Shown here: positions 1-64,000 of the stretch, in pieces
Layout of the letters: every line of letters starts with the position of its first letter
Numbering within the stretch: position 1 is the stretch's first letter
IMG/VR virus record: IMGVR_UViG_3300035208_006730
DNA length: 64,000 nucleotides
DNA from: a virus
Lineage: Duplodnaviria; Caudoviricetes
Reading direction: 5' to 3' (one strand)
Program-made: the position numbers and the translations under genes
Notes under the pieces: model-generated
What the model saw: the letters and a program-made list of their open reading frames with translations, nothing else
Told to the model about the DNA's origin: nothing
Databases searched by the model: none

Positions 1-278
1 CCGATGTAAGATACTACCTCCTGAAGGTAATTGAACAAGCAAAAAGAGATATTATTAATTACTGTACTTCAAGAAATTTTGTTGAGAAAGAGGATTATGA
101 TTCAGCTGTAGGATTTCTCTTTGATGATGAATATTTTATTCAGTGGGGAGATCTAGAATTAAATCTTATTTTAATAGGACACATTCTTGATATTGATGCA
201 GGATGGCAGCGAAAAAAAATTACAAAAGAAATTAGAAAAGAGCTCCTCAAACGGGGCATTCATATTTCCAAACAATAA
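1..278 (+). CDS. Hypothetical phage protein, 5'-truncated by the window edge
   Basis: Frame open from the window start (DVRYYLLKVIEQAKRD...) to TAA at 276-278, directly upstream of recA. Confidence 0.6.
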   Translation, partial: DVRYYLLKVIEQAKRDIINYCTSRNFVEKEDYDSAVGFLFDDEYFIQWGDLELNLILIGHILDIDAGWQRKKITKEIRKELLKRGIHISKQ

Positions 279-293
279 CTACGACTGGAGACA

Positions 294-1376
294 TTGATGA
301 AAAAAGAAAAAGAAGGCATTGTTGTAACTGATCAAATAGATAAGAATAAACAAATATCTGAACTGATCAATTCTATACAGAGAGAATATGGACCTGGTTC
401 AATAAATCTTTTATCTAAAGATGCTTTGAATCAACCTTTTGCAGGGTTTTCTACTGGACTCATTTCTTTAGATAAAGTCTTAGGTGGAAGATGTCCGTAT
501 GGCAGGATAATGGAATTATTCGGAGGCGAGAGTGTTGGGAAATCGAGTCTAGCTTTACAAATCGTTGCTGCTGTCCAAAAAATCGGAGGAACAGCTGCTT
601 ACATAGATATTGAACACGCATTCGATCCAAAATATTCAGTTCAGCTTGGAGTAGATATAGAGAAACTCCTTCTTTCGCAGCCAGATAATGGTGAACAAGC
701 AATGAATATTCTAGTTCATCTTTGTTCATCAGGTCTAATTTCATTAGTTGTAATAGATTCTGTTGCTGCATTAGTTCCACGCAGTGAGATTGAAGGAGAA
801 GTTGGAGATCAATCAATGGGTGTGATGGCACGGATGATGGGCCAAACTCTACGGAAGGTAACTGCCATTGCTCACAAGACAAATACTGAGATGCTATTTA
901 TTAATCAAATTAGACAAAAAATAGGTATCCTATACGGATCAAACGAAACGACCCCTGGTGGCAATAGTCTCAAGTTCTCTGCTTCTCATCGCCTAAAGTT
1001 GTCACTAACTGGACAAATTAAAGATGGAGATAAGATTATTGGAAATACTGTTAAGATTAAAGTCGTTAAAAATAAACTTGCAGCACCTTTCCAGGAGACA
1101 GAACTTGATATGCTCGCAGGTAAAGGATTTGACGTTGAAAAAGATATTATTGATATGGGCGTTAAATATGGATTGATTGAGAAATCAGGATCCTGGTACT
1201 CTTATAAAACAGAACGTCTTGGACAAGGAATTAAGCAAGTATCTTCATTCTTCAAATCAAATCCTCTCCTCGCAGAAGAACTAAAAGTAAATATTATGAA
1301 GAAATTAAATGGAGATGCTATGCCAGTAGTTGTAGAAGTTCCAGCTCTCCCTAATCCAGATGGAGTATCGTTTTGA
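294..1376 (+). CDS. recA: RecA recombinase
   Basis: STG..SLD..LGG, Walker A GGESVGKS, YIDIEHAFDP, SQPDNGEQA, VIDSVAALVPRSEIEG, FINQIR, ETTPGG, KNKLAAPF; GGAG RBS before ATG at 297. Confidence 0.97.
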   Translation: MMKKEKEGIVVTDQIDKNKQISELINSIQREYGPGSINLLSKDALNQPFAGFSTGLISLDKVLGGRCPYGRIMELFGGESVGKSSLALQIVAAVQKIGGTAAYIDIEHAFDPKYSVQLGVDIEKLLLSQPDNGEQAMNILVHLCSSGLISLVVIDSVAALVPRSEIEGEVGDQSMGVMARMMGQTLRKVTAIAHKTNTEMLFINQIRQKIGILYGSNETTPGGNSLKFSASHRLKLSLTGQIKDGDKIIGNTVKIKVVKNKLAAPFQETELDMLAGKGFDVEKDIIDMGVKYGLIEKSGSWYSYKTERLGQGIKQVSSFFKSNPLLAEELKVNIMKKLNGDAMPVVVEVPALPNPDGVSF

Positions 1377-1594
1377 AAATTCTATCAATTCACATCCAGC
1401 TTACCAATGGAGCTGATCTTCTTTACTTTCATACAGATCTAAAAGAAGCGACATGGCCCTTTACTGCAGATTTTGTTTTAGAAAGTCGAGCAGCTCGAGA
1501 TACTGGAATAGAGTTTGTAAAAAAGAATTTTCCAAGTTATCCAATCGAAATTCTAAATACTAGGACTGAAGATGCAAAATTCTCAAGAACGTGA
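1373..1594 (+). CDS. Hypothetical protein
   Basis: Start overlaps recA stop; packed operon. Confidence 0.55.
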   Translation: MKILSIHIQLTNGADLLYFHTDLKEATWPFTADFVLESRAARDTGIEFVKKNFPSYPIEILNTRTEDAKFSRT

Positions 1595-2162
1595 ATACTG
1601 GGCAAAGACGACAAAAGAAAATTTTAAAGATCATGTTATTAAAAACACTCTCTCCTGTCCTGAAAAAGAGATCTATCATTTCCACTGTCATCGACCTAGT
1701 ACCGGAATGTATTCCTACAATGTCATCTTTACTCCTGGAACTGTGATCATTACAGGAGATATTGGAGATGCAATCTTTTCCCATTCTGACAGGCAATCTC
1801 TAAGTTGGTGTCTTTCTTCTGTTGATTCTATGGATTATGTGCTCGGAAAAATGCAAGAAAGTAAGAAGGCTTATTATCCAGATCTTGCTCGTCAAGTCTA
1901 TGAAGAATGGTACGAAGAAAGAATTGCCTACTTTAGAGAAGAGGAACCAGAAGGTTTAGATTCTTTTTTAGACGACGTTCCAACCCCAAATGATATTGAA
2001 TGGGGCTATGAACATGAAGCAACTAGAGATGTTTATGAGGCCGTTGAAGATTGTGACATCCTGACTTCTTTTTATTACTGGTCTTCTAATGCTTTGTCTT
2101 GTTATTTTGGCCTCAAAAATTTTGTTAGACTTTGGAAAGAATATGACAGGAGAAAAAAGTGA
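1572..2162 (+). CDS. Hypothetical phage protein
   Basis: 196 aa ORF in packed operon (PGTVIITGDIGD motif). Confidence 0.75.
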   Translation: MQNSQEREYWAKTTKENFKDHVIKNTLSCPEKEIYHFHCHRPSTGMYSYNVIFTPGTVIITGDIGDAIFSHSDRQSLSWCLSSVDSMDYVLGKMQESKKAYYPDLARQVYEEWYEERIAYFREEEPEGLDSFLDDVPTPNDIEWGYEHEATRDVYEAVEDCDILTSFYYWSSNALSCYFGLKNFVRLWKEYDRRKK

Positions 2163-2317
2163 TCGGTTGGGTATGGTTAGTTGTAGCCTTTATCTTTGGA
2201 TGGCTTCTTGGATTAATCTGCGCATTTGAAATCAGTTGGCGTTGGCAAAGAACTGATTTTATTTCGATTTGGCCATCTAAAATACTCGACTGGAAAAGGA
2301 TGAAGAATGAAAATTGA
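2159..2317 (+). CDS. Small membrane protein (52 aa, not in ORF track)
   Basis: GTG overlaps upstream TGA; hydrophobic MIGWVWLVVAFIFGWLLGLIC; fills the gap to thyX. Confidence 0.55.
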   Translation: MIGWVWLVVAFIFGWLLGLICAFEISWRWQRTDFISIWPSKILDWKRMKNEN

Positions 2318-3029
2318 AATACCTCCATTTGGCTTCGTTGAACTTGTTGACGTAATGGGTTCAGATCGTTCTATTGCTGAAGCTGCCTTTGAATGTACTC
2401 AGCAAGAGTTAACTGAAGAACGAATTCCCAAGGTCTTGAATAATCTTTTAAAAAGTTGGCCAATGCATACGACCCCTCTAGAAATGGCCGAATTAAAATT
2501 CAAGATTCAGATTCCAGTCTTTGTTGATCGCCAACTTGTCAGACACAGAACCAGTTCTCGAACAGAGAGAAGTGCTCGTTATTCAGAACAGGATAGAAGT
2601 TTCTTTCTCCCGGATGCTACTCGGCTAAATAATCCTGAAGCCATCAACCTGATGTGGGATTCAATGACGGCTTCATTTGACACCTACTTTAAACTCCTGG
2701 AAAAGAAAGTTCCAAAAGAACTAGCAAGAATAGTAAATCCAGTAGGCTATTATACTGTCTACTTCTGGAAACTGAATCTCTGGAATCTTTTCCATTTCCT
2801 CCATCTGCGTAAAGACAAACATGCTCAAAAGGAAATTAGAGATTACGCAGATGCTATTGGAAAATTAACTCAAGAAAAGTTTCCTTTGTCATTCGCTGCA
2901 TTTGAAGAACATCTTTCTGGTTCTCACAAGATTTCAAAAAGTGACTGGGAAGTACTTCAAAGAACAGCTCAAAATTTTCCAGAAGGCAAAACATATCAAC
3001 CTGCCTTATCTATTCTGGGAATGAAATGA
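2307..3029 (+). CDS. thyX: Flavin-dependent thymidylate synthase
   Basis: GFVELVDVMGSD, HTTPLE, ThyX motif RHRTSSRTERSARY, VPKELAR, LRKDKHAQKEIRDYA. Confidence 0.95.
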   Translation: MKIEIPPFGFVELVDVMGSDRSIAEAAFECTQQELTEERIPKVLNNLLKSWPMHTTPLEMAELKFKIQIPVFVDRQLVRHRTSSRTERSARYSEQDRSFFLPDATRLNNPEAINLMWDSMTASFDTYFKLLEKKVPKELARIVNPVGYYTVYFWKLNLWNLFHFLHLRKDKHAQKEIRDYADAIGKLTQEKFPLSFAAFEEHLSGSHKISKSDWEVLQRTAQNFPEGKTYQPALSILGMK

Positions 3030-3244
3030 GACTAACAGCAACTCAAATAAAGCAAATAGAGAACGCTTTACAAACAGCAATTGTTAGTGAAATCGGTTAT
3101 ATGGATTGCTGGAAAAATGTTCCAGGAGATGAAAGAGAAGAGATTTTTAACTCGGGTAATCGTCGAATTAACGAATGGAAAAAGCTAATTAAACTTTTTA
3201 AAGAAAAGAAAAAGGCAAAACAACTACTTGGAGAAGAAGTATGA
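3026..3244 (+). CDS. Hypothetical protein
   Basis: ATGA start/stop coupling on both sides. Confidence 0.65.
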   Translation: MRLTATQIKQIENALQTAIVSEIGYMDCWKNVPGDEREEIFNSGNRRINEWKKLIKLFKEKKKAKQLLGEEV

Positions 3245-3546
3245 ATTGGGAAACAAAAGAGAAACATTCATTTGAGAAAGAGGAAGACGAAAGATTAGAT
3301 GAAGCAGAAGGTATATTCTGGATTGGCATTGATGTTACCAAAGAAATTTCTACCACTGCAATTGTCAAAGTCTTTGGCGCGAAAACAAAAGAAGAAGCAG
3401 AAAAGAAAGCTAGGGATTATTTTCAAAGCCATAAAAGAGAGTTCGAACCAGATCCCGATATTATTAGTGATGATGATTATTGGGCAATAGAGGAAATAAG
3501 TTGTGAAAATTTTGACGGCTATGATGCTGACTTGGAGGCAAAATGA
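3241..3546 (+). CDS. Acidic hypothetical protein
   Basis: ATGA coupling, GGAG RBS. Confidence 0.65.
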   Translation: MNWETKEKHSFEKEEDERLDEAEGIFWIGIDVTKEISTTAIVKVFGAKTKEEAEKKARDYFQSHKREFEPDPDIISDDDYWAIEEISCENFDGYDADLEAK

Positions 3547-3764
3547 TTTATCCAATGACTGAGAGACAAAGAGGAGAACTTGACTTGATTAGCGGTCTTT
3601 TGTGGGGTCTAAATGATTCCGTTAGTCCTATGGCTGACGATAATGTATATCGAAAAGAACTTTCGGAAGCATCGAATCTAATAGTTGATGCTGCTACTAT
3701 TGTCCAGGAGATAAAAGAGAGGTATGATAAAGCAGCTGCTGAACAATATCGCAATGGAGAATGA
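3543..3764 (+). CDS. Hypothetical protein
   Basis: GGAGG RBS, ATGA coupling. Confidence 0.65.
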   Translation: MIYPMTERQRGELDLISGLLWGLNDSVSPMADDNVYRKELSEASNLIVDAATIVQEIKERYDKAAAEQYRNGE

Positions 3765-3928
3765 AGCGGACGATTGTGATGGATGCACAGATTACACCTA
3801 CACGGTATTGAAAAATTGGAAGGATATTGAAGTAAAGTGATCGTTAATTTTGAAGAAACCTATCACCCAGTTCTTCAAGGTGCTCCATTTACATTCAGCA
3901 CTTTTATGGAAGAACTCGAGGAGTTTTT

Positions 3929-4297
3929 GTGAAAAAATTTGCTTGTAATTTAGAGTATTCGGGGCAAGAAGTCAACACTATCTTTACGAATACACCTACA
4001 GGGACCTCTGTAACAATTGATTGGAATAATGGTAACATGCAGGAGTTAGATTTGGGATCTGCTACAGGTGATGTGACGGTTATTTGGGATCATGTCAATC
4101 CTGGGGCTAATTTGTTGCTTCGGGTAATACAAGACAGTGCAGTAGCTATTGATATTAGTACATGGCCAGCAACTGTTAAATGGACAGAGAATATACAACC
4201 TGTTATCACCAAAATTCTTGGGGGATTTGATGTGATTTCTTTTTCTGCTTGGCCATCAGTGCAATCAGCTTCTGTAGCTCAAAACCATTTGGCATAA
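3929..4297 (+). CDS. Tail-fibre/virion-decoration C-terminal-type beta domain protein
   Basis: TIDWNNGNMQELDL...LLLRVIQD...TWPATVKW...P...DVISF pattern typical of phage fibre distal domains. Confidence 0.6.
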   Translation: MKKFACNLEYSGQEVNTIFTNTPTGTSVTIDWNNGNMQELDLGSATGDVTVIWDHVNPGANLLLRVIQDSAVAIDISTWPATVKWTENIQPVITKILGGFDVISFSAWPSVQSASVAQNHLA

Positions 4298-4299
4298 AA

Positions 4300-6276
4300 A
4301 TGATAAGAGGACCATTCCAAACTGTAGGGCAACCAGTGATTACGTTTAGGGCGTTAGATTTTTCTAATGTCCTTACTGGAATAGGGAATTTATCTGATTC
4401 TTTAACTATCAATTCCATCACAGTGGCTCCGTCTTTACGATATAAAGGAGGTGATGCGGATGCCAGCTCGTGGAATTCCTCGGGTTATGGGGCTAATCTA
4501 GGGATTGCTGGTGCTGGTGCTGCTCCTTTATTTAATCAAGGGAGTCCATGTTTAGGAGCCTCCGATGACAGTGTGTTATTTGGGGGTGGTGCTTCTTCCC
4601 AATATTATATAGATGCTGGAAATACTGATGGTAACGTGGGTATTGATGATATAGTCATTGAATTTGTTTTTAAAACTCATGCAACAATTCAAAACAATTC
4701 GGTGTGTGAAAAGAGAGGAACCAGTGGTTGGGGAATAGTGCAAAATGGAGTCATGAAGTTTTATTTTTATGCTTCTGGAGCTGCAGGAACAACTGCCACT
4801 GGTGCTCTTTCTGCGGGTACTTGGTATCATGCTGTATTATGTGTAGATCGTTCTGGCTTTGCACAGTGGTATCTAAATGGCGTAGCTTCTGGCACAGCAA
4901 AAGATTATTCAGCAAAGGATGGTCTATCTTTAGATAATACCACATCTTTTTCTTTGGGTTTAGAAACATTGCTTTATTCATTATCTAATCTGACTATTGC
5001 TGAGTTTTGTCTTTGGCATTATCCTAATTGGTTAACTACAGACACTACAAACCAAGAAGCAGTAGTTCGCACTCGATTTTCACAGTATAGTGGTACATTT
5101 CCACAAAGGGCAATTGGTACATCATTACCTCTTACAGCAAGTAGAAAAACCTCAGCTTATTTGGATCATATAGTGGCAGGTAAGTCGAAGTTGGATCTTG
5201 TGGGACCCCACTGGCTGAGAATTGTCAAAAGAGAGGATAATAATTCTATTGAAATGGTAGGTTTGTTAATTGAGTCGGCTACAACCAATAAGTGTTTGCA
5301 ATCAGAAAATTTTGCCACTACTTGGACGTTATTGGATGTAGGTGATTCCATTTCCTCAGATTATATTACTGCACCTAATGGTGAAATAACAGGTGATGGC
5401 CTCATTGGGGATAGTACTGATGGGGATCATGGAGTTACGCAGGATATCACAGTTACGGCAATTAATTGGGTAATATCTGTGTTTGCTAAAAAAGGAACTC
5501 ATGATTGGCTCTATGTGTCAAATGATACTGTGGCTAATTGTACTTGTTATTTTGACCTTACCAACGGAATAGTTGGTACCATTGGTGCTGGTGTTGTAAG
5601 CGCCATAATAGATAAGGTGCAATATTTTGGTGATTGGTGGCGATGTGGTATTATCTTTACTGGGACTGCTGCAACCCATACATTCAAATTCCAAGCTGCT
5701 GATGCAGATGGAGACAAATCAGTGGTTGGGGATGGTGCTGCTGTAATGATAGGTTTGTGGGGTGCTCAAGTGGAAAGTGGAGATCATTTTAAGAGTTATG
5801 TTCCCACTACAACTGCAGCAGTTACTAAAACAGCAGAGTTATTAGTATATAAGGGTGATGATGGTAATATTATTCCAGAAAATGGGATAGTGGAGACAAA
5901 AATTCTTATGCCTGTTTGTACTATTAGTACAGGTGCAAGTCAATATATTGGGCAGCTTACAGATGGAGATGCAGCTACGGATTTGGCGCAATTGCTCATG
6001 AACTCAACATCTAATTTATATGGATTTATGAGGGCATCGGGGGGTTTAAATGGGGATACTGTAGGTACCTCAATTCTTACTGATGGTGTTATACATCAAG
6101 TGATGATGTATTATCATAAAAATAATCTCAAAGTAGGAGTTGATGGGTGTATTGATGGGACCCCAGATCTTACTTGTGATGTTCCGCTGAATCTAGATCG
6201 GATAAATATTGGTCATTACATGTCAACAAGTTCTCAACTAGAAAGAGTCATTTCTAAATTTACGGTGAAGAAATGA
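4300..6276 (+). CDS. LamG/ConA-like lectin plus spike/fibre domain protein (ORF open from 4249)
   Basis: LamG-like WYHAVLCVDRSG..QWYLNG; GLLIESATTNKCLQSE...W and LWGAQVESGD..SYVPTT motifs of phage spike-fibre domains; ATG at 4300 follows the upstream stop. Confidence 0.7.
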   Translation: MIRGPFQTVGQPVITFRALDFSNVLTGIGNLSDSLTINSITVAPSLRYKGGDADASSWNSSGYGANLGIAGAGAAPLFNQGSPCLGASDDSVLFGGGASSQYYIDAGNTDGNVGIDDIVIEFVFKTHATIQNNSVCEKRGTSGWGIVQNGVMKFYFYASGAAGTTATGALSAGTWYHAVLCVDRSGFAQWYLNGVASGTAKDYSAKDGLSLDNTTSFSLGLETLLYSLSNLTIAEFCLWHYPNWLTTDTTNQEAVVRTRFSQYSGTFPQRAIGTSLPLTASRKTSAYLDHIVAGKSKLDLVGPHWLRIVKREDNNSIEMVGLLIESATTNKCLQSENFATTWTLLDVGDSISSDYITAPNGEITGDGLIGDSTDGDHGVTQDITVTAINWVISVFAKKGTHDWLYVSNDTVANCTCYFDLTNGIVGTIGAGVVSAIIDKVQYFGDWWRCGIIFTGTAATHTFKFQAADADGDKSVVGDGAAVMIGLWGAQVESGDHFKSYVPTTTAAVTKTAELLVYKGDDGNIIPENGIVETKILMPVCTISTGASQYIGQLTDGDAATDLAQLLMNSTSNLYGFMRASGGLNGDTVGTSILTDGVIHQVMMYYHKNNLKVGVDGCIDGTPDLTCDVPLNLDRINIGHYMSTSSQLERVISKFTVKK

Positions 6277-6575
6277 AGAATGTATTTTCTAAAAAAAAAT
6301 TAGTAAATTATGTGGAGGTACAAGAAGTACTTGATCAAAAAGAAAAAGTCTTTTATCATTATTTATATAAAGATGTAGAAGCGGCTAAATTAAAAAAAGA
6401 AGATGCAGAGGTGATTGAGACAAAAAATAATGCTGATTCAGATCATCTTCGACCTAATAAAGAACCATTTCATGTTTTCCTCGGTATAGATTTAGAAGGG
6501 ATGGTGGGACTTGAGATTCAAGCGAAGCGTGCTATTCCTTCCATTTCAAATGTGATTGAGACTTTGGAAAACTGA
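6273..6575 (+). CDS. Hypothetical protein; 3' end runs over a decayed DHH gene fragment
   Basis: ATGA coupling to upstream gene. Confidence 0.55.
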   Translation: MKNVFSKKKLVNYVEVQEVLDQKEKVFYHYLYKDVEAAKLKKEDAEVIETKNNADSDHLRPNKEPFHVFLGIDLEGMVGLEIQAKRAIPSISNVIETLEN

Positions 6576-6609
6576 CCCAAGAAGTAACATTGAGCTTTGG
6601 CGGAAGCTA
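6541..6609 (+). repeat. Degenerate 69-bp direct repeat of 7692-7760 (DHH gene relic)
   Basis: Manual alignment 59/69 identical; reads PFQM*LRLWKTDPRSNIELWRKL versus PFQMGLRLWQTDPRSDLELWRRL. Confidence 0.9.
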
Positions 6610-6947
6610 AGATCAGATTGGGAGGCGCGCTGCAATACACAGTCCGAATGGAATGTTTCAATCAAGCCGACATTAATTTAATCCGTGCAGGTATCACAGA
6701 TGAAGAAGCCCAATGGGTTACTTTCACACACACATTTATAGAAGAAGAAAACATGCAAGAAATTAGGAAAAGACGAATATACACTGCTATATTTTTCCGC
6801 ATCACGAAACGCATTGTACCTCTATATGCGCAGACTATAGAGGATGCATGTAAAGAAGCAGATGATTTGCATCATAATGCAAAAATTTACGCAGGAGCAA
6901 TAGAATTTGCCCACAAAGAGAAAGGTCAATGGATAATAAATCAATGA
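6597..6947 (+). CDS. Hypothetical protein (start uncertain)
   Basis: ORF in packed operon. Confidence 0.5.
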   Translation: MAEAKIRLGGALQYTVRMECFNQADINLIRAGITDEEAQWVTFTHTFIEEENMQEIRKRRIYTAIFFRITKRIVPLYAQTIEDACKEADDLHHNAKIYAGAIEFAHKEKGQWIINQ

Positions 6948-7261
6948 CAACTATAACTGAAGTTACAAATGGAATGCTAGCTATATTATCAAATAGACAA
7001 AATATAACGCTAAATAAACATATTAACGAACTTGAAGCAATGCTAGAACAACGGAATAAAGAAATAGAAGAGCTTTGGCAGTTAACTCATAAAGTTCAAA
7101 AAGAAAATCATTACGAAGAGATGAATAGGCTCAAAGATGAAAACATGGATCATCTTCTTGGATTAGGATCCAAACTTGGTTGTGCTCCTAATTGGCAAGT
7201 AATTTTTGAAGAAGTTCAACAACTTATAGATCGTTCTTTACTTCCCTACAATTTTCGATAA
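6929..7261 (+). CDS. Hypothetical coiled-coil protein
   Basis: Heptad-like segment INELEAMLEQRNKEIEEL. Confidence 0.6.
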   Translation: MDNKSMTTITEVTNGMLAILSNRQNITLNKHINELEAMLEQRNKEIEELWQLTHKVQKENHYEEMNRLKDENMDHLLGLGSKLGCAPNWQVIFEEVQQLIDRSLLPYNFR

Positions 7262-7271
7262 AGGAGATCAA

Positions 7272-8129
7272 ATGAAGTGTTTCTATCATTCAGCAGATTT
7301 TGACGGTAAATGTTCTGCGGCTCTTGTAAAACTAGTCTTTCCTCATGTCGAACTATTCCCAATTGATTACAATGAATCTTTTCCCTGGGATAAAATTCAA
7401 AATATTGAAGAAGGAATAGTTCAAGAACAAGTTTTCATGGTTGACTTTTCTTTGAAGCGGCCAGAAATGGAACGGCTGAATAACGAAACAGATTTAACTT
7501 GGATTGATCATCACGTTTCAGCAATAGAAGAGATGAAAGATCTTGACATCAAAGGAAAAAGAGATACTACAAGAGCTGCTTGTGAATTAGTTTCATTGTA
7601 TCTCCTAGGAAAGATTTTTTCAGCTGTTCAGCTTCTTGGAAGTTACGATGTGTGGCGCGATAAAGATCCTAATTGGAAATCTGGAATTCTCCCATTTCAG
7701 ATGGGATTGAGACTCTGGCAAACTGACCCAAGAAGTGATCTTGAGCTTTGGCGAAGGTTATGTCTTGAGGATGACGTAATCTTTATTGAGGAGATTATTC
7801 TTGCTGGAAAAAACATCTTACAATACCAAAACGATCAAAATAGAATCTATGCTCGAGTCTGTGCATTCGAAGTGAAATTTGAAGGTCTTCGAGGTATTGC
7901 AATTAATCGAGCTCTTTCTTCCTCTCAAATCTTTGATTCAGTTTGGGATCCAGAAAAATATGATTTAATGATTGCTTTTTCTCGCCTAAAAGATGGAAAA
8001 TGGAAGTACAGTCTGTACACAACTAAGGATGAAGTGGACTGTAGTGTGCTTGCAAAGAAATATGGTGGTGGCGGACATGTGAAAGCCGCCGGATTTAATC
8101 TCGATTATCTTTTCGAATCAATGGAGTGA
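7272..8129 (+). CDS. DHH/DHHA1 family phosphoesterase
   Basis: YHSADFDG, MVDFS, WIDHH, C-terminal GGGGHVKAAGF; AAGGAG RBS. Confidence 0.93.
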   Translation: MKCFYHSADFDGKCSAALVKLVFPHVELFPIDYNESFPWDKIQNIEEGIVQEQVFMVDFSLKRPEMERLNNETDLTWIDHHVSAIEEMKDLDIKGKRDTTRAACELVSLYLLGKIFSAVQLLGSYDVWRDKDPNWKSGILPFQMGLRLWQTDPRSDLELWRRLCLEDDVIFIEEIILAGKNILQYQNDQNRIYARVCAFEVKFEGLRGIAINRALSSSQIFDSVWDPEKYDLMIAFSRLKDGKWKYSLYTTKDEVDCSVLAKKYGGGGHVKAAGFNLDYLFESME

Positions 8130-8132
8130 CAA

Positions 8133-8444
8133 ATGCTTGAAGGTTTAGTTCTCGATATGGTTATTATTGACCATGAAAATTATTCTATTCAGTTTAAATC
8201 AAAGGATAAACATTTTAAATTATGCTTTGCTATTCCAGATTATCTAAAAGTCTCATTCTTTAAAATGGAAATAGTGGGAAGTTTTGCGAGTATTATCGGG
8301 CAAAAACTTGATGGACTTTTTCTAGAAGAAACCTTCGCAGATGACACACACTGTTGTTGGAAATATTCTCTTTTAGCTGAAAACGGTTTCGTTGATATTT
8401 TCTTTACTCAATTTCTTCAAGCTCCTACATTTGTGGAGATGTAA
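8133..8444 (+). CDS. Hypothetical protein
   Basis: GGAG RBS, packed operon. Confidence 0.6.
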   Translation: MLEGLVLDMVIIDHENYSIQFKSKDKHFKLCFAIPDYLKVSFFKMEIVGSFASIIGQKLDGLFLEETFADDTHCCWKYSLLAENGFVDIFFTQFLQAPTFVEM

Positions 8445-9427
8445 TGGATTTTGTTCACACCCACCTGCACACTGAGGCATCACTATTGGACGGTGCCATT
8501 CGTTGTAAGGATCTAGCTAAAAGAGTTAAGGAATTAGGCCAACCAGCAGTGGCAATAACTGATCACGGTAACATGGGTGGTGTCATCCAGCTCTACAAGG
8601 CATGTAAAGCTGAAGGAATTAAATCACTTTTAGGAATTGAATCTTACATAACTTTCGATCCAAATGGAGTAGATAATAAAGAAAAACATCGAGATAGCTT
8701 TCATCTTATCCTTCTGGCAAAAAACTATCTTGGTTTTCAGGATCTAATGAGACTTTCTACTCGAGCTAATGAGGTCAATTTCTATTACCATCCTAGAATC
8801 TTCATTGATGATCTTGAAGCTGCTGCACCAAATCTTGTTTGTACTACAGCTTGTCTTGGTGGTATTCTCGCAAAGCCTCTCCTGAAATTTAATAAAGAAG
8901 AGTATGCAATAGCTAATTTTGACAAGCTTCATTCTTGGTTTGGGAAGGATTTGTACGCCGAAATTCAAAAAAATACCGAGCCAAAACAACAATTTTACAA
9001 TGAATGGCTAATACCCCAGGCGAAGAAACGAAATATTAAAGTAGTAATTTCCACAGACGCTCATTATCTAGTTCAAGAAGACTATCAATTACATCGAATG
9101 ATTCTTGCTCTCCAGTTCAAGAAAACTCTTGAAGATTATGATCGTCAACAAGAAATGCATTATGGTCCAGATTATTGGATTAAGCCTTCAGACCTAATGT
9201 GGAGAGCTGCAGATATGTGCGGTGCTCCTGAGGCTGCAGAAAATACTCTGGAGATTGCAGAAAAATGCAACGTAGAGATCGAACTTGGTAAACTAAAAAT
9301 GCCTTCTTTCGATATTCAAAAAGCAGAAGACTATGGAGAATTTCTCAAATGGAAGAATACAATCGTGGAGAAATCATTACCGAATATGTCGTCGGATGTG
9401 GCCGTTGTTCTCAATGGGATATCTTGA
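8444..9427 (+). CDS. dnaE: Stand-alone PHP domain of DNA polymerase III alpha (N-terminal part of split DnaE)
   Basis: FVHTHLHTEASLLDG, AITDHGN, GIESY, FHLILLAKN, TTACLGG, STDAHY, NTLEIAEKCNV. Confidence 0.93.
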   Translation: MDFVHTHLHTEASLLDGAIRCKDLAKRVKELGQPAVAITDHGNMGGVIQLYKACKAEGIKSLLGIESYITFDPNGVDNKEKHRDSFHLILLAKNYLGFQDLMRLSTRANEVNFYYHPRIFIDDLEAAAPNLVCTTACLGGILAKPLLKFNKEEYAIANFDKLHSWFGKDLYAEIQKNTEPKQQFYNEWLIPQAKKRNIKVVISTDAHYLVQEDYQLHRMILALQFKKTLEDYDRQQEMHYGPDYWIKPSDLMWRAADMCGAPEAAENTLEIAEKCNVEIELGKLKMPSFDIQKAEDYGEFLKWKNTIVEKSLPNMSSDVAVVLNGIS

Positions 9428-9594
9428 AAGCTAGAACTAAAAAGGCCGCAATTAAAGAAACAAAAGATCTTGGTTATCGAAAAATACTTCCAAGTCCAAA
9501 AGGAAATATTTGGCTTTGCGAAGGATGTATTAAAGAGATAATTAGACAGATGGAGGAAGAAAATGAATCAACAGATTCTACAGAAATTAGCTAA
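9349..9594 (+). CDS. Small Zn-ribbon protein
   Basis: CGRC and CEGC pairs; GGAG RBS; overlaps PHP gene end by 79 nt. Confidence 0.6.
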   Translation: MEEYNRGEIITEYVVGCGRCSQWDILKARTKKAAIKETKDLGYRKILPSPKGNIWLCEGCIKEIIRQMEEENESTDSTEIS

Positions 9595-9952
9595 ACAAAA
9601 AGAAAAACATCAAGAAAAAGAAGCTATTCTTAAAGACTGGGTATCCAATGTAGAAAAATTTAGAGAATGGATTCGAAATGAAATCAAACCTTATAAAGAA
9701 TATCTTTCAATGACTGATGATCGTTTTTGTGCGAATGGAGTATTTTCAATTAGGAATAACTATAACGAAAAAGTTTCATGTACTTATCAAGATACTTCTT
9801 TAATATTCGATGGTTATATCCTTGCTCTTAAAAGCCATGGTTGGATTTTTAAAAAGACAGATACCAATCTGAAAGAAGAAATAGAAATAGTATTTAACAC
9901 TCATGAACTCGAAGAAATTATCGAGAGAAAACTTTGCAAGGAGCCAAAATGA
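9563..9952 (+). CDS. Hypothetical protein
   Basis: GGAGG RBS; 129 aa. Confidence 0.65.
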   Translation: MNQQILQKLAKQKEKHQEKEAILKDWVSNVEKFREWIRNEIKPYKEYLSMTDDRFCANGVFSIRNNYNEKVSCTYQDTSLIFDGYILALKSHGWIFKKTDTNLKEEIEIVFNTHELEEIIERKLCKEPK

Positions 9953-10020
9953 ATCAGGAACTATTCTATGCTTAAATCACAACAAGAAAAAGTAACAAAC
10001 AAAGATAACAAAAAAAGCTA

Positions 10021-10320
10021 ATGAAGATTATGGACATCAAAGAATTCCGTTCTATTGGACTTCTTCAAGAAATCAATCGTCAATTTCTTCATCCTATGGG
10101 ACTTGCTCTCATAGTTGAAATAGATGACTCAGGATTAGAAAGCCTTTCTGGAATCCAAGATTATCGAGATGATCCTGAAGGAATGGCCTATCTAGACGAA
10201 ATGCTAGTACAGCCAGAGTCAATTCAAAAAGCAGATGATGTATCCAAACTTTTCGAAGCTAAAAGAGAATATCGAGAAAAGAATCTTGGCTGGCATGTTC
10301 AACTAATAGGAAAGAAATGA
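10021..10320 (+). CDS. Hypothetical phage protein
   Basis: 99 aa, ATGA-coupled to the polymerase gene. Confidence 0.7.
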   Translation: MKIMDIKEFRSIGLLQEINRQFLHPMGLALIVEIDDSGLESLSGIQDYRDDPEGMAYLDEMLVQPESIQKADDVSKLFEAKREYREKNLGWHVQLIGKK

Positions 10321-13300
10321 AGACTAATTTAGAACTCTATTTCGAATGGAAGTGCTTCGAGGGATTAAAAGCTCGAGGACTAGATAACGAACAGTATCGA
10401 AAACAATTAAATTACGAAATAGAGATCATCGAACAAAAAGGATTTCCAGGATACTTCTTGGTTGTCCAGGATCTTTTCAACTGGACAAGAAGAAACGATA
10501 TCTACTTTGGACCAGGTCGAGGTAGTGTTGTTGGATCTTTAATTGCCTACTGTCTTGGAATCACAAACTTAGATCCAATCAAATACGGATTAATCTTCGA
10601 AAGATTTATTAATCCAGGACGTATGAGTCCTCCAGATATAGATATGGATTTTGAGAAGTCTCGTCGAGAAGATGTCGTTAAATATGTTTCTGATAAATAT
10701 GGAAAGAACTGTGTTTCAGGAATCGGGACTATCGGAACAATGAAAGCTAAGCAGGCTATTCAAAGAGTCTGCAAAGTTCTTGGTTATTCTCTTGAAACTG
10801 GTCTTGAGATTCGTCGATTACTTCTACCTCCAAAAGCTGGTAAACCAACTCCACTCAAAGATTCAATCGAAGCGGTTCCAGAACTACAATTAGAACTAGA
10901 TGCTAAATCTCCAAAAGGAGAGATTCTTAAATGGGCATTGAAATTTGAAGACCGTATTAGTCAAAAGGGTGCTCATGCATGTTTTACTGGAGATTCATTA
11001 TTATGGACAGATCAAGGGCAAAAAGAAATAAAATCTCTTGTAGGACAAGAAGTAATTATTGCAACCTCAGATGGCTGGAAAAGAGGAACCGTTATAGACT
11101 CTGGTTTAAGGCAAATCTGTCAAATGACATGGAGTTATTCCAAATTTTCAAGTAGAAAAAGAACCACCAATCTTACTTTAGATCAATTAATTAAAATAGA
11201 TGACGGATGGATTAAAGCAAAAAATTCAATTAACTCTATTCTTAGTTTATCTCCAATGCAAAATTTAGATCTAATAGATGAACTCGCTGGTTGGTTTTGG
11301 AATGATGGAGGATATCGACTTAACGTTGGAATAATCTGTTTTAATACTAAAAAGGATTATGAAGCACAAATCCGATTTAGTTCATTATTGAATTCACAAC
11401 ATAAAGGAGCTCCACATAAATTTAATTTACCAATAAGAATTATACACGAGATTGAAAAAAGATTTAAAAATGGATTTAAGAATCTTAGACATGTAAAGGG
11501 ATGTCCAGAATTTAATAGTTTATCTTCAAAAATTGCTTGGCTTCGAGGAATGTTTTCTGCAAATGCTACAGTTCAACGCGGAAGTATCCGACTTAAATTA
11601 ACGTCTAAAGCTCTTTGTCAATTTATTCGAGATGAAGTTGATTCTCTAGGATTTACTTGTTCTCATTTATCTGAATGTCATTCTTCTCCTATCATTAAGG
11701 GAAAAAAAGTAAATAGTAGACCTTCATTCCAGTTTGAAATGTCAACTCAATCTGCATGGAATTTTGCTAATTTAATTGGATTTATACAGTCTTATAAACA
11801 GAAGAAAATTCTATCTCAAAAAATTCAGAAGATAGAAATAAAAGATATTCAACCTACCTATGATTTTTCAATTATAGATGAACAAGATTTCAATCTTCAA
11901 AATGGATATATAAACGGTATTTTAGTTCATAATAGCGGGATAATCATCACAGATCATCCAATCTCTGAAACAGCGCCACTACAAAGAGCTAAAGGCGATC
12001 AATTTGTTTCTCAATGGGATATGGGAACAATAGAAGAGGTGGGTCTTGTTAAATTTGATTTCCTAGGTTTGAAAACTCTCGATAAGATGCATTATGCAAT
12101 TGATATTATTCGAGAGAGAACTGGAAAACAAATTGACATTAACTCTATTTCTCCAGATGATCCCAAGGTATTTGACTTTATTCAAAAGGGTCAGCTTCTT
12201 GGAATCTTTCAGTTAGAAGGTTCGCAAGGAATTACAGATCTTTCTGTCAAAGTAAAACCTAAATGTCTAGAAGATCTATCAGCAATCCTAGCAATATTTC
12301 GACCTGGTCCTCTCCAAAGTTCGGGAATGCAAGATTATCTTCATTGGCGAGCAGGTGCTTCTGGTGTTTTTCTTATTCCAGAATTTGAAGAAATTCTGAA
12401 AGAAACTGGAGGCTTTATTATCTATCAAGAGCAAGTTCTTGAAATAGCTAGAAAGCTAGCAAAGTATAATTATACTGAGGCTGATAACTTTAGAAGATGT
12501 GTTGACGGAGAAACACTTTTTAATACGAAAGATGGATTACGAAAGATAAGTTGGCTAGCTGAAAATTCTAAAAAACCAGAAATTCTAACTCTCTCTAACT
12601 ATGAGTACAAATATAATCAGGCAAGAACAGTTTTCAGTTCAGGCTTTAAAGATACCATAAAGGTCATAACTGATAGTGGAACTGAATTAATATGTACTCC
12701 AGATCATAGAGTCTTTACTAATTATGGCTGGATGGAGGCTAAAGATTTAAATAGTGACTGTTTCTTACTCCACTGTATCGAAGAAAACTTCGGTTCATTT
12801 AAAATTGAAGAAGATATTCTTTTTCTCATAATAGCTCTTATCACGGAGGGATATTGTCCAGAAGAAAAGAATAGTTGGTACTTTTGTAACTCTAATGAAT
12901 TTTATATTAAAAAATTTTCTGATATATGTTCTCGTTTTTTAGGCTTTATTCCTAATCAATGGAAACAAAATAATACTTATTATGTTTCTGTTCCATTAAT
13001 TCTGCGAAATTTTTTAGAGCTTCATGGATTAATTCCGGGACTATCAAGAACAAAAAAACTTCCACAAGACTTTCTTAGACTTACAAGAGAACTTACCTTA
13101 AAAATGTTAGGATGGCTAATTGATTTTGATGGATATGTAGCCTTCAATGTAGATGGTTCACATGAGATGGGATATTCTTCGCGTTCAAAAGAGTTGGCTA
13201 AACAAATAAAGATAATAATGGAAAATTGTGGATTACGAAGTCTCTTTTCTAAAACGAATGTGAAGAATGAACCTCAATATCTTGCAAGTATTCGTGATAT

Positions 13301-15107
13301 AAAAGATTTAAAGATTATTGTAAATCTTCTTATTCCTTATAGTATAAAATGTAAAGATATTTCATTTCGAGAGCAACGAGAAAGTTTTACTTGTCATAAC
13401 GTTCCCCATAATATATGGTTCCCAATTATAGAAAATTTAATCAACAATTCAGGATTCTCGAGAAATAATATACTTTCAGGAGAAAGTGGTAGATATTTTT
13501 CTAAGTCGATAACAAAAGTAACTCTTAAGAAAATGCTTTCAGTTTGTGGAAGATCAAAAGCTCTTGAATTTTATTGTGGAGATAATAATTATTGGGATCG
13601 AGTTAGATCTATAAAAGATAATGGTAAAATCCAGGTTTTTGACTTTACAATGTCTTCTGAGGTAACTCCATGTGCATTTGGCAATAATCTTCTTATTCAT
13701 AATTCAATCGGCAAAAAAAAAGTAGATATTATCAAAAAAGAATATGAAAAGTTTCAAAGAGGTTGGTTGTCATCTAGTCTTGCCCAGGAAAAGTTAGATA
13801 TTTTCTGGGCGCAACTACTTGGATTTGCTGACTATCTTTTTAATAAGAGCCATTCTATGGCTTATGGATTTCTTAGTTATCAAACTGCCTATCTAAAAAC
13901 CTATTTCCCAGTAGAGTTTCTTACCGCCTGTATGATTCAAGATGCAACTGACTTAAATCAGATGACAAAATATCTTGGTGAATGTAAACGTATGGGAATT
14001 AGGGTATTGCCGCCCGATATTAATCGAAGTTCAGAAGACTTTATTATCACAGATCAGAACGAAATACAGTTCGGTCTTCTGCCAATCAAAGGAATTGGAG
14101 TTGGAACTGTTAAAGAGATTATGTCTAAGCGTAGGTCAGGCAGACCATACAAGGATATTCAAGATTTTTGTGATCGAGTTAATCTTTCTAAAGTAAACCG
14201 GAAACATCTAGAAGCTTTAGTTAATGGTGGAGCATTTGATTTTTCTGGCCAGACTCGAGCATCTCTAATCAACTGGATTGATCGATATTGGGCTTGGATG
14301 GATCTCAATGATTCCTATCAAAAGAAGATGGAGACTTTTTCTAAAAGAGTTATTGCCTTCGAAGAAAGAGAAAAATTAATCCAGGAAGCTCAAATAAAAC
14401 TTGCCGCTCTACTGGAAACCCCAGGTGTAACTAAAGAACAGTTAAAAGAAGCGAAAGCTTTTGCTCGAAAGCCTAAGCTAAAAAAACCAGAACGACCAGA
14501 AATAATTGAAACGCCTTCAATGATCTATTGTCCAGAACAACGAGCAGACCTATTACGTCTCGAGCATGAGCTTCTCGGATTCTTCGTTTCAGGCCATCCT
14601 CTCGAAAAGTTTCCTATTGCTGAGGAAGGCATTGACGCTATTGATACTTTGAAAGATTCATCTGATGGATTTATGACTAAAATTAGATGTGTCCCTATTC
14701 TTGTCAAGGATCATGTAACTAAAGCCAAAAAAGAAAAGATGGTCTTTGTTGAGCTAGAGGATCAGACTGGACGCATTGAAGGCGTAATGTTTCCAAAGGC
14801 CTATTCAAAATATGGTAAGCTTTTGCAACCTCTCACTCCTTGTATTGTAACTGTCAGAGTAGAAATAGTAGAGAATGAAGATGAAGAAGGAGAAGGATCT
14901 ACTAGAATAGCAAAGATACAGATTCAAAAAGTAGAAACATTAGACACTGGAGCATCAATGAAAAAGATTTCAGTTACACCTGCAAAGCTAGAAAATGTTA
15001 ACCTCATTCAATACGGAGAAGCAGTCAATCTCGAGATCAATTTTCTTTCTGGACTCGTAATTGAATTGGTCAAACCTGTGAGAGTGGAGTATGAAAAAGC
15101 TAATTGA
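10317..15107 (+). CDS. dnaE: DNA polymerase III alpha catalytic subunit (no PHP), two inteins
   Basis: GPGRGS, FERFINPGR, PDIDMDF, KFDFLGLKTL, RPGP, YQEQV, FNKSHS..Y, LPPDINRS, HhH IKGIG, GAFD, SGHP, OB-fold ELEDQTG. Confidence 0.97.
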   Translation: MKTNLELYFEWKCFEGLKARGLDNEQYRKQLNYEIEIIEQKGFPGYFLVVQDLFNWTRRNDIYFGPGRGSVVGSLIAYCLGITNLDPIKYGLIFERFINPGRMSPPDIDMDFEKSRREDVVKYVSDKYGKNCVSGIGTIGTMKAKQAIQRVCKVLGYSLETGLEIRRLLLPPKAGKPTPLKDSIEAVPELQLELDAKSPKGEILKWALKFEDRISQKGAHACFTGDSLLWTDQGQKEIKSLVGQEVIIATSDGWKRGTVIDSGLRQICQMTWSYSKFSSRKRTTNLTLDQLIKIDDGWIKAKNSINSILSLSPMQNLDLIDELAGWFWNDGGYRLNVGIICFNTKKDYEAQIRFSSLLNSQHKGAPHKFNLPIRIIHEIEKRFKNGFKNLRHVKGCPEFNSLSSKIAWLRGMFSANATVQRGSIRLKLTSKALCQFIRDEVDSLGFTCSHLSECHSSPIIKGKKVNSRPSFQFEMSTQSAWNFANLIGFIQSYKQKKILSQKIQKIEIKDIQPTYDFSIIDEQDFNLQNGYINGILVHNSGIIITDHPISETAPLQRAKGDQFVSQWDMGTIEEVGLVKFDFLGLKTLDKMHYAIDIIRERTGKQIDINSISPDDPKVFDFIQKGQLLGIFQLEGSQGITDLSVKVKPKCLEDLSAILAIFRPGPLQSSGMQDYLHWRAGASGVFLIPEFEEILKETGGFIIYQEQVLEIARKLAKYNYTEADNFRRCVDGETLFNTKDGLRKISWLAENSKKPEILTLSNYEYKYNQARTVFSSGFKDTIKVITDSGTELICTPDHRVFTNYGWMEAKDLNSDCFLLHCIEENFGSFKIEEDILFLIIALITEGYCPEEKNSWYFCNSNEFYIKKFSDICSRFLGFIPNQWKQNNTYYVSVPLILRNFLELHGLIPGLSRTKKLPQDFLRLTRELTLKMLGWLIDFDGYVAFNVDGSHEMGYSSRSKELAKQIKIIMENCGLRSLFSKTNVKNEPQYLASIRDIKDLKIIVNLLIPYSIKCKDISFREQRESFTCHNVPHNIWFPIIENLINNSGFSRNNILSGESGRYFSKSITKVTLKKMLSVCGRSKALEFYCGDNNYWDRVRSIKDNGKIQVFDFTMSSEVTPCAFGNNLLIHNSIGKKKVDIIKKEYEKFQRGWLSSSLAQEKLDIFWAQLLGFADYLFNKSHSMAYGFLSYQTAYLKTYFPVEFLTACMIQDATDLNQMTKYLGECKRMGIRVLPPDINRSSEDFIITDQNEIQFGLLPIKGIGVGTVKEIMSKRRSGRPYKDIQDFCDRVNLSKVNRKHLEALVNGGAFDFSGQTRASLINWIDRYWAWMDLNDSYQKKMETFSKRVIAFEEREKLIQEAQIKLAALLETPGVTKEQLKEAKAFARKPKLKKPERPEIIETPSMIYCPEQRADLLRLEHELLGFFVSGHPLEKFPIAEEGIDAIDTLKDSSDGFMTKIRCVPILVKDHVTKAKKEKMVFVELEDQTGRIEGVMFPKAYSKYGKLLQPLTPCIVTVRVEIVENEDEEGEGSTRIAKIQIQKVETLDTGASMKKISVTPAKLENVNLIQYGEAVNLEINFLSGLVIELVKPVRVEYEKAN
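10980..11933 (+). mobile_element. Intein 1 in DnaE (318 aa, LAGLIDADG type)
   Basis: GAHA|CFTGDS...GILVHN|SGIIIT; removal restores the conserved HA(A/S)G motif. Confidence 0.93.
12498..13703 (+). mobile_element. Intein 2 in DnaE (402 aa, LAGLIDADG type)
   Basis: ADNFRR|CVDGET...CTPDHR...LIDFDG...NLLIHN|SIGKKK. Confidence 0.95.
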
Positions 15108-15225
15108 TGTTATCGGAATTCTTGGCATTTTAATGGTTGTCGGTTGTTTGACTGTTCCTGTTCCTGCCATTTCTCCTCTCTTACTTATTGCCTTTATTAT
15201 CTATTGCGTAGGAAAGAGAAAGTAG
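15091..15225 (+). CDS. Small membrane protein (44 aa, not in ORF track)
   Basis: MKKLIDVIGILGILMVVGCLTVPVPAISPLLLIAFIIYCVGKRK, two hydrophobic segments. Confidence 0.55.
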   Translation: MKKLIDVIGILGILMVVGCLTVPVPAISPLLLIAFIIYCVGKRK

Positions 15226-15255
15226 GATATAATAAGGGCTAATAAGGGAGGTTTC

Positions 15256-16398
15256 ATGGACATACACCCATGGTCTGATAGAGAAAAGTATCTATTTCTG
15301 GCACTACGACGTTCATTGGGATCAAAAGAAATATTTGATATTTTTAAAGCTCTTGGATATGAACGTAGTTATGTCTCAATAAGAAAATTTGCGCAACGAC
15401 AAGGCCGAATAGAAAAAGGTCCAATCATTGGAGAATTCTCTAGAGAAGAACGAGATGCTATTGAAGATGTGATTGGAAAAGAAAAGTTTGAGTTCTATTT
15501 CCAGAAAGGCATTAGCCTTTTGCCTCCTAAAAAAGATTCTCTTTCTGAAACTCTTTCTCTCATTAATGAACATGCTTCAAAGGTTAAGATCTGTCCAATC
15601 AAAAAGCAATCAATTAGTGGAGAACAAGTTGTTGTCTGTCTTTCGGACATTCATTATGGGTCTACTGTCAGAGATCCTCAAACTGGTGAAGAAATTTACA
15701 ATCAGACCATTGCTCTAAAAAGATTAACTGATCTTCCAAGTCGACTAATAGGCTGTATTCCTCAACGAAAATATGCTGGAGTAACAATAGTCCTTGCCGG
15801 AGATATTGTTGATGGAGAGGATATCTATCCCACTCATTCTAGGCATTCTACCATTCCTGTTATTGATCAAGTTAAAGATCTTGTGGAAGCTCTTTGGATT
15901 AATATCTGTTCTCTGAATCGGATATTTCCAAATGTTAGAGTTGTTTGTGTAGCAGGAAATCATGGTCGAGGTGGCGATAGATTTGATGAAAGAAGTAATT
16001 GGGACAATGTTGTTTATCAACAGTTATTGCTTCTTTCTCGAATGCAAATTGATGTGAATGTCCAGGTTCAAGTATCCTTTGGTTCCTCATTTAATTTCGA
16101 TGTTAATGGCTGGACAGGCCATGTTCGACACTATGGAGTACGTCACGACGGAACTGCAGGTATGGAACAAAAAATGGGTGGCTGGCTAGCCGAACATTCG
16201 TTCGATTTTCTAATCTGTGGCCATTTCCATACTGCAGGAATTCTTACCTATAACGGACGGTATATCTTTAGGAACGGTGCAGTAATGCCTCCAAATGATC
16301 TTGCTGATAGAATGGCAAAATCAGATATTCCTCGTCAAATAGTTTTTGGAGTTTCAGAAGAAACACTTCCAACCTTTGTGGGATTTCTTACATGGTAA
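15256..16398 (+). CDS. Calcineurin-like metallophosphoesterase with N-terminal HTH-like region
   Basis: LSDIHYG, AGDIVDG, GNHG, HVRH, CGHFH; GGGAGG RBS. Confidence 0.9.
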   Translation: MDIHPWSDREKYLFLALRRSLGSKEIFDIFKALGYERSYVSIRKFAQRQGRIEKGPIIGEFSREERDAIEDVIGKEKFEFYFQKGISLLPPKKDSLSETLSLINEHASKVKICPIKKQSISGEQVVVCLSDIHYGSTVRDPQTGEEIYNQTIALKRLTDLPSRLIGCIPQRKYAGVTIVLAGDIVDGEDIYPTHSRHSTIPVIDQVKDLVEALWINICSLNRIFPNVRVVCVAGNHGRGGDRFDERSNWDNVVYQQLLLLSRMQIDVNVQVQVSFGSSFNFDVNGWTGHVRHYGVRHDGTAGMEQKMGGWLAEHSFDFLICGHFHTAGILTYNGRYIFRNGAVMPPNDLADRMAKSDIPRQIVFGVSEETLPTFVGFLTW

Positions 16399-16643
16399 CC
16401 TGGAAAGAACAACGAGAATTTACAAAAGTAAAAATAGATGAATTAAAGCCATTCGAATTCGTTAATCCAAATGAAACCTATTTTTTAATAGATACCATCT
16501 ATTACAGAACTGAAGAAGAACGTCAAACCATTATGAAAGAAATTCAAGATAAATTTATTGGAGAACCCAACACTGAAGAAACTCATTACAAGATTCAGCA
16601 ATGGATTCTTCAAAAACAACGAGAAATGGAATGTTCATGGTAA
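16392..16643 (+). CDS. Hypothetical protein
   Basis: Packed operon. Confidence 0.55.
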   Translation: MVTWKEQREFTKVKIDELKPFEFVNPNETYFLIDTIYYRTEEERQTIMKEIQDKFIGEPNTEETHYKIQQWILQKQREMECSW

Positions 16644-16882
16644 ATACAAAAAATTATCAACGTGGATTCAACGATGCCTATCAGGATAGATGTGAAGGTG
16701 CTCCATTTGCTTCTATAGGAGGAATGGATAAAAGACTTTCTCCTATACTCCCAGACTATATCAGACAACAAGCTAAAGTTCCATATTTGAATGGATATAT
16801 GGCCTGTTGTCAAGAAGCGTTCGGAGATACATGGAAGACTGATAATTTTCAATGGATTCCAGCTATTGAGATTAGAGGATAA
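16601..16882 (+). CDS. Hypothetical protein (start possibly 16637)
   Basis: Packed operon. Confidence 0.55.
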   Translation: MDSSKTTRNGMFMVNTKNYQRGFNDAYQDRCEGAPFASIGGMDKRLSPILPDYIRQQAKVPYLNGYMACCQEAFGDTWKTDNFQWIPAIEIRG

Positions 16883-16884
16883 AA

Positions 16885-17466
16885 ATGGAAAGAAAATGTT
16901 GGACTCAATCACTATCTGGTATGGAAATTGACTTTCACAATCCAGATCCAAATAATATCTTTATTGATGATATAGCTCATTCTCTGAGTCACATCTGCCG
17001 ATTTACAGGGGCTATCCCAAAATTTTATTCAGTCGCTCAGCATTGTTGTATCTGTGCAATGCATGTTCCAAAAGAATTTAAACTTACAGCACTCCTTCAT
17101 GATGCTGCAGAAGCATTTATTCAAGATGTTAACTCTCCACTAAAAAAGGCAATGAGAGAGATAGCCGAGACAACATCTGATTATTCACTTTATGGAGTGA
17201 CATCTTCTCCTTATGATATTATTGAAGAACGAATGAATCTTCTGATCTCTGAAAAGTTTGGAACGATCTATCCATTTCCTCTTGAGGTTATTGAGGCGGA
17301 TTTGAGAGCATTAGCAACTGAAGCAACTTCTTTTGGTTGTTTAGATCGTGCGCCGAAAAGTTGGGATCTCCCATTTCCTGCCTATAAAAAACTGATTACT
17401 CCTCAGACTTCCAAGACTGCTAAAAAGAAATTTCTTGAGCTCTTCCATTCTTTAACGGAGGGTTAA
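16885..17466 (+). CDS. HD-domain phosphohydrolase (YfbR-like deoxynucleotidase)
   Basis: IDDIAHSLSHICRF, YSVAQH, LLHDAAEA, ADLRALATE. Confidence 0.9.
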   Translation: MERKCWTQSLSGMEIDFHNPDPNNIFIDDIAHSLSHICRFTGAIPKFYSVAQHCCICAMHVPKEFKLTALLHDAAEAFIQDVNSPLKKAMREIAETTSDYSLYGVTSSPYDIIEERMNLLISEKFGTIYPFPLEVIEADLRALATEATSFGCLDRAPKSWDLPFPAYKKLITPQTSKTAKKKFLELFHSLTEG

Positions 17467-17765
17467 TGAAAAAATCTGTAGGAACTCAATGCCGAGAAGG
17501 ACTAGAGAAATTCAACAAAAATAAAGGGAGTAAACACAAAGAAGCAATAGCCCTTTCAGAAAGAAATCATCGAAGAGTTGAGAGAGTAAAAATTCTGCGG
17601 GAAATAGAACAACTCCTAGGAGAAAAAGAGTTTGAAAAGAAAGCGATTACTCTCCGAAAAATGGAGACAGAACTTCTCAAAAGTTTTCTCAAAGAAATAA
17701 AGGAAAAGAAAAATGACAGAGGTAGTAAAGACAAGAAAAAAGAAATCAATGATTCGAGGAATTGA
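17466..17765 (+). CDS. Basic hypothetical protein
   Basis: TAATG coupling, GGAGGG RBS. Confidence 0.55.
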   Translation: MKKSVGTQCREGLEKFNKNKGSKHKEAIALSERNHRRVERVKILREIEQLLGEKEFEKKAITLRKMETELLKSFLKEIKEKKNDRGSKDKKKEINDSRN

Positions 17766-17955
17766 CGGAGTTCCAATTGAAGTAAGTCTTTCTCGAACAA
17801 CAGCTATTAAAGTTTTTTGTACCGAATGTATGGGAGATGGAGAGAATCCAAAAGAATGTACTTCACCTCTCTGTCCTCTATTCCTTTTTAGAGGCAAGTC
17901 AATGATCTCAAGAGGCAAAAGGAAAAAGCATGCAGAAACCCCAAGTCAACAATGA
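17713..17955 (+). CDS. Small Cys4 metal-binding phage protein
   Basis: AIKVFCTECMG...ECTSPLCPLFLFR. Confidence 0.65.
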   Translation: MTEVVKTRKKKSMIRGIDGVPIEVSLSRTTAIKVFCTECMGDGENPKECTSPLCPLFLFRGKSMISRGKRKKHAETPSQQ

Positions 17956-18301
17956 AACAGATGAAATAGTATTTTCAGATGATTCAGAACCAGAAATGTT
18001 TTATGGAATTGGATTTCAAGAGGAGAAACCTATGAGCGAATTCGTAACAAGGTATGGCCTTGGATTTGGAGAACCAGTGACATCACTCTATGCAATAGAT
18101 GTTCCAGACTTTCCGAAGTTTCCTCAGGACTTCAAAGAAACTCTTGCTGATCCTTATACACAGGATTTAATACAGAGAGTTAAAGATCTCAAAAATCTTC
18201 TTCTTATCTGCTATCAGGTTCTTCAGGATAAGAAAGCAAAGAAAAATGAAAAAGAAGATCTGATTAATCAAATCAGAGAAACCCTAACCACAATAGGATA
18301 A
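17930..18301 (+). CDS. Hypothetical protein
   Basis: Packed operon. Confidence 0.55.
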   Translation: MQKPQVNNETDEIVFSDDSEPEMFYGIGFQEEKPMSEFVTRYGLGFGEPVTSLYAIDVPDFPKFPQDFKETLADPYTQDLIQRVKDLKNLLLICYQVLQDKKAKKNEKEDLINQIRETLTTIG

Positions 18302-18304
18302 CAG

Positions 18305-18829
18305 ATGGAAAACAACGTAGTAGACATGCAAGGGAAACCAGTTGTGAATGATACTCGTGCTGAATCAGGAGCAGAAGATCAAGAAGTGAAGACTGAAGAG
18401 GTTAAAGAAGCTCCAGCTGATCTTCAAGTTGTCAAGCCTCTTCGAGATCTTCAATCAACCTATCAAGAAGCAATGGCTGAAGCCCACACTTTCCTATCTA
18501 AAGGATCGATTGTTGCTTCACCTTCCAACAAATCAATGGCTAAAGGAATGAGAGCTCTAACCGTTGCCGTTGATTGCCAGCATGCATTTTTGAATATGAT
18601 GGCAGAAGATCTTGAGAATGTGATTCAAAAACTTGAAGAGATCCGTCTGAATCAGTTTATGCAAGGTCATTCAATGGCGGATTTACGAGACATTCTGATC
18701 AAGGGTAATATAGTCCCCGAAGAGGTTATGCAAGAGTCCTGGAATAAACATTTGGAAGCTGTCAAGGCAGAAGTCCAAGCTCAAAAAGATGCTACTGAAG
18801 CAATGGCTGCACCCGCCGAAACGAAGTAA
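18305..18829 (+). CDS. Hypothetical helical protein
   Basis: 174 aa, last gene of the + strand block. Confidence 0.7.
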   Translation: MENNVVDMQGKPVVNDTRAESGAEDQEVKTEEVKEAPADLQVVKPLRDLQSTYQEAMAEAHTFLSKGSIVASPSNKSMAKGMRALTVAVDCQHAFLNMMAEDLENVIQKLEEIRLNQFMQGHSMADLRDILIKGNIVPEEVMQESWNKHLEAVKAEVQAQKDATEAMAAPAETK

Positions 18830-19283
18830 GTTTTCCTTCGATCATTATTCTTTTCTTCTCATCTAAAGATAAAAAAATCCATTCTCTTTCTATTGGCTCC
18901 TGGGGTTCGAGAGCTTCGGGATTCAAAAGAATTCTATTTCTTATTCCTTCGAGAATGAATACTACTCTTTGAATCCCAATATTCGTTAGATAAAATCCAA
19001 GACTTCCCTTGCAGTTAGTCCAAAATTTCTTTTTTCTTTTCAAATTAAACCACTGAGTAATACCTCGCCAAAATTCTAGTCTTAATTCTTGTTCTAGATC
19101 TTCTCGTTCTGGAAGATGGCGAAAAATTACTGGAGAAAATTTACACCAGTTATTGAATCTTTTGGAAATTGAATCTTCTTTTAAATAGAGACCAAAGGTG
19201 AGATCAGTTAATTTTTGGACTAGATATTCGTAACTAAGAAGAACTTTTTTCATGAAGTACGAACCTTTTAAAAAGCTTTTCAA
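18792..19283 (-). CDS. Hypothetical protein with sigma70 region-2-like segment
   Basis: REDLEQELRLEFWRGI...SLGFYL resembles sigma region 2.2-2.3. Confidence 0.45.
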   Translation of the reverse strand: MKSFLKGSYFMKKVLLSYEYLVQKLTDLTFGLYLKEDSISKRFNNWCKFSPVIFRHLPEREDLEQELRLEFWRGITQWFNLKRKKKFWTNCKGSLGFYLTNIGIQRVVFILEGIRNRILLNPEALEPQEPIEREWIFLSLDEKKRIMIEGKLTSFRRVQPLLQ

Positions 19284-19617
19284 AAGTATCTCGATTACCT
19301 TTTATTCCTGAACCAATAGAAGTAAATTTAAAACTTGGAAACCATATCTCTTTCTCTACTTCAATTAACTCAGAGAAAGTTTTTAATGTTTCTTGTCTCC
19401 ATTTCATTGAATCTTTTATTGATTCAAAATAGTCAAGCATAAATTCTTTGTTAAAAGGATGTTGAAAGAAACAAACTAGACGGTCAAAGTTTTCAATGAA
19501 TTTAAAGAATAGTTCTTTACTGTTAAGATCTTCCATGATAAGTCCAATATTAACGGCTTCATCTTGACAAATGTCATCACACCATTGGATAATACAAAAC
19601 TGATAGTTCATTCCCAA
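19234..19617 (-). CDS. DUF3037-like protein
   Basis: YQFCIIQWCDD...EAVNIGLI...F..RL..F pattern. Confidence 0.65.
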   Translation of the reverse strand: MGMNYQFCIIQWCDDICQDEAVNIGLIMEDLNSKELFFKFIENFDRLVCFFQHPFNKEFMLDYFESIKDSMKWRQETLKTFSELIEVEKEIWFPSFKFTSIGSGIKGNRDTFEKLFKRFVLHEKSSS

Positions 19618-20219
19618 TTCTCTATGACTTTCTTGTACTCTTTATTTAAAGAGTTGTAATAGGCAAAAGTTTCAACACCAGCTTGAGCATAATACTTTGC
19701 TGCAGTTGTTTTGTCACTTCCCGGAACACATCGAATCTTTTTGAAATCTTCAGGAAAGAACTTCTTCATTCTAGATAGAGCTGTTCTTGCTTGAGGAATT
19801 AGTTGGCCCTTTATTTCAACCCAAAGATCTAAATCAGGTAAATAGAAATCAGGAGCGTAACTAATAGTTCCTTTCTTTACTCCTGGGAAAATAAATACTT
19901 TTGGTTCATAAGTCCATTTGATATTTTTATAGTTGAGATAACGCGCAAAATTTGCTTCCCAAGAAGAACGAAAGAAACAACCTAAGTCCTTACGTCGACC
20001 AATGTTCGTTCGTTTCTTTCCAGGTCCTTTTTCTACCGTTTTTCCATCCATTTCATCAAGTTTTTTCTTGAGAGCGTTTCTTGATTTCCCCAGAATGAGA
20101 CAAAGTTGATTGGTAGCTTCATCTCGTTTCCCTTTTACCTCGAGATCTTTTCGATGTTCTTGAAGATATTGAGTTTCAAGGGGAGACCAAGATGGAGCGG
20201 CTCGTCTAAAAAATCCCAT
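19608..20219 (-). CDS. PD-(D/E)XK endonuclease with N-terminal HTH-like region
   Basis: FRSSWEANFARYL...WTYEP...YAPDFYLP...VEIKG. Confidence 0.85.
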   Translation of the reverse strand: MGFFRRAAPSWSPLETQYLQEHRKDLEVKGKRDEATNQLCLILGKSRNALKKKLDEMDGKTVEKGPGKKRTNIGRRKDLGCFFRSSWEANFARYLNYKNIKWTYEPKVFIFPGVKKGTISYAPDFYLPDLDLWVEIKGQLIPQARTALSRMKKFFPEDFKKIRCVPGSDKTTAAKYYAQAGVETFAYYNSLNKEYKKVIENWE

Positions 20220-20851
20220 TAACCTACCTCTACTTGTGCGAAGTTTGAACGATGGAAGTTCTGGGTATAATCATAGACTACATCTGCTACTATTTGAAAG
20301 TTTGCTTCATTAAAATAAGCTGAATGTTCTTCGCAAAGAAATGCAGCTTCAAGAATGGCTGCTGAATAAAATCCAAAACTTTCGCGTAAGAATCCGATAT
20401 TTCCATATTGTGGATGAGGAATTCCTACGATATCGAATCTCTTAACTCCAACTTTTCGTAAAAGAGGGAACAAAGTTTCTCTCATTCCCTGACAGAATTT
20501 CAAGGCAATTAAATCTTTACACCAATAGAACATTACTGCAGGAGAAATATTGAAAGGTGGATCGAAATGATTATGGTGAATCGATAGAGCAAGATCAACA
20601 TCTGCATCTTTACAGAGCTGGATATGATCTTTATAGTACCAGTCAGCTTTGTATTTCTGTGGAATTTCTTCAGGAGGAATGTATCCTGGAGTATCAATCG
20701 CTATCATTGATTGACCTCCCATATTTTTATTTCTTTGAATCATCTTTTCTACAATAGAATGATTCACTTCATATTCAGTATAAGTCACAGCTTTATCTTT
20801 GCTTCCCGGATATTGTTCGTTGTGTCCTACAAGTACTGCCCATTTATTCAT
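20219..20851 (-). CDS. N-acetylmuramoyl-L-alanine amidase (Amidase_3-like), candidate endolysin
   Basis: Zn ligands VGH, TEYEVN, SIHHN; catalytic AILEAAF. Confidence 0.75.
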   Translation of the reverse strand: MNKWAVLVGHNEQYPGSKDKAVTYTEYEVNHSIVEKMIQRNKNMGGQSMIAIDTPGYIPPEEIPQKYKADWYYKDHIQLCKDADVDLALSIHHNHFDPPFNISPAVMFYWCKDLIALKFCQGMRETLFPLLRKVGVKRFDIVGIPHPQYGNIGFLRESFGFYSAAILEAAFLCEEHSAYFNEANFQIVADVVYDYTQNFHRSNFAQVEVG

Positions 20852-21449
20852 GATTCTTTTTCCATTCCTTTTGTTTTTGATATTGTCGCCGCTGATATTC
20901 TCGATTTTTTTCTTTCCAAACTTCTTGAAGTTTTTTGAGTTCTTCAGAAGGTTCTAGCTTTTTAAAATCTTTGCTGATATAAAGATTTTCTCCTCCTGCA
21001 GGACCTGATGTCTGAAGCATTGATTCTCTTAGATCTTCTACACAATCTTTCAATGTTTGAATACGTCGCCAGATTTCTTCTGCGGTAATTGTTTTCTCGT
21101 CTGTGTACTTGATAACTAGATAAATATATCCAGCACTAATTGCTGCCATTTTTTTTTCATCATCGCGCTGTTGAATATTTTCTAGTGATTCAGAACCATT
21201 ACGGCCACCAAAAGAAATTTGTTCGTAATGCTGAAGCCCATGGCATTCTATCACAAGTTTTAATCCCGGAATTACCCAATCAAAATGTTCACGATTTGAC
21301 TTGTAATCAGGATTAACTTTTGATACTGGGTACTCCTGATAGATTGGATACCCATTAAATAGTGGAGATCCTCTGAGAGAGTCGCCAACAGCTTTATGGA
21401 GTTTGCTTGCTGATTTTCGATAGCTAATTTTGAATCGATGACTTTTCAT
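20844..21449 (-). CDS. DUF559/Vsr-like endonuclease
   Basis: QEYP...FDW...LVIECHGLQHY...RDDEKK..A...G. Confidence 0.75.
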   Translation of the reverse strand: MKSHRFKISYRKSASKLHKAVGDSLRGSPLFNGYPIYQEYPVSKVNPDYKSNREHFDWVIPGLKLVIECHGLQHYEQISFGGRNGSESLENIQQRDDEKKMAAISAGYIYLVIKYTDEKTITAEEIWRRIQTLKDCVEDLRESMLQTSGPAGGENLYISKDFKKLEPSEELKKLQEVWKEKNREYQRRQYQKQKEWKKNHE

Positions 21450-21481
21450 TATTTAATTGTAGACGATTAAAGGAAGAAGAG

Positions 21482-21901
21482 TCAAACCTTTTCTGCAGCG
21501 AATCTTGCTCGAATTTTTTCAAGACAAGATTTAATGGTCTTTTTTAGGAGAGAAGAAATATCATTCAAACGTTTATTTCCCGCTGTCGCTGTAGGAGGAA
21601 AATTAATTTCATTACAAGCGGCACATCTCAGGGCATAAACCGAAAGAGCTTCATTAATAATGGTAAATTTATTTCCAACAATCGTCGGCTTTTCTGAATG
21701 ATATCGATCAATGGAAATTTGTTCAAAGAATGAGCAACCACAATTTTCACACTTTATCGCTATCTTCTCGTTTTCGTCCTGATGTTGTTCCGCTTTCTGA
21801 TTCAGGTAAGGCATTCTCTGTCCGTACATCCTCGTTCTCCTCGTCGTCAATTTCTGCGACTTTCTTTGGTTGTTTCTGTTTGTCTTCCCAGGTGAAAACA
21901 A
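21482..21901 (-). CDS. Zn-finger protein (true start probably near 21829)
   Basis: CENCGC and RCAAC pairs. Confidence 0.6.
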   Translation of the reverse strand: MFSPGKTNRNNQRKSQKLTTRRTRMYGQRMPYLNQKAEQHQDENEKIAIKCENCGCSFFEQISIDRYHSEKPTIVGNKFTIINEALSVYALRCAACNEINFPPTATAGNKRLNDISSLLKKTIKSCLEKIRARFAAEKV

Positions 21902-21932
21902 TTTTGCCGTTCTTGTCTACAAATTCAATCAT
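21747..21932 (-). CDS. Small hypothetical protein
   Basis: GGAGG upstream; fills gap between neighbours. Confidence 0.45.
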   Translation of the reverse strand: MIEFVDKNGKIVFTWEDKQKQPKKVAEIDDEENEDVRTENALPESESGTTSGRKREDSDKV

Positions 21933-22612
21933 AACTTACAGTCCTCCTGAAAGGGACATGAAACACAAAAAGAAGAGAATACAGGAAAAATTACTTCATT
22001 CTGTATTCCCTTGTAGATATTATACATTAATTTTGAAGAACAGCCTTCTTTAATTTTAATAAATCTAGCCCCAGAACCAAATAAAAAAATCTCAAGTCCA
22101 TTTATTTTTGGATGAATGCTTTGCTGAGCTAACCAAATTGTGGCTTGAACAATAAAATCTTTAGAGAAGTCTACAGACTTTTCAATTGGAAGGGTGATAA
22201 GGAGAACCTGAGAGCCATCTGCCTTTAGAATAGAAACGGGAAGGTAATCAGAGATCCATAGATCTCCAATTGAAATACGCGGAACGAAATGAGTGACGGC
22301 AGAAACTGTTGTATTGTATTCTGTCCACCAATGCTGAAACTGAGAAAGTATATTCTCTGTTTTGGAGGCATTGGCTTCCAGGTCTCCAGCAAAACGTTTT
22401 GTAATTTCTCGTCGGATACAAGACCATTCAATGATTTTATTATCAAGCATTGTAGAAGTATAAATTCGTTCAATAAGATCCCAAACAAGTATTTCTTTAT
22501 CTGTTTTTACAAATTTTCTTTGAAATGCGTTTGGTTTTGCATTCTCTTTATTCAAGTAGAAGTATCTTGGACATTGAATATAATCTTGAAAGTGTTGAAG
22601 ATTATAAATCAT
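21929..22612 (-). CDS. Cas4/AddB-like PD-(D/E)XK-fold protein with four Cys, catalytic motif apparently degenerate
   Basis: YIQCPRYFYL and C-terminal CVSCPFQEDC; no recognisable D...(D/E)xK. Confidence 0.65.
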   Translation of the reverse strand: MIYNLQHFQDYIQCPRYFYLNKENAKPNAFQRKFVKTDKEILVWDLIERIYTSTMLDNKIIEWSCIRREITKRFAGDLEANASKTENILSQFQHWWTEYNTTVSAVTHFVPRISIGDLWISDYLPVSILKADGSQVLLITLPIEKSVDFSKDFIVQATIWLAQQSIHPKINGLEIFLFGSGARFIKIKEGCSSKLMYNIYKGIQNEVIFPVFSSFCVSCPFQEDCKL

Positions 22613-23580
22613 AAACTGCTCTCAAGAGATAATCCAAAACTCCAACCTGCTTTGTGATCAATTGCAACAGTGGGAGCAATCCAAATATCATTCAGAATAG
22701 GCAAACGATGGCCAACATTAAAAGCAAAGGGAGCAAAATATCCGAAGAACTTTCTATCACTGTTAACTCCAATACCAAGTCCAAAGAAATGCCAAGCATC
22801 TCTCTTTGATACTCTACTGGTGTATTTTGAAAGATAAGCTCCCAGTTGAGCTCCAACAACAAATCCGTCTTGAAGATGATAGGCTGTTCTAACTCCAATT
22901 GTAACTGTAGGTGCTATCCAGTGCATTCCTAATTTCTTATCATCTTCTAGAGCAACTGTGTATTCGAAAGTTTGAAGAAGAAGATCTGTGCCTCCATCTC
23001 CACCACTAATTTCATAAAGATTACCATGATATCTTGGTGTTCCATTTTTATCGACTGTTTTCAATTGCTGAAATTTGAATTTTTGATGAAGAAGATATTG
23101 AACTGAAGATCTCCAGTTGGGTCCACCTTCACGTTCTAGATGATCTTTGATTGTGATGCGGCTATCAGAATGTTGAGTATCAAATTTTTCAGAAGCCAGA
23201 AGAACATAACAATCGTCTACCGTAAACTTATTATCTGTGCAAGTTCCAATCGTAGGATTTTCTATAATACTAGTTACATTTTGAACTATTTGTTGACTCG
23301 AGTATTTAAATGTTGCCTTGTAGTTCACGTACTCAACAACTGTTTCTTGATATTTCGAAAGAAGTTCTTGGTATTTTTTGTTTTCTCTATTTAGAATAGT
23401 TGCGCTTTCTTTTCTAGATAATATTTTGGCTACTGAAAGATCTATTGAAAGAAGTCCCTTTTCCTCCTGGAGAGCTTGATACTTGTGAAAATAAATTGAA
23501 GCCTCCCAGGTGAGAAAAATAAGGATAATCCCGATGAGAATAAGGAAGGATATCCTAGAGACTTTTTGAAAGGTTGTCAT
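22609..23580 (-). CDS. Membrane-anchored protein (N-terminal TM, coiled coil, beta-rich C-terminus)
   Basis: ISFLILIGIILIFLTW TM; C-terminal alternating strands ending WSFGLSLESSL. Confidence 0.7.
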   Translation of the reverse strand: MTTFQKVSRISFLILIGIILIFLTWEASIYFHKYQALQEEKGLLSIDLSVAKILSRKESATILNRENKKYQELLSKYQETVVEYVNYKATFKYSSQQIVQNVTSIIENPTIGTCTDNKFTVDDCYVLLASEKFDTQHSDSRITIKDHLEREGGPNWRSSVQYLLHQKFKFQQLKTVDKNGTPRYHGNLYEISGGDGGTDLLLQTFEYTVALEDDKKLGMHWIAPTVTIGVRTAYHLQDGFVVGAQLGAYLSKYTSRVSKRDAWHFFGLGIGVNSDRKFFGYFAPFAFNVGHRLPILNDIWIAPTVAIDHKAGWSFGLSLESSL

Positions 23581-23581
23581 T

Positions 23582-23761
23582 TTATTTTCCCATGTTATTC
23601 CAAATGCTCCAACTCACATGCTTGTGTGAAGGAGACAACTGTTTTTGGAGTTTGGTTGGATCTGCGCCACATTTAATACATTTTTCAACTGGAGTTTCAT
23701 TTAGTTTGTGCTCAACCTCTTGAACTTCCCCACATTCCTGGCATTTGTAATCGTAGATCAT
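23582..23761 (-). CDS. FmdB-family zinc-ribbon protein (59 aa, not in ORF track)
   Basis: MIYDYKCQECG...KCIKCG; AAGGAGG RBS. Confidence 0.8.
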   Translation of the reverse strand: MIYDYKCQECGEVQEVEHKLNETPVEKCIKCGADPTKLQKQLSPSHKHVSWSIWNNMGK

Positions 23762-23844
23762 CTCTATTTCCTCCTTTGATCTGTTCTACTTACAGATATA
23801 CCACATTTAGGTTACAATAGAAACAGGAAAGTTGAGGGAAACAA

Positions 23845-24216
23845 ATGGATCAAAAAGAAAAAGGTAAGATTTCCATCTCGATTCTTTTAACAGTTATAGG
23901 TCTAGCAATAACAATTGCCATTAGTGGACTGGCTCTAGCAAATTCCTATGGAGGCAATATCGAAAAGGTAAATACACTTACAGGACAATTGATTGAAGCT
24001 AAAAGAGATTTGAAACTAGAGGTAGAAAAAGTTGATAAGGGTGTTGCGCAAACAAAAGAAACTCAAGGTCAACAGGCGATTGTTCTAACTGCTCATGAAG
24101 CTCGAATCGTTTCGATTGAAGCCAATATGATTAGACTCTTTAATAATCTTGAAACCAATCAGAAAAAGATTGATGAGAATCAAATATTGATCATTAACCT
24201 CCTAAAAGGAAAATAG
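23845..24216 (+). CDS. Single-TM coiled-coil protein (holin-like)
   Basis: ISILLTVIGLAITIAISGLALA TM followed by coiled coil. Confidence 0.6.
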   Translation: MDQKEKGKISISILLTVIGLAITIAISGLALANSYGGNIEKVNTLTGQLIEAKRDLKLEVEKVDKGVAQTKETQGQQAIVLTAHEARIVSIEANMIRLFNNLETNQKKIDENQILIINLLKGK

Positions 24217-24218
24217 TA

Positions 24219-24524
24219 ATGAAAAAGGAAATGAGTTTTGGTGGAAGAAAATTTGTTGGCTTACATACGGTAATGGCTTCTCTCTTTTTAGGCGTTGGTC
24301 TCTGTCTTCTGGTTTTAATTAATAAACTAGCAGAAGCTACGGCGGTTACTGGAATTTTTTCTACGTATGCAACTGCTCTTGGTTTAGCCTACGGAATTTT
24401 TTGTGGAGCCAACTGGGCCACTGCTAACTCAGTAAGTAAATATGGAGAGCCAAATGACAACGGAAGAGTCGAGACTACAGTCAATAGAGAGAGCAATTCA
24501 AAATCTGCAAGTGGCAGTAAGTAA
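24219..24524 (+). CDS. Putative holin (2 TM)
   Basis: GGRKF then two hydrophobic helices, GAN motif, hydrophilic tail. Confidence 0.6.
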   Translation: MKKEMSFGGRKFVGLHTVMASLFLGVGLCLLVLINKLAEATAVTGIFSTYATALGLAYGIFCGANWATANSVSKYGEPNDNGRVETTVNRESNSKSASGSK

Positions 24525-24642
24525 TTTAGCTTCTCAACAGCAACTGAAACAATTGTATGCGATAAAGCAACAAGAAATCACAGCCTTACAGACAAGATGT
24601 TCTGTTCTTGAATCTGCTATTGCTATTCTTCAACAGTCTTGA
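24442..24642 (+). CDS. Short coiled-coil protein
   Basis: Heptad pattern RLQSIERAIQNLQVAVSNL; start probably 24454. Confidence 0.55.
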   Translation: MESQMTTEESRLQSIERAIQNLQVAVSNLASQQQLKQLYAIKQQEITALQTRCSVLESAIAILQQS

Positions 24643-24682
24643 TATCCTAAAATAGCTCGATTAATGAGCCCTAGGAAAGTAA

Positions 24683-25147
24683 ATGAAAGATTTTCTTGGA
24701 CAAGAATTACATGTGAGTGATATTATAGTTTTTTCTAATTCGAGTTCGTCTTTGCAAAAAAAAGAAATAATTGAAGTATCAGAAACTTGGATTAAGACCA
24801 AACCTTTAACTGGTTGGCGAGCTTCGCATTCATTCAATCCCAAACAGGCTGGCAAGATAACCAGACAAGACTCCTGTTTAAAGTTAGAACAACTAACCAA
24901 AGATGAATATGGATATATAGTTGTATGGCTAGTTTGGGGATGTAAAATAAATATCGACAACAAACCAGAATTTTCACTACGAAGTATTTGTTTATCACCT
25001 GAAGTAGCCGAAAGATATAAACTTACACTACAACATGAAGACCCTGCACAAACAATAACTATTGAACAACGGCAAACAGAACATCTTTATGAAGCTACTA
25101 TGCTTTCGGTAGTAGAATCAATGTTTCGCAAACACGAAGGGGATTGA
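24683..25147 (+). CDS. Hypothetical protein
   Basis: MKDFLGQELHVSDII N-terminus; AGGA RBS. Confidence 0.65.
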   Translation: MKDFLGQELHVSDIIVFSNSSSSLQKKEIIEVSETWIKTKPLTGWRASHSFNPKQAGKITRQDSCLKLEQLTKDEYGYIVVWLVWGCKINIDNKPEFSLRSICLSPEVAERYKLTLQHEDPAQTITIEQRQTEHLYEATMLSVVESMFRKHEGD

Positions 25148-26149
25148 ATGAACTACACAGACAGATACGATAACTATGATCTTTTTGGGGACATTGACAA
25201 GTATCTTGAACGTCCTCGAGAATTTGATTTTCCTCGAGGAGGTAACCTCTATCCATCTGAAGCATCTGTAAAATTCCAAGATGAAAATGGAAATTGGATT
25301 GTTGAGGGAGGTTGTCTTCGAAAGTCTTGGTATCGTATTCGAGGAATCGAATCAGGTGGAACTAATGCTAGAGCTGAATATATTTTTGCTGCTGGCAAAA
25401 TGTTCGAGAATTTTATCGTAGAACAGATGAAACAAATGGGACTTTGGAGAGCTAACTCAGTTCCATTTATTTCTAATGAATTCAATAATGATATCCCAGT
25501 TAAAGGTGAACTTGATGGGGTATTCTGGGACCCAATTAATAAAGTAAACTACGTTTGGGAATGCAAAACTGGTCATGGATTTATGGCTAAGAAAGATATT
25601 TTTGGCGATTTCCATCATCGGGGTTATCCCAAAGTTTCTCAGTTACTTCAAACTCTTGTTTATACCTATCATTTCCGAGAATCAAATCCTGATCCTAAAA
25701 TAAAAACTCATTTTCCGTTTACTCGACTCTGCTACATAATGCGAGATGAACCAGCTAATCGAAAGACTTTTAAAGTAGAGGTTCAAGAGATTAATGGAAT
25801 TTGGATGGCTCTTGTGGATGGAATAGTTGAAAAAAGATTTACTATTGAGAATATTAAACAGAGGTATCAAGAACTCTGTGCTGCAGTCAAAAAAGATGAG
25901 CCACCTCCTAGGGACTATGATTTAATTTATTCTGATGAAAAGGTTGAGATGCTTCATGATCGAGGACTTCTTTCTGAAAGTAAATGGAAAGATCACGAAT
26001 CAAATCTTAGAGTAAGAGCTGGTAAATCGAGGATGCGCGATCCTAAAATCAAAATAATTGGTGACTGGAATTGCAAATATTGTAACAATATTCGTCAGTG
26101 CTATCCAGATATTAGCATCTCTCAACTTGAAGAAGATGAAGAGACTTAA
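25148..26149 (+). CDS. Solo Cas4-like exonuclease
   Basis: YPSE..., CLRKSWY, GELDG, WECKT, QTLVY, WNCKYCNNIRQC. Confidence 0.85.
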   Translation: MNYTDRYDNYDLFGDIDKYLERPREFDFPRGGNLYPSEASVKFQDENGNWIVEGGCLRKSWYRIRGIESGGTNARAEYIFAAGKMFENFIVEQMKQMGLWRANSVPFISNEFNNDIPVKGELDGVFWDPINKVNYVWECKTGHGFMAKKDIFGDFHHRGYPKVSQLLQTLVYTYHFRESNPDPKIKTHFPFTRLCYIMRDEPANRKTFKVEVQEINGIWMALVDGIVEKRFTIENIKQRYQELCAAVKKDEPPPRDYDLIYSDEKVEMLHDRGLLSESKWKDHESNLRVRAGKSRMRDPKIKIIGDWNCKYCNNIRQCYPDISISQLEEDEET

Positions 26150-26353
26150 ATGAAATATTGCTCTAATTGTACTTGGCTACAAAATGGACTTTGCAAATTT
26201 AATCCTCCTACAGCTTTAATGCATTGCCGTCTTGATGGAGTCTATGAGGTCTTATCTTATTATCCGACTGTAAATAATACAGATACATGTCATAACCATT
26301 TCGAAAAAAATCCAGCGATTCCTACTTTACTTTCTGAAGATTCTAAATCCTAA
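26150..26353 (+). CDS. Small Cys-rich phage protein
   Basis: CSNC...CKFNPP...YPTV....TC pattern. Confidence 0.65.
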   Translation: MKYCSNCTWLQNGLCKFNPPTALMHCRLDGVYEVLSYYPTVNNTDTCHNHFEKNPAIPTLLSEDSKS

Positions 26354-26365
26354 TTAGGAGCGTAA

Positions 26366-29300
26366 ATGTATATTCGTAATTTGACCGAGATCATCGGTCA
26401 ACTCGAAACGCATCTCGAAGACTATCTACAAGAAAATGGAATAGATACTCGAGGAGCTTTTCTTTGCATTAACCCTGAACACAAAGATACTCATCCAAGT
26501 TGTTCAATCCAAGGAAATGACAAGAAGACATTTCACTGCATGAGCTGCAACAGTGCAGGAAGTATCTTCAAGGCTGTTCATTTTCTTGAAGGAAAAGCTT
26601 ATGAAGGTCCTCGATGGATGATCGAAACTGTTCCCTATCTTGCTGAAAAATACAACGTAAAAGTTGATGCTACACCGCCTACAGAAGATGAAATCTATGA
26701 GTTAAATACTTACAAGGCTTATGCTCGAGCTGCTCAATATATTGTCTCTTCTCCTGTGAGTGAGAAGGTGACTCAAGAAATTAAACGACGAGGATGGAGC
26801 GATAAGAATCTAAAATCTCTAGGAGTAGGTTCAGTTGTAAGTTTTAAACATTACTGGGATTGGATGAAGGAGGATTTCGCCGCGACTTTTCTTGAAGAAA
26901 TCGATCTAAAGCGTAATCAGATCTTCAATGAAAATTCAATTATCTTTACGGTTCGAGATGAGTATGGTGAACCAGTGGGTTTTGCCTCAAGAGATCTCGA
27001 TTGGAATGGAGATAAATCTTCTCCCAAATATATCAATCAGTCTACAAAAATGAGATGTAATATCTACCAAAAGGGTAAACGTCTTTTTGGAATGGACTAT
27101 CTAGTTAAAAACCTTCGAGGCAGTCCGCAGTTAGTCTACATTTTTGAAGGTTATCCAGATGTTGTTACGGCAAGAGAACATGGCATTATGAGTTGTGTTG
27201 CTATTGGTGGAACTTCTTTTACCATTGATCAATTACATTTATTAAAGAGTAATGGTTTCCATAATATATGCCTCTGTCTTGACGGCGACCTTCCAGGAAA
27301 GAAAAAGATCGAAGGCATTCTTGACACCATCCTTGCCGGACACAAAGACGTTTCTACTAAAATAATGATTCTTCCTGACGATAAAGATCCTGATGATCTA
27401 ATTCGTGAGAAAGGTAAAGAAGGATTTTTAGCTGTACGAAAGTGGGCTGCTTTTGAATGGCGACTGAATCAGTTTGAAGAAGAGACTGATGGACAGATTA
27501 TCTGCGATCTCATGGTTCCACATATTGTAACTGAACCAAATTTTATTCAGCAAGAAACGATGTGTAAAACTCTTGCTGCTAGAACTAACGTTTCGATCAA
27601 GACTATTAATCAAGAAGTTGGTCGGTTACAGAATGCGCGAGAAAATCAAAAAGTTCTAGCTCGAGAAGCTATCATCCAAAGACTTCAACAAAAACTATCT
27701 CGAGATCCAGGCAATGCAGAAATTGCCATAACAGAAGCTAGTTCAAACTTTATGGATCTTATGAGGCAGTATTCAGAAGATCATCTTTCAGAACAATCGA
27801 CAATTGCTCTTATAGATCAACAAAAAAAAGTTCAAGAAGAAAAAGAAGCCAAGTTCGCAGGAATGATTCTTGGACAAGATCTAAAAGAAATGGCAGAAGC
27901 TCTTAATGGAGAATGGCAAGATAATTTTATGCTTTTTGCGGGGAAAGCAAATACTGGCAAATGTCTAGCCGAAGGTTCTTTAGTTCTTATGGGAAACGGT
28001 GATTATAAAAAAATAGAAGATGTAGTAAGAGATCGAGATAACGAAATTATAACAAAGACCTTAACAAATAAACTTATTAGAGGAGAAGTAATTGATTGGA
28101 TTAAATCTGGAGAATTAGAATGTATAAGTCTAAAAACAAAAGATGGTATTGAAACATCTTCATCTCTAACTCATCCATTTTTTACTCTTAGTGGCTGGAA
28201 ACCAGCTAATGAATTGAAAGTTGGAGATAAAATAGCAACTAGTTCAAATTATAATGTATTTTCCGACCTTCATTCACTAATCGATTCTAATACGGCAATA
28301 CTATTAGGATATTTAATTGGAGATGGTTCTATTACCGAACATGTAGGTCTATCTAATATTTCAAGTGAAATAATAGAAAGGTTTGAATTAATCTGTAAGT
28401 TAATAGATCCTAATATATATATTAGATATGATGCTAACGCTACAGTTAGTGTTTCATATAAAAAGGGAAGACTTAATCCTATTGAATATTTTTTAGAACA
28501 ATTCGATATTATAGGAAAAAATGCACATGAAAAGAAAATTCCAAAAGAAATATTCAAGTCATCTTTAAAAACGATTGCTAAATTTTTAGGAGCTCTTTAC
28601 GCAACAGATGGATGGATCTCTCCTAAAGAGATCGGAATATCTTTTTGTAATAAGTTTCTCTTACAACAAGTTAGAAGTTTACTTCTTCGTTTTGGTATTA
28701 AAGGAAGAATTTATGAATCAACTTCGAGTTACGAAAGAGAAGGAAAACGATTTCCCAGATTTACTCTAACAATAAAAGATTCTGAAAGTTGGTGTAAATT
28801 TTACAATAATATAGAAATTTTATTTCTCGAAAAACAAGAAAAGCTAAAACAACTTTTAGAATCTACTTCTCATATCCAAGGATGCTATAATAATAATTTT
28901 CCAGGAGAATTATGGAGTTACATAATTCCTAAAGCTAAATCTTTAGGAATTTCAAAAACCCATTTAATGAAATTAATTTCTCCCACAGTTCGTAGTATCT
29001 ATTTTGATAAAAGTACAAATAGATATAGACCTATTGGACGTTACGATTTCCATATTAATGGCGGAATTCAACCAATAGTTCTTGAGTCAATTGGAAGAAT
29101 CCTTAATGATGAGTTTTTAATCAATATTGCTACAGGAGATATTTGTTTCGATGAAATTATTGAGACAGAATTAATTGGTAAAAAGTCATGTTTTGACTTA
29201 ACCGTTAAGGATTTTCATAACTTTATTGTTCAAGATACAGTTGTTCATAACAGCGCGCTTTTCTCTAAACTTGCCTATGAAATTGCAACACATAAAGAAG

Positions 29301-30091
29301 AGAATAATGCTATGGTTATCTATTTAACTATAGATGATAGTTTTGAGCAAACCTTGCCTCGTCTGGTATGCATTGCTAGTGGAAGTAAACAACTTGAATT
29401 AAACGAAGTGACAAATCCAAATTACTTTTCAACTAAAAGTGATAAGTCAATTCCAATGTATCGTGAAAAGGGTTACTCAATTATTAGAGATCTAACAAGT
29501 AGAGGAAGACTGATTCTTAAAGATGCTAATCATGGAAGAAGTTTAGCCTTTGTTGAAAGTCTGATCAAGTACTATCGAGAAAAATATCCAAAACGTAAGA
29601 TAGTATTTCTCTTGGATAACTTTCATAAGTTGCAAGATTTAGCAGGAGCAGAAATAGATAGAGGTCTCTATAAAGCAATGTCTCAAAATGCTAAAAATAT
29701 TGCAACACGTTATCATATTCCTCTTCTAGCGACTTGTCAGTATACAAAAATAACGGCAGGAGAACGTGCTACTAATGAGAAGTTATCAGAAACTGTTCAG
29801 CTAGAATTTGATGCTAATCTTATTATTCATCTTTATTCTGAAATGAGTGAAATTAGTGATAGAGCTAAAGATTATCATGAAGAAACAATGAATGGCAAAC
29901 TAATTAGGTTGCCAAGATTAGAGGCTAACTTCGGAAAAAATAAAATTTCAGATTATAGAGGTAGAATTTATTTAGATTTCTGGCCAGCTTGTTCTGACTT
30001 TAAAGAAGTAGATTACGAAATTGCCATCAAAGAACGCGAAGAACGTTCATTCAAAGATAAGAAAAAAGATCTTAATCAAGTCCTCGTCTAG
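26366..30091 (+). CDS. DnaG primase / DnaB-like helicase fusion with intein
   Basis: Zn-binding CINPEH..CMSC, PKYIN, TOPRIM FEGYPD..CLDGD, KDPD; helicase GKANTGK|S, LDNFH, EFDAN, KNK. Confidence 0.92.
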   Translation: MYIRNLTEIIGQLETHLEDYLQENGIDTRGAFLCINPEHKDTHPSCSIQGNDKKTFHCMSCNSAGSIFKAVHFLEGKAYEGPRWMIETVPYLAEKYNVKVDATPPTEDEIYELNTYKAYARAAQYIVSSPVSEKVTQEIKRRGWSDKNLKSLGVGSVVSFKHYWDWMKEDFAATFLEEIDLKRNQIFNENSIIFTVRDEYGEPVGFASRDLDWNGDKSSPKYINQSTKMRCNIYQKGKRLFGMDYLVKNLRGSPQLVYIFEGYPDVVTAREHGIMSCVAIGGTSFTIDQLHLLKSNGFHNICLCLDGDLPGKKKIEGILDTILAGHKDVSTKIMILPDDKDPDDLIREKGKEGFLAVRKWAAFEWRLNQFEEETDGQIICDLMVPHIVTEPNFIQQETMCKTLAARTNVSIKTINQEVGRLQNARENQKVLAREAIIQRLQQKLSRDPGNAEIAITEASSNFMDLMRQYSEDHLSEQSTIALIDQQKKVQEEKEAKFAGMILGQDLKEMAEALNGEWQDNFMLFAGKANTGKCLAEGSLVLMGNGDYKKIEDVVRDRDNEIITKTLTNKLIRGEVIDWIKSGELECISLKTKDGIETSSSLTHPFFTLSGWKPANELKVGDKIATSSNYNVFSDLHSLIDSNTAILLGYLIGDGSITEHVGLSNISSEIIERFELICKLIDPNIYIRYDANATVSVSYKKGRLNPIEYFLEQFDIIGKNAHEKKIPKEIFKSSLKTIAKFLGALYATDGWISPKEIGISFCNKFLLQQVRSLLLRFGIKGRIYESTSSYEREGKRFPRFTLTIKDSESWCKFYNNIEILFLEKQEKLKQLLESTSHIQGCYNNNFPGELWSYIIPKAKSLGISKTHLMKLISPTVRSIYFDKSTNRYRPIGRYDFHINGGIQPIVLESIGRILNDEFLINIATGDICFDEIIETELIGKKSCFDLTVKDFHNFIVQDTVVHNSALFSKLAYEIATHKEENNAMVIYLTIDDSFEQTLPRLVCIASGSKQLELNEVTNPNYFSTKSDKSIPMYREKGYSIIRDLTSRGRLILKDANHGRSLAFVESLIKYYREKYPKRKIVFLLDNFHKLQDLAGAEIDRGLYKAMSQNAKNIATRYHIPLLATCQYTKITAGERATNEKLSETVQLEFDANLIIHLYSEMSEISDRAKDYHEETMNGKLIRLPRLEANFGKNKISDYRGRIYLDFWPACSDFKEVDYEIAIKEREERSFKDKKKDLNQVLV
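27962..29251 (+). mobile_element. Intein in helicase P-loop (430 aa, LAGLIDADG type)
   Basis: NTGK|CLAEGS...LGYLIGDG...LYATDG...TVVHN|SALF. Confidence 0.95.
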
Positions 30092-30115
30092 CACCAACAA
30101 CCATCTTCCCAAATC

Positions 30116-30126
30116 TGTGGTATACT
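30116..30126 (+). promoter_or_regulatory. Extended -10 promoter candidate TGTGGTATACT
   Basis: TGnTATACT in the only sizeable gap after the helicase, upstream of GAGGAGG RBS of 30192. Confidence 0.45.
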
Positions 30127-30191
30127 CCTATTAGATAAGATAGCAGTAGAAGTGTAGAAGGCGGCCAGGACAAGCCAAGAGGAGGAAACAA

Positions 30192-30416
30192 ATGGCCGAA
30201 AAATATACTGCTTTACCTTGGGTATTCAAAGATGGAAAGCTTTACGGGCAAAACGAAGTTCTTATTGCCACCATAGAGTTCTATCAAGAAAAGGAAGTGA
30301 ATGAGGCTAATCTTGATTTGATTATTCATGCTCCTGAATTATTTGAGGCTCTTGATAAAATGATTCGATTAGGAGCAAGGAAGAAGAATACTATCGAGAC
30401 TCCATTTGCTGTCTAA
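30192..30416 (+). CDS. Small phage protein (T..PW...AN..LI..APEL type)
   Basis: YTALPW...EANLDLIIHAPELFEAL; strong RBS. Confidence 0.7.
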   Translation: MAEKYTALPWVFKDGKLYGQNEVLIATIEFYQEKEVNEANLDLIIHAPELFEALDKMIRLGARKKNTIETPFAV

Positions 30417-31503
30417 TTAATCCACAGATCTTTTCAATTATTTCTTCATCTATAGAACTACCTGTTGGTAATACAAGAGTTCGAGTAACCATTCTTTCCG
30501 TTTCTGGAAGAAGAAGTCCTGCATTTGGAAAATAAGATTTGTAAGGTTCCATCCGATGACATCCTGGATAAAAATATTTTCGCGCAATGATATTATTATC
30601 TACCAATACCTTCAGAAGATCATCTCTATCTTCTACTTCAAGAACTATGTATTGATAATTACATTTCTCATTCTCGTTATATTGAAGAAGTTTTACTCCT
30701 GGGATATTTTCTAGTCCCTTTTTGTAGGCAAGATAATTTCTTTTGTTGATAGCAATTATTTTATCTATTTCTTCAAGACTTGTTAATCCCATAATCGCAG
30801 AAAACTCTGTCATCTTTCCATTTGTACCCACATAAATGATGTTATCTGGCCCGTTAAAACCAAAATTCTTCATTAGCCTGACTCTCTGTGCCAGTTCATC
30901 ACTGTTTGTTGAAATGGCGCCTCCTTCACAGCTATTTAAGAATTTAGTTGCGTGAAAAGAGAAGACTTCTATGTTTCCAAAGTTACCAATCATCTGTCCA
31001 TAATTAGAACATCCAAAGGCATGGGCAGCATCAAATAATACTGAAAGACGATGATCTGCTGCAATGTTTTCTATTGCGTCAGTATCTGCCGGTCTACCCC
31101 AAAGATGGACCCCTAGAATTCCTGAAGTCTTTGGGGTAATTAGTTTTTCTATTTTCTTTGGATCTAAGTTATGTGTTTCTGGATCTATATCGCAAAAGAC
31201 AGGAGTAATCTTTTGCCATTGAAGCGCATGTACTGTCGCAACAAAGGTAAAAGATGGAACTATAACTTCTCCTTTTAGTCCAAGAGCTCTAATTGCAATT
31301 TCTAAGCCAATAGTCGCATTATTTACAATAATTACATGTTTTGTTCCAATAAATTTTTGTAATTCTTTTTCAAATTCTTGAGCATATTTCCCATTGTTTG
31401 AAAGCCATTTGCGATCTAGAGCATCATTTAGTCGAAGAAGAAGTTTTTCTCTATTAGGGATATTGGGTCGACCAACTAAAAGTTTTTCGGGAAATAGAGA
31501 CAT
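30391..31503 (-). CDS. DegT/DnrJ/EryC1/StrS PLP aminotransferase (VioA/Per-like NDP-4-keto-6-deoxyhexose transaminase)
   Basis: NNATIGL, VPSFTFVAT, DAAHAFG, FSFHATK (PLP Lys), EGGAI, GTNGKMTE. Confidence 0.93.
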   Translation of the reverse strand: MSLFPEKLLVGRPNIPNREKLLLRLNDALDRKWLSNNGKYAQEFEKELQKFIGTKHVIIVNNATIGLEIAIRALGLKGEVIVPSFTFVATVHALQWQKITPVFCDIDPETHNLDPKKIEKLITPKTSGILGVHLWGRPADTDAIENIAADHRLSVLFDAAHAFGCSNYGQMIGNFGNIEVFSFHATKFLNSCEGGAISTNSDELAQRVRLMKNFGFNGPDNIIYVGTNGKMTEFSAIMGLTSLEEIDKIIAINKRNYLAYKKGLENIPGVKLLQYNENEKCNYQYIVLEVEDRDDLLKVLVDNNIIARKYFYPGCHRMEPYKSYFPNAGLLLPETERMVTRTLVLPTGSSIDEEIIEKICGLIRQQMESR

Positions 31504-31506
31504 TCT

Positions 31507-31599
31507 TTACTCGTACTGCCAAAAATTTCCTTCGGCTTTAATGGTAGATCGATCTTCAGGAAGAGCCATAGAAAGATCTGTTGTCCAAATAGAGTCCAT
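31507..31599 (-). CDS. 30-aa ORF or gene remnant
   Basis: TAATG-coupled to the upstream methyltransferase; fills gap. Confidence 0.3.
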   Translation of the reverse strand: MDSIWTTDLSMALPEDRSTIKAEGNFWQYE

Positions 31600-32321
31600 T
31601 ATTTTCCCTTCTCGCAAACAAGAAAAATACTACTACAAAGATCTGGATATTGCTGACCTAAAGAGTAACAACCTTCAAGATAATCTTCGGAAACAATTTG
31701 TTGAGGAATGACTTGATCCCATTGAAAATTAGCTAAAGCTTTCAGAAAGATTCCTGAACGATGAACAATATTAAGCCCAGCAAATTTAGCATCTCTTTCA
31801 AGAGTATCCATTGTATAGGTTATTCGATGGCCATGTTGATACTCTGATTCTGTCACAGCGGTAGTATGAGAGATCAATCCCATTCGAACAGCAATTTGTC
31901 TAGATAAGGCATTAGCGTTTGGACAAATAAGAAAAAGTCGCCCTATATCTGATAGCCATTCGTTATTAATTCTTTGAAGCGTAGAAATAGGATTATCTAG
32001 ATGTTCAAGTGTATGGATTAGAAAGATATTGTCGTATTTTTCAGGAAGCTTTACAGTTTCGAAAAGTGAATGAATAATTGTAACATCTACTTTTTTTCTT
32101 GCTTCTTCTATGGCTTCAGCTGAAGCTTCAACACAAGTAATGTTCTCTAGCCCTCCTAATCTTTCAGTAAAATCTCCACGAGAACTTCCTAATTCAAGAA
32201 AGTTTCGACCTCTAATAAAAGGGGCAATTGAACGAAGCATGAATGAATGCATAAGATAGTCAAAGTTATAGACGTATTTATGGTTAGATGTATCCTGATT
32301 CTCCTGATTATAATCTCTCAT
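31599..32321 (-). CDS. Class I SAM-dependent methyltransferase
   Basis: LELGSSRG, CVEAS, HTLEHLDNP, ICPNA. Confidence 0.9.
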   Translation of the reverse strand: MRDYNQENQDTSNHKYVYNFDYLMHSFMLRSIAPFIRGRNFLELGSSRGDFTERLGGLENITCVEASAEAIEEARKKVDVTIIHSLFETVKLPEKYDNIFLIHTLEHLDNPISTLQRINNEWLSDIGRLFLICPNANALSRQIAVRMGLISHTTAVTESEYQHGHRITYTMDTLERDAKFAGLNIVHRSGIFLKALANFQWDQVIPQQIVSEDYLEGCYSLGQQYPDLCSSIFLVCEKGK

Positions 32322-32401
32322 CTAGTCTCCTTAGAAGAAAACTAGATTTAGTATATTCTTTATTTTTTTGCCATGGAAGAGCTGGTATTCCTTAATAAGA
32401 A

Positions 32402-32959
32402 TTATATAAGATTCCAGTAGTTACTCTCAATGCAAATTTTTCTGTAATCATCAGACGTTATGCCAACAAGAATTTCATCTAAGTACTCATTGTGTCTAAA
32501 AATCCACTCTCTACGACAACCCTCTTCTATCCAACCAAGTTTTTTATAGAAATTCAGACTAGGAGTATTAGTCGATAATATTGAGCCATCAAGTCTATGA
32601 AGACCTAGCTCATCAAATGCAAATCTCATTGTTGCCATTACAGTGTCGAAACCAAGACCCTTCTTTCTATTTTGTGTGTCGCCTATCATTAGGCCATGCC
32701 AAGCTCTTTTGTTCCTCCAATTAATTTCAATAAGACTAGAGATGCCTATCGGCACTTCTTCAAAAGAAACAATAAAGCGCTGATCTAATGGCTCAGCTTC
32801 TAGTTTTTTAATCCAATTTAGATGATAATTTTTAGAGTTAGGGAAATAAATTGTACCCATGGACTCTTGAGTATCTGTATCATCCGCCCATTTTTTTAAA
32901 AAGGGAAGATCCTCTTCTTCTATCGCTCGAAGAATAACAAGTTTTCCTTTAATATTCAT
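32402..32959 (-). CDS. GNAT (RimJ/RimL, PseH-like) N-acetyltransferase
   Basis: LRAIEEEDL, RKKGLG, FAFDELGLHRL, N..S..FYKKLGW..EG..RE. Confidence 0.9.
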   Translation of the reverse strand: MNIKGKLVILRAIEEEDLPFLKKWADDTDTQESMGTIYFPNSKNYHLNWIKKLEAEPLDQRFIVSFEEVPIGISSLIEINWRNKRAWHGLMIGDTQNRKKGLGFDTVMATMRFAFDELGLHRLDGSILSTNTPSLNFYKKLGWIEEGCRREWIFRHNEYLDEILVGITSDDYRKICIESNYWNLI

Positions 32960-32962
32960 TTA

Positions 32963-33901
32963 TTACTCCTGAAGGACTGCTACACCAAAACCATATTTTC
33001 CAAATTCATTCCCATTGTAGAGCATGAAAGTTTTATTGTTGAATTTAAAAACATGAGGATAGTGCTGCATTTGTGAATCCCAACCATTTGACGATAAGTC
33101 TATTCCAGCAAGTTCATCTTGTCTGTTCCAAACAAAAGCGTTTTTAGACCAAGCGTATCCAATTCTGTATCCTCTATCATTATTTCTAAAATTAAAAGCA
33201 GGTCTATAACTAAAAAACATATGATATATACCGTCACTAAAAAATACATCAGGACCTGCCTGACATTCTTCTTCTTGTAAAACGCTGCTTATTAAATCTC
33301 TATTTTCCTTCTGCCAATTAATTCCATCATTTGAAATTGCTAGTCTTATTTTATAAGTAGAATCAATATAATCTTTGCTAGAAGTCCATTTCTCTCCAGC
33401 TAGATAATACATAAACCATATTCCATTGAAAATTCTTACTTTTGGACCGCTCAACTCAAATGGTTCTAATAGAGAGTTTGTTAAGATTGGTCCTTTTCCA
33501 TATCTTTTAAAAGAAATTCCATTATCATCGCTTATAGCTAAACCTATAGAAACAGTATACGGAACAGACTGACATCTTGTCCATCCTCCATAATACAGTC
33601 TAATTGAATTATCATATTTAATTATCGATGTAGGATAAATTCCAAACTCATCAAATGTTCCTAATTCTCCTAGGGAAAGAATTGGTTTCTTGGCAATATT
33701 AATAACTTTAAAATTCTGATCTAAGTCTATAAAAGCTGTATAGCTAACATACTGATTATTTTTTGCTTCGGGTCTACAGGAAAAATATACTCTTATAAAT
33801 TCATCAAAAATAAGCGTACTAGTACACTGGGCATGAGAGTTCATCCACGAAATTTTAAACATCTGTGGATTAAATACTTGTCCTAGTTTCTTCCATTTCA
33901 T
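32963..33901 (-). CDS. Five-bladed beta-propeller glycoside-hydrolase-like protein
   Basis: MKWKKLG, GTFDEFG, repeated IGLAISDDNG / LAISNDGINW / IGYAWSKNAFVW, LYNGNEFG. Confidence 0.8.
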   Translation of the reverse strand: MKWKKLGQVFNPQMFKISWMNSHAQCTSTLIFDEFIRVYFSCRPEAKNNQYVSYTAFIDLDQNFKVINIAKKPILSLGELGTFDEFGIYPTSIIKYDNSIRLYYGGWTRCQSVPYTVSIGLAISDDNGISFKRYGKGPILTNSLLEPFELSGPKVRIFNGIWFMYYLAGEKWTSSKDYIDSTYKIRLAISNDGINWQKENRDLISSVLQEEECQAGPDVFFSDGIYHMFFSYRPAFNFRNNDRGYRIGYAWSKNAFVWNRQDELAGIDLSSNGWDSQMQHYPHVFKFNNKTFMLYNGNEFGKYGFGVAVLQE

Positions 33902-34596
33902 CTTAATTCGTACTCCTGTAGATATTCTTGTATCTTATTTTTTGAATTAAACATAATTACATCTAAAACGGAAAGCCACGGAACAAAATTATCTCCAAAC
34001 TGTAAGTAGGAAAGATTCTCATTCGTAAATAAGAAAGAGAGTTTAATTTCATTAAAATTTTTCCGATGATAAAGCTCAGTACCACCTCGAGGATTAATGT
34101 ATTGGTCTACTTTTAATTCCTTACAGATAGCTATAATCTTATCTTCTCCTTTTAATGAGTGATCAATTGAAATAGTAGAAGAGATAATAAATGGAGTTGT
34201 GATTTCTAGATAAGAATTTACTTTTTGAAGAGATCTTAAAAGATACTGAAAAAGATTAATTTCCTCAATATCAAACACTTCTTCGAGTAATTTGCTTCCT
34301 TCGTTAAAAAACGGAGCTCCGTTGTAAGCAGTAATAACTTTATTTAAAATTTTCTTTTTGTCTTGCTGCCAAGTTTCAGCTAGATACCTGTCTCTGATGT
34401 CCAACGTATCAGAATTCTTCTTTAGAGGTAGTGTAAAGTAAGCATCTTGTTCGTTCAGTAGATAACGATTTCTGTTGATCCAACCTTTTTTGGTGTATTG
34501 AATATTATCCCAAATCACAAACTTATCTACAACTGATATTAATTGGAAATATCCAATATACGGAAGAAAATAAGGTTGCATAATAGCGAGTTTCAT
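33898..34596 (-). CDS. wbqC: WbqC-family protein (putative glycyltransferase)
   Basis: MKLAIMQPYFLPYIGYFQLI, QYTKKGWINRNR, YINP.GG..LY, FVPWLSVLD. Confidence 0.92.
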   Translation of the reverse strand: MKLAIMQPYFLPYIGYFQLISVVDKFVIWDNIQYTKKGWINRNRYLLNEQDAYFTLPLKKNSDTLDIRDRYLAETWQQDKKKILNKVITAYNGAPFFNEGSKLLEEVFDIEEINLFQYLLRSLQKVNSYLEITTPFIISSTISIDHSLKGEDKIIAICKELKVDQYINPRGGTELYHRKNFNEIKLSFLFTNENLSYLQFGDNFVPWLSVLDVIMFNSKNKIQEYLQEYELR

Positions 34597-35423
34597 TAAA
34601 ATACTTCCGTATCCAAAAGAGGATTAAACTTGCATATTGTTTCAGGAAGAACGTTTGAAACAATTTCTTTCATTGTTTTTGAATATTGCCACCAATCTCC
34701 CAGAAGAAGATGTTCTTCAAACCACTTAATTCTTTCTTGGTATCCAATAGGGAATATTTTTTCATCTGCGCGAAAATCAAAACCATAAACTCCAATATTT
34801 AGGAAACGATTAATATGAGTTTGATAGGTTTTCCAATTTCCCTTTTTCAGAGCAAGAATCATAATTTCATCTAATCCAGTTGGTCTTCCATCAGGAAGCT
34901 GAATATGCCATCCATTTCTCGTAATAATAAAATTTTCTGCCAAAAATTGTTTAATAAAATTCTTTGTTATGACTGTTCCCCATGGACAATACCAGGGAAT
35001 AGGATTCTCAAAAAAACCAAGATTATTTACTTCTTCTTTTCTATAGGTTTCACCAGTTAAAAAACATGCAGTGTCTGGTAGTGAGATTACTGATATATTT
35101 TTTTTAATAAATTGTAAAAAGTTTTTATGTAACAAAATGTCTTCTTCTACTGGAAGAAAGAAAGTATCCATATCTTCCAAGATAGTTTTTATTCCTTCCA
35201 TTGTATTTCTTGTTATACCATAATTACTTGGTCTTTTTATTATCTTTTTGGGAAATGGAAATTCTTCTGCAAGATGGTAGGTCTCTACAGCTGCCCCACC
35301 ATCAATTAAAAAAAATGTAGTAATATCAAAATCTTTAGCTAAATTTCGCGCTTCTTGTTCGTACTTTAAGGAAAGATAAAGCATCTCAGGTCGATTAAAA
35401 CATGTGCGAAAAATATAGTTCAT
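34596..35423 (-). CDS. Putative GT-A fold glycosyltransferase
   Basis: FNRPEML, YGITRN, PVEEDILL (DxD equivalent), PWG, NIG. Confidence 0.6.
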   Translation of the reverse strand: MNYIFRTCFNRPEMLYLSLKYEQEARNLAKDFDITTFFLIDGGAAVETYHLAEEFPFPKKIIKRPSNYGITRNTMEGIKTILEDMDTFFLPVEEDILLHKNFLQFIKKNISVISLPDTACFLTGETYRKEEVNNLGFFENPIPWYCPWGTVITKNFIKQFLAENFIITRNGWHIQLPDGRPTGLDEIMILALKKGNWKTYQTHINRFLNIGVYGFDFRADEKIFPIGYQERIKWFEEHLLLGDWWQYSKTMKEIVSNVLPETICKFNPLLDTEVF

Positions 35424-36058
35424 TTTAACCTCAAGATAAACGGATAGTTTTCTGGATTCTTTTTATCAAATGGAAAGGTTTGAGTTGCTTCAAAATTAAC
35501 TATCTCGTAGTTCCTTAATTTAAATTCTTGTTCCCAATCTTCTTTCGTGAGGACAACGTAATGTTCTATGGTCCAATTCGAATCAAATCTCTTCATTCCA
35601 TTTTTATTTAGAGGAACTGTGAGAGATACCTGAGATGAGACTTGTTGAAGTTTTTCAAATAATTCTGGATAAAAATTATAAGGAATATGTTCTATGATAT
35701 CAAGGGCAACAATCAGATCGTAAGTTTTTGTTATCTCAATATCTTGGGCTGCTTGATGCCTAATAAAAGAAGCGATTTCTGGAACAATTGGATGAGCGAT
35801 AGACCATTCAGAAATATCTATTCCTTCTGCTTCAACTCCTCGATCTCGAAAAGCTTTTATTAGAGAACCTCGTCCGCATCCTAATTCCAATACAGTATTT
35901 GGATGAAGAAGATGAATCAAGTCTTCTGCTATACCGTTCCATCTTTCGGTTCTATTGTAATGTTCTGGATCAGCAAATCCACCCGGAACATCTCCAAATT
36001 GATGTGCTCCGTTATATTTCTCTCCATAAAGTTCAGACATTAAAATTTTATCATACAT
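35420..36058 (-). CDS. Class I SAM-dependent methyltransferase
   Basis: VLELGCGRG, GIDISEW, YDLIVALDIIEHI. Confidence 0.9.
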   Translation of the reverse strand: MYDKILMSELYGEKYNGAHQFGDVPGGFADPEHYNRTERWNGIAEDLIHLLHPNTVLELGCGRGSLIKAFRDRGVEAEGIDISEWSIAHPIVPEIASFIRHQAAQDIEITKTYDLIVALDIIEHIPYNFYPELFEKLQQVSSQVSLTVPLNKNGMKRFDSNWTIEHYVVLTKEDWEQEFKLRNYEIVNFEATQTFPFDKKNPENYPFILRLK

Positions 36059-38087
36059 TTTCTACTCCAAGATCTGCTTCTACCATCATTCGAACTAGGT
36101 CTCTGAAATGAACTGATGGTCTCCATCCTAATTCTTCTCGAGCACGAGTCCAGTTAGCTTTCAAATAATTAACTTCTGCTGGACGATAAAGACCTGGATC
36201 TATTTCAATGAAATTCTGATAGTCTCCAAGACCTGCAATCTGAAATGCTAACTCGAGAAATTCCCGAATTGTGTGAGTTTCTCCTGTGCCAATAACATAG
36301 TCGTCTGCATAATCATGGTTAAGCATAAGCCACATTGCTTTAACAAAATCACCTGCAAATCCCCAATCACGAGCTGTATCTATATTTCCTAATTTGATTT
36401 TCTGAATCTTGCCCGCGACAATATCTTTGATTCCAAGTGTAATTTTTCTGGTGACAAAGTTAGATCCGCGACGAGGGGAATTCCCAACTATAGCTATCCC
36501 AATTCCAGCCATCACAATACCAGATTCTGTTTCTATGTCAAAGACATGTTGATTATCTTCAGATCTATTTATTATTTTTTTTACTATATTATTGTCTAAT
36601 ATTAAGTGGTCTCCTTTTGATCTAGTCTTATTGGGAGATCTTAAATTAATCTGATGATAAACTTTTCCATTTTGTTCAAATGTATTAATACAGTATTCAG
36701 ACTTTATAGTATTGTTAACCAAGTATAGAATCCCTTGGGCTAACAAGGGAGAGTTTGTTTTGAATGATTTAAATTCATAATTTGTTTTGTCTTGTTTAAG
36801 TCCATCAGCTTGATTATATCCTTTTAAAAATGCTAACTGAATTTCAGATTTTGCATTCAAAATAATTGCTGGTACTTTTTTATGTTTAGTGCGGGTTTCG
36901 TAAAGCATTTCTCTTAACACTTCGCATTGTGACTGAGTTAATCCGTGTAGGTCAACGTGAGTAGTTGTTCCATTATAACCAGATACATGACTGTTAATAG
37001 AAGAAGTAATATTAAAAAAGGTCTTTTTTGCTAAGGCAATAAAATTTTGTTGTATAATAGGGTCGTTATTTGTTAATCTTACTCCTTTCGAAATATGTCC
37101 ATCTCCTGCTAAAAGACCAAGTAATTCTGCAAATTCTTCTGTAATAAATTTACTAATTCTACAATCTGGATATCTTCCCAAAACCAATTGTGTTCCATTA
37201 GTCATTTCTCTCGCTTCTTTGGTTTCTATTTTAGTCTTAACTAATTTGTGATTTGGAGTTGTAGCAATAGAGGCTCCAGGAGCAATAGTTATTTGTCTAT
37301 ACTGATCTGTGGCATTTTGTAACATAGAAAGCTTTCTACGAGATACGGCTTTAAGTTTAACAAACTGATTTCCGTCCCATATATTTGTATTAAGAGAATC
37401 ATATTCTTTAATATATGTATTTGAGTCACTACTAATGTCTTTTCTATGAGGAACAAGGGAGGAAATATAGACAATGTCAATATCTCTATTTTCTTTTTCA
37501 ATTATCACTGGAGTATCAGCGAAGAAACACTCATGGTTGAAAAGTATCCCTGAAACAGCATACATATTATAGGCTTCTCGATAATGCTTTGTCCACCAAA
37601 ATCCTGCTAGTTTAGCGATGCCATAAGGAGAACGAGGATGAAATGGAGTCTTCTCACTTGAACCATTGACCGTAATGCTTTCAGTTAATCCTCCGAAAAG
37701 TTCGCTCGTACTAGCATTATAGAGCTTTGTATTAATTCCTGATACCCGAATTGCTTCGAGACAATTAAAAGTCCCAATTGCATTACAGTTAAAAGTATAG
37801 ATAGGCTGAGAAAATGAAGTTCCAACATGACTTTGCGCAGCAAGGTGATACATTTCATCAGCTCTAACCATCTTACAAATATTAGTCATACTAATTAAAT
37901 CTGTTACATCACCCTCTTCTAATCTAAAGTGAGGATTATCTAGTAAATGCTGAACGTTTCCTCCACTATTAGAAGAATTGCGTCGTTTAATTCCCACAAC
38001 ATCATAATCTTTTTCTAGAAGAAATTCAGATAAATATGATGAATCCTGACCACTAATACCAGTTATTATTGCAACTTTATTCTTCAT
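36051..38087 (-). CDS. gmd: GDP-mannose 4,6-dehydratase with intein
   Basis: ITGISGQDSSYL, LAAQSHV, ASTSELFG, PRSPYGIAK, GILFNHE|...|SPRRG..FVTRKI, RDWG, RPAEV. Confidence 0.96.
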   Translation of the reverse strand: MKNKVAIITGISGQDSSYLSEFLLEKDYDVVGIKRRNSSNSGGNVQHLLDNPHFRLEEGDVTDLISMTNICKMVRADEMYHLAAQSHVGTSFSQPIYTFNCNAIGTFNCLEAIRVSGINTKLYNASTSELFGGLTESITVNGSSEKTPFHPRSPYGIAKLAGFWWTKHYREAYNMYAVSGILFNHECFFADTPVIIEKENRDIDIVYISSLVPHRKDISSDSNTYIKEYDSLNTNIWDGNQFVKLKAVSRRKLSMLQNATDQYRQITIAPGASIATTPNHKLVKTKIETKEAREMTNGTQLVLGRYPDCRISKFITEEFAELLGLLAGDGHISKGVRLTNNDPIIQQNFIALAKKTFFNITSSINSHVSGYNGTTTHVDLHGLTQSQCEVLREMLYETRTKHKKVPAIILNAKSEIQLAFLKGYNQADGLKQDKTNYEFKSFKTNSPLLAQGILYLVNNTIKSEYCINTFEQNGKVYHQINLRSPNKTRSKGDHLILDNNIVKKIINRSEDNQHVFDIETESGIVMAGIGIAIVGNSPRRGSNFVTRKITLGIKDIVAGKIQKIKLGNIDTARDWGFAGDFVKAMWLMLNHDYADDYVIGTGETHTIREFLELAFQIAGLGDYQNFIEIDPGLYRPAEVNYLKANWTRAREELGWRPSVHFRDLVRMMVEADLGVENV
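36480..37529 (-). mobile_element. Intein in Gmd (350 aa, LAGLIDADG type, ends Gly-Asn)
   Basis: FNHE|CFFADT...TPNH...LGLLAGDG...GYNQADG...VFDIET...IVGN|SPRRG. Confidence 0.93.
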
Positions 38088-38853
38088 GATTTTTGTCCCA
38101 TTTGTAACTGTAACACTTAACAGGAGATGGTCCTATATACTTAAGTAAAGATAGAAATCCATTTTTACCTTCTATTCTAATTCTATTATTTGGAGTTAAA
38201 TGACTAGAAATTCCCTCTTTATCGAGTAAGATAACAAGTCTTTCATTATCTCCTTTTGTAAAAGCTTCAGTGCAAAAATAACCTCCATATGTTGCTCCAT
38301 TTTTTTCTTGATGTTTCGTACCATCTCCTAACCACCACCAAAGAACAGTTATTGGAGTTAATATCAAATCTTGTGGAATAAATTTTATTTTATCCTTATA
38401 CCATTTTGTTTGTTCATCTTTTAACTGCAAAGAACTTCTAGTTCTAGAGTGCCATCCTAATGTTTTTTTATTATATTTTGGAAGAGACCAAAGTAAACTC
38501 TCGGTTTTTGATATAATCTCATTTGCCATTTCTAAATATTTAAATCCAAATGAAGCTCTTGATTGATAACCCGTACATTCAAGATGTAAATCGCTTAATA
38601 ATAATCCATATAAAACTTCTTTTTCAACCGGGGAAAATGAAATTGATTTATTTTTCCAAAGTCTTGTGCATTCAGATGGAGATCTTCCATTAAAATCAAA
38701 ATATTTACACCATTTTTCTATGCAACTTATTGAACAAACTAGTTTTTGAGCAATTTTCGATTGACTTAAGTTTTGGTTATAATACATATCGTAAAGTAAT
38801 GTTTTAAACTCTTCTTTATCAATTCTAAGTTTCTTATGTAATCCTACTGGCAT
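38077..38853 (-). mobile_element. Free-standing LAGLIDADG homing endonuclease with N-terminal HTH
   Basis: LSQSKIAQKL HTH; YGLLLSD and WWWLGDG motifs; CTEAFT; YSYK end; abuts both neighbours. Confidence 0.85.
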
Positions 38854-39957
38854 CTATATTTCCTCGCAAGATTCAATGAATCGTTTGATACAAAGATCCC
38901 AGTTGAAATGTTTAACAAGATGCTTTCGAGCTTGTCGACCTTTTTCTTGTCCTTCTTCTGGATTATCAACAACTCTTTGCATCGTTTGAATTAGTTGTCC
39001 AATATCTGGTTGCGCCCATAACATATCACCTTCATACCAGGGAATCCAGGGCATTTTATTGGCTACAGTCAAAGAGTAATCCAATGGATAAGAGTTTTCT
39101 TCGGTCATAAAATCCATGTTACCTGAAAACCCTGTAGCAATAATTGGCTTACCAAAAGACATTGCATCAGCAATTGGCATTCCCCAACCTTCAGCTCGAG
39201 CTGGAGAAACGTAACAATCTCCTAGACGATGAAGCTGGTTGATTTCATCATGAGATAAAAGACCTCCAATAAGAAAGATTGGAGGATAATGTTTCAATGG
39301 TTGTTCTTTTTTCAAAGCAATAATTTGTTGTTTGATAAGATTCTTCTGAGCATCAGAAGTATCAGAGCCATAGGTCTTTAGGATTAGACAAACATTTTCA
39401 TTATTAGTAAATGCCGCCCAAAAAGCTTTCAGTAGTCCAGAAGGATTCTTCCGTTCTGTCCATTGGAAAATAGAATAAAACCTGTATTGAAAGCTATCTA
39501 TTCCTGATATTTCGTATTTCTTTCCTTCGCTTTCTTGAAGGGATACTCCTGGGGATACCATTTTGATCTTTTTGTGTACGCCAGAATTTTTAAAAACTTC
39601 TACATTCCAAGTACAAGGAACAAAGATTCCATCTATCTTGTTGCATTCCTCAACCCACAGTTTAGAAATTCTCGTAGTTTCAAACATTGTAAAACCAACA
39701 TTTTTCGTTGTCTCATCTTTGTAATTCTTGAAATGCTCAGGCGTTAGATTAACTATATTAATATCTGGTTTGATTTTATTGTTCTGAAGGTCCATGCATG
39801 TTTTTGATACTTTATCTTCAGCTGGTTTTACTTTCTCAAATGATACTAGATTTGTTTGTACGTTGTGTCCTCGAGAATGAAGCTCCCAAATAAAATTTCT
39901 GGAGAAGTTGCCATATCCTGAATGATCAAGGAATGGAGCTGTATATCGAATGTTCAT
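38854..39957 (-). CDS. GT4 (GT-B) glycosyltransferase
   Basis: SGYG, ERKNP, ARAEGWGMPIADAM..GKP.IATG. Confidence 0.92.
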   Translation of the reverse strand: MNIRYTAPFLDHSGYGNFSRNFIWELHSRGHNVQTNLVSFEKVKPAEDKVSKTCMDLQNNKIKPDINIVNLTPEHFKNYKDETTKNVGFTMFETTRISKLWVEECNKIDGIFVPCTWNVEVFKNSGVHKKIKMVSPGVSLQESEGKKYEISGIDSFQYRFYSIFQWTERKNPSGLLKAFWAAFTNNENVCLILKTYGSDTSDAQKNLIKQQIIALKKEQPLKHYPPIFLIGGLLSHDEINQLHRLGDCYVSPARAEGWGMPIADAMSFGKPIIATGFSGNMDFMTEENSYPLDYSLTVANKMPWIPWYEGDMLWAQPDIGQLIQTMQRVVDNPEEGQEKGRQARKHLVKHFNWDLCIKRFIESCEEI

Positions 39958-42500
39958 ATCTGAATTACTCCATGATCTTTCTTTACATCTGTATCTTGAA
40001 GAACTTTATCAAAAAGTTCAACCCATTTTTCGCCAGCTAATTGCCAAGTATTCTTTTGACACCAAGTCACGGCGTTTTTAACTACATTCTGGAGAATACT
40101 TGAAGAGCCTTTCCAAAGACTATGGATTAAAAATATTCCTTTTAAAATATCTTCCATACGTCCTATTGGACGATAGCCAATATTATCAATAAAGATAAGA
40201 TCTTTGCAAGGATAAAGAAATCCTCTTTCTCCATTGGTTCCTGTAAAATCTTTCATATTTGTATTATCTGGAACTAGAACCGGAAGTCCACAAGCTAAAG
40301 CCTCATGAACAGAGTTATGTACTAATACTCCATTAGCAATAAAAGAATGAACATCTTCTACACAAATATCATAAACTTCTGTAGATTTTGATTCTACTTT
40401 TATTTGTTTAACTTTAACGTAAAAATAATTTTTATCTTCTAAGAAATAAACTGCAGATTTTCTATTAATTATTTTCCAATTAAAAGATTGATTAATAAAA
40501 GTGGCCCACCGCTCTAGATGTGAACCAACAATTTTGCAAATAAAAAATGAATGTTTTCCTATATTTTTTGGAGGATATTCTTTTGTGGATATCAAAATAT
40601 TATTTGCCGCACAAATGTATTTTGTCTGATACGCTAAGGATGGAGATATAGTTGAAAGTGAATGATGTCTTCTTTGATAATTTAAGTGTCCATCTCCTTG
40701 AAATAATGAACGCATTAAAGGTCCTAATTTTTGGGGACTTTTTAAAAGAAAACTAGGTATTCTTTTATTATAGGAATGAATTCCACAAATAGTTCCCATT
40801 ACTTTTGCTAATATTTGGCCCGATACACGAATTCTACATTTATTTGGACCATTTTGTTCCACAATACCTTGTGTCTCAAAAATACAAGATAGATATTCGT
40901 TGAGTTTATGGGCGAAAGATAATTCATCTATATTTAAATCTATTTCGATTCTTTGTTTATTACTGTTGTTTCCTTCACTTAGATACCAACCTAAAAAATA
41001 TAAAAATTCATCAGTAATAGGAATATATCTTCTTATTTTTAACTGCTGAGTATTTACCAATGTATTAGTTTTACAAAGATCTTGAGAAATACTATAGGCT
41101 AAAGAACTAGGTAATCCTCTACTAGCAGAAGAAACATTAAGAAAAGCTCGTCTTGCATCTTCTGCAACTCGCTTGCTAACTTTATATTTTTTCTGTATGT
41201 CGGAAATTGACATTCCATTTTTTCTTGGTGAATATCCCATTTTATACCAAATATATTCGCCATCTGTTTCTATTTCTTCATTTTCAAGATAATCTAAAAG
41301 ATCTAAATTCATAGGTAATTTATCATTTTCTGTAGACTTAGGTATAGCTAAAAAATCTCCAGTTTGAATGTCTTTAGCTTTAGTCCATAAGGGATTATCG
41401 ATATCTTTAGTTTTAACGTAAAAAGGATGTTCTGCTGTAACCTGAATATCCGATGAATACATTGTTTTTATTGTTAAAATCTCTTCAACTATACGACTCG
41501 TTTTATTTAAGACCTTATGAAATTTACCGTCTCCACCAACAACTTGATCGCCAATTAAAATATCTTTAATCGAAATAACACCTCTATATGTGTCTAATTT
41601 TGTTAATGAATCAAGGCATAGACCCCAACCCTCACCCAGATGATTGGATATAAACATGTCTGCAGCACCATAAAGCTGATTCAGGATAATATCAGGAATT
41701 CCTTTATTCGCCGAGTATCCTCCCGGAAAAAGAACTTGCTGTTCCGTTAGTCCTAAATCTTTGCATGCCGAAAGAAGATCGATTCCATTATCTTGAGGCT
41801 GACAGTGGAGATAGAGCATTGAATTAGGATTCTTTTGACGGAAGAGAGAGTAAGCAAGAAGTGTTTGAGATAATTGTTTCCGATTAGAATTTCTGTTTAC
41901 ATTTATGATGAGAAACGTATCGTCTGCAATATGAAATTTTTCTCTTCGAATTCCGTACTTCATTTCCTTTTTGATTGGATAAAACTTTGAAGTATCAACT
42001 CCATGTGGAATTTTTTCCAGCTTTATTTGCGGAAATATCTTCAATGTTTCCTTAATGCCAAAATCATTGTAAGCAACTGCGACATCGGCAAAAGAAATCA
42101 TCTCTGCAAGTTGAGGTAAGAGTTTACAGTCGACAGGATAGTAATAGATAACTTTAGGAAATTTCTTTTTAGCTACAAGGTAGTCTTCTTTTACTTTTTT
42201 GAGCATTGGCACAGAGTCTTGTACGACAAAAGTGTCATTCAGAATCCAAATGACATCATATTCTTTAGTACGAATAGCTCTTTCAAACATTGCTCTTCCG
42301 TAAGGATCAGAGGGATCTAGCAGTCGCGCAGGAGAAATAGTGTATGGAAGATTATGAAATTGACCAAGATAATTGATTCCAAGAACATCTATTTGATATC
42401 TACCTGTGTCTTGTAAAGCTTTGAGAACATGCTGACTCACGATACCAAATCCTGTAGAACAGGTTGGAGAATCACAATAGGCTAAAACTTTTACTTTCAT
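39954..42500 (-). CDS. GT4 (GT-B) glycosyltransferase with intein
   Basis: DSPT..TGFG, PHGVD, NRNSNRK, GEGWGL|intein|SVHEALACGLPV. Confidence 0.93.
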   Translation of the reverse strand: MKVKVLAYCDSPTCSTGFGIVSQHVLKALQDTGRYQIDVLGINYLGQFHNLPYTISPARLLDPSDPYGRAMFERAIRTKEYDVIWILNDTFVVQDSVPMLKKVKEDYLVAKKKFPKVIYYYPVDCKLLPQLAEMISFADVAVAYNDFGIKETLKIFPQIKLEKIPHGVDTSKFYPIKKEMKYGIRREKFHIADDTFLIINVNRNSNRKQLSQTLLAYSLFRQKNPNSMLYLHCQPQDNGIDLLSACKDLGLTEQQVLFPGGYSANKGIPDIILNQLYGAADMFISNHLGEGWGLCLDSLTKLDTYRGVISIKDILIGDQVVGGDGKFHKVLNKTSRIVEEILTIKTMYSSDIQVTAEHPFYVKTKDIDNPLWTKAKDIQTGDFLAIPKSTENDKLPMNLDLLDYLENEEIETDGEYIWYKMGYSPRKNGMSISDIQKKYKVSKRVAEDARRAFLNVSSASRGLPSSLAYSISQDLCKTNTLVNTQQLKIRRYIPITDEFLYFLGWYLSEGNNSNKQRIEIDLNIDELSFAHKLNEYLSCIFETQGIVEQNGPNKCRIRVSGQILAKVMGTICGIHSYNKRIPSFLLKSPQKLGPLMRSLFQGDGHLNYQRRHHSLSTISPSLAYQTKYICAANNILISTKEYPPKNIGKHSFFICKIVGSHLERWATFINQSFNWKIINRKSAVYFLEDKNYFYVKVKQIKVESKSTEVYDICVEDVHSFIANGVLVHNSVHEALACGLPVLVPDNTNMKDFTGTNGERGFLYPCKDLIFIDNIGYRPIGRMEDILKGIFLIHSLWKGSSSILQNVVKNAVTWCQKNTWQLAGEKWVELFDKVLQDTDVKKDHGVIQI
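40314..41618 (-). mobile_element. Intein in GT4 glycosyltransferase (435 aa, LAGLIDADG type)
   Basis: EGWGL|CLDSLT...VTAEHPF...LGWYLSEG...LFQGDG...VYDICV...GVLVHN|SVHEA. Confidence 0.95.
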
Positions 42501-43585
42501 ATTCTTTCGGCTCCTACCATAATTTTTGGTTCTATCTTTTCTTCTATAATCTTGTAAGCAAGAGTTAGAATGTCTGCGGCTTTAATTGACTTCCAGCAAA
42601 TCTGATGTCTACATTTTCCAATTTCTGAATACCAACATGGGCAAAGCTGACAAGCTCGTTTTCCGGGCCAATAAGCTGTAGCTGTAGGATATTGATCAGT
42701 TCTTGCTCGAGCATCAGTATGACCGAAAATGGCAAGAACCTTTTTATCTAAAGCCGCTGCAAGATGTAACATAGCTGAATCAGGACAAATAATTAAACTA
42801 GAATAATAAATAAGAGAAGCGATTTTCCTAACACCTGCATTCTTAATTTCTTCGTCTGCACATCCATCCCAATAGACATCTTTGGTATAATCTGAATCAT
42901 GAGTGAAAAGAAGAATCTTTACGTTTCTTAATGTGCTCCTTAATGTCCGAGCAACATCTTTCATAATGTCAGGTTCTATACTTCTCTGAATATTACTAGC
43001 AAATGGAGCAATACAAATAAGTTTTTTATCTCCTAGACGTAACTTTGTGGCAAGCCAAGTTTTAGCTTCAACGAGTTCTTGTTCGGTAGGAACAAATATT
43101 GGTTTTCTATCAGAAAGAGTTACTCCGATATGACGCGCAAAAAGATCCATTCTAGAAATTGGGTTGGGTGGTACGCCATTTTTTACTTGTTCGTGAGCTA
43201 CACAGGGGCAATGAAGATCAAGAATTGCATCGAATTCTTCTGGAACAATATTCGTCCATGGAATGATATTTTGGACAAATGGATTGTTCTGAAGAGTTTC
43301 AATCAGAGCGCCTTTTAAATAATTTGTATTAGTTGCATAAGTGATTTTGCATCCAGGAAATTGCTGATGAAGAAATTTTGCTATTGGCGTACTCATTAGG
43401 ATGTCGCCAATACCTTCTCCTCTTCTAATGCAGATATCAGGGGCATGAATCCCGTTAACAAGATTATGAATTCTACAAAGCCTTTGTCCATGTTTAGTTG
43501 TTGGAGTAACTCTACATGTTGGATTAAGGGTTTGATTAACTGGCCGTTTCCATTCGATTGTTCCATCAGAGGATACTTTGTTCAT
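42497..43585 (-). CDS. GT9 (heptosyltransferase-family) glycosyltransferase (ORF open to 43633)
   Basis: GIGDILMSTP, CPDSAMLHLAAALDK...IFG, C..CPC..C Cys cluster. Confidence 0.9.
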   Translation of the reverse strand: MNKVSSDGTIEWKRPVNQTLNPTCRVTPTTKHGQRLCRIHNLVNGIHAPDICIRRGEGIGDILMSTPIAKFLHQQFPGCKITYATNTNYLKGALIETLQNNPFVQNIIPWTNIVPEEFDAILDLHCPCVAHEQVKNGVPPNPISRMDLFARHIGVTLSDRKPIFVPTEQELVEAKTWLATKLRLGDKKLICIAPFASNIQRSIEPDIMKDVARTLRSTLRNVKILLFTHDSDYTKDVYWDGCADEEIKNAGVRKIASLIYYSSLIICPDSAMLHLAAALDKKVLAIFGHTDARARTDQYPTATAYWPGKRACQLCPCWYSEIGKCRHQICWKSIKAADILTLAYKIIEEKIEPKIMVGAERI

Positions 43586-43640
43586 GTGTCTTCCTTCTTT
43601 AGAAAGAATAACACATGATTTTCGGGAAAGCAAAAGATAT

Positions 43641-45701
43641 TTAATGAGCTAATGCGGGATGTTTGAAGGATCGAACCTTCTTTTGAAGATCTTCGTAGGT
43701 GATTCCGAGTGATTGACAGATCAAAGAAACAACTCCATAAAGTTCTCCAATAGCTCCAAGGGATAATCCATCAAGAGATTTTCGAGAAACAAATCCGTTC
43801 TTCATTACTCCAATACGTTCAAGATCTTCTTTATGGTATTGAAGAACTTGATCCCATTTTCCTGCCATTATATAGGCTGCATCTTGACAAGCAAGGGCAT
43901 CTTGTTCTTCATCGAATCCACCACCAAGTGCACTACCATCATAAAAAACATCACCATCACCTTGAATTACAAATCTTGATTGACCATTATTTGCTATCAT
44001 AAAAATATTTCCTGAATCTGGCCATGCAGTTCCACCGCCACCACGGTCTGTGTAGATTGCGTTAAAAATAGTGGGACAATAAGCTGTTCCAGAAACAGTA
44101 GTTGTATTTGTATCTCCGTACGAATTGCATTGGAAGGTATTTTCATTACCATTATTGTTAAAAACTTTCATTACAAAGTGAGAGGCAGAAGCCTCACAAT
44201 TTATTACTGTGTCAGTTGGAGCTACTAAAGAGAAAGAATGACCGCATCCTGCATGCCTAATCTCAGCAAATAAATCTCCATCTCCTAGAATAACATCGGG
44301 AATAGATAAGCAAAAACCAGCATCAATGAATGGAACAACAGTCGTTCCTAAAACATTCACTTTTCCTAGAACTAATTGTTGAGTTAATACATCCTCTAAT
44401 TGAGTGCTAAATGTAAGAGTTGAATTAACTGGAGATGTTACATCTGTTGCGTTACATTTTATTTCTCCATATTTAATTGTACTAGCTGCATCATCTTGTC
44501 CATAGAAACAGATTCTACCTTTTTCTCCTATTATTCCAGATACAGTTGTACTTTCTGAATACAAACTTAAATAACCTTGATTTAAATCTGCAATCAAATC
44601 TCCATCTCCCCAAAAATACATTCCATGATCAGTATTATCTTCTAACCCTGTATCGGTGAGAGAAAATTTTAAAGCTAGACTTGAATTTGAATCCAACACA
44701 ATAGTTTCCGCTATAAAACTTACTCCACTAACCGTTGTAGAAGATGAAAGTGATCCACATGAAATTGCGTTAGTCACATCAAGAGAATTATTGACTAGCA
44801 GACTTTCAGAGATTGACATATCTCCTGTAAAGTTAGAGTCTCCATCAACAGTGAGACGATTAGCAGGCGTGTCTGTTCCAATTCCTATGTATCCATTGCT
44901 ACTTTGAATAAATAGTGCATCATTCAAAGTGTCTGATCTAAATCTAATATCCATATCAACTTGATCTGGGTTAATATCTATAGATAAATCAGAATAAGTT
45001 ACAAAGGAATAGTTAGAGTTTGGAAGACCACCATTGTACCAAATACCAACAACTTTACTTGGTTGACAATTAATATAGTAATTTCCCGATGATGTTGTCA
45101 TTGCAAGTTCAAGAACCGTTAATCTATCAGTTATCGAACTATCGAGAACTCCTTGGCCGTCATCATTTAAAGCTGCTCCTGTACCATAGATATCATAAGC
45201 TAGTTGCCAAAGATTAAAGTCGTTTAGATTTATCCTGTAGTCCATTGAGGTATTGTTACTTGTCCCGCCAAAAATTCGATAACCAATTAATTCTTTTTCT
45301 GTTTCCGATAGAATAGCTGATGAAGCTGAAATTAATGTCGTTAGATTCGATTCAACAGTATCTGCGTAGGAATAGAGATCTACTAATTGATCTTTAATCG
45401 TATTGGGTCTAACTTGAGTCGAATTGAAATAGTCTCCTTCTGTTGCGTCTGGGTCTACATAGATAGTTTCTCCAGAAATACCATTGGTAAATGCATCGAC
45501 TTTATCCTCTCCATCTGTAGTTGTGATTCCAGACGGTAAAGAACTTAAAACAAGAACAAGAGAATCATTCCAACTCGCTTGGATCTGAGTCAGATCTGCT
45601 GAAAGTTCAGCTATTGTATCGTTCAATAGAGCAGAAGATGCAGGTCCATTCTTTCTGGAATTTCGTTTGAATAGATTTATAATCAAACTTGTTAATTTCA
45701 T
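43641..45701 (-). CDS. Tail fibre/spike-like virion protein
   Basis: N-terminal helical domain, IGIGTDTP..LTVDG fibre repeat, beta-rich body, chaperone-like C-terminus. Confidence 0.7.
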   Translation of the reverse strand: MKLTSLIINLFKRNSRKNGPASSALLNDTIAELSADLTQIQASWNDSLVLVLSSLPSGITTTDGEDKVDAFTNGISGETIYVDPDATEGDYFNSTQVRPNTIKDQLVDLYSYADTVESNLTTLISASSAILSETEKELIGYRIFGGTSNNTSMDYRINLNDFNLWQLAYDIYGTGAALNDDGQGVLDSSITDRLTVLELAMTTSSGNYYINCQPSKVVGIWYNGGLPNSNYSFVTYSDLSIDINPDQVDMDIRFRSDTLNDALFIQSSNGYIGIGTDTPANRLTVDGDSNFTGDMSISESLLVNNSLDVTNAISCGSLSSSTTVSGVSFIAETIVLDSNSSLALKFSLTDTGLEDNTDHGMYFWGDGDLIADLNQGYLSLYSESTTVSGIIGEKGRICFYGQDDAASTIKYGEIKCNATDVTSPVNSTLTFSTQLEDVLTQQLVLGKVNVLGTTVVPFIDAGFCLSIPDVILGDGDLFAEIRHAGCGHSFSLVAPTDTVINCEASASHFVMKVFNNNGNENTFQCNSYGDTNTTTVSGTAYCPTIFNAIYTDRGGGGTAWPDSGNIFMIANNGQSRFVIQGDGDVFYDGSALGGGFDEEQDALACQDAAYIMAGKWDQVLQYHKEDLERIGVMKNGFVSRKSLDGLSLGAIGELYGVVSLICQSLGITYEDLQKKVRSFKHPALAH

Positions 45702-45710
45702 TGAATGCTC

Positions 45711-48002
45711 CTAAGCTATTCGAATTTTATAGCCACTCAAAAGTGGTGTAGAATCTTCGTCTTCAGTTTCAAATTCCGCTTTCAGCCTCAAGTATTTAAA
45801 CTTTTGATCTACGATTTTCAATTCAATTCTAAAAGTTTCATTTAAACTATCTGATTTATTTTCGTCTATCTTAACAAGAAAAATCATATTGGAATAAAGA
45901 TTAGTTGTGCCAGAAAATGGATCATTGTAGCTTCCAGGATAATCTCTATCTATGGCGAATCTGCCATAATTATCACTAGGAAGGCTATTGAGAAAATCTA
46001 GAATAGGAATTTCATCCATCCTTGTTTCTGCAAAAAGATCAACTCCAGTATAGATCTGTTCAGTAGAATCGAATCCTTCAGGATAAGAGTAACCTTCAAT
46101 TAAAAGTTTATGATTAAAAGGGTAAAGAGTATCTGCGGTAATGAGTTCTTGAAGAGTCTCAATATTTGCCGAAACCTCGAGCCAATTGTCCTTATGAATT
46201 TTAATTAAATGTTCTCCCGTCGCTCCTGTCTCATCGTTCTTTCCAGAAATAATTACTGAGTTACCTCTTTTAGGTTTATCATCGATCCAAAGAAATTGGT
46301 CTCCAATTGAGACAGTCTTACCTTCTGGATTATTGATTCGAATCCAACAAAAATAGAAAGGATCTTCGAATTTCCATCCTCGTTGAATTCCTCTCACTTT
46401 TGAGGTATTTAAAGAACTGTCTAATCCTTGAGCTCCAATGTTTCTCCAAACCTTGAGACTTTCTTTATCGATTAGAAAAAAGGATGGACCTTCTGTTGGA
46501 TCAGAAAGTAGATCAGCAGACTTTGGAATTTTAAACTGATAGGAAAGAATTCTATCATTAGAGTTCACGGGAACATAACGAACTTCATCAGAAGATGAAA
46601 CTGATGAATTAGTCAGATCTCCATTAATGTCGAGATGAATCAGATTGAAGTCAGCTGCTGGACTTTTTTGATCTGCGCCAACTCCCCCACCTACAGGAGA
46701 TGCTATGTAAGAAATCTTTACATCTTCAGTATCTCCATAAACCACAGAACTTAAATCTCCGATATCAAGAACAGAATTGCTTTCTTTATCTTTTCTAGAT
46801 GAAGGATCAATTGCAAACCAATCAGTACTAATTGTAACTGGAACTTCAGAATCATTAGAAATTGTTACAAAATAATGAATGTTCGTTTTATCTTGAATAG
46901 ATTCACACGAATCGAGAGAAAGTCTCGAAAACTGAATTTCTTCTCCCAAAGTATCAACAACTGAAAGAGGTTTTGAAATCAATCGAGGTTTTGGGTCCAT
47001 CTCAGTAGTCGTATCAAAAGCTTCTTCAAAAAATTGAATTCTCTTGGCGCCAAACTCAAAAATAAAACGATCACGGTCTTCATAGTCTGATGTTGCTTTA
47101 GAGAGAAGAAATTTTACGTGGGTCATTGAAGTTTTTGGAAAATAAAAGACACCAACATCAATCACAGTTTGAGTAGGATTAGTTCCGGGTAATTGTGAAA
47201 AGTTATATCCATCATTTGAATACATCGGAGTAATCTGAAGAGATGAACCTTGATTAACCGCCTGAACAATAAAATCTATTCGAGATACACCGATTGGTGT
47301 ATCCGAGATCTTTATTTGCAACTCAGCAGTTATTGATTCGTCTTTTTCAGTTGATAGTCTAACCTGCCAATTTTCGTCTTTATCTGTTACAGCATTCTTC
47401 AGAGATGAAAGGGGTGTTTGCTGAACAATTCCGTTGGACTTCGACGCGATACGAAATGAAATATCTTCATCTTTTATATTTAAACTTAAAGGATGGTGAA
47501 CCCTTGATGAAGGGGCAAGTGTTGCGATGTGAGTTGTTGGGTTAACGTCAATCGTTGTTAGATCTTGATCTATAAGGGAAAGGTCTACAAAAGTATCTGC
47601 AACATAATTAACGTATCCATCTACATCGTTAGTTACGATAATAAGATTAGATACTCTTTCTTCAAGTTTCATTGCACTTGATTCAATTGCTTCAATTTCA
47701 GTTTGCCATTGTTCATGCATATCAATAGAAGTTTCAGTAAGAGATTTCATCTCTGTCAGTAAGGCCTGTAAATCCTGATAGATAGCGTCGATAGTATTTT
47801 TAAACTTACTCTTACTTGATTCTTCGCCGTAAATAACTTTCCATTCACTTGCCAGAAACTGAGGAACAGTAAAATCATTTACATTATTGTATTGGTACAA
47901 AAGAGTTTCGATATCAGAAAAACTAGGAATAATTCCTTGACGTAGTTGGTCCTTAAGATATTCTTCTAATTTGATTTTTCGATATGTAGAGTCGATTGCC
48001 AT
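45711..48002 (-). CDS. Virion/baseplate structural protein (paralog 3)
   Basis: Helical N-terminus, discoidin-like beta domain, ends TPLLSGYKIRIA. Confidence 0.7.
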   Translation of the reverse strand: MAIDSTYRKIKLEEYLKDQLRQGIIPSFSDIETLLYQYNNVNDFTVPQFLASEWKVIYGEESSKSKFKNTIDAIYQDLQALLTEMKSLTETSIDMHEQWQTEIEAIESSAMKLEERVSNLIIVTNDVDGYVNYVADTFVDLSLIDQDLTTIDVNPTTHIATLAPSSRVHHPLSLNIKDEDISFRIASKSNGIVQQTPLSSLKNAVTDKDENWQVRLSTEKDESITAELQIKISDTPIGVSRIDFIVQAVNQGSSLQITPMYSNDGYNFSQLPGTNPTQTVIDVGVFYFPKTSMTHVKFLLSKATSDYEDRDRFIFEFGAKRIQFFEEAFDTTTEMDPKPRLISKPLSVVDTLGEEIQFSRLSLDSCESIQDKTNIHYFVTISNDSEVPVTISTDWFAIDPSSRKDKESNSVLDIGDLSSVVYGDTEDVKISYIASPVGGGVGADQKSPAADFNLIHLDINGDLTNSSVSSSDEVRYVPVNSNDRILSYQFKIPKSADLLSDPTEGPSFFLIDKESLKVWRNIGAQGLDSSLNTSKVRGIQRGWKFEDPFYFCWIRINNPEGKTVSIGDQFLWIDDKPKRGNSVIISGKNDETGATGEHLIKIHKDNWLEVSANIETLQELITADTLYPFNHKLLIEGYSYPEGFDSTEQIYTGVDLFAETRMDEIPILDFLNSLPSDNYGRFAIDRDYPGSYNDPFSGTTNLYSNMIFLVKIDENKSDSLNETFRIELKIVDQKFKYLRLKAEFETEDEDSTPLLSGYKIRIA

Positions 48003-51000
48003 TATAGCTCCTGAGGAATGATCTTCAATGAATAGTCCTTGATAATAGGAGTAAAATAATCTTTCAGTAAAGAAACATCCTCTCTTGTCTCCTGAACATA
48101 ATCATAACTGATTTGATAGCGCGCAGGAAGCAGAGAAGCTAGTTGATCTGGTGTTGCGGTTTCAGAATAGTTTGTAATGACAATGGTTTTTTCATTATAG
48201 TTCACCGTATAGTCGCTCGACTTAACGCTTCTCGCAATGGGATAATCGATCCGAAAATCTGAGTATCGGTATCGACATTCAATTGAAGAAACATCCATAC
48301 TACTAAAAGAAGTCCCTGTATAAATTACTCCATTTTTATAGTCTACAGAATAAAGACCTGAAACAGTTGTTGAGGATGGTCGTTCGTAAAAATAGAAAAT
48401 AGAACCGGGTTCTGTTACTTCCTGATCAACTCGAACAGTTACTGTATTTCCAGATTTATCAATACTGTAATCTCCAACATCATCAAGAGATGCATCTTCG
48501 ATAATAAATATTCCTGAATTTGTAAAACTAACTGTTGCATCAGAATCTGAGGTAATATTTTCTGTTAAAGAAAAGGTTACGTTAGCTGGATAACTACTAT
48601 TCTGTAATGAAGAGATTTTTTCTTCCGTATAGATCAGATTTGATAATTCATCGAGGCCATTCAAGAATGGAACTTCCTCTTGGAAAGGAGAGATCGTTCC
48701 AGTTGTTTCAATGACTAAACTTTTCTTTACAATCGATTGATGTGGCAGTTCAAAATATTTTGTTGGACTACTGATATTCCCACTAGTTTCTAAAGAATGA
48801 TTATAAGGAACTGTAATCCAAGCAGAATCTTTTAGAACGACACTATCGTTTAATTCTCCAACAGTACCCCAATCCCAGTCTTCTTCTTTGAGTTTATCTA
48901 CCTGGGTATATGTATAACTAATAGTTTTTATTGTAGTATTTGGAGATGAAAAATAGATAATTCCATTTTCTTTATCAATTGAATATTTAGATCCTGAAAG
49001 TTCATCAATCCCATTTATAAATGATTGCTCAATATAAGGGGACATACTCGAGGTAATATCTGAGATATTTTTATTTGGAAGTTTAACTATAGTGGTTCCT
49101 TGAGTAATTGCCACTGCTCCGTTTTTTAGTTCACTATAGCGATAAATTGAGATCTGTTTCTTTTCGGCACCAGTAGGAAAAGATAATTGGACTGGAGAGT
49201 TAACTCCATTTATTGGAAAAAGTTTCTCTCTTTCAAAATAAAGAGAGACTACATCTGTATCTTTAGGGGCTTGACCATTAGTATCATTTCCGAAAAACAA
49301 TGTTGGTCCCTCTTCCATTCTCCAATCAATATTGTAGACAGTATCAGAACTTGAATAGTTCGTTAATGCTGATGTAGCTATTGTCCATTTTTTATTACCT
49401 ATAATTAGATTGATCCATTCAGAATCAGGAACTAAGACCGTTTTCCAAAGATTACCACTAGCTTCTTTCTTAGTTGGTCTTTTTTCCCAAATCTTATCCC
49501 AAGCAGGCAATGAGTACTGAGTTCTAGCTTGTCCAGTTCCAATTTTGTATGCAGCTCTTTGAATTCCGCAACTACCAAAACAAGGATCGACAAGTTTGAC
49601 ACTATCTCTAATTGGAGTCTTCTCTAACTTTATTGAATGAGGAGCAATGCGAGGCTGGTCTCTAAATTCTATTTGCTTAGCTGATACGGTATAAAAACCT
49701 TCACTAGTCGAAGTGAAGGCGGTGTCATCTCGTTCTAGAATTGCTTTCCAACGAAGAGACAAAACGGGAATATTTGAGTCAAAAGAATTATTTGAAGCAT
49801 TATTAAAATTGACAATTTCTGGTATTTCAGAAGTGAGACCAGCAAGACCCTTGTCAGTTTGAGGGCGAATAGGAAGCCACGTTATTCCATTGTCTGGAGA
49901 TACAAAATGAGAAATATTGGCAAGAGTAGAAAGTCCACTGGGAGATTGAGTTGCTTGTAAAGAAATTTTAGATACAGGCTGATTAAGACTAATAAGCTGA
50001 GATACAACTTCTCCAATAGGTTTAAAGACTAGAGATCTTATCTCAATATCTCTTATCCCTATTGCATATCTTCGCTTTACTCCTGTAGAGGTATCAATAA
50101 GATATGCTTCAGATTGTGAAAGTATGAAATGGACATATTTAGCTTTACGCGGAGTAAAAGTAAAAAATCCCTGTCCTGCATATTTTGAACTTGATGGAGC
50201 TAAAACAAAAACATTTTCTTCGTCTTCCGTGAGATATCCAGCAATTGGAATATCGTCCTTGACGCTAATAAAGCTTTTCCCATCAAGAGAGGTTTCTATT
50301 GTGTCGATCTTAATGCTAGTTCTTTGTCCAAAATTATTTGGATTAAGTCTAACGTAGTTGATTATCTGAGGATTTCCAAGATTAAGTGTTATATCCAAAA
50401 TCAAGGGCTCATTATTATCTTGAGACTGGAGAATAACTTTTTCGTACTCAAACCAAGTATCTGGGTTATAGTCCGTAATCGTTGAAATATCGTTGTGAAG
50501 ATCTGCATCAAGTTGATAGTTATTTCCAATAATTCCATTAGAATTTGGATTAATAGTTGGTTGATTGTAAATCTTAATACGACTATCTTTTGCTGTATCA
50601 ATAGACAAAGTAACAATACCTTCAGGAGTACTTACTCTACATTGATCTTCATTTAAAAGCTTTGAGTTCAATTCAATTCGATCAGTACTTGTAAAGCTAT
50701 CTCTGACTAAGGTGACTCCTCGAGTTGTTCCTGTATATAACTGATAGTCCTGAGTTAAAGAAAGAATTTTCTTCAGGCGCGCTTGAATTCTACTTGAGCC
50801 TGTAATCGTTGAGTTGAAGTTGGCAAGAACAAGACTCTCGACATTTTCTAATTCATTAAAAATTGTTTCAAGATTGTCTGCAAGATCTCTAAAAGTTGTA
50901 TTAAAATCATCTGCATTAGGTGAATGCCCAACGTGCGGAAGAGATTCTTTATCCAAAACAGGAGTATCAAGTTGTCGATAAAAAGATGAAAGAGTCTTAA

Positions 51001-51133
51001 CGGCCTCATTTAAATACTGTTCTGAGGTATAAAAGTCAGGAGAAGCAATACTGGCTTGAAGAGTACGAGCTAGTCTATCAAGTTTATTTTTAAGTATTGC
51101 AGACTCTTGAGAGCGAAGATATTTGTTAGACAT
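48002..51133 (-). CDS. Virion/baseplate structural protein (paralog 2)
   Basis: Discoidin-like ITDYNPDTWFE..LNLGNPQIINYV; repeated YSID..NG.IY modules; ends TPIIKDYSLKI. Confidence 0.7.
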   Translation of the reverse strand: MSNKYLRSQESAILKNKLDRLARTLQASIASPDFYTSEQYLNEAVKTLSSFYRQLDTPVLDKESLPHVGHSPNADDFNTTFRDLADNLETIFNELENVESLVLANFNSTITGSSRIQARLKKILSLTQDYQLYTGTTRGVTLVRDSFTSTDRIELNSKLLNEDQCRVSTPEGIVTLSIDTAKDSRIKIYNQPTINPNSNGIIGNNYQLDADLHNDISTITDYNPDTWFEYEKVILQSQDNNEPLILDITLNLGNPQIINYVRLNPNNFGQRTSIKIDTIETSLDGKSFISVKDDIPIAGYLTEDEENVFVLAPSSSKYAGQGFFTFTPRKAKYVHFILSQSEAYLIDTSTGVKRRYAIGIRDIEIRSLVFKPIGEVVSQLISLNQPVSKISLQATQSPSGLSTLANISHFVSPDNGITWLPIRPQTDKGLAGLTSEIPEIVNFNNASNNSFDSNIPVLSLRWKAILERDDTAFTSTSEGFYTVSAKQIEFRDQPRIAPHSIKLEKTPIRDSVKLVDPCFGSCGIQRAAYKIGTGQARTQYSLPAWDKIWEKRPTKKEASGNLWKTVLVPDSEWINLIIGNKKWTIATSALTNYSSSDTVYNIDWRMEEGPTLFFGNDTNGQAPKDTDVVSLYFEREKLFPINGVNSPVQLSFPTGAEKKQISIYRYSELKNGAVAITQGTTIVKLPNKNISDITSSMSPYIEQSFINGIDELSGSKYSIDKENGIIYFSSPNTTIKTISYTYTQVDKLKEEDWDWGTVGELNDSVVLKDSAWITVPYNHSLETSGNISSPTKYFELPHQSIVKKSLVIETTGTISPFQEEVPFLNGLDELSNLIYTEEKISSLQNSSYPANVTFSLTENITSDSDATVSFTNSGIFIIEDASLDDVGDYSIDKSGNTVTVRVDQEVTEPGSIFYFYERPSSTTVSGLYSVDYKNGVIYTGTSFSSMDVSSIECRYRYSDFRIDYPIARSVKSSDYTVNYNEKTIVITNYSETATPDQLASLLPARYQISYDYVQETREDVSLLKDYFTPIIKDYSLKIIPQEL

Positions 51134-51134
51134 T

Positions 51135-53105
51135 TTATTCCTCTATCTTACCTGCATCCTGAAGATTAACTGCAAGAAGAAATTCTTTTGTCAGGGGAGA
51201 TAAATTGTCATTTGAACAATTTCTTCTCATGATCACCATTATATAGGAATTCACAGAAGATATCTCACTTATTTTTTTAAACTGAGAAGTTATTACAAGT
51301 TGATCAGTGAAGCTTCTAGCAGATAAATCTCCAATTAAATCAACAAGGAATTGATTCGTTGAACTTTCACTGACCTCTTTTGTTGAAATATTACTTGTAA
51401 TTGGAGTATATGAAACAGTAAAAATATCCCCATCTTTTGGCATTGTAATCAATATTCCAAATTTCATTGGCTTACCACTATTTGGAACATTTTGAGTTAA
51501 AGAAGATTCAGCTGCAGTTAGCGACATCCAACCATCAGAGTCGGTGCTAAGAACTTGGGTTAGCGGATTTGAATCGTTATTTCTGTAAACAATAATATTT
51601 CCAAGAGTTTCATTTGTATAAAAAATAAGCTGACCCGCGTCATTGACTTGTGACGAATTGAAATTATCTGTTAATAGAAGTCTTTCGTGATAAATTCTTT
51701 CTGTTTTCAAAGGTAGAATCGGAACCGTATCTATTGAAACTAAGTTTCCGTTTACGTCGAACAGTTCTCTTATTAACCAATATTCGATACTTCCATAATA
51801 AATATCAGTCGCTGAATATGTTTCGACTTGCTGAATTTGATTCACATCTCCAAGAAGAGATCCTGGTCTAGATTCAGTTGATGTAATACAATAACCTTTT
51901 GAAGGACTATTTACTTTGATAGGGTTTGAAATAAAGATTCCCATATTTTCATATCTATTTAGTCCTACCCATATATTGTCGAATCCAATCTGAAATTTCT
52001 TTCCTGAAAATTTTACTGTATTGACGTTTTCTGTTCCAAGATGTAGAAGGTCAACAACCGCATCGTTGACAACGTCCTTAATTGATAAGTCAGATTCTTC
52101 AACTTGAAAATTTTCCGAAAAACTATTTTCATTGGTAAATACTAATTGGATCTTAGTGGCAATGCTTTTCTTGAGAGAAATTTTTACTCTATGATCTTTT
52201 ACAATTTGGTTAACCGTAATCGTCTCTGGAATACTCGTAGGAGATAATACAATTACATCTGTGAGAACAACTTCAGCTAGAAGTGCTGGTTCAATTTCAA
52301 TGAAGTTTAATAGTTGAGGTCCACCTAAATCTATTTCTATTTTAGTCGTAATACTCGATGGAATTTCTTCTTCAAATAAATATTCAACATTCCAGTAGGT
52401 TCCCTGAGTGCCATCAATAATATTGTGAATGTCGGAATTTTCTGGATTAACCCTTACTCCTGTAGATATTGCTTCATTATCAAAAATCTGACGAATGTCG
52501 GTCAAAGTTAAATAACTTGTTTCACTGGTTGGGAGAGTAAGATATTTCCCAACTTCATCTAAAGATAGATCATATTTGGAAGTAACTGTTTTCTTCGTGC
52601 GCGGATCTAAAAATAGATTTTGTGCTTCAAGACTTCTTCCAAGTCTATTCCCACCTTGACCTAAAAAATTAGAGAATAATGTTCTATCGAATCCTTGTTC
52701 AAAGTTCGTGGCCATTTCATGAACTCTGATTTTCGCTTCTAGATCTGCCAGAGAATGTCTCAAATTTGGAAGAGTCTGATATTTTAGAATCGCCTGATGA
52801 CTTTTCAGAACCGTATTGATTTGATTGGTTTCAAAAAAAGCGATTTCCAAATCATCTTGAATTTTCTCGAGCATAAAGTTATAGGTCTCAATATCAATGG
52901 GATTTCCTTTAATGGCAAGGAATAATCGAAGTAAAGGAGTGATCCTTTTTTGGAATAAATCCTGGATTATACTGTCAATTCCCTTTTTAAAATCGTCGAG
53001 AGATTGGTATTGACCATTTACTTTGTAGTTGTTAACGTCCTTGAGTAGACGATTATATTGATTATTGCTAATTGTCTCATTGAATTTATCTAGATATATT
53101 CCCAT
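51135..53105 (-). CDS. Virion/baseplate structural protein (paralog 1)
   Basis: NIIDGTQGTYW..IDLGGPQLLNFIEI discoidin-like; ends SPLTKEFLLAV. Confidence 0.7.
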   Translation of the reverse strand: MGIYLDKFNETISNNQYNRLLKDVNNYKVNGQYQSLDDFKKGIDSIIQDLFQKRITPLLRLFLAIKGNPIDIETYNFMLEKIQDDLEIAFFETNQINTVLKSHQAILKYQTLPNLRHSLADLEAKIRVHEMATNFEQGFDRTLFSNFLGQGGNRLGRSLEAQNLFLDPRTKKTVTSKYDLSLDEVGKYLTLPTSETSYLTLTDIRQIFDNEAISTGVRVNPENSDIHNIIDGTQGTYWNVEYLFEEEIPSSITTKIEIDLGGPQLLNFIEIEPALLAEVVLTDVIVLSPTSIPETITVNQIVKDHRVKISLKKSIATKIQLVFTNENSFSENFQVEESDLSIKDVVNDAVVDLLHLGTENVNTVKFSGKKFQIGFDNIWVGLNRYENMGIFISNPIKVNSPSKGYCITSTESRPGSLLGDVNQIQQVETYSATDIYYGSIEYWLIRELFDVNGNLVSIDTVPILPLKTERIYHERLLLTDNFNSSQVNDAGQLIFYTNETLGNIIVYRNNDSNPLTQVLSTDSDGWMSLTAAESSLTQNVPNSGKPMKFGILITMPKDGDIFTVSYTPITSNISTKEVSESSTNQFLVDLIGDLSARSFTDQLVITSQFKKISEISSVNSYIMVIMRRNCSNDNLSPLTKEFLLAVNLQDAGKIEE

Positions 53106-53106
53106 T

Positions 53107-55218
53107 TTATCCTGCCACAGCTGAGAAGGTAAAAGGATTACTAACTGTCAAATTTTCTTTGACACTTGGACCAACGATTCTTCCTACAATTTCTTCGTCA
53201 TCAGTCAATCCAATAATTCTAAAGTAATATTTTATACCACTCTTAAGTCCAGAAACAGTACAGGAATTAATTCCAGATGGCACTTGAGAATAGGAAGAAT
53301 TTAGATTCCAAGGTCCATCAAGATAAAGGCTTGTATATACATTAAATTCTGTTCCGATCTCGTGACTAGTCCATTCTAGATAGACTCCAGAAGTAGTGGA
53401 TTGCATTTCCGTAATGTATGGATCGATTCCATAGGTTCTAATTACTGGATAAAAACCAAAAGCAGTATGCTTTTCCACAACCTCTCTTATCTCGTTTGAG
53501 TCAAATTCTCCTCCACCTTCAGCAGAGACTTCAAATGGTAATTCAATAAAATAACATCCTGCTCCAGGAAATGGAGTTCCATCAAGTCCAGCAAAATCAT
53601 TGCAGGCTTTGGAGATTTCTTCTCCCTCTACAAATCCTCCACCTTCTTGTCTAACGTCAATTAAATCAATGTTAGATAAGACTGTATGATTGATAATAGA
53701 AACTTCTCCAAGGATTAAATAAACACCTGAGACTGTAACTGAATATTGATCAGTGAAATTAACATACGGACTTAAATACCAATCAGGGGCATTTTTATAG
53801 AATAATGTCTTCCCAATGTCAGGTCCAGAACTAATTAATTCTGTTGTGTTGTTAAAGAAATCAAGATCTGTATAGATGATTCTACCATTTTTATCTGCTA
53901 AAAGCGTATAAACATTTTTTGTTCTTTGAGAAATGTTGTCATCAGGGATAACGCAGGCGATTAACGTTTCATTAATTATTTCGTTATTTTGAGTTGGATT
54001 GAGATTAACTTCTGTAAGGAGTAGATCTGCGCATTCATAGTGGAAAGTACATCGTGCAGAATAAATGGATTGAAGAGTTATTCCCTTGATATCAATAAAT
54101 CCTCCGAGAATATCAACGCTTCTAATTCCATAACTTCCGCCTACAGACAAACATGAATAGCGAATAGAATCAGAACAGACAGTCCCATGAAGAGAAGGAT
54201 CTGTTGTAACCGCCCAAAGAAGGACATCTTCTTCATCATAGATCTTAACTGTGATAAAAAGATCTTCAAAAATATTTCCAAATGAAGTCTTAATTAGATT
54301 AGGATTCAGAATTGTTCCACTTTCATCAATTGCTTTACGATAAGGAACATATGGATTAAATGGTTGTGAATAGATTTCGGCAATGTGATACTTGTATGGA
54401 GTTCCATTAACTGATGTCCAAAAAGTTCCATTGCGCACTCGTGCGTACCAGGGATCATCGCCCTCAGCTTGAATAGGTGGAAGAAGTTGAATCCGAGAAC
54501 TTTCTTTTTTTCGTAGGGCATATTCTCCAGCTACAGCAAATGTAAATACAAAATAACCAGTAGATAATTCGTCTACAAGATAAACTTCAGTTGCTGTAGA
54601 AAGAAGAGTTAGAAATGGAGAAAGATCGGTATAATCCGCTTGAGCAAAAACTGGTTGATTATTAAGAAGGACAGTATAGTTCTTAAAAACGGAAGTTGAT
54701 TCTCTGACGGTGTATTGAAGATAAAAAACTTCGAACGATCCATCTCCAGGAGAATAAGAAGATTCTAGATCATTGTAAAAAATTCCATTATCTAAATCAG
54801 TTAATCGATAAATTGTATCTGTAACAAACATTGTATTATCTAAGAGTTTTAAAGACAATAGTTTATGACCAGCCGTTGGATCAAAATGAGTTGTTGGAAT
54901 TACATGTTTGTAAAAAAGAGGATAAGCATTAATTGATCCAGACTCTTCTGTAAAAATATTTGTGATAAGAACTTTATCAGTATCTGATGAAATTGTAAAA
55001 CTATCTGAGACTTTAGAGTACTCATTCTTATCAAAGATTTTGTTCGAGATGATCTTATCTGCAGAAATATCTGAAACTGCCACATTATCTATAGAATTCA
55101 GCTTATCCATTGAAAGAAAAGAAACAAGAGGATGCTGTGATCCTACTGAAGATTTATATCCAACTGATTCTATTCTTTTATGGATATTAAGAACTATATC
55201 AAAATAAGATACAGACAT
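53107..55218 (-). CDS. Virion structural protein with C-terminal FN3-like domain
   Basis: VYLEW...FNVY...TVSGLKSGIKYYFRI FN3 signature. Confidence 0.7.
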   Translation of the reverse strand: MSVSYFDIVLNIHKRIESVGYKSSVGSQHPLVSFLSMDKLNSIDNVAVSDISADKIISNKIFDKNEYSKVSDSFTISSDTDKVLITNIFTEESGSINAYPLFYKHVIPTTHFDPTAGHKLLSLKLLDNTMFVTDTIYRLTDLDNGIFYNDLESSYSPGDGSFEVFYLQYTVRESTSVFKNYTVLLNNQPVFAQADYTDLSPFLTLLSTATEVYLVDELSTGYFVFTFAVAGEYALRKKESSRIQLLPPIQAEGDDPWYARVRNGTFWTSVNGTPYKYHIAEIYSQPFNPYVPYRKAIDESGTILNPNLIKTSFGNIFEDLFITVKIYDEEDVLLWAVTTDPSLHGTVCSDSIRYSCLSVGGSYGIRSVDILGGFIDIKGITLQSIYSARCTFHYECADLLLTEVNLNPTQNNEIINETLIACVIPDDNISQRTKNVYTLLADKNGRIIYTDLDFFNNTTELISSGPDIGKTLFYKNAPDWYLSPYVNFTDQYSVTVSGVYLILGEVSIINHTVLSNIDLIDVRQEGGGFVEGEEISKACNDFAGLDGTPFPGAGCYFIELPFEVSAEGGGEFDSNEIREVVEKHTAFGFYPVIRTYGIDPYITEMQSTTSGVYLEWTSHEIGTEFNVYTSLYLDGPWNLNSSYSQVPSGINSCTVSGLKSGIKYYFRIIGLTDDEEIVGRIVGPSVKENLTVSNPFTFSAVAG

Positions 55219-55227
55219 TTATTTACC

Positions 55228-57900
55228 TTAAGCGTGTGATATTTGTTTCCAGGTTGCAGCAGAAGGATTAGCTACTGTACAGATATGAAATTCTCCATTT
55301 GCCGTTACGTAAAGATCTCCAAGTTGTCCAAAGCCTGGAAGATTATTGTCTGATCCAGGAACAAATCTAATAAGTCCAGTAGCAAGATTCCCTCTAAGAA
55401 TAGCGGCATATCCATGAACAGAAACAGCCCTTAATGCCGCAGAAGTATTTGTTGATGCATCATTGTATGCAGAGATAGCGTCAGAACCAGCTTTTGATTG
55501 TGTTACGTAAACGCTAGTTGCACCACTTGCTGTAACTGATATCGCATTATTTGATACTGCAGTTGAAACTAAAGATATTCCCTTACCTGAACTTGTATCC
55601 AAATCTAAAAGATTTCCGGTTCCAGTACTTCTTACATACATGGTTGCAGCGTTTTGAGCTGTTATATTTAATCCATAACCATCAGTTGAACCTGTACCTC
55701 CAATTGCTGTAATTGCAGAACCACCCTCATTACTCAAACCAGAACCAGTTCCTCCAGTTACATATAATCCAGCTCCTCCAGTTAATCCAGTTCCACCTGT
55801 TAGTTCAAGACCTCTTCCACCAGTTCCCGTTCCACTTCGTGCCCCTCCAAACATAATGTTCTTCCAAGCAGAACCAGAAGATACGCTAGGAGGTAGAACA
55901 TGTAAGAATCCAGTTGGAGCATTTGTTCCAATACCAATTTCACCAGTAGATAAGATAGTAAGTCTTGTTGCGAGTCCAGTTGCTAACTGAAATGTACTAC
56001 TAGAACGAAGACATATTGAACCTAGAAGAGTATCCGTGGTTCCAGTTCCTGCTGCATCTTGACCTGCTGTTGAAACAGGTCCTAGATACAGATTAGAGTA
56101 AGATTCTCCAAATCCTGTACCAATATAAAAATATCTCTTCCAAGTTGGAGAATCTGAATTTACTATTCCTATCTCTTGACCTAATCCAGAAAGATTAACT
56201 AAAAGACTCGAATAGCTAAGAGATACTGCACTAATTTTTGCTCTTTCAGTTACTGAATCTGCTCCTACAGTTAGGTGACAGTCATCAGAACTTCCAGGTC
56301 TATCGATTTGAATAGAGTCAAAATATTTGTCATATTCAATACTGTAACTAGAAGAACCAATACTTCCAAAATAAATTGAATAACTGTCGGCAGTTTGATT
56401 ATTATAAAATGGAACACTAGCTCCTTTGCTAGTTGAGCCAATCAAAAGATCTCCTAAGATGGCATTATTGTAAATATCTCTCATGTATGTATTAGGAGAT
56501 TTAGATCCTGCGCGATGAATGTATCCTAAATGGTCATCAGCTTCCCAGTTTGAGAGATGTAGCTGAACATCCTGACATCCAGTACTAGTTCCATCTGAAA
56601 ATGGGAAAAAAGGCCAAGCTCCAGGTTGATTTACTCCCTGATAGGTTGGGTTCAAAAAGTCTAGATCGTAATGAGCAACGCGCCGAGAAAATCCTGTTTC
56701 AGAAGAATTGTGCTGATGATTTAACATCATCATTTCAAGGAGCATTAATTTTTCAGCATGACTCGTTCCAGTAACAAGAAGACGGATAGTCGACTGATAA
56801 GCTGTAGGAGTTTCCAATGTTGGAGCAGCTGTAGTTCCCGTAGAGTCACAAATAGTATCCAAATCAGTTTGATAAACGGAAGTATAGACTTGAATGCAAT
56901 AGGAATTCTGATTGATCGTTACGCCTGCGTAAGTAGATCCAGTCGGAATACTAAAAACTATTCCATCAAGAACCCGACCGTTCTTTTCTAGTTTAATAAA
57001 TCCATCTGGGATTCTATTCCCAGCAGTAAGATTTGTAACTTGGCTTGGAAAACGATAACGATAGTGAGTTGCAGCTGCAGTACTAACTGGAGCATTAGCT
57101 GATTCTAACCAGAAGAATCTTGGATCTGTTACATTATCTGTACTCGAAAGATTCTCATTTGAGGCGCCAACAACAGGATATTGAAGAGCTCTTTCACTTT
57201 TTAAAGAGAGTCTTTGACGAGGAGGAAGAAAGATATAGTAGTAACCTGCAGTTGCTCCTTTAATTATTTTGCATCCAGTAAATCCTGTAGACTGTTCAAC
57301 TGGAGGTAAAACGTTAGGAGTAAGGTCAAATAGATCTGAGTCAAAAGAAGATGGATGACAAGGCATTGAAGAAGAAAGAATTGAATAAGAAAGATTTGCA
57401 GCCTTAGCCGACATTAGATCGGCAGAAGTAGAATAGAGTCCAAGATATTTATTGGCTCGAGAATCAAAGAACCATGTTCTGCCTGATTGACCGTCAAAAT
57501 TTAAAGGTCCAGTAACAGTTGAAGCTGCAGCTGATACTTTGACATTTGTTGCAGGGAATGGAAGCGGAAGTTCTGTTTTTGAATTGTAAACGGTATCTTG
57601 AGGAGTTCCAACAAGAAGGTTTAATCCAGAGTTAGTAGTCTTATCAAAGATAGGAGAAAGATAATTCGATTCTCCCAAATTCCTTCCTATTGTAGCAATT
57701 TGAAGATGAGCTCTTGTATTGGCAGCGGCTGAAAAAAATTCATCTCCAGCTTGATTCCAAATATCCCCAACTGCACCTTCAATAATCGCCAACCCATTGC
57801 GCGCTTGATCGGCAATAGAGTTTAGTTTATTGGCTACTGGTTGTTCACCATCAATATGGGTAACTCGGATAGGAAATGTCTTCCTGATTTTATCGGTCAT
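55228..57900 (-). CDS. Tail fibre-like protein with Gly/Thr-rich repeats
   Basis: RLTILSTGEIGIGTNAP fibre motif; repeated GG.GL..TGGTG; GQLGDLYV near C-terminus. Confidence 0.7.
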   Translation of the reverse strand: MTDKIRKTFPIRVTHIDGEQPVANKLNSIADQARNGLAIIEGAVGDIWNQAGDEFFSAAANTRAHLQIATIGRNLGESNYLSPIFDKTTNSGLNLLVGTPQDTVYNSKTELPLPFPATNVKVSAAASTVTGPLNFDGQSGRTWFFDSRANKYLGLYSTSADLMSAKAANLSYSILSSSMPCHPSSFDSDLFDLTPNVLPPVEQSTGFTGCKIIKGATAGYYYIFLPPRQRLSLKSERALQYPVVGASNENLSSTDNVTDPRFFWLESANAPVSTAAATHYRYRFPSQVTNLTAGNRIPDGFIKLEKNGRVLDGIVFSIPTGSTYAGVTINQNSYCIQVYTSVYQTDLDTICDSTGTTAAPTLETPTAYQSTIRLLVTGTSHAEKLMLLEMMMLNHQHNSSETGFSRRVAHYDLDFLNPTYQGVNQPGAWPFFPFSDGTSTGCQDVQLHLSNWEADDHLGYIHRAGSKSPNTYMRDIYNNAILGDLLIGSTSKGASVPFYNNQTADSYSIYFGSIGSSSYSIEYDKYFDSIQIDRPGSSDDCHLTVGADSVTERAKISAVSLSYSSLLVNLSGLGQEIGIVNSDSPTWKRYFYIGTGFGESYSNLYLGPVSTAGQDAAGTGTTDTLLGSICLRSSSTFQLATGLATRLTILSTGEIGIGTNAPTGFLHVLPPSVSSGSAWKNIMFGGARSGTGTGGRGLELTGGTGLTGGAGLYVTGGTGSGLSNEGGSAITAIGGTGSTDGYGLNITAQNAATMYVRSTGTGNLLDLDTSSGKGISLVSTAVSNNAISVTASGATSVYVTQSKAGSDAISAYNDASTNTSAALRAVSVHGYAAILRGNLATGLIRFVPGSDNNLPGFGQLGDLYVTANGEFHICTVANPSAATWKQISHA

Positions 57901-57908
57901 TCACCACC

Positions 57909-60900
57909 TCACTGATAAATCCCACTTACTGTATTATGCCATGGATCTAAGAAAACGATACCATTTAAAGCAGAAGCAAGAGTAATTCCAGAAGTTTTTA
58001 ATCTGAACCCAAGAGGTATTACACCTGAAGTAGTTTCAGCTGAAGAAACTTCAACTCTTCCAAGAGTTTCGCTATCAAGACTTCTCGTCCGATCAAAGTA
58101 GTCCTCAGGAGTTTCAGAATTAAACTTGTCAGATTCGATAAGATATTCTTCTTGAAGGTCTAGATCGACAAAAGAGCCACCAGAAATTAAAGAAGCTCTT
58201 TGAGTATTGTATTCTGTTTGATTGAGTGCACGTTGTAAAAGTCCTGACGGTAATGCCGATAAATCATCTGAAATGTAAACGCCATTCATAGAGTCTGGAA
58301 TAGTTATTTCGACAGTAATTTCATTTGAAGAAACCCAAACTCCTCGAGTTTCATTCCACGCTTTAGCTCGAAATTTAACATATCCATTGGTAGCCACAAA
58401 ATAACTTTTGAAATCTCCAGAATTAGTAATGGGATCTAATTCAACATCGTATCTAACAATAGTCGTATCGGAAAGAATTGTGATATTTGAAGGTTGTAAT
58501 ACAGTTACATTTGGAAAAGAACCTGTATGAGGATTAATAACATCTGGTTCTGAACTAGAGGTTAGAACTATCTTTTTAGCCCCAATTGCGATCTCACCAC
58601 TTCCATAGACTGTAGGAGTAGGCAGTTGATTTGCTAAACGATAATTTCCTTCTTCATCTCGCTCTGTTGCAAAATCAGAATAACTAATTTGCTCTTCTAG
58701 AAGGTAGTCCGCATAATAGTCATTCAGCTTATTTACAGGTATTCCAAGAACATCATCTTCTTTAAGAACCTGGTAAAGATAGAGAGGAGAATCAAGAGTT
58801 GCAACTAATCTATCAAAATAAAGATCAGTTGAACCTAGATTGGCTCCAATAATTGCAGTTGCTTTTCCTAAAGAATCAATAGAAGTTGGAGGAGAATAAA
58901 TTGCAAAAGCTTTTCCCTGATAATTTGTAACAGCCGTAATAGATGTTTCGTCTTCTCCAAATGAACCAACTGGAATACCTATCATTTCGAAAATAACTTC
59001 ATGACCTTCTATTAATTCGTCGTCTTCTCCAGTAACATCACAGGTCAAGCGAGAGAAGAGATTTCCTAGCTCAAGAGGTCCAAAAACTCCTAAGGAAGTT
59101 TCTGTTAATTCTGAGGATAAAGTTAGAGATAAAGGTTCTTGATCTTTGTTGCGCAAATGAACAAATCCTTTAGGAGCTATGCCCGTCAAAGGATTAATGT
59201 CAGTTCTAGTCTCTAAGAAATGGTCGGTTGTTTTTTCAACTTCATAATCAACTTGAACTCCACGTTTGTATCTTATCGCAGCTCGATGACCAAGAGAAAG
59301 AAAGTTCTTTGTTTCATAAACACCGCCAAAAGAACGATGTTCAAATGTCGATAAAAATATCGTAGTTGGACTGTCAATATTCATTACGTCTGGAGCTATT
59401 TCTAAATAAACATTTTGAGTAACTACTCCCGAATAAGTAAGAGAACATTCAAACCAATTATAACCAACATCACCACTTGGAATATCATCTACAACCCATT
59501 GAATAGCTTCGCGTGGTTCAACCGTTGTAGAGCTAACTCTAATACCAGAAGAAGTCCATAGATATTCACAGTATCCCAATTGTCCAAGATTAGTAATTCT
59601 AAGTGTTCCAGAAACAGTTAGATCATCTGTGTAAATTTTTATATTATTGCATTCTGATGATGTATCGGAAAATCCTATAAAAAATGAAATTTCATGCATT
59701 ATTCCGCTATTCGAAGCAGTCACATCTCCATAAGCCCAATAATCTTCTGTGAGCCCAAGTGTTGTATCAAAATTAAAAAGATAAACATTAGAACAACCAC
59801 TTGGAGGTAGTATATAATAATCATCTCCCCAGTCTGATGAAGCATCGATTTTTTCATCATTACCAGAACCGCTAGTCCAAGTTAAAGGATCACTTAATTC
59901 GTTTGTATCTGGAGAAGGAGTCGTTGAATCATATTCTTTAAAAGTTCTACTACCAAAAGTTATTTCTCCAATATCAATATCTACTAAACATTCGTATGAG
60001 CTGAGTGTTACTTGATTATCTGTTTGAAGCACTGGTGTCCATTCAGTAATACTCGATTGTACTCCTGAGATTGTTTCCCAGTAGGTATAGATCGATAGAT
60101 TAGAAGAGATGAGTGGCGCAAAATGTGTTTTAAACTTTTGGTTAGCACAACCAGTTCCTGTTCCAAGATATTCATACCAATCCAACAGTCCGCTTACCTC
60201 GGTATCTTCCCAACAATTCCATCGATAGTCGCCATTTAGAATAATCTGAGGAGGCAAAATTCCACTAACAGAAGTGCTCCAATCTAAAATAAATTCAGGT
60301 TCGACCTGCTGAACGTTGGCCCAAATTAAAAGTCCAGTTTCATCTCGAACGTCGAGCATTTCTCCAGAAACAATCGTTCCAGAAAAATCGTCTACTTTTC
60401 TGAATATCTGATCTTCAATAAGAAATCCATTTTCATTTCTAAAATTATGAACAAGGATAGGAATGGTCGGTTTAGGAATTTCACTTAATGTCTTGATTTG
60501 AAAGTTTCCAGTATCTAAAGAATCAGTAAAAAACTCAGTTGCTATACCATCTGAAAATAGATAATGTTCATCTTTATAGATGTAAAAAAAACCATGATTT
60601 ATTTTCGGTAACCATTTTTCAGATTCATTAATTGATTGTTTTTCAAGACTAATTAAAGAAAGATCGTCACCATAACCAATTCCAGATTTCCATTTGGTTT
60701 TATCGGTATTAAAGAGAGATAGATCAAAGATTAAAGGGATAAAAGATTCTTCGTTAACCTCTTCATTTCTTGGCCAAGAAGCAATGTCCCACTTCCATCC
60801 TTCAATTTTGTTTCCTGTTCCAGGATGAGGAACTGAAGTAAACTTCGAATCAAAACCTACAGTTGTATCTATTCCTACAGAATTATAACTGTCTAGAACA

Positions 60901-60929
60901 ATATCAAATCTTTTTAAATAGAGTCCCAT
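57909..60929 (-). CDS. Large virion/baseplate protein with Ig-like segment
   Basis: VDIDIGEITFG baseplate module; Big_1-like GHEVIFE...TNYQGKA; S/T/G rich. Confidence 0.7.
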   Translation of the reverse strand: MGLYLKRFDIVLDSYNSVGIDTTVGFDSKFTSVPHPGTGNKIEGWKWDIASWPRNEEVNEESFIPLIFDLSLFNTDKTKWKSGIGYGDDLSLISLEKQSINESEKWLPKINHGFFYIYKDEHYLFSDGIATEFFTDSLDTGNFQIKTLSEIPKPTIPILVHNFRNENGFLIEDQIFRKVDDFSGTIVSGEMLDVRDETGLLIWANVQQVEPEFILDWSTSVSGILPPQIILNGDYRWNCWEDTEVSGLLDWYEYLGTGTGCANQKFKTHFAPLISSNLSIYTYWETISGVQSSITEWTPVLQTDNQVTLSSYECLVDIDIGEITFGSRTFKEYDSTTPSPDTNELSDPLTWTSGSGNDEKIDASSDWGDDYYILPPSGCSNVYLFNFDTTLGLTEDYWAYGDVTASNSGIMHEISFFIGFSDTSSECNNIKIYTDDLTVSGTLRITNLGQLGYCEYLWTSSGIRVSSTTVEPREAIQWVVDDIPSGDVGYNWFECSLTYSGVVTQNVYLEIAPDVMNIDSPTTIFLSTFEHRSFGGVYETKNFLSLGHRAAIRYKRGVQVDYEVEKTTDHFLETRTDINPLTGIAPKGFVHLRNKDQEPLSLTLSSELTETSLGVFGPLELGNLFSRLTCDVTGEDDELIEGHEVIFEMIGIPVGSFGEDETSITAVTNYQGKAFAIYSPPTSIDSLGKATAIIGANLGSTDLYFDRLVATLDSPLYLYQVLKEDDVLGIPVNKLNDYYADYLLEEQISYSDFATERDEEGNYRLANQLPTPTVYGSGEIAIGAKKIVLTSSSEPDVINPHTGSFPNVTVLQPSNITILSDTTIVRYDVELDPITNSGDFKSYFVATNGYVKFRAKAWNETRGVWVSSNEITVEITIPDSMNGVYISDDLSALPSGLLQRALNQTEYNTQRASLISGGSFVDLDLQEEYLIESDKFNSETPEDYFDRTRSLDSETLGRVEVSSAETTSGVIPLGFRLKTSGITLASALNGIVFLDPWHNTVSGIYQ

Positions 60930-61835
60930 TTATTTGCCCCAGTATACAGAAGATACAGAGTGTAGTTCATTAATCAAATCTAATCCAAGAATTGAAGGAA
61001 TAGTATCAATATCTTCATTATACTGATTTGTTACGGTTTCAAAAAGTTTATGTTTAAACGGTTCTTTTTGTAGATTGTGAAGAATAACTGGACTCGCCTG
61101 AATCATTTTTGGGTCGTCGTAATACCAGTAACCAGCTTTTGATCCTGGAGCTGGAGCGTCCCAACAAACAATTACTCCGTGATCAAAATCAACCCAATAT
61201 TGACCAGCATGCAAGACCAAGTTTTCTGTAGCAACTCTATCGTTCAGATTCGGACTAACAAGATTAAACGTTCCTGGAATGATATGATCTTCTCTTAGTT
61301 GCACTCTATTCGAAGAAGTTGAGACATCTTCTGAGATAACAAGACCTGCGGTATTCTGATTAAAGATACATTCAGATCTCATCCACCGATCAGCAGTTGA
61401 TTCTAGAGTTGCAGTAAAGTATGGAGTAGCATTAATCGTATCGACCAGACCACCAAGAAACCATTCTGAAGCAGTTCTTATGTGTCTATCTATCTCGAGA
61501 TAAACTTCGTAATTTTCTGGATCAACATTCGAAATTAAATAGACCATATTGTCGTCAAATTTAATGGCCGGAGCATCAAGAAGATACTCTCCATCAGAAT
61601 CTTTTGTGCATTCTATTGTCATTACGTTAGAAATAGATAATCCTAATTCTCTAGTGATACCGTAAATTAAACCAAGATATGTTGAGTTTGCCTTATTGAC
61701 TCGAGAATCGAGAAGTCGTCTTTTATATTCCCTATTTGTTTCGCCTTGAAGTCTCTTCACATTCAGAATCAGATCTCCATGTTGATCTAATTCATTGTAA
61801 ACATTATGAAGTTGTGGCGTAAAAGTTTGAACCAT
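60930..61835 (-). CDS. Baseplate wedge-like protein
   Basis: LDQHG...RLQGETNREYKRRL...ST..GL pattern; YWVDFDHGVI module. Confidence 0.65.
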   Translation of the reverse strand: MVQTFTPQLHNVYNELDQHGDLILNVKRLQGETNREYKRRLLDSRVNKANSTYLGLIYGITRELGLSISNVMTIECTKDSDGEYLLDAPAIKFDDNMVYLISNVDPENYEVYLEIDRHIRTASEWFLGGLVDTINATPYFTATLESTADRWMRSECIFNQNTAGLVISEDVSTSSNRVQLREDHIIPGTFNLVSPNLNDRVATENLVLHAGQYWVDFDHGVIVCWDAPAPGSKAGYWYYDDPKMIQASPVILHNLQKEPFKHKLFETVTNQYNEDIDTIPSILGLDLINELHSVSSVYWGK

Positions 61836-61865
61836 TATTATCTCCCAACCACTAGAATAACACGC

Positions 61866-63470
61866 TTACGGAAGAACTGAAATGCTTTCGTAGGGCTCTC
61901 TGAGAAAAATCTTTTTATTTTCAAAGTCTATCATCATTACGTCATGGTGAGTATTGATTTGGAAAAATCCAGAAGTTGTTTCTACCCAAAGACGTTGGTC
62001 AGAGTCAAAAGTAATTCCAGTGGGAGTTCCAAGTAATCCAGATACAGTTGTTAGATCAAAAGACTTGAGAGCGACCTTTAAATCAATAATGAATCCACGT
62101 TTTTGACGAAGAAGAGATCCATCATTTAGATAGACCTCAAAACTGATAAAATATTCTCCAAGTTGATTTGGTTCAAATACGAATGGAGAATCAACTTGAT
62201 ATCGATAACTGTCTGTATAGTTCCAGTCATCTGTAACAAAGGTAATTGTATCTCCACCTAGAATGCCCGACTGAGTTCCATCTGGACAGTCAAGCCAAAC
62301 ACGATACCGATCAATTGGATAAAACTGATCTGGATTTATAAACTGAACCGTTACTGAATCTCCACGAGCGATGTGATAGAAGTCAGCAACAATCTCATGT
62401 CTTGAATCCTGATCTATTTCGTTCAGAGCATCAGTATCTTCTATCATGGTTAAATAATTATCAAAGACATAAAGTTTGGATGCGCTCAATCCCCAAATCC
62501 AATCCGAAAATGGTTGCTGAGCAATATCTAAAACATTGATGTTATTGCTGGATTCGTCAAGAAGTTCAAATTGTATTTCAGTGTAAAGACTAAAAATACC
62601 ATCAAGCATTTGTCGAACGTCATCTGTTGAGTATTTAATATAGTTTAGAAAACTTGTAGACCCAGAAGTAACTCCCCAAAATGTATCTATCTTTTTTCGT
62701 TGGTCTGAATAGGAAATGTTCCAAATATCGACGTATGGACTGCCATTAAAATCTGCTGAAACTACATCGATTAGAACTCCTGAGGGCATATCAAAACAGT
62801 CAACTTTGTAGACCGTATCCCATTCCTTCTGGGTTCTTTGCTTCATGTCCCAAGGAAATGGAATCGTTTCTTGTTCGAGAGTTCCTTTTCTTGTCTTTCC
62901 TGTGATCTGAACAAGTGGGCGTCGAAAAATTTCTTCATCATCGACTCTAATATACTGTTCTCCACCGACACAATCAACCCACAGATAATTGGGAATAAAA
63001 GAAGTAACTGTACCTGAAAATGGAGCATCCTCAATATCTGAACTACTTAAAATCGTATAGGTTCCGGTAGCAATATCTCCAATAGAAATACGATCTGGAA
63101 GATGGGTATACCAAAACTCTTCAAGATTATTTTTTTCTGCTAGAGATATTTGATAATAACTCCCATCGAGTAGACCACTCGCTGTAGGGGCTTCGTCGAC
63201 TTCATTAAATGGGTCAAGACTATTCGTTGAAAATTCAAAATCTAAACCGAGATCGACTCTATAGATCCAATCGATTTCATTGAGATTTGCGGTAGTAAGA
63301 TGAAGATTAGCACTATTCCTAATAATTTCTTTTTCAAGCTTTTCTGTAGGAACTGCAATAGAGTTCAAAAGACGATGACCCACAGACTGTTCATCATTCT
63401 GAACTTTTGACCAATAAGGGAATACATTGGCCATCTCTCTTGTGACAGGAGATAATCGTTTAGACATCAT
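61866..63470 (-). CDS. Virion/baseplate structural protein (ORF open to 63557)
   Basis: GAGGGA RBS before MMSKRLSP; acidic and beta-rich; follows the baseplate J-like gene. Confidence 0.7.
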   Translation of the reverse strand: MMSKRLSPVTREMANVFPYWSKVQNDEQSVGHRLLNSIAVPTEKLEKEIIRNSANLHLTTANLNEIDWIYRVDLGLDFEFSTNSLDPFNEVDEAPTASGLLDGSYYQISLAEKNNLEEFWYTHLPDRISIGDIATGTYTILSSSDIEDAPFSGTVTSFIPNYLWVDCVGGEQYIRVDDEEIFRRPLVQITGKTRKGTLEQETIPFPWDMKQRTQKEWDTVYKVDCFDMPSGVLIDVVSADFNGSPYVDIWNISYSDQRKKIDTFWGVTSGSTSFLNYIKYSTDDVRQMLDGIFSLYTEIQFELLDESSNNINVLDIAQQPFSDWIWGLSASKLYVFDNYLTMIEDTDALNEIDQDSRHEIVADFYHIARGDSVTVQFINPDQFYPIDRYRVWLDCPDGTQSGILGGDTITFVTDDWNYTDSYRYQVDSPFVFEPNQLGEYFISFEVYLNDGSLLRQKRGFIIDLKVALKSFDLTTVSGLLGTPTGITFDSDQRLWVETTSGFFQINTHHDVMMIDFENKKIFLREPYESISVLP

Positions 63471-64000
63471 ATCCCTCGATGGCAACTTGAATAGGATCTC
63501 CAACTGAACCGTCGAAAATAATAACCCGTTCATTAGCTTTTGTTGAATAATCTCCAATTAGTCCACTACTTGGATCTATTAATGTTTCTCTAACGTAATT
63601 ATCAAGAAGACGAGTTTGCTTGTGGGTATACATCCAAGTTATTGGCTTTGTTGGAGTGCCAACAGTTTTGATTCTACCATCTAGTCCCATAACAATTTGA
63701 GTGAATTTATTGACGATAATAGATTCTCCAATATCGGTATTATTTACATAGTTGGTTAGGGTTTGCTTACCGTTTGTAATAATATTCAATGCATCTTGAA
63801 TTGGTATCACTTCTCTCAATTGAATATCAACTTTGAATGTTAATCCGACTTCAATTGGTCTCTTTGCTATTGGAGAAGCTCCTTGAGCTGTTGCTCCATC
63901 AACTGCAAATTGAACTGCAGTAAGAAGTCCATCAGTACATCTAGGAGCTATAGATTTTACAAGAAGATCAAATGTAGATAGACCTCGAGCATAAGGTTCC
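63460..64000 (-). CDS. Baseplate J-like protein, C-terminal part (runs off the window)
   Basis: Frame open to the edge: EPYARGLSTFDLLV...AVQFAVD...P..V...NYVNNTDIGE, typical of gpJ C-termini. Confidence 0.7.
   Translation of the reverse strand, partial: EPYARGLSTFDLLVKSIAPRCTDGLLTAVQFAVDGATAQGASPIAKRPIEVGLTFKVDIQLREVIPIQDALNIITNGKQTLTNYVNNTDIGESIIVNKFTQIVMGLDGRIKTVGTPTKPITWMYTHKQTRLLDNYVRETLIDPSSGLIGDYSTKANERVIIFDGSVGDPIQVAIEGYDV

Follow-up and report, generated by a model that had tools for sequence, protein, structure and literature searches.

A ~13-kb set of soluble sugar enzymes lies directly after the outer tail genes of an uncultured, contractile-tailed large phage (positions 30391-43633 of the window, the 64-kb stretch analysed here, which is part of a 158,879-bp record). 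The gene content and the solubility of the enzymes support a cytoplasmic, multi-enzyme, phage-borne glycan pathway adjoining the outer tail genes, in line with the original prediction of a cytoplasmic multi-sugar glycan with its own rare-sugar supply. Four or five of the enzymes would transfer sugars, and a separate branch would tailor a 4-amino-6-deoxyhexose. We give about even chances to the explanation that this cluster is a cytoplasmic protein-glycosylation system decorating the outer tail proteins of a 0305phi8-36-like jumbo myovirus.

Gene content and order of the cluster

The 12 co-oriented minus-strand genes of the cluster (Table 1) form the end of an 88-kb run of virion genes. From 63557 down to 30391 all ORFs are minus-strand, separated by no more than 95 nt or overlapping slightly, just as had been described from the baseplate genes onwards, and the same run continues to position 146649 of the whole record. 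It contains terminase, portal, major capsid, sheath, three giant proteins and nine large outer tail ORFs, which follow an M23-bearing hub protein, lie directly upstream of the cluster and are the candidate acceptors of the glycan. All the enzyme families named in the original prediction were recovered by profile or structure assignment, although its gene list was incomplete, leaving out a free LAGLIDADG endonuclease and two inteins.

Table 1. Features of the cluster and the adjoining tail genes (window coordinates; slashes mark intein junctions).
Feature	Position	Strand	Evidence or remark
Nine large outer tail (baseplate/fibre) ORFs	43641..63557	-	PHROG 'virion structural protein' 21059, 21108, 19683
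GT9-family GT-B glycosyltransferase, 362 aa	42497..43585	-	PF01075, fold, identical database protein
GT4 glycosyltransferase with intein, 848 aa (413 aa spliced)	39954..42500	-	Glycos_transf_1, Intein_splicing, LAGLIDADG_3
435-aa intein with LAGLIDADG domain in GT4, aa 295-729	40314..41618	-	EGWGL/C...VHN/SVHEA
Second GT4 glycosyltransferase, 367 aa	38854..39957	-	PF00534 E 4e-10, PF13692, PF20706
Free-standing LAGLIDADG_2 homing endonuclease, 258 aa	38077..38853	-	PF03161 E 9e-14
GDP-mannose 4,6-dehydratase (Gmd) with intein, 678 aa (328 aa spliced)	36051..38087	-	PF16363 E 2e-106
350-aa intein with LAGLIDADG domain in Gmd, aa 187-536	36480..37529	-	FNHE/C...IVGN/SPRRG
SAM-dependent methyltransferase 1, 212 aa	35420..36058	-	Methyltransf_23 E 7e-15
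Putative GT-A-like (GT2/GNT-I-like) glycosyltransferase, 275 aa	34596..35423	-	ESM Atlas, lead-level
WbqC-family protein, 232 aa	33898..34596	-	PF08889 E 2e-62, full length
GH130-like five-bladed propeller, 312 aa	32963..33901	-	NF052550, PDB 9FJ8, 7FIP, weak PF04041
GNAT N-acetyltransferase, PseH-like, 185 aa	32402..32959	-	Acetyltransf_4 E 2e-15
SAM-dependent methyltransferase 2, 240 aa	31599..32321	-	Methyltransf_23 E 5e-13
DegT-family sugar C4-aminotransferase, DesI/VioA-like, 370 aa	30391..31503	-	PF01041 E 9e-105; last gene

By profile test the Gmd gene product is a genuine GDP-mannose 4,6-dehydratase, whose match to TIGR01472 (366.5 bits) is broken in two by the intein; the 415-bit cut-off is meant for an uninterrupted protein. 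Its exteins are 57% and 52% identical to an intein-free homologue (L014), and the 848-aa GT4 is 47% identical to an intein-free homologue of 452 aa (L005). Such homologues align across the junctions of both inteins, which have Pfam Intein_splicing and LAGLIDADG_3 matches and are of class 1, each with Cys1, a C-terminal Asn followed by Ser, an endonuclease domain and insertion in a conserved motif of the host protein. The GT4 intein runs from C295 to H-N729 and the Gmd intein from C187 to G-N536, the penultimate residue of the latter being Gly instead of His, as its junction shows. The free-standing LAGLIDADG_2 endonuclease is a selfish insert outside the pathway.

Among the other tailoring enzymes, the aminotransferase has as closest solved relatives DesI (2PO3, a dTDP-sugar enzyme, E 3e-106) and, secondly, GDP-perosamine synthase (3BN1, E 9e-53), with a score against TIGR04427 DesI of 442 bits, below the cut-off of 650. 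The GNAT scores 72 bits against TIGR03585 PseH (cut-off 93). The WbqC-family protein, for which no solved relative was found, presumably takes part in N-acylation of an amino sugar, a role we take from O-antigen clusters. For the 275-aa ORF, Pfam, PHROG and NCBIfam gave no match, and ESM Atlas groups it with virus clusters carrying GT2, GNT-I or MGAT2 (features 0.98, structural TM 0.69-0.80). The propeller is related to beta-1,2-mannoside phosphorylases (GH130/GH32-like; 53 bits against NF052550, with a cut-off of 450, and E 5e-9 for PDB 9FJ8), and may act as a transferase of the phosphorylase type or in trimming.

Some 12 related, uncultured jumbo phages (33-47% identity) have the GT9-GT4-GT4 trio immediately behind their distal tail genes. 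It follows, on the same strand, the counterparts of three tail proteins of this phage (1043, 763 and 686 aa), and the second GT4 lies beside the first in these Type-A relatives with 33-38% identity. The next 10 kb are variable, with SDR dehydratases, GT2s, methyltransferases, DegT, GNAT, NTP-transferases and sulfotransferases. In a second clade (Type B) the cluster instead shares the orientation of the replication genes and is convergent with the tail genes. These relatives have a tandem GT9-GT9, carry three GT9 domains and lack the GT4 pair. Thus, co-transcription with the tail genes is not a conserved property. The cluster does continue the late run in this phage, as anticipated, and does sit beside structural genes in relatives, but the Type-B orientation shows that the first of these is not a trait of the whole group.

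The GT9 enzyme, absent functions and alternative acceptors

The cluster opens with its most conserved gene, which encodes the GT9 enzyme. The start of this gene is most likely the ATG at 43585, downstream of the ribosome-binding site AAGGAAG, and not the TTG at 43633 that the open frame reaches and that had been taken as the edge of the cluster; an identical 362-aa protein is present in the protein database. PF01075 matches it with 40.5 bits (cut-off 22, E 2.6e-10) and is found in 21/21 homologues. These 21 have E < 1e-48, the next match comes only at 1.8e-6, and the family is carried by 32 IMG/VR loci. The best match within 185,579 species genomes reaches 28% identity, on MAG contigs, and none was found in cultured phages. 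Judged by such searches, the family is tight and virus-restricted.

An AF2 model of the enzyme (pLDDT 86) gave VIA Z values of 26.0 with 3TOV, 23.5 with WaaF, 22.9 with TibC and 21 with WaaC, against no more than 16 for the next unrelated GT-B group (UDP-GlcNAc 2-epimerases), the alignment with TibC being the longest (295 residues). According to the model, the fold would fit the protein O-heptosyltransferase TibC as well as the LPS enzymes. The GIGD of the N-lobe (G58, I59, G60, D61) is nearly invariant in the family and the D-S-x-x-x-H of the C-lobe (D269, S270, H274) is invariant; GxGD (catalytic base) and DSxxxH (donor-binding) align to the same motifs in 3TOV and WaaF. A conserved knuckle follows in the C-lobe (residues 315-330, [C/H]-P-[C/H]-W-Y...C...C), with [C/H]315, [C/H]317, C325 and C330, whose Cys-to-His pairs covary across the family. 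Residues 1-30 of the model are of low confidence, with two short strands only, and the Rossmann lobe begins at residue 50. Assignment as an LPS heptosyltransferase I, II or III equivalog was rejected, since TIGR02193, TIGR02195 and TIGR02201 give 35.3-36.7 bits against cut-offs of 134.6-185.3, and these NCBIfam profiles match at the C-lobe motif only.

No TM segment was found in the cluster proteins (highest 19-residue Kyte-Doolittle mean 1.44), and no polytopic membrane protein in the 158.9-kb record, where no ORF has more than three marginal hydrophobic segments and there is therefore no Wzx, Wzy, WaaL, GtrA or WecA-type protein. The same record-wide hydropathy screen found neither a Gtr-type membrane set (GtrA, GtrB, polytopic Gtr(type)) nor a candidate initiating phosphoglycosyl transferase, the record being 83% complete. 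Wzx/Wzy-type families are absent from the 25 most frequent of 49 Pfam families in 104 downstream ORFs of relatives, and the record holds no sugar nucleotidyltransferase. The absence of TM segments and of GtrA/GtrB, flippase, Wzy and ligase had been correctly noted. As an argument against serotype conversion it excludes the O-antigen type, but an LPS-core or LOS-type route is still compatible with it, because soluble GT9 and GT4 enzymes need no flippase of their own: WaaC, WaaF and WaaG are soluble or peripheral enzymes whose substrate is lipid A-core on the inner leaflet, the product being flipped by the host MsbA.

Remodelling of the host envelope, which we consider unlikely, could follow such a route. 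The soluble GT9, GT4 and GT-A enzymes would modify a host lipid-linked glycan at the cytoplasmic face (for example lipid A-core of the LOS type, a precursor of teichoic acid or a unit carried on undecaprenyl, exported by host machinery such as MsbA or TagGH), blocking superinfection or keeping progeny from adsorbing to debris. The LPS core enzymes WaaC, WaaF, WaaQ and WaaG do belong to families GT9 and GT4, WaaF and WaaC are among the top fold matches, and the basic pI of the GT9 (8.8) is equally compatible with membrane association. The three GT9 domains of Type-B relatives recall Hep I-III, their cluster runs with the replication genes, and the variable cassettes look like O-antigen diversity. 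A sigma-70-like site ahead of the last two genes (32430-32401, TTGAGA-18-TATAAT, 11/12 matches) also speaks against a virion role, promoter-like matches in the region being no commoner than in shuffles. Host-surface change is moreover the published reading of jumbo-phage and cyanophage sugar clusters (PMC7824862; PMC12801897). However, the GT9 stays below every LPS heptosyltransferase equivalog and its family lacks a close cellular relative, one clade keeps the cluster behind the tail genes, and the enrichment of a motif in tail proteins (see below) is left unexplained. Long-term serotype conversion looks unlikely as well, the record apparently lacking an integrase, and an LPS route would hold only in an LPS-bearing host.

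Hypermodification of DNA, with the transferases building a sugar chain on a modified phage base and so evading restriction and CRISPR, seems very improbable. Multi-transferase DNA glycan systems are described in phages (Pyle et al., 2024, as cited in PMC12619734), the Type-B cluster sits with replication genes, the window encodes a dNMP phosphatase (PHROG 318) and a ThyX, and the second GT4 touches PF20706, 'GT4 in conflict systems' (27.9 bits). Against this, PF00303 has no match in the record (83% of the genome, 17% missing), so that the predicted lack of a ThyA-like base hydroxymethylase stands; only an ordinary ThyX is present, at 2307-3029. No base-modifying family occurs among the neighbouring small genes, a DNA-linked chain that needs an N-acylated, methylated 4-amino-6-deoxyhexose and four or five transferases would be unprecedented, and the tail-protein motif would again go unexplained.

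The outer tail proteins and a proposed pathway

The motif T.SG[ILVMFYW] occurs 18 times in the nine outer tail proteins, against 1.28 expected, and nine times in the rest of the proteome (3.9 expected), where five of the nine fall in further ORFs of the virion run, within its sheath-to-capsid stretch. In an unbiased k-mer scan of the outer tail proteins, T.SG and TVSG came out on top (p 2e-12). The outer tail proteins from five relatives contain the motif 34 times (3.4 expected), with TVSG again top-ranked (21 versus 0.75). Of ~34 motif columns, one is conserved in all six sequences and five more are common to two or three, so the sites turn over while their density is kept. There is no enrichment in the proximal tail proteins of the relatives (s1043, s763 and s686 homologues, 6 versus 3.5), nor in homologous tail proteins of four more distant phages (5 versus 6.1). 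Whether a phage has the motif tracks its phylogenetic distance, and the link between motif and transferase set is confounded, because the motif-bearing phages are also the closest relatives.

The enrichment might also be a structural feature of the beta-sandwich domains of this clade, the enzymes acting on another acceptor, either a non-virion phage or host protein (flagellin, pilin, S-layer protein) or a small molecule; we rate this as quite unlikely. At least two instances coincide with strand motifs that are canonical for fn3-type domains (residue 654 of s703, TVSGLKSGIKYYF, and site 125 of s563, which is conserved), and in a model of s563 the motif sites lie at strand edges and turns, as those of a structural motif might. 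A purely structural motif should, however, be position-conserved, while these positions turn over between homologues; furthermore, the motif is absent from the homologous proteins of the more distant relatives and the cluster is syntenic with tail genes.

The virion target is supported by the synteny of the trio, the virus-restricted GT9 and the motif enrichment in six phages, and we infer from them that the glycan is attached to virion proteins. Under tail-protein glycosylation, both inteins would splice out and Gmd would turn host GDP-mannose into GDP-4-keto-6-deoxymannose, from which the DesI-like aminotransferase would yield a 4-amino-4,6-dideoxyhexose. WbqC and GNAT could then N-acylate this sugar and the two methyltransferases methylate it. 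The GT9 probably primes Ser/Thr in the T-x-S-G-hydrophobic site of folded or folding tail proteins, after which the GT4 pair and the GT-A-like enzyme, perhaps joined by the GH130-like protein, would extend the chain. What the acceptor is, how the steps are ordered, which sugar is made and when the genes are expressed are all parts of the proposal. A conserved GT9-GT4-GT4 core with swappable cassettes would expose a different glycan in each lineage. More tentatively, and with the balance somewhat against it, the virus-restricted GT9 branch as a whole may be a cytoplasmic protein O-glycosyltransferase with a T-x-S-G-hydrophobic sequon, acting on baseplate and fibre proteins across the clade and combined with swappable cassettes.

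Comparison with known glycosylation systems

To our knowledge, phage-encoded virion glycosylation has been demonstrated so far only in a few mycobacteriophages, and the big sugar clusters of jumbo phages and cyanophages, which are much commoner, have never been given an acceptor, a change of the host surface being usually assumed. This locus gives a testable alternative, with the GT9-GT4-GT4 trio, a candidate T-x-S-G-hydrophobic sequon and the 563-, 1006- and 703-aa tail proteins as candidate substrates. If true, it would extend GT9-type protein glycosylation from bacterial adhesins to viruses, suggest that tail glycans add a layer of diversity to host recognition or to the evasion of defences, and be the first sequon-directed multi-sugar tail glycosylation in phages outside actinobacteriophages. 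If remodelling of the LPS core were true instead, it would be the first assignment for this class of jumbo-phage clusters.

At the level of enzyme superfamilies the cluster can be likened to giant-virus glycosylation. Chloroviruses (Gmd, A064R) and mimivirus (viosamine pathway) encode their own 4,6-dehydratase, DegT aminotransferase, N-acyltransferase, methyltransferase and glycosyltransferases, and make the glycan of the virion surface independently of host membranes; these are eukaryotic viruses and the targets are capsid or fibrils. The LPS core enzymes WaaC, WaaF and WaaQ, with WaaG, place the same two transferase families side by side in soluble or peripheral form, with GT9 fold Z of 21-23.5 and the GxGD and DS..H motifs common to both. 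Unlike them, the phage GT9 has the extra Cys/His knuckle and is virus-restricted, and no Kdo or heptose supply genes are encoded.

The BAHT enzymes TibC and Aah (PDB 4RAP, 4RB4; PMC4358343) are GT9-type GT-B enzymes that O-glycosylate Ser/Thr of beta-rich proteins in the cytoplasm, forming a dodecameric ring with ADP-heptose as donor and protein Ser as acceptor. By its model the phage enzyme shares their fold (Z 22.9 over 295 residues). It has a putative four-ligand metal knuckle in the C-lobe, the lobe in which TibC has an iron finger (C339, C342, C358, C370; PMC4358343), although its spacing, C-x-C-x7-C-x4-C, differs. Unlike TibC, it has no sequence-level match (a profile search of PDB sequences with the GT9 family found 3TOV, WaaF and WaaC but not TibC, E up to 1), and the N-terminal beta-barrel (TibC residues 1-97) is not seen in the model. 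The clusters of jumbo phages and cyanophages read as host-surface modification (the 15-gene cluster of P-SSM2; Iyer et al., 2021, PMC7824862; S-SCSM2R, PMC12801897) likewise combine SDR dehydratases/epimerases, several glycosyltransferase families, methyltransferases and a GH130-type gene, and are polymorphic between relatives. No fixed place at the end of the tail gene run is described for them. The present cluster belongs to another, 0305phi8-36-like lineage, with a GT9 as lead enzyme and a candidate acceptor motif on tail proteins.

Mycobacteriophages (Che8 gp110, Corndog gp38, Myrna) glycosylate capsid and tail tube with their own glycosyltransferases (Freeman et al., 2023, Cell Host Microbe, as described in PMC12363180 and PMC12619734). 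In both cases soluble, phage-encoded glycosyltransferases are involved, here encoded beside structural genes, and the phage's own structural proteins are modified there and proposed as targets here. In the accounts cited, one or two transferases act on the C-termini of capsid or tail-tube proteins, as seen by mass spectrometry, whereas the present case is made from genes and comprises four or five transfer enzymes, a nucleotide-sugar tailoring branch and a GT9-type lead enzyme, with baseplate and fibre proteins bearing an internal T-x-S-G-hydrophobic motif as candidate targets.

Cluster layout and genome setting

Twelve successive minus-strand ORFs, overlapping or at most 95 nt apart, span window positions 30391-43633, and every enzyme family named there by the original prediction was recovered with Pfam, NCBIfam and ESM Atlas (GT9, two GT4s, Gmd, two methyltransferases, a GT-A-like protein, WbqC, a GH130-like propeller, a GNAT and a DegT aminotransferase). 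Three features were absent from that list, a free LAGLIDADG_2 endonuclease and two inteins (see table). The probable start codon of the first gene, GT9, is the ATG at 43585, which is preceded by an AAGGAAG ribosome-binding site and leaves a 55-nt gap to the last tail gene. The cluster proteins do lack transmembrane segments, the highest 19-residue Kyte-Doolittle mean being 1.44, below the usual threshold, and hydropathy revealed no polytopic-looking ORF in the whole record. Promoter-like sites were not commoner in the region than in shuffled sequences (57 vs. 66), and all of its terminator-like hairpins lie inside genes. The best sigma-70-like site (TTGAGA-18-TATAAT, 11/12), which may be a chance match, lies where the GNAT gene ends, ahead of methyltransferase 2 and DegT; one of the cluster's only two gaps follows directly.

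The window corresponds to bases 28522-92521 of a 158,879-bp linear IMG/VR record, 83% complete according to CheckV, and a protein-database search found the same protein set in a 185.8-kb contig from elsewhere. Five sequencing runs from landfill and groundwater samples, belonging to four studies, contained DNA of this phage; no RNA run holding it was found among the runs listed. PHROG scans divide the genome into two modules. The plus-strand replication module encodes UvsX, a PolB split with inteins, a 1241-aa primase-helicase and ThyX, and it closes with a 74-aa ORF behind a strong ribosome-binding site (AGGAGG); this ORF is convergent with DegT and overlaps its 3' end by 26 nt. No terminator-like hairpin was found between the two runs. 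The minus-strand virion run extends over 88 kb. A TnpB-like transposase, intein-bearing terminase and portal genes, the major capsid protein and the sheath come first, followed by a trio of giant proteins (2123, 1445, and 1974 aa, the third carrying an M23 domain), small baseplate proteins and then nine outer tail ORFs of 301-1043 aa, which have matches among the 'virion structural protein' PHROGs and are named below by their length.

Inteins are unusually abundant in this phage; GT4 and Gmd contain them, and its genes for PolB, primase-helicase, terminase and portal are oversized. Among related uncultured jumbo phages inteins also occur in GT9 (loci L011-L013), GT4 (L010) and Gmd (L015, L019, L020). 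A dNMP 5'-phosphatase (PHROG 318, E 2e-56) together with ThyX points to manipulation of the nucleotide pool, without a hydroxymethylase. No ThyA-type enzyme exists in the record, extending to the whole of it what had been noted for the window, namely that no base hydroxymethylase is encoded. It is very improbable that the sugars serve DNA hypermodification, as no enzyme creating a base handle appears in the 83% of the genome seen.

Coordinates of features in the window, in the complete record and in loci of related phages
Feature	Position	Strand	Remarks
GT9 start codon (probable)	window 43585	-	ATG
LAGLIDADG_2 homing endonuclease, free-standing	window 38077-38853	-	between second GT4 and Gmd; 11-nt overlap with Gmd start
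435-aa intein in first GT4	window 40314-41618	-	junctions EGWGL/C...HN/S
350-aa intein in Gmd	window 36480-37529	-	junctions FNHE/C...GN/S; ends Gly-Asn, not His-Asn
Intein-rich or oversized regions	window 40314-41618, 36480-37529, 10317-15107, 26366-30091; genome 134291-138553, 127859-131335
Best sigma-70-like site	window 32430-32401	-
74-aa ORF	window 30192-30416	+
dNMP 5'-phosphatase	window 16885-17466
ThyX	window 2307-3029	+
Type-B GT9 genes (fusion and further GT9)	L017-L029, L032 (e.g., L018:9863-11860, L018:11853-12776)		fusion with two GT9 domains (three in L028), 650-914 aa
Volactin-family actin, Type A	L005:8940-9932, L011:9007-10002		PF25216
ORFs of 331-351 aa just before GT9	L007, L013, L014, L015		listed with the Volactin observation
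Giant tail proteins, Type-B genome G006	L052:3078-7931, L053:1947-5477		collagen-like repeats

A virus-restricted GT9 and its gene neighborhoods

GT9 is the signature gene of the cluster. A search of 5.8 billion proteins gave only 21 homologues with E < 1e-48, the next matches starting at 1.8e-6, and the best match in 185,579 species genomes had 28% identity. An alignment-based GT9 profile scan of IMG/VR retrieved 32 loci, mostly in contigs of 60-230 kb; single-sequence scans of the same database with GT9 and with the 763-aa tail protein gave no match. The closest cultured relatives, Bacillus phage 0305phi8-36, Acinetobacter phage ME3 and Moorella phage MTATph1, are distant, their sheath proteins being 27-40% identical by tblastn over only part of the length. 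A near-identity search of 50,697 cultured phage records with the cluster DNA had no match, nor did tblastn of the 563-aa tail protein against cultured phages, and tblastn of GT9 produced a single match (23%) in an uncultured 595-kb phage and none in cultured phages.

The GT9 model (pLDDT 86) has a GT-B fold of the GT9 type, with Z-scores of 26 to 3TOV, 23.5 to WaaF, 22.9 to TibC, and 21 to WaaC. Fold comparison fails to separate LPS-type from protein-type GT9 enzymes, these Z-scores lying within 5 units, and the pI of 8.8 is uninformative about the acceptor. The protein scores below all LPS heptosyltransferase equivalogs of NCBIfam. The GxGD and DS..H motifs are kept across the family, and the phage enzyme is predicted to act like a GT9. 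There is also an extra knuckle, [C/H]-P-[C/H]-W-Y-x3-5-C-x4-5-C-W, whose first two ligands change together from Cys to His in four family members, a joint switch that marks it as a candidate metal site. In TibC, a cytoplasmic protein O-heptosyltransferase, the C-lobe holds an inserted iron finger with four Cys ligands (PMC4358343). Compared with it, the candidate knuckle of the phage GT9 has a different ligand spacing, the model lacks the N-terminal beta-barrel and there is no match at the sequence level. Subunits of plant NDH-PSI supercomplexes (7WFF chain a, 9GRX, 7F9O) also match the GT9 model in the VIA list (Z 19-20), which places them alongside the genuine GT9 enzymes and far ahead of the remaining GT-B folds.

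Two gene orders are seen among the relatives. About 12 loci, whose GT9 is 33-47% identical, belong to Type A. Here the counterparts of the 1043-, 763-, and 686-aa tail proteins, a few small ORFs, GT9 and two GT4s follow each other on a single strand, and then come variable genes. The 104 downstream ORFs include 19 GT4, 12 SDR dehydratases/epimerases, eight GT2, three DegT and two NTP-transferases, besides methyltransferases, GNATs and sulfotransferases. By BLAST, the methyltransferases, GT-A-like protein, WbqC and propeller of the window phage have no homologue in any relative's locus. Conservation of the 686-aa protein is limited to its first 120-220 residues, as expected of a fiber with a variable distal part. 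Some Type-A relatives encode a Volactin-family actin homologue of ~330 aa (PF25216, E 3e-58 to 3e-61) in the interval between the last tail-fiber gene and GT9, an actin of an archaeal-type family found here in phages beside a glycosylation cluster; no such gene occurs in the record of the window itself.

The roughly 14 Type-B loci carry a tandem GT9-GT9 fusion, to which a third GT9 is sometimes added, together with pyruvyl- or methyl-transferases, and they lack the GT4 pair; beside the fusion lies a further GT9 gene and then a polysaccharide pyruvyl transferase-methyltransferase fusion. Pfam detected no DNA base-modifying enzyme among the small genes accompanying the cluster in these phages. 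The Type-B cluster is co-oriented with the primase-helicase block and convergent on the tail genes. Thus, as to whether relatives keep the cluster beside structural genes, its location between the replication and tail modules is conserved, but its strand is not. Two giant tail proteins of one Type-B genome (G006) are packed with collagen-like G-P-T repeats (TG.TG 183 observed vs. 1 expected).

Predicted sugar supply

Once its intein is discounted, Gmd is by sequence a true GDP-mannose 4,6-dehydratase. No sugar nucleotidyltransferase was found in the record, from which we infer that the phage depends on GDP-mannose supplied by the host. The aminotransferase has in DesI, a C4 aminotransferase (2PO3, E 3e-106), a much closer relative than in GDP-perosamine synthase (E 9e-53). 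As the cluster contains no reductase, it is the sole cluster enzyme able to use the Gmd product, and the putative end product would therefore most simply be a 4-amino-4,6-dideoxyhexose, carried on GDP or on host-made dTDP. WbqC (E 2e-62), which we take from O-antigen clusters to act in amino-sugar tailoring, and the PseH-like GNAT suggest N-acylation, while the two SAM methyltransferases suggest methylation. The predicted transfer enzymes are GT9, the two GT4s and the GT-A-like protein; the GH130-like propeller, kin to beta-1,2-mannoside phosphorylases, may be a fifth.

A candidate acceptor motif on the tail proteins

The nine outer tail proteins contain 18 copies of the motif T.SG[ILVMFYW], where shuffles predict 1.28. 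The remaining proteome has nine (3.9 expected), and five of these nine belong to further virion-run ORFs in the sheath-to-capsid stretch. When every 3- and 4-residue pattern was scanned without bias, T.SG (24 vs. 3.7, p 2e-12) and TVSG came out on top. In the upstream tail genes of five Type-A relatives 34 motifs were counted where 3.4 would be expected; like those of the window phage, they are concentrated in the homologues of the 1006- and 563-aa proteins, and TVSG once more leads the patterns (21 vs. 0.75). Of some 34 motif-bearing alignment columns one is common to all six sequences and five more to two or three, and many fall within lineage-specific insertions. A motif whose density persists although its positions shift is expected of a short linear recognition site and not of an inherited structural element.

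No enrichment is seen in tail homologues from four other phages, three of Type B and a divergent one resembling Type A (5 vs. 6.1), or in the proximal tail proteins of the relatives (6 vs. 3.5), and an unbiased search of Type-B tail proteins found no alternative motif except the collagen-like repeats in one genome. At least two instances resemble ordinary fn3 strand motifs, and in the 563-aa model the four sites fall, by DSSP, at a strand start, a strand edge, a loop and a hairpin turn, with no clear structural rule. Foldseek of this model (pLDDT 78) returned only multi-domain beta matches of TM ≤0.15, which are meaningless. Overall, the motif is a statistically robust candidate sequon, although the phages bearing it are also the closest relatives.

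Glycosylation of the phage's own tail proteins would explain why all the enzymes are soluble, why lipid-carrier or export genes are lacking, why GT9 is virus-restricted, why one clade keeps the GT core fixed beside its tail genes, why the cassettes vary and why the motif is specific to the tail, and we give this reading about an even chance. Its main rival, in which a lipid-linked glycan of the host would be remodelled at the cytoplasmic face, seems rather unlikely to us. The absence of a flippase and similar genes, originally held against serotype conversion, is real, but it leaves such remodelling standing because WaaC-, WaaF- and WaaG-type enzymes work without a dedicated flippase. Host-glycan or surface remodelling is, moreover, how similar jumbo-phage sugar clusters have been read (PMC7824862). 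However, it accounts neither for the motif enrichment nor for the failure of GT9 at the equivalog tests. Transfer to some other acceptor is improbable. Both phage sugar clusters and phage virion glycosylation are already known; the novelty here lies in a virus-specific trio, led by GT9, that an uncultured clade keeps fixed to its tail module, together with the statistically robust candidate sequon of the tail proteins.

Follow-up and report, generated by a model that had tools for sequence, protein, structure and literature searches.

A T-x-S-G motif concentrated in outer tail or baseplate proteins of a clade of large uncultured phages: a candidate glycosylation sequon beside a glycosyltransferase cluster

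The window analysed here is a stretch of 64,000 nucleotides from the 158,879-bp genome of an uncultured phage of the 160-kb class. Its structural block consists of nine genes on the minus strand, and six of their products, which are outer tail or baseplate proteins, carry the motif T-x-S-G. The richest carrier is a chain of beta-sandwich domains of 1006 aa (57909-60929), with seven copies at residues 286, 438, 459, 498, 835, 966 and 1000; its family has 260 members in a library of 1.84 billion proteins. A structural protein of 533 aa (61866-63467) has four copies, at residues 95, 398, 474 and 497, numbered from the ATG at 63467, which is likely to be the gene start rather than the TTG at 63557. 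Across this family P-T-[VA]-S-G is kept at residues 94-98, and nearly all homologues have P-T-V-S-G. Four copies are also found in the outer structural protein of 686 aa encoded at 43641-45701 (residues 203, 323, 386 and 535, corresponding to 45084-45095, 44724-44735, 44535-44546 and 44088-44099), three of which read [ST]-T-T-V-S-G. Only about the first 200 residues of this protein are conserved in relatives, the remainder having no detectable homologue. The Gly/Ser/Thr/Ala-rich structural protein of 890 aa (55228-57900) has copies at residues 89, 718, 769 and 790, all with a residue other than V at x. Three copies, at residues 495, 608 and 654 (53725-53736, 53386-53397 and 53248-53259), belong to a structural protein of 703 aa (53107-55218) with a weak fn3-like match in its C-terminal part, and the last two fall at consensus positions of this sub-threshold match (residues 606-674). 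Finally, a virion structural protein of 1043 aa (48002-51133, PHROG 21108), weakly matching F5/8-type-C, has copies at residues 871 and 923 (48512-48523 and 48356-48367); its distant homologues are found in the Bacillus jumbo phages 0305phi8-36, WH1 and KLEB27-3.

The preliminary description of this DNA had noted the motif across different structural proteins and had read it as a candidate O-glycosylation sequon. Its spread holds for the six carriers and not for the remaining three of the nine block proteins, which have no T-x-S-G: two virion structural proteins of 763 aa (45711-48002, PHROG 19683) and 301 aa (60930-61835, PHROG 21059) and a structural protein of 656 aa (51135-53105). Among GenBank phages, no match was obtained by megablast of the block or by tblastn of the 43641-45701 and 57909-60929 proteins. 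Similarly, a word-index protein search and an IMG/VR scan with the 43641-45701 protein returned no match.

The last motif-bearing gene is followed downstream on its strand, after 8 bp, by a gene for a GT9-family glycosyltransferase (42497-43633). Next on that strand come two GT4 glycosyltransferase genes (38854-42500), of which the one at 39954-42500 contains an intein; relatives have kept both beside the GT9 gene. Sugar-nucleotide genes occupy 30391-38087, also on the minus strand. They encode a DegT/DesI-type aminotransferase, two methyltransferases, a PseH-type GNAT acetyltransferase, a GH130-like propeller, WbqC, an unassigned 275-aa ORF and an intein-containing GDP-mannose 4,6-dehydratase, the last being the only one with a homologue in the relative G001.

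TVSG was counted nine times in the structural block: three times in 43641-45701, once in 48002-51133, twice in 53107-55218, twice in 57909-60929 and once in 61866-63557. It is absent from the remaining 47 ORFs of the window, and the genome beyond the window adds two copies, both in structural genes. For T-x-S-G as a whole, 24 copies were found in the block versus 3 elsewhere in the window. The residue following Gly is V, I, L or F at 18 of the 24 sites, and in 57909-60929 the dipeptide SG occurs 21 times versus 7 for GS. The preliminary description had reported this distribution of TVSG over five ORFs, its absence from the others, more than 20 T-x-S-G usually followed by a hydrophobic residue, and the imbalance between SG and GS; all were recovered on recounting, with TGSG to be added to the variants listed. 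The excess of both TVSG and T-x-S-G survived the composition and dipeptide controls. With composition shuffles (n = 2000), the expected counts were 0.23 for TVSG and 3.9 +/- 1.9 for T-x-S-G, and the highest count for any 4-mer was 6. With dipeptide-preserving shuffles (n = 1000), they were 0.65 (maximum 6) and 5.4 +/- 2.3 (maximum 14), respectively. TVSG is the most frequent 4-mer of the block, and its count of 9 was reached by no 4-mer in the 3000 shuffles. The initial observation is confirmed, and is stronger than a reading of the sequence could show.

All three fixed positions of the motif, Thr, Ser and Gly, are specific. In the block, SVSG, TVTG, TISG and TVSN occur once each versus nine times for TVSG, and the 24 T-x-S-G compare with 4 S-x-S-G, 1 T-x-N-G and 2 T-x-D-G. 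Thr is found two residues ahead of 38% of the Ser-Gly pairs of the block versus 5-7% elsewhere in the genome; it is 4.6-fold over background at this position, where V, I and S do not exceed 1. Likewise, over 149 representatives of the 57909-60929 family, T-x-S-G is 5.8-fold over expectation, with T-x-N-G, T-x-D-G, T-x-T-G and T-x-S-N at about 1. The motif is also confined: in the rest of this genome T-x-S-G stays at the expected level, both in structural (18 kaa) and in non-structural proteins (26 kaa), and no avoidance was seen in non-virion proteins (6 observed versus 5.3 expected). A hidden repeat or a paralogous motif-bearing domain was rejected because the site flanks are mutually dissimilar, their mean local alignment score (21.6) being no higher than that of windows drawn at random from these proteins (21.9). 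A DNA-level signal was rejected as well, because codons at the 24 sites match general block usage, both Ser codon families being present in block-wide proportions. The three codon versions quoted beforehand were found among them, and the earlier proposal of selection at the protein rather than the DNA level stands.

Each of the 13 metagenomic relatives examined also had an excess of T-x-S-G (z 1.8-9.1), and the sites concerned were mostly non-homologous. The excess was scored with the orthologues of the 57909-60929 and 61866-63467 proteins added, some relatives having seemed unenriched in their 10-kb flanks alone. Every relative being enriched once these orthologues were added, the excess is graded rather than patchy across the clade, with z from 1.8 to 10.5 over its 14 members. 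This five-fold variation, in a clade where the GT9 gene is found wherever the sequence extends to it, counts against a sequon. In the relatives G001, L017 and L024, and also when the blocks of 11 relatives are pooled (30 copies versus 3 expected), no 4-mer outnumbers TVSG. Relatives with the same top 4-mer share about 30% identity, and their motif positions are mostly different. About two thirds of the T-x-S-G sites of the window are private, the other third or so sharing an alignment column with at least one relative. In the 57909-60929 family the motif appears in 138 alignment columns, each of them motif-occupied in at most a third of the sequences.

The GT9 gene is present in every relative whose sequence extends to that region, and the arrangement of block, GT9, GT4 and GT4 on the same strand is found in all those whose sequence extends far enough. 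By tblastn, neither the GT9 of the window nor the GT4 tested was found in the three distant Bacillus jumbo phages. There T-x-S-G is at baseline, even in fn3-rich fibre proteins, with no copy in gp163, gp165 and gp166 of 0305phi8-36. As to whether the motif tracks the glycosyltransferase cluster, the comparison sets the 14 clade members, all with an excess, against these three phages at baseline; within the clade the excess is graded. This contrast is confounded by ancestry because it consists of a single phylogenetic split.

We propose that T-x-S-G followed by a hydrophobic residue, with V favoured at x, may be a short linear motif under protein-level selection because of a reader, located in the outermost baseplate and tail-fibre proteins of the clade. 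The most likely reader would be the glycosyltransferase set directly downstream, GT9 and then the two GT4s. As a sugar-attachment site on the virion the motif is a credible candidate, and the glycosylation reading of the preliminary description is partly supported. That T-x-S-G is a glycosylation sequon read by the phage transferases is quite possible, though somewhat short of an even chance. Before assembly, while the folded proteins are still in the cytoplasm, their exposed loops would receive the sugar on Ser, or on both Thr and Ser, and part of the glycan may be supplied by the phage's own GDP-6-deoxy-amino-sugar pathway. We are rather doubtful of the complete scheme, a true O-glycosylation sequon for which GT9 would read the folded baseplate and fibre proteins in the cytoplasm and the two GT4s would lengthen the glycan by adding a modified 6-deoxy-amino sugar made by the phage. 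The action of a transferase on protein, the residue modified and the sugar used are three points that we infer. If the sequon reading is true, a clade of large uncultured phages would bear a glycan coat on its host-recognition apparatus, and sequon positions would turn over as in the glycan shields of enveloped viruses. Some large phages would then sugar-coat their receptor-binding machinery, with a bearing on host range, stability and antibody recognition. We know of no tailed phage for whose virion glycosylation a short acceptor motif has been defined; a true sequon would make glycosylated phage proteins predictable from sequence alone, and would provide a GT9-type enzyme acting on protein outside autotransporter adhesins. 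If it is wrong, the motif stays a clade-specific sequence signature without explanation.

For such a reader, the TibC/TibA pair is a closer precedent than the proteoglycan xylosyltransferase invoked in the preliminary description. TibC, a GT9-type enzyme, attaches heptose to the folded TibA adhesin at Ser but not at Thr, and a Ser-Gly is among the modified sites (PMC4358343). As for the bacterial autotransporter heptosyltransferases TibC and AAH, which act on TibA and AIDA-I, the phage reader would be a cytoplasmic enzyme related to LPS heptosyltransferases (GT9) whose gene adjoins that of its substrate, here a putative one. Many Ser, and not Thr, are modified in these folded beta-rich surface proteins, the Ser of the phage proteins being candidate sites. 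The phage GT9 has a conserved C-x2-C...C...C cluster near its C-terminus, of a kind that other GT9 enzymes may share. TibC itself is defined by an N-terminal beta-barrel, a beta-hairpin thumb, a four-Cys iron finger and a dodecameric assembly, and the phage enzyme was compared with it by sequence. Unlike TibA, with its beta-helix of 19-residue repeats, the candidate substrates are beta-sandwich tail proteins and, unlike the TibC/AAH systems, no ADP-heptose pathway was seen in the phage window. Moreover, the phage GT9 gave weak, sub-threshold matches to the LPS heptosyltransferase I-III models, and phmmer against all solved-structure sequences, TibC included, gave no match at E <= 0.01, which counts against the sequon. 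The transferase cluster could be building a glycan for a different target. As for the proteoglycan xylosyltransferase, it has in common with the present case the Ser-Gly dipeptide as acceptor, known there and candidate here. It is a eukaryotic Golgi enzyme preferring acidic, disordered flanks, whereas the flanks here are hydrophobic and ordered and a related enzyme is absent, and the analogy adds nothing testable.

A purely structural preference, with no modification, is a possible explanation that we consider on the unlikely side. T-x-S-G-hydrophobic would be a favoured means of passing from a loop into a beta-strand in beta-sandwich domains, and some lineages would prefer it over Asn/Asp turns, possible reasons being stability and the avoidance of labile Asn-Gly and Asp-Gly bonds. 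The carriers are chains of beta-sandwich domains. According to the secondary-structure assignment of two AlphaFold models, the seven confident sites are predicted to lie in loops, hairpin turns or strand starts, including loop-to-strand junctions, rather than in the buried beta repeat envisaged beforehand as the alternative to exposed turns; this predicted location would suit a sequon too. Four more sites lie in low-confidence regions, including three of the seven of 57909-60929, in a low-confidence insert. At recurrent alignment columns, other homologues carry N-V-D-T or D-L-D-D, polar-hydrophobic-polar-turn-hydrophobic alternatives as in an ordinary turn. The P-T-V-S-G of nearly all 61866-63467 homologues and the two sites fitting the weak fn3 consensus point the same way, and this structural type of conservation counts against a sequon. 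A recognised signature of fn3 domains, T-[ILV]-[ST]-G-L where strand E ends, has the same five-residue pattern, and sites 608 and 654 of 53107-55218 align to it. As a general explanation this signature was rejected: one sub-threshold fn3 match accounts for 2 of the 24 sites, the other flanks are unrelated, and the fn3-rich fibres of 0305phi8-36 are devoid of T-x-S-G. An aromatic residue is found 6-8 positions past Gly at 8 of 23 sites versus about 28% expected (hand count). When the two models were compared with solved structures by Foldseek, nothing beyond low-TM hits to generic chains of beta-sandwiches was obtained.

Other results count against a structural preference. The predicted contexts vary from site to site (a long loop, a hairpin of 2 to 5 residues or the first residues of a strand), and therefore no single structural role fits all. 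A generic beta-hairpin turn is unsupported because T-x-N-G and T-x-D-G, the generic turn formers, show no excess. Across the blocks, V and I are likewise not enriched two residues ahead of Ser-Gly. Baseline values were also obtained for other large, beta-rich structural proteins from these genomes and for the fn3-rich fibres mentioned above. Finally, motif density differs five-fold among orthologues of a shared fold.

A reader other than a glycosyltransferase would draw on the same evidence of selection on a linear motif as the sequon. It might be another modifying enzyme (e.g. a Ser/Thr kinase), an assembly chaperone, a protease or a host-surface ligand. We find this improbable: unlike the transferases, no such candidate has a link to the block in position or in conservation, and we know of no phage protease or chaperone motif resembling T-x-S-G. 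As to a few inherited sites combined with a post hoc choice of the best 4-mer, the motif was indeed chosen after reading the sequence and about a third of its sites share a column with a relative, but this explanation is very improbable and largely refuted by the shuffles, by the same top 4-mer at mostly other positions in independent relatives and by the unrelated flanks.

Under the preferred reading, glycosylation by phage transferases, the nearest viral counterpart is found in actinobacteriophages, which also have their own glycosyltransferases in or next to the structural genes. In these phages the reported targets belong to the capsid and the tail tube and bear Ser/Thr-rich extensions at the C-terminus, and to our knowledge they have no defined short sequon; the present candidates differ in being folded baseplate and fibre proteins with a four-residue motif. 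A capsid target has been suggested for actinobacteriophage glycosyltransferase genes (PMC11256854). In a tblastn search of the window GT4 against cultured phages, most matches (22-24% identity) were annotated glycosyltransferases of Streptomyces and Arthrobacter phages.

The preliminary description had reported a recurrent T-x-S-G motif, mostly TVSG, in the proteins of the structural block, a long minus-strand run of large genes (43,641-63,557) related to PHROG virion-protein families 19683, 21108 and 21059, and had proposed it as an O-glycosylation acceptor for the adjoining glycosyltransferases. Its counts were all correct: TVSG occurs 9 times, in five block proteins, with no copy in the rest of the window, and the "over 20" T-x-S-G sites amount to 24 in six block proteins versus 3 in the other 47 window ORFs. 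The SG bias noted in the 57909-60929 protein (21 SG versus 7 GS) was recovered, the described hydrophobic follower (V, I, L or F after Gly) is found at 18 of the 24 sites, and the listed codon examples are present, codon choice at the sites mirroring that of the whole block with both Ser families used. The end coordinate of 63470 given for the 61866 protein agrees with an ATG start at 63467 (533 aa), which the identical database entry and every homologue share; the mechanical ORF starts from a TTG at 63557. Enrichment over composition-shuffled proteins was also borne out, with 9 TVSG versus 0.23 expected and 24 T-x-S-G versus 3.9 +/- 1.9. No other 4-mer is as frequent in the block as TVSG, and 2000 such shuffles produced at most 6 copies of any 4-mer. 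With dipeptide-preserving shuffles, the expected values were 0.65 for TVSG and 5.4 +/- 2.3 for T-x-S-G, and the top 4-mer count was 7. Over the whole genome, only 2 further TVSG were detected, both in structural genes outside the window, and T-x-S-G outside the block is at expectation (10 versus 6.6 in other structural proteins, 6 versus 5.3 in non-structural ones).

All three fixed positions of the motif matter. The block contains 9 TVSG versus a single SVSG, TVTG, TISG and TVSN each, and 24 T-x-S-G versus 4 S-x-S-G, 9 T-x-T-G, 1 T-x-N-G and 2 T-x-D-G. Of the 63 Ser-Gly pairs in the block, 38% have Thr two residues earlier, versus 7% in other structural and 5% in non-structural proteins of the same genome; for V, I and S no rise was seen at this position across the blocks as a whole. 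An exhaustive HMMER search for the 57909 family retrieved 260 homologues, clustered at 50% identity into 149 representatives (113,364 aa). These contain 391 T-x-S-G versus 68 expected (5.8-fold) and 61 TVSG versus 4.8, with T-x-N-G, T-x-D-G, T-x-T-G and T-x-S-N all near 1-fold; within this family V-x-S-G and I-x-S-G are up as well, 3.3-fold and 2.4-fold respectively.

The motif recurs in related metagenomic phages. G001, a complete relative of 188,653 bp with about 30% amino acid identity, has its genes arranged in the same order, the dehydratase, both GT4s and the GT9 among them, and its block carries 4 TVSG and 13-14 T-x-S-G. At aligned positions, only two window sites are also T-x-S-G in G001, and about ten G001 sites are its own. 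A profile scan of IMG/VR yielded twelve further distinct relatives, of which eleven were completed by adding upstream genes beyond the 10-kb flanks, the flanks alone having left some looking unenriched; L030 was left out. All eleven show a T-x-S-G excess (z from 1.8 to 9.1), concentrated in the orthologues of the 57909 and 61866 proteins. Pooled, they contain 133 T-x-S-G versus 41 expected and 30 TVSG versus 3, TVSG being the top 4-mer of the pool. Three block proteins were concatenated for a tree, in which the lineages with the strongest excess (the window's phage, L024, L021, L018 and G001) are not grouped as a single clade, and those with the weakest (L028, L025, L023 and L030) are mostly long, deep branches.

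Site positions turn over extensively. In the 57909 family they are spread over 138 alignment columns, with at most 21 sequences carrying the motif per column and 82 columns private. Among 13 homologues of the 61866 protein, P-T-[VA]-S-G at residues 94-98 hardly varies; 6 of them have T-[TQ]-S-G near residue 497, and 4 have G-T-x-S-G near residue 398. The sites are therefore a mixed population, a minority conserved and most turning over. In the 686-aa protein at 43641-45701, conservation in relatives is confined to the first ~200 aa. For the other ~480 aa, with their three [ST]-T-T-V-S-G copies, neither a set of 5.8 billion proteins nor IMG/VR gave a match; judged from its sequence, this C-terminal part behaves as would be expected of a swappable receptor-binding end.

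In the AlphaFold model of the 61866 protein (533-aa form, mean pLDDT 83), a strand begins with TASG 95-98 straight after a Pro-ended loop, TQSG 398-401 lies across a loop-to-strand junction, TVSG 474-477 within a ten-residue loop and TTSG 497-500 in a two-residue hairpin turn. That of the 57909 protein (mean pLDDT 76, confident at about residues 70-330 and 545-970) places TISG 286-289 in a five-residue hairpin loop, TNSG 835-838 in a twelve-residue loop and TTSG 966-969 at a loop-to-strand junction. Three of its seven sites (438, 459 and 498) fall in a low-confidence, lineage-specific insert of ~210 aa (residues 330-540, pLDDT < 50) that is missing in G001. The modelled sites would thus be located in ordered parts of the proteins, at loops or next to them, and their local contexts are of several kinds. 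Foldseek searches with both models returned generic beta-sandwich chains only.

A dispersed repeat or shared domain with the motif as its core was ruled out, because motif-masked 35-residue flanks align no better than windows drawn at random from these proteins (mean local alignment score 21.6 versus 21.9). An fn3 signature was rejected as a general account, the single sub-threshold match (aa 606-674 of the 53107-55218 protein) explaining only 2 of the 24 sites. The position of these two at fn3 consensus residues nevertheless favours a structural turn or strand-cap preference, as do the conserved P-T-V-S-G site of the 61866 family and the turn-like alternatives at recurrent 57909 columns, where other sequences carry N-V-D-T, D-L-D-D or S-x-S-G, a polar-hydrophobic-polar-turn-hydrophobic pattern. 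We regard such a preference as a serious rival, possible if rather doubtful. Selection acting on the linear motif as such agrees better with the data than one structural role does, because specificity is tight at three positions, chemically similar or better turn-forming variants are not raised, the signal is restricted to one gene block, the motif recurs across the clade with positional turnover, and the local structure is varied and the flanks unrelated.

The GT9 gene (42,497-43,633) directly continues the block on the minus strand and is followed on that strand by an intein-bearing GT4 (39954-42500), a second GT4 (38854-39957), a free-standing LAGLIDADG endonuclease (38077-38853) and an intein-bearing GDP-mannose 4,6-dehydratase (36051-38087), beyond which lie two methyltransferases, WbqC, a GH130-like propeller, a PseH-like acetyltransferase and a DesI/DegT-type aminotransferase. 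GT9 belongs to the clade's core genes and was found in every relative whose sequence extends to its region or permitted further search. The window's GT9 matches Pfam PF01075 (E = 2.6e-10) and, far below the model thresholds, LPS heptosyltransferase I-III; no solved structure, not even that of TibC, matches it in sequence. Its orthologues have a common C-x2-C...C...C cluster near the C-terminus. For the GT4 at 38854-39957, most cultured-phage matches are annotated glycosyltransferases of Streptomyces and Arthrobacter phages.

No cultured phage is similar to the block at the DNA level, and 48002-51133 is the sole block protein hitting anything in cultured phages, namely the Bacillus jumbo phages 0305phi8-36, WH1, Edson and KLEB27-3 (19-25% identity). 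In three Bacillus jumbo phages, tblastn found no match for GT9 or for the GT4 at 38854-39957. Their structural blocks (7.3-8.0 kaa) contain 2, 2 and 4 T-x-S-G versus 1.7, 3.4 and 2.4 expected, with one TVSG in total, and the fn3-rich fibre proteins gp163, gp165 and gp166 of 0305phi8-36 contain no T-x-S-G. The anticipated tracking of the transferase cluster by the motif is favoured by this comparison, because the clade with GT9 shows the excess and the three phages without a GT9 or GT4 match do not, but it represents one deep split, and motif density within the clade spreads five-fold.

Tentatively, we take as the best single explanation, and a quite possible one, that T-x-S-G would be read as a glycosylation acceptor by the co-oriented, conserved GT9/GT4/GT4 set. 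This is preferred because the set is the only candidate reader tied to the block by position and phylogenetic distribution, which also makes another reader of the motif unlikely. An artefact of ancestry or selection is very improbable. Phage-encoded transferases are known to glycosylate the virions of actinobacteriophages and chloroviruses, and GT9-type enzymes to heptosylate autotransporter proteins; a large phage clade whose folded tail and baseplate proteins bear a short, defined acceptor motif would, if true, represent a new variant within these known glycosylations. The GT9-type enzyme TibC heptosylates Ser, not Thr, on folded TibA, at mapped sites including the Ser in ...Q-N-S-G-G... (PMC4358343). 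The chemistry proposed for the window's phage would thus have a precedent in this pair.

The GT9 of relative L017 (653 aa) is split by a large insertion that the other orthologues lack, probably a further intein, and the L028 GT4 (851 aa) is of intein-bearing length. In G013 (complete, 194,631 bp; L025:18926-20905), the GT9 gene encodes 659 aa and looks like two tandem GT9 domains. Between the last fibre orthologue and GT9, G002 (L021:16989-21407) has two extra proteins resembling tailspikes, with a right-handed beta-helix and a pectate-lyase-like match, one of them carrying four T-x-S-G. At the corresponding place, most relatives have a gene of 331-332 aa (L024:18044-19042, L019:17854-18852, L018:18672-19667) matching Pfam Volactin (PF25216, E down to 2.5e-65), which takes its name from an actin homologue of archaea; no match to it occurs in the 83% of the window's genome that the record covers.

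The window spans bases 28,522-92,521 of a 158,879-bp linear IMG/VR record (the completeness figure being an estimate) and includes RecA, DNA polymerase III alpha subunit and DnaG-type primase genes, the latter two interrupted by inteins. Four genes with LAGLIDADG inteins thus lie within 64 kb: DNA polymerase III alpha (10317-15107), primase (26366-30091), GDP-mannose dehydratase (36051-38087) and GT4 (39954-42500). Among the replication genes, a 675-aa protein with a Laminin_G_3 match (4249-6276) has 8 SG, 1 GS and no T-x-S-G; its homologue in L026 (786 aa, 31% identity) is situated inside the fibre block.
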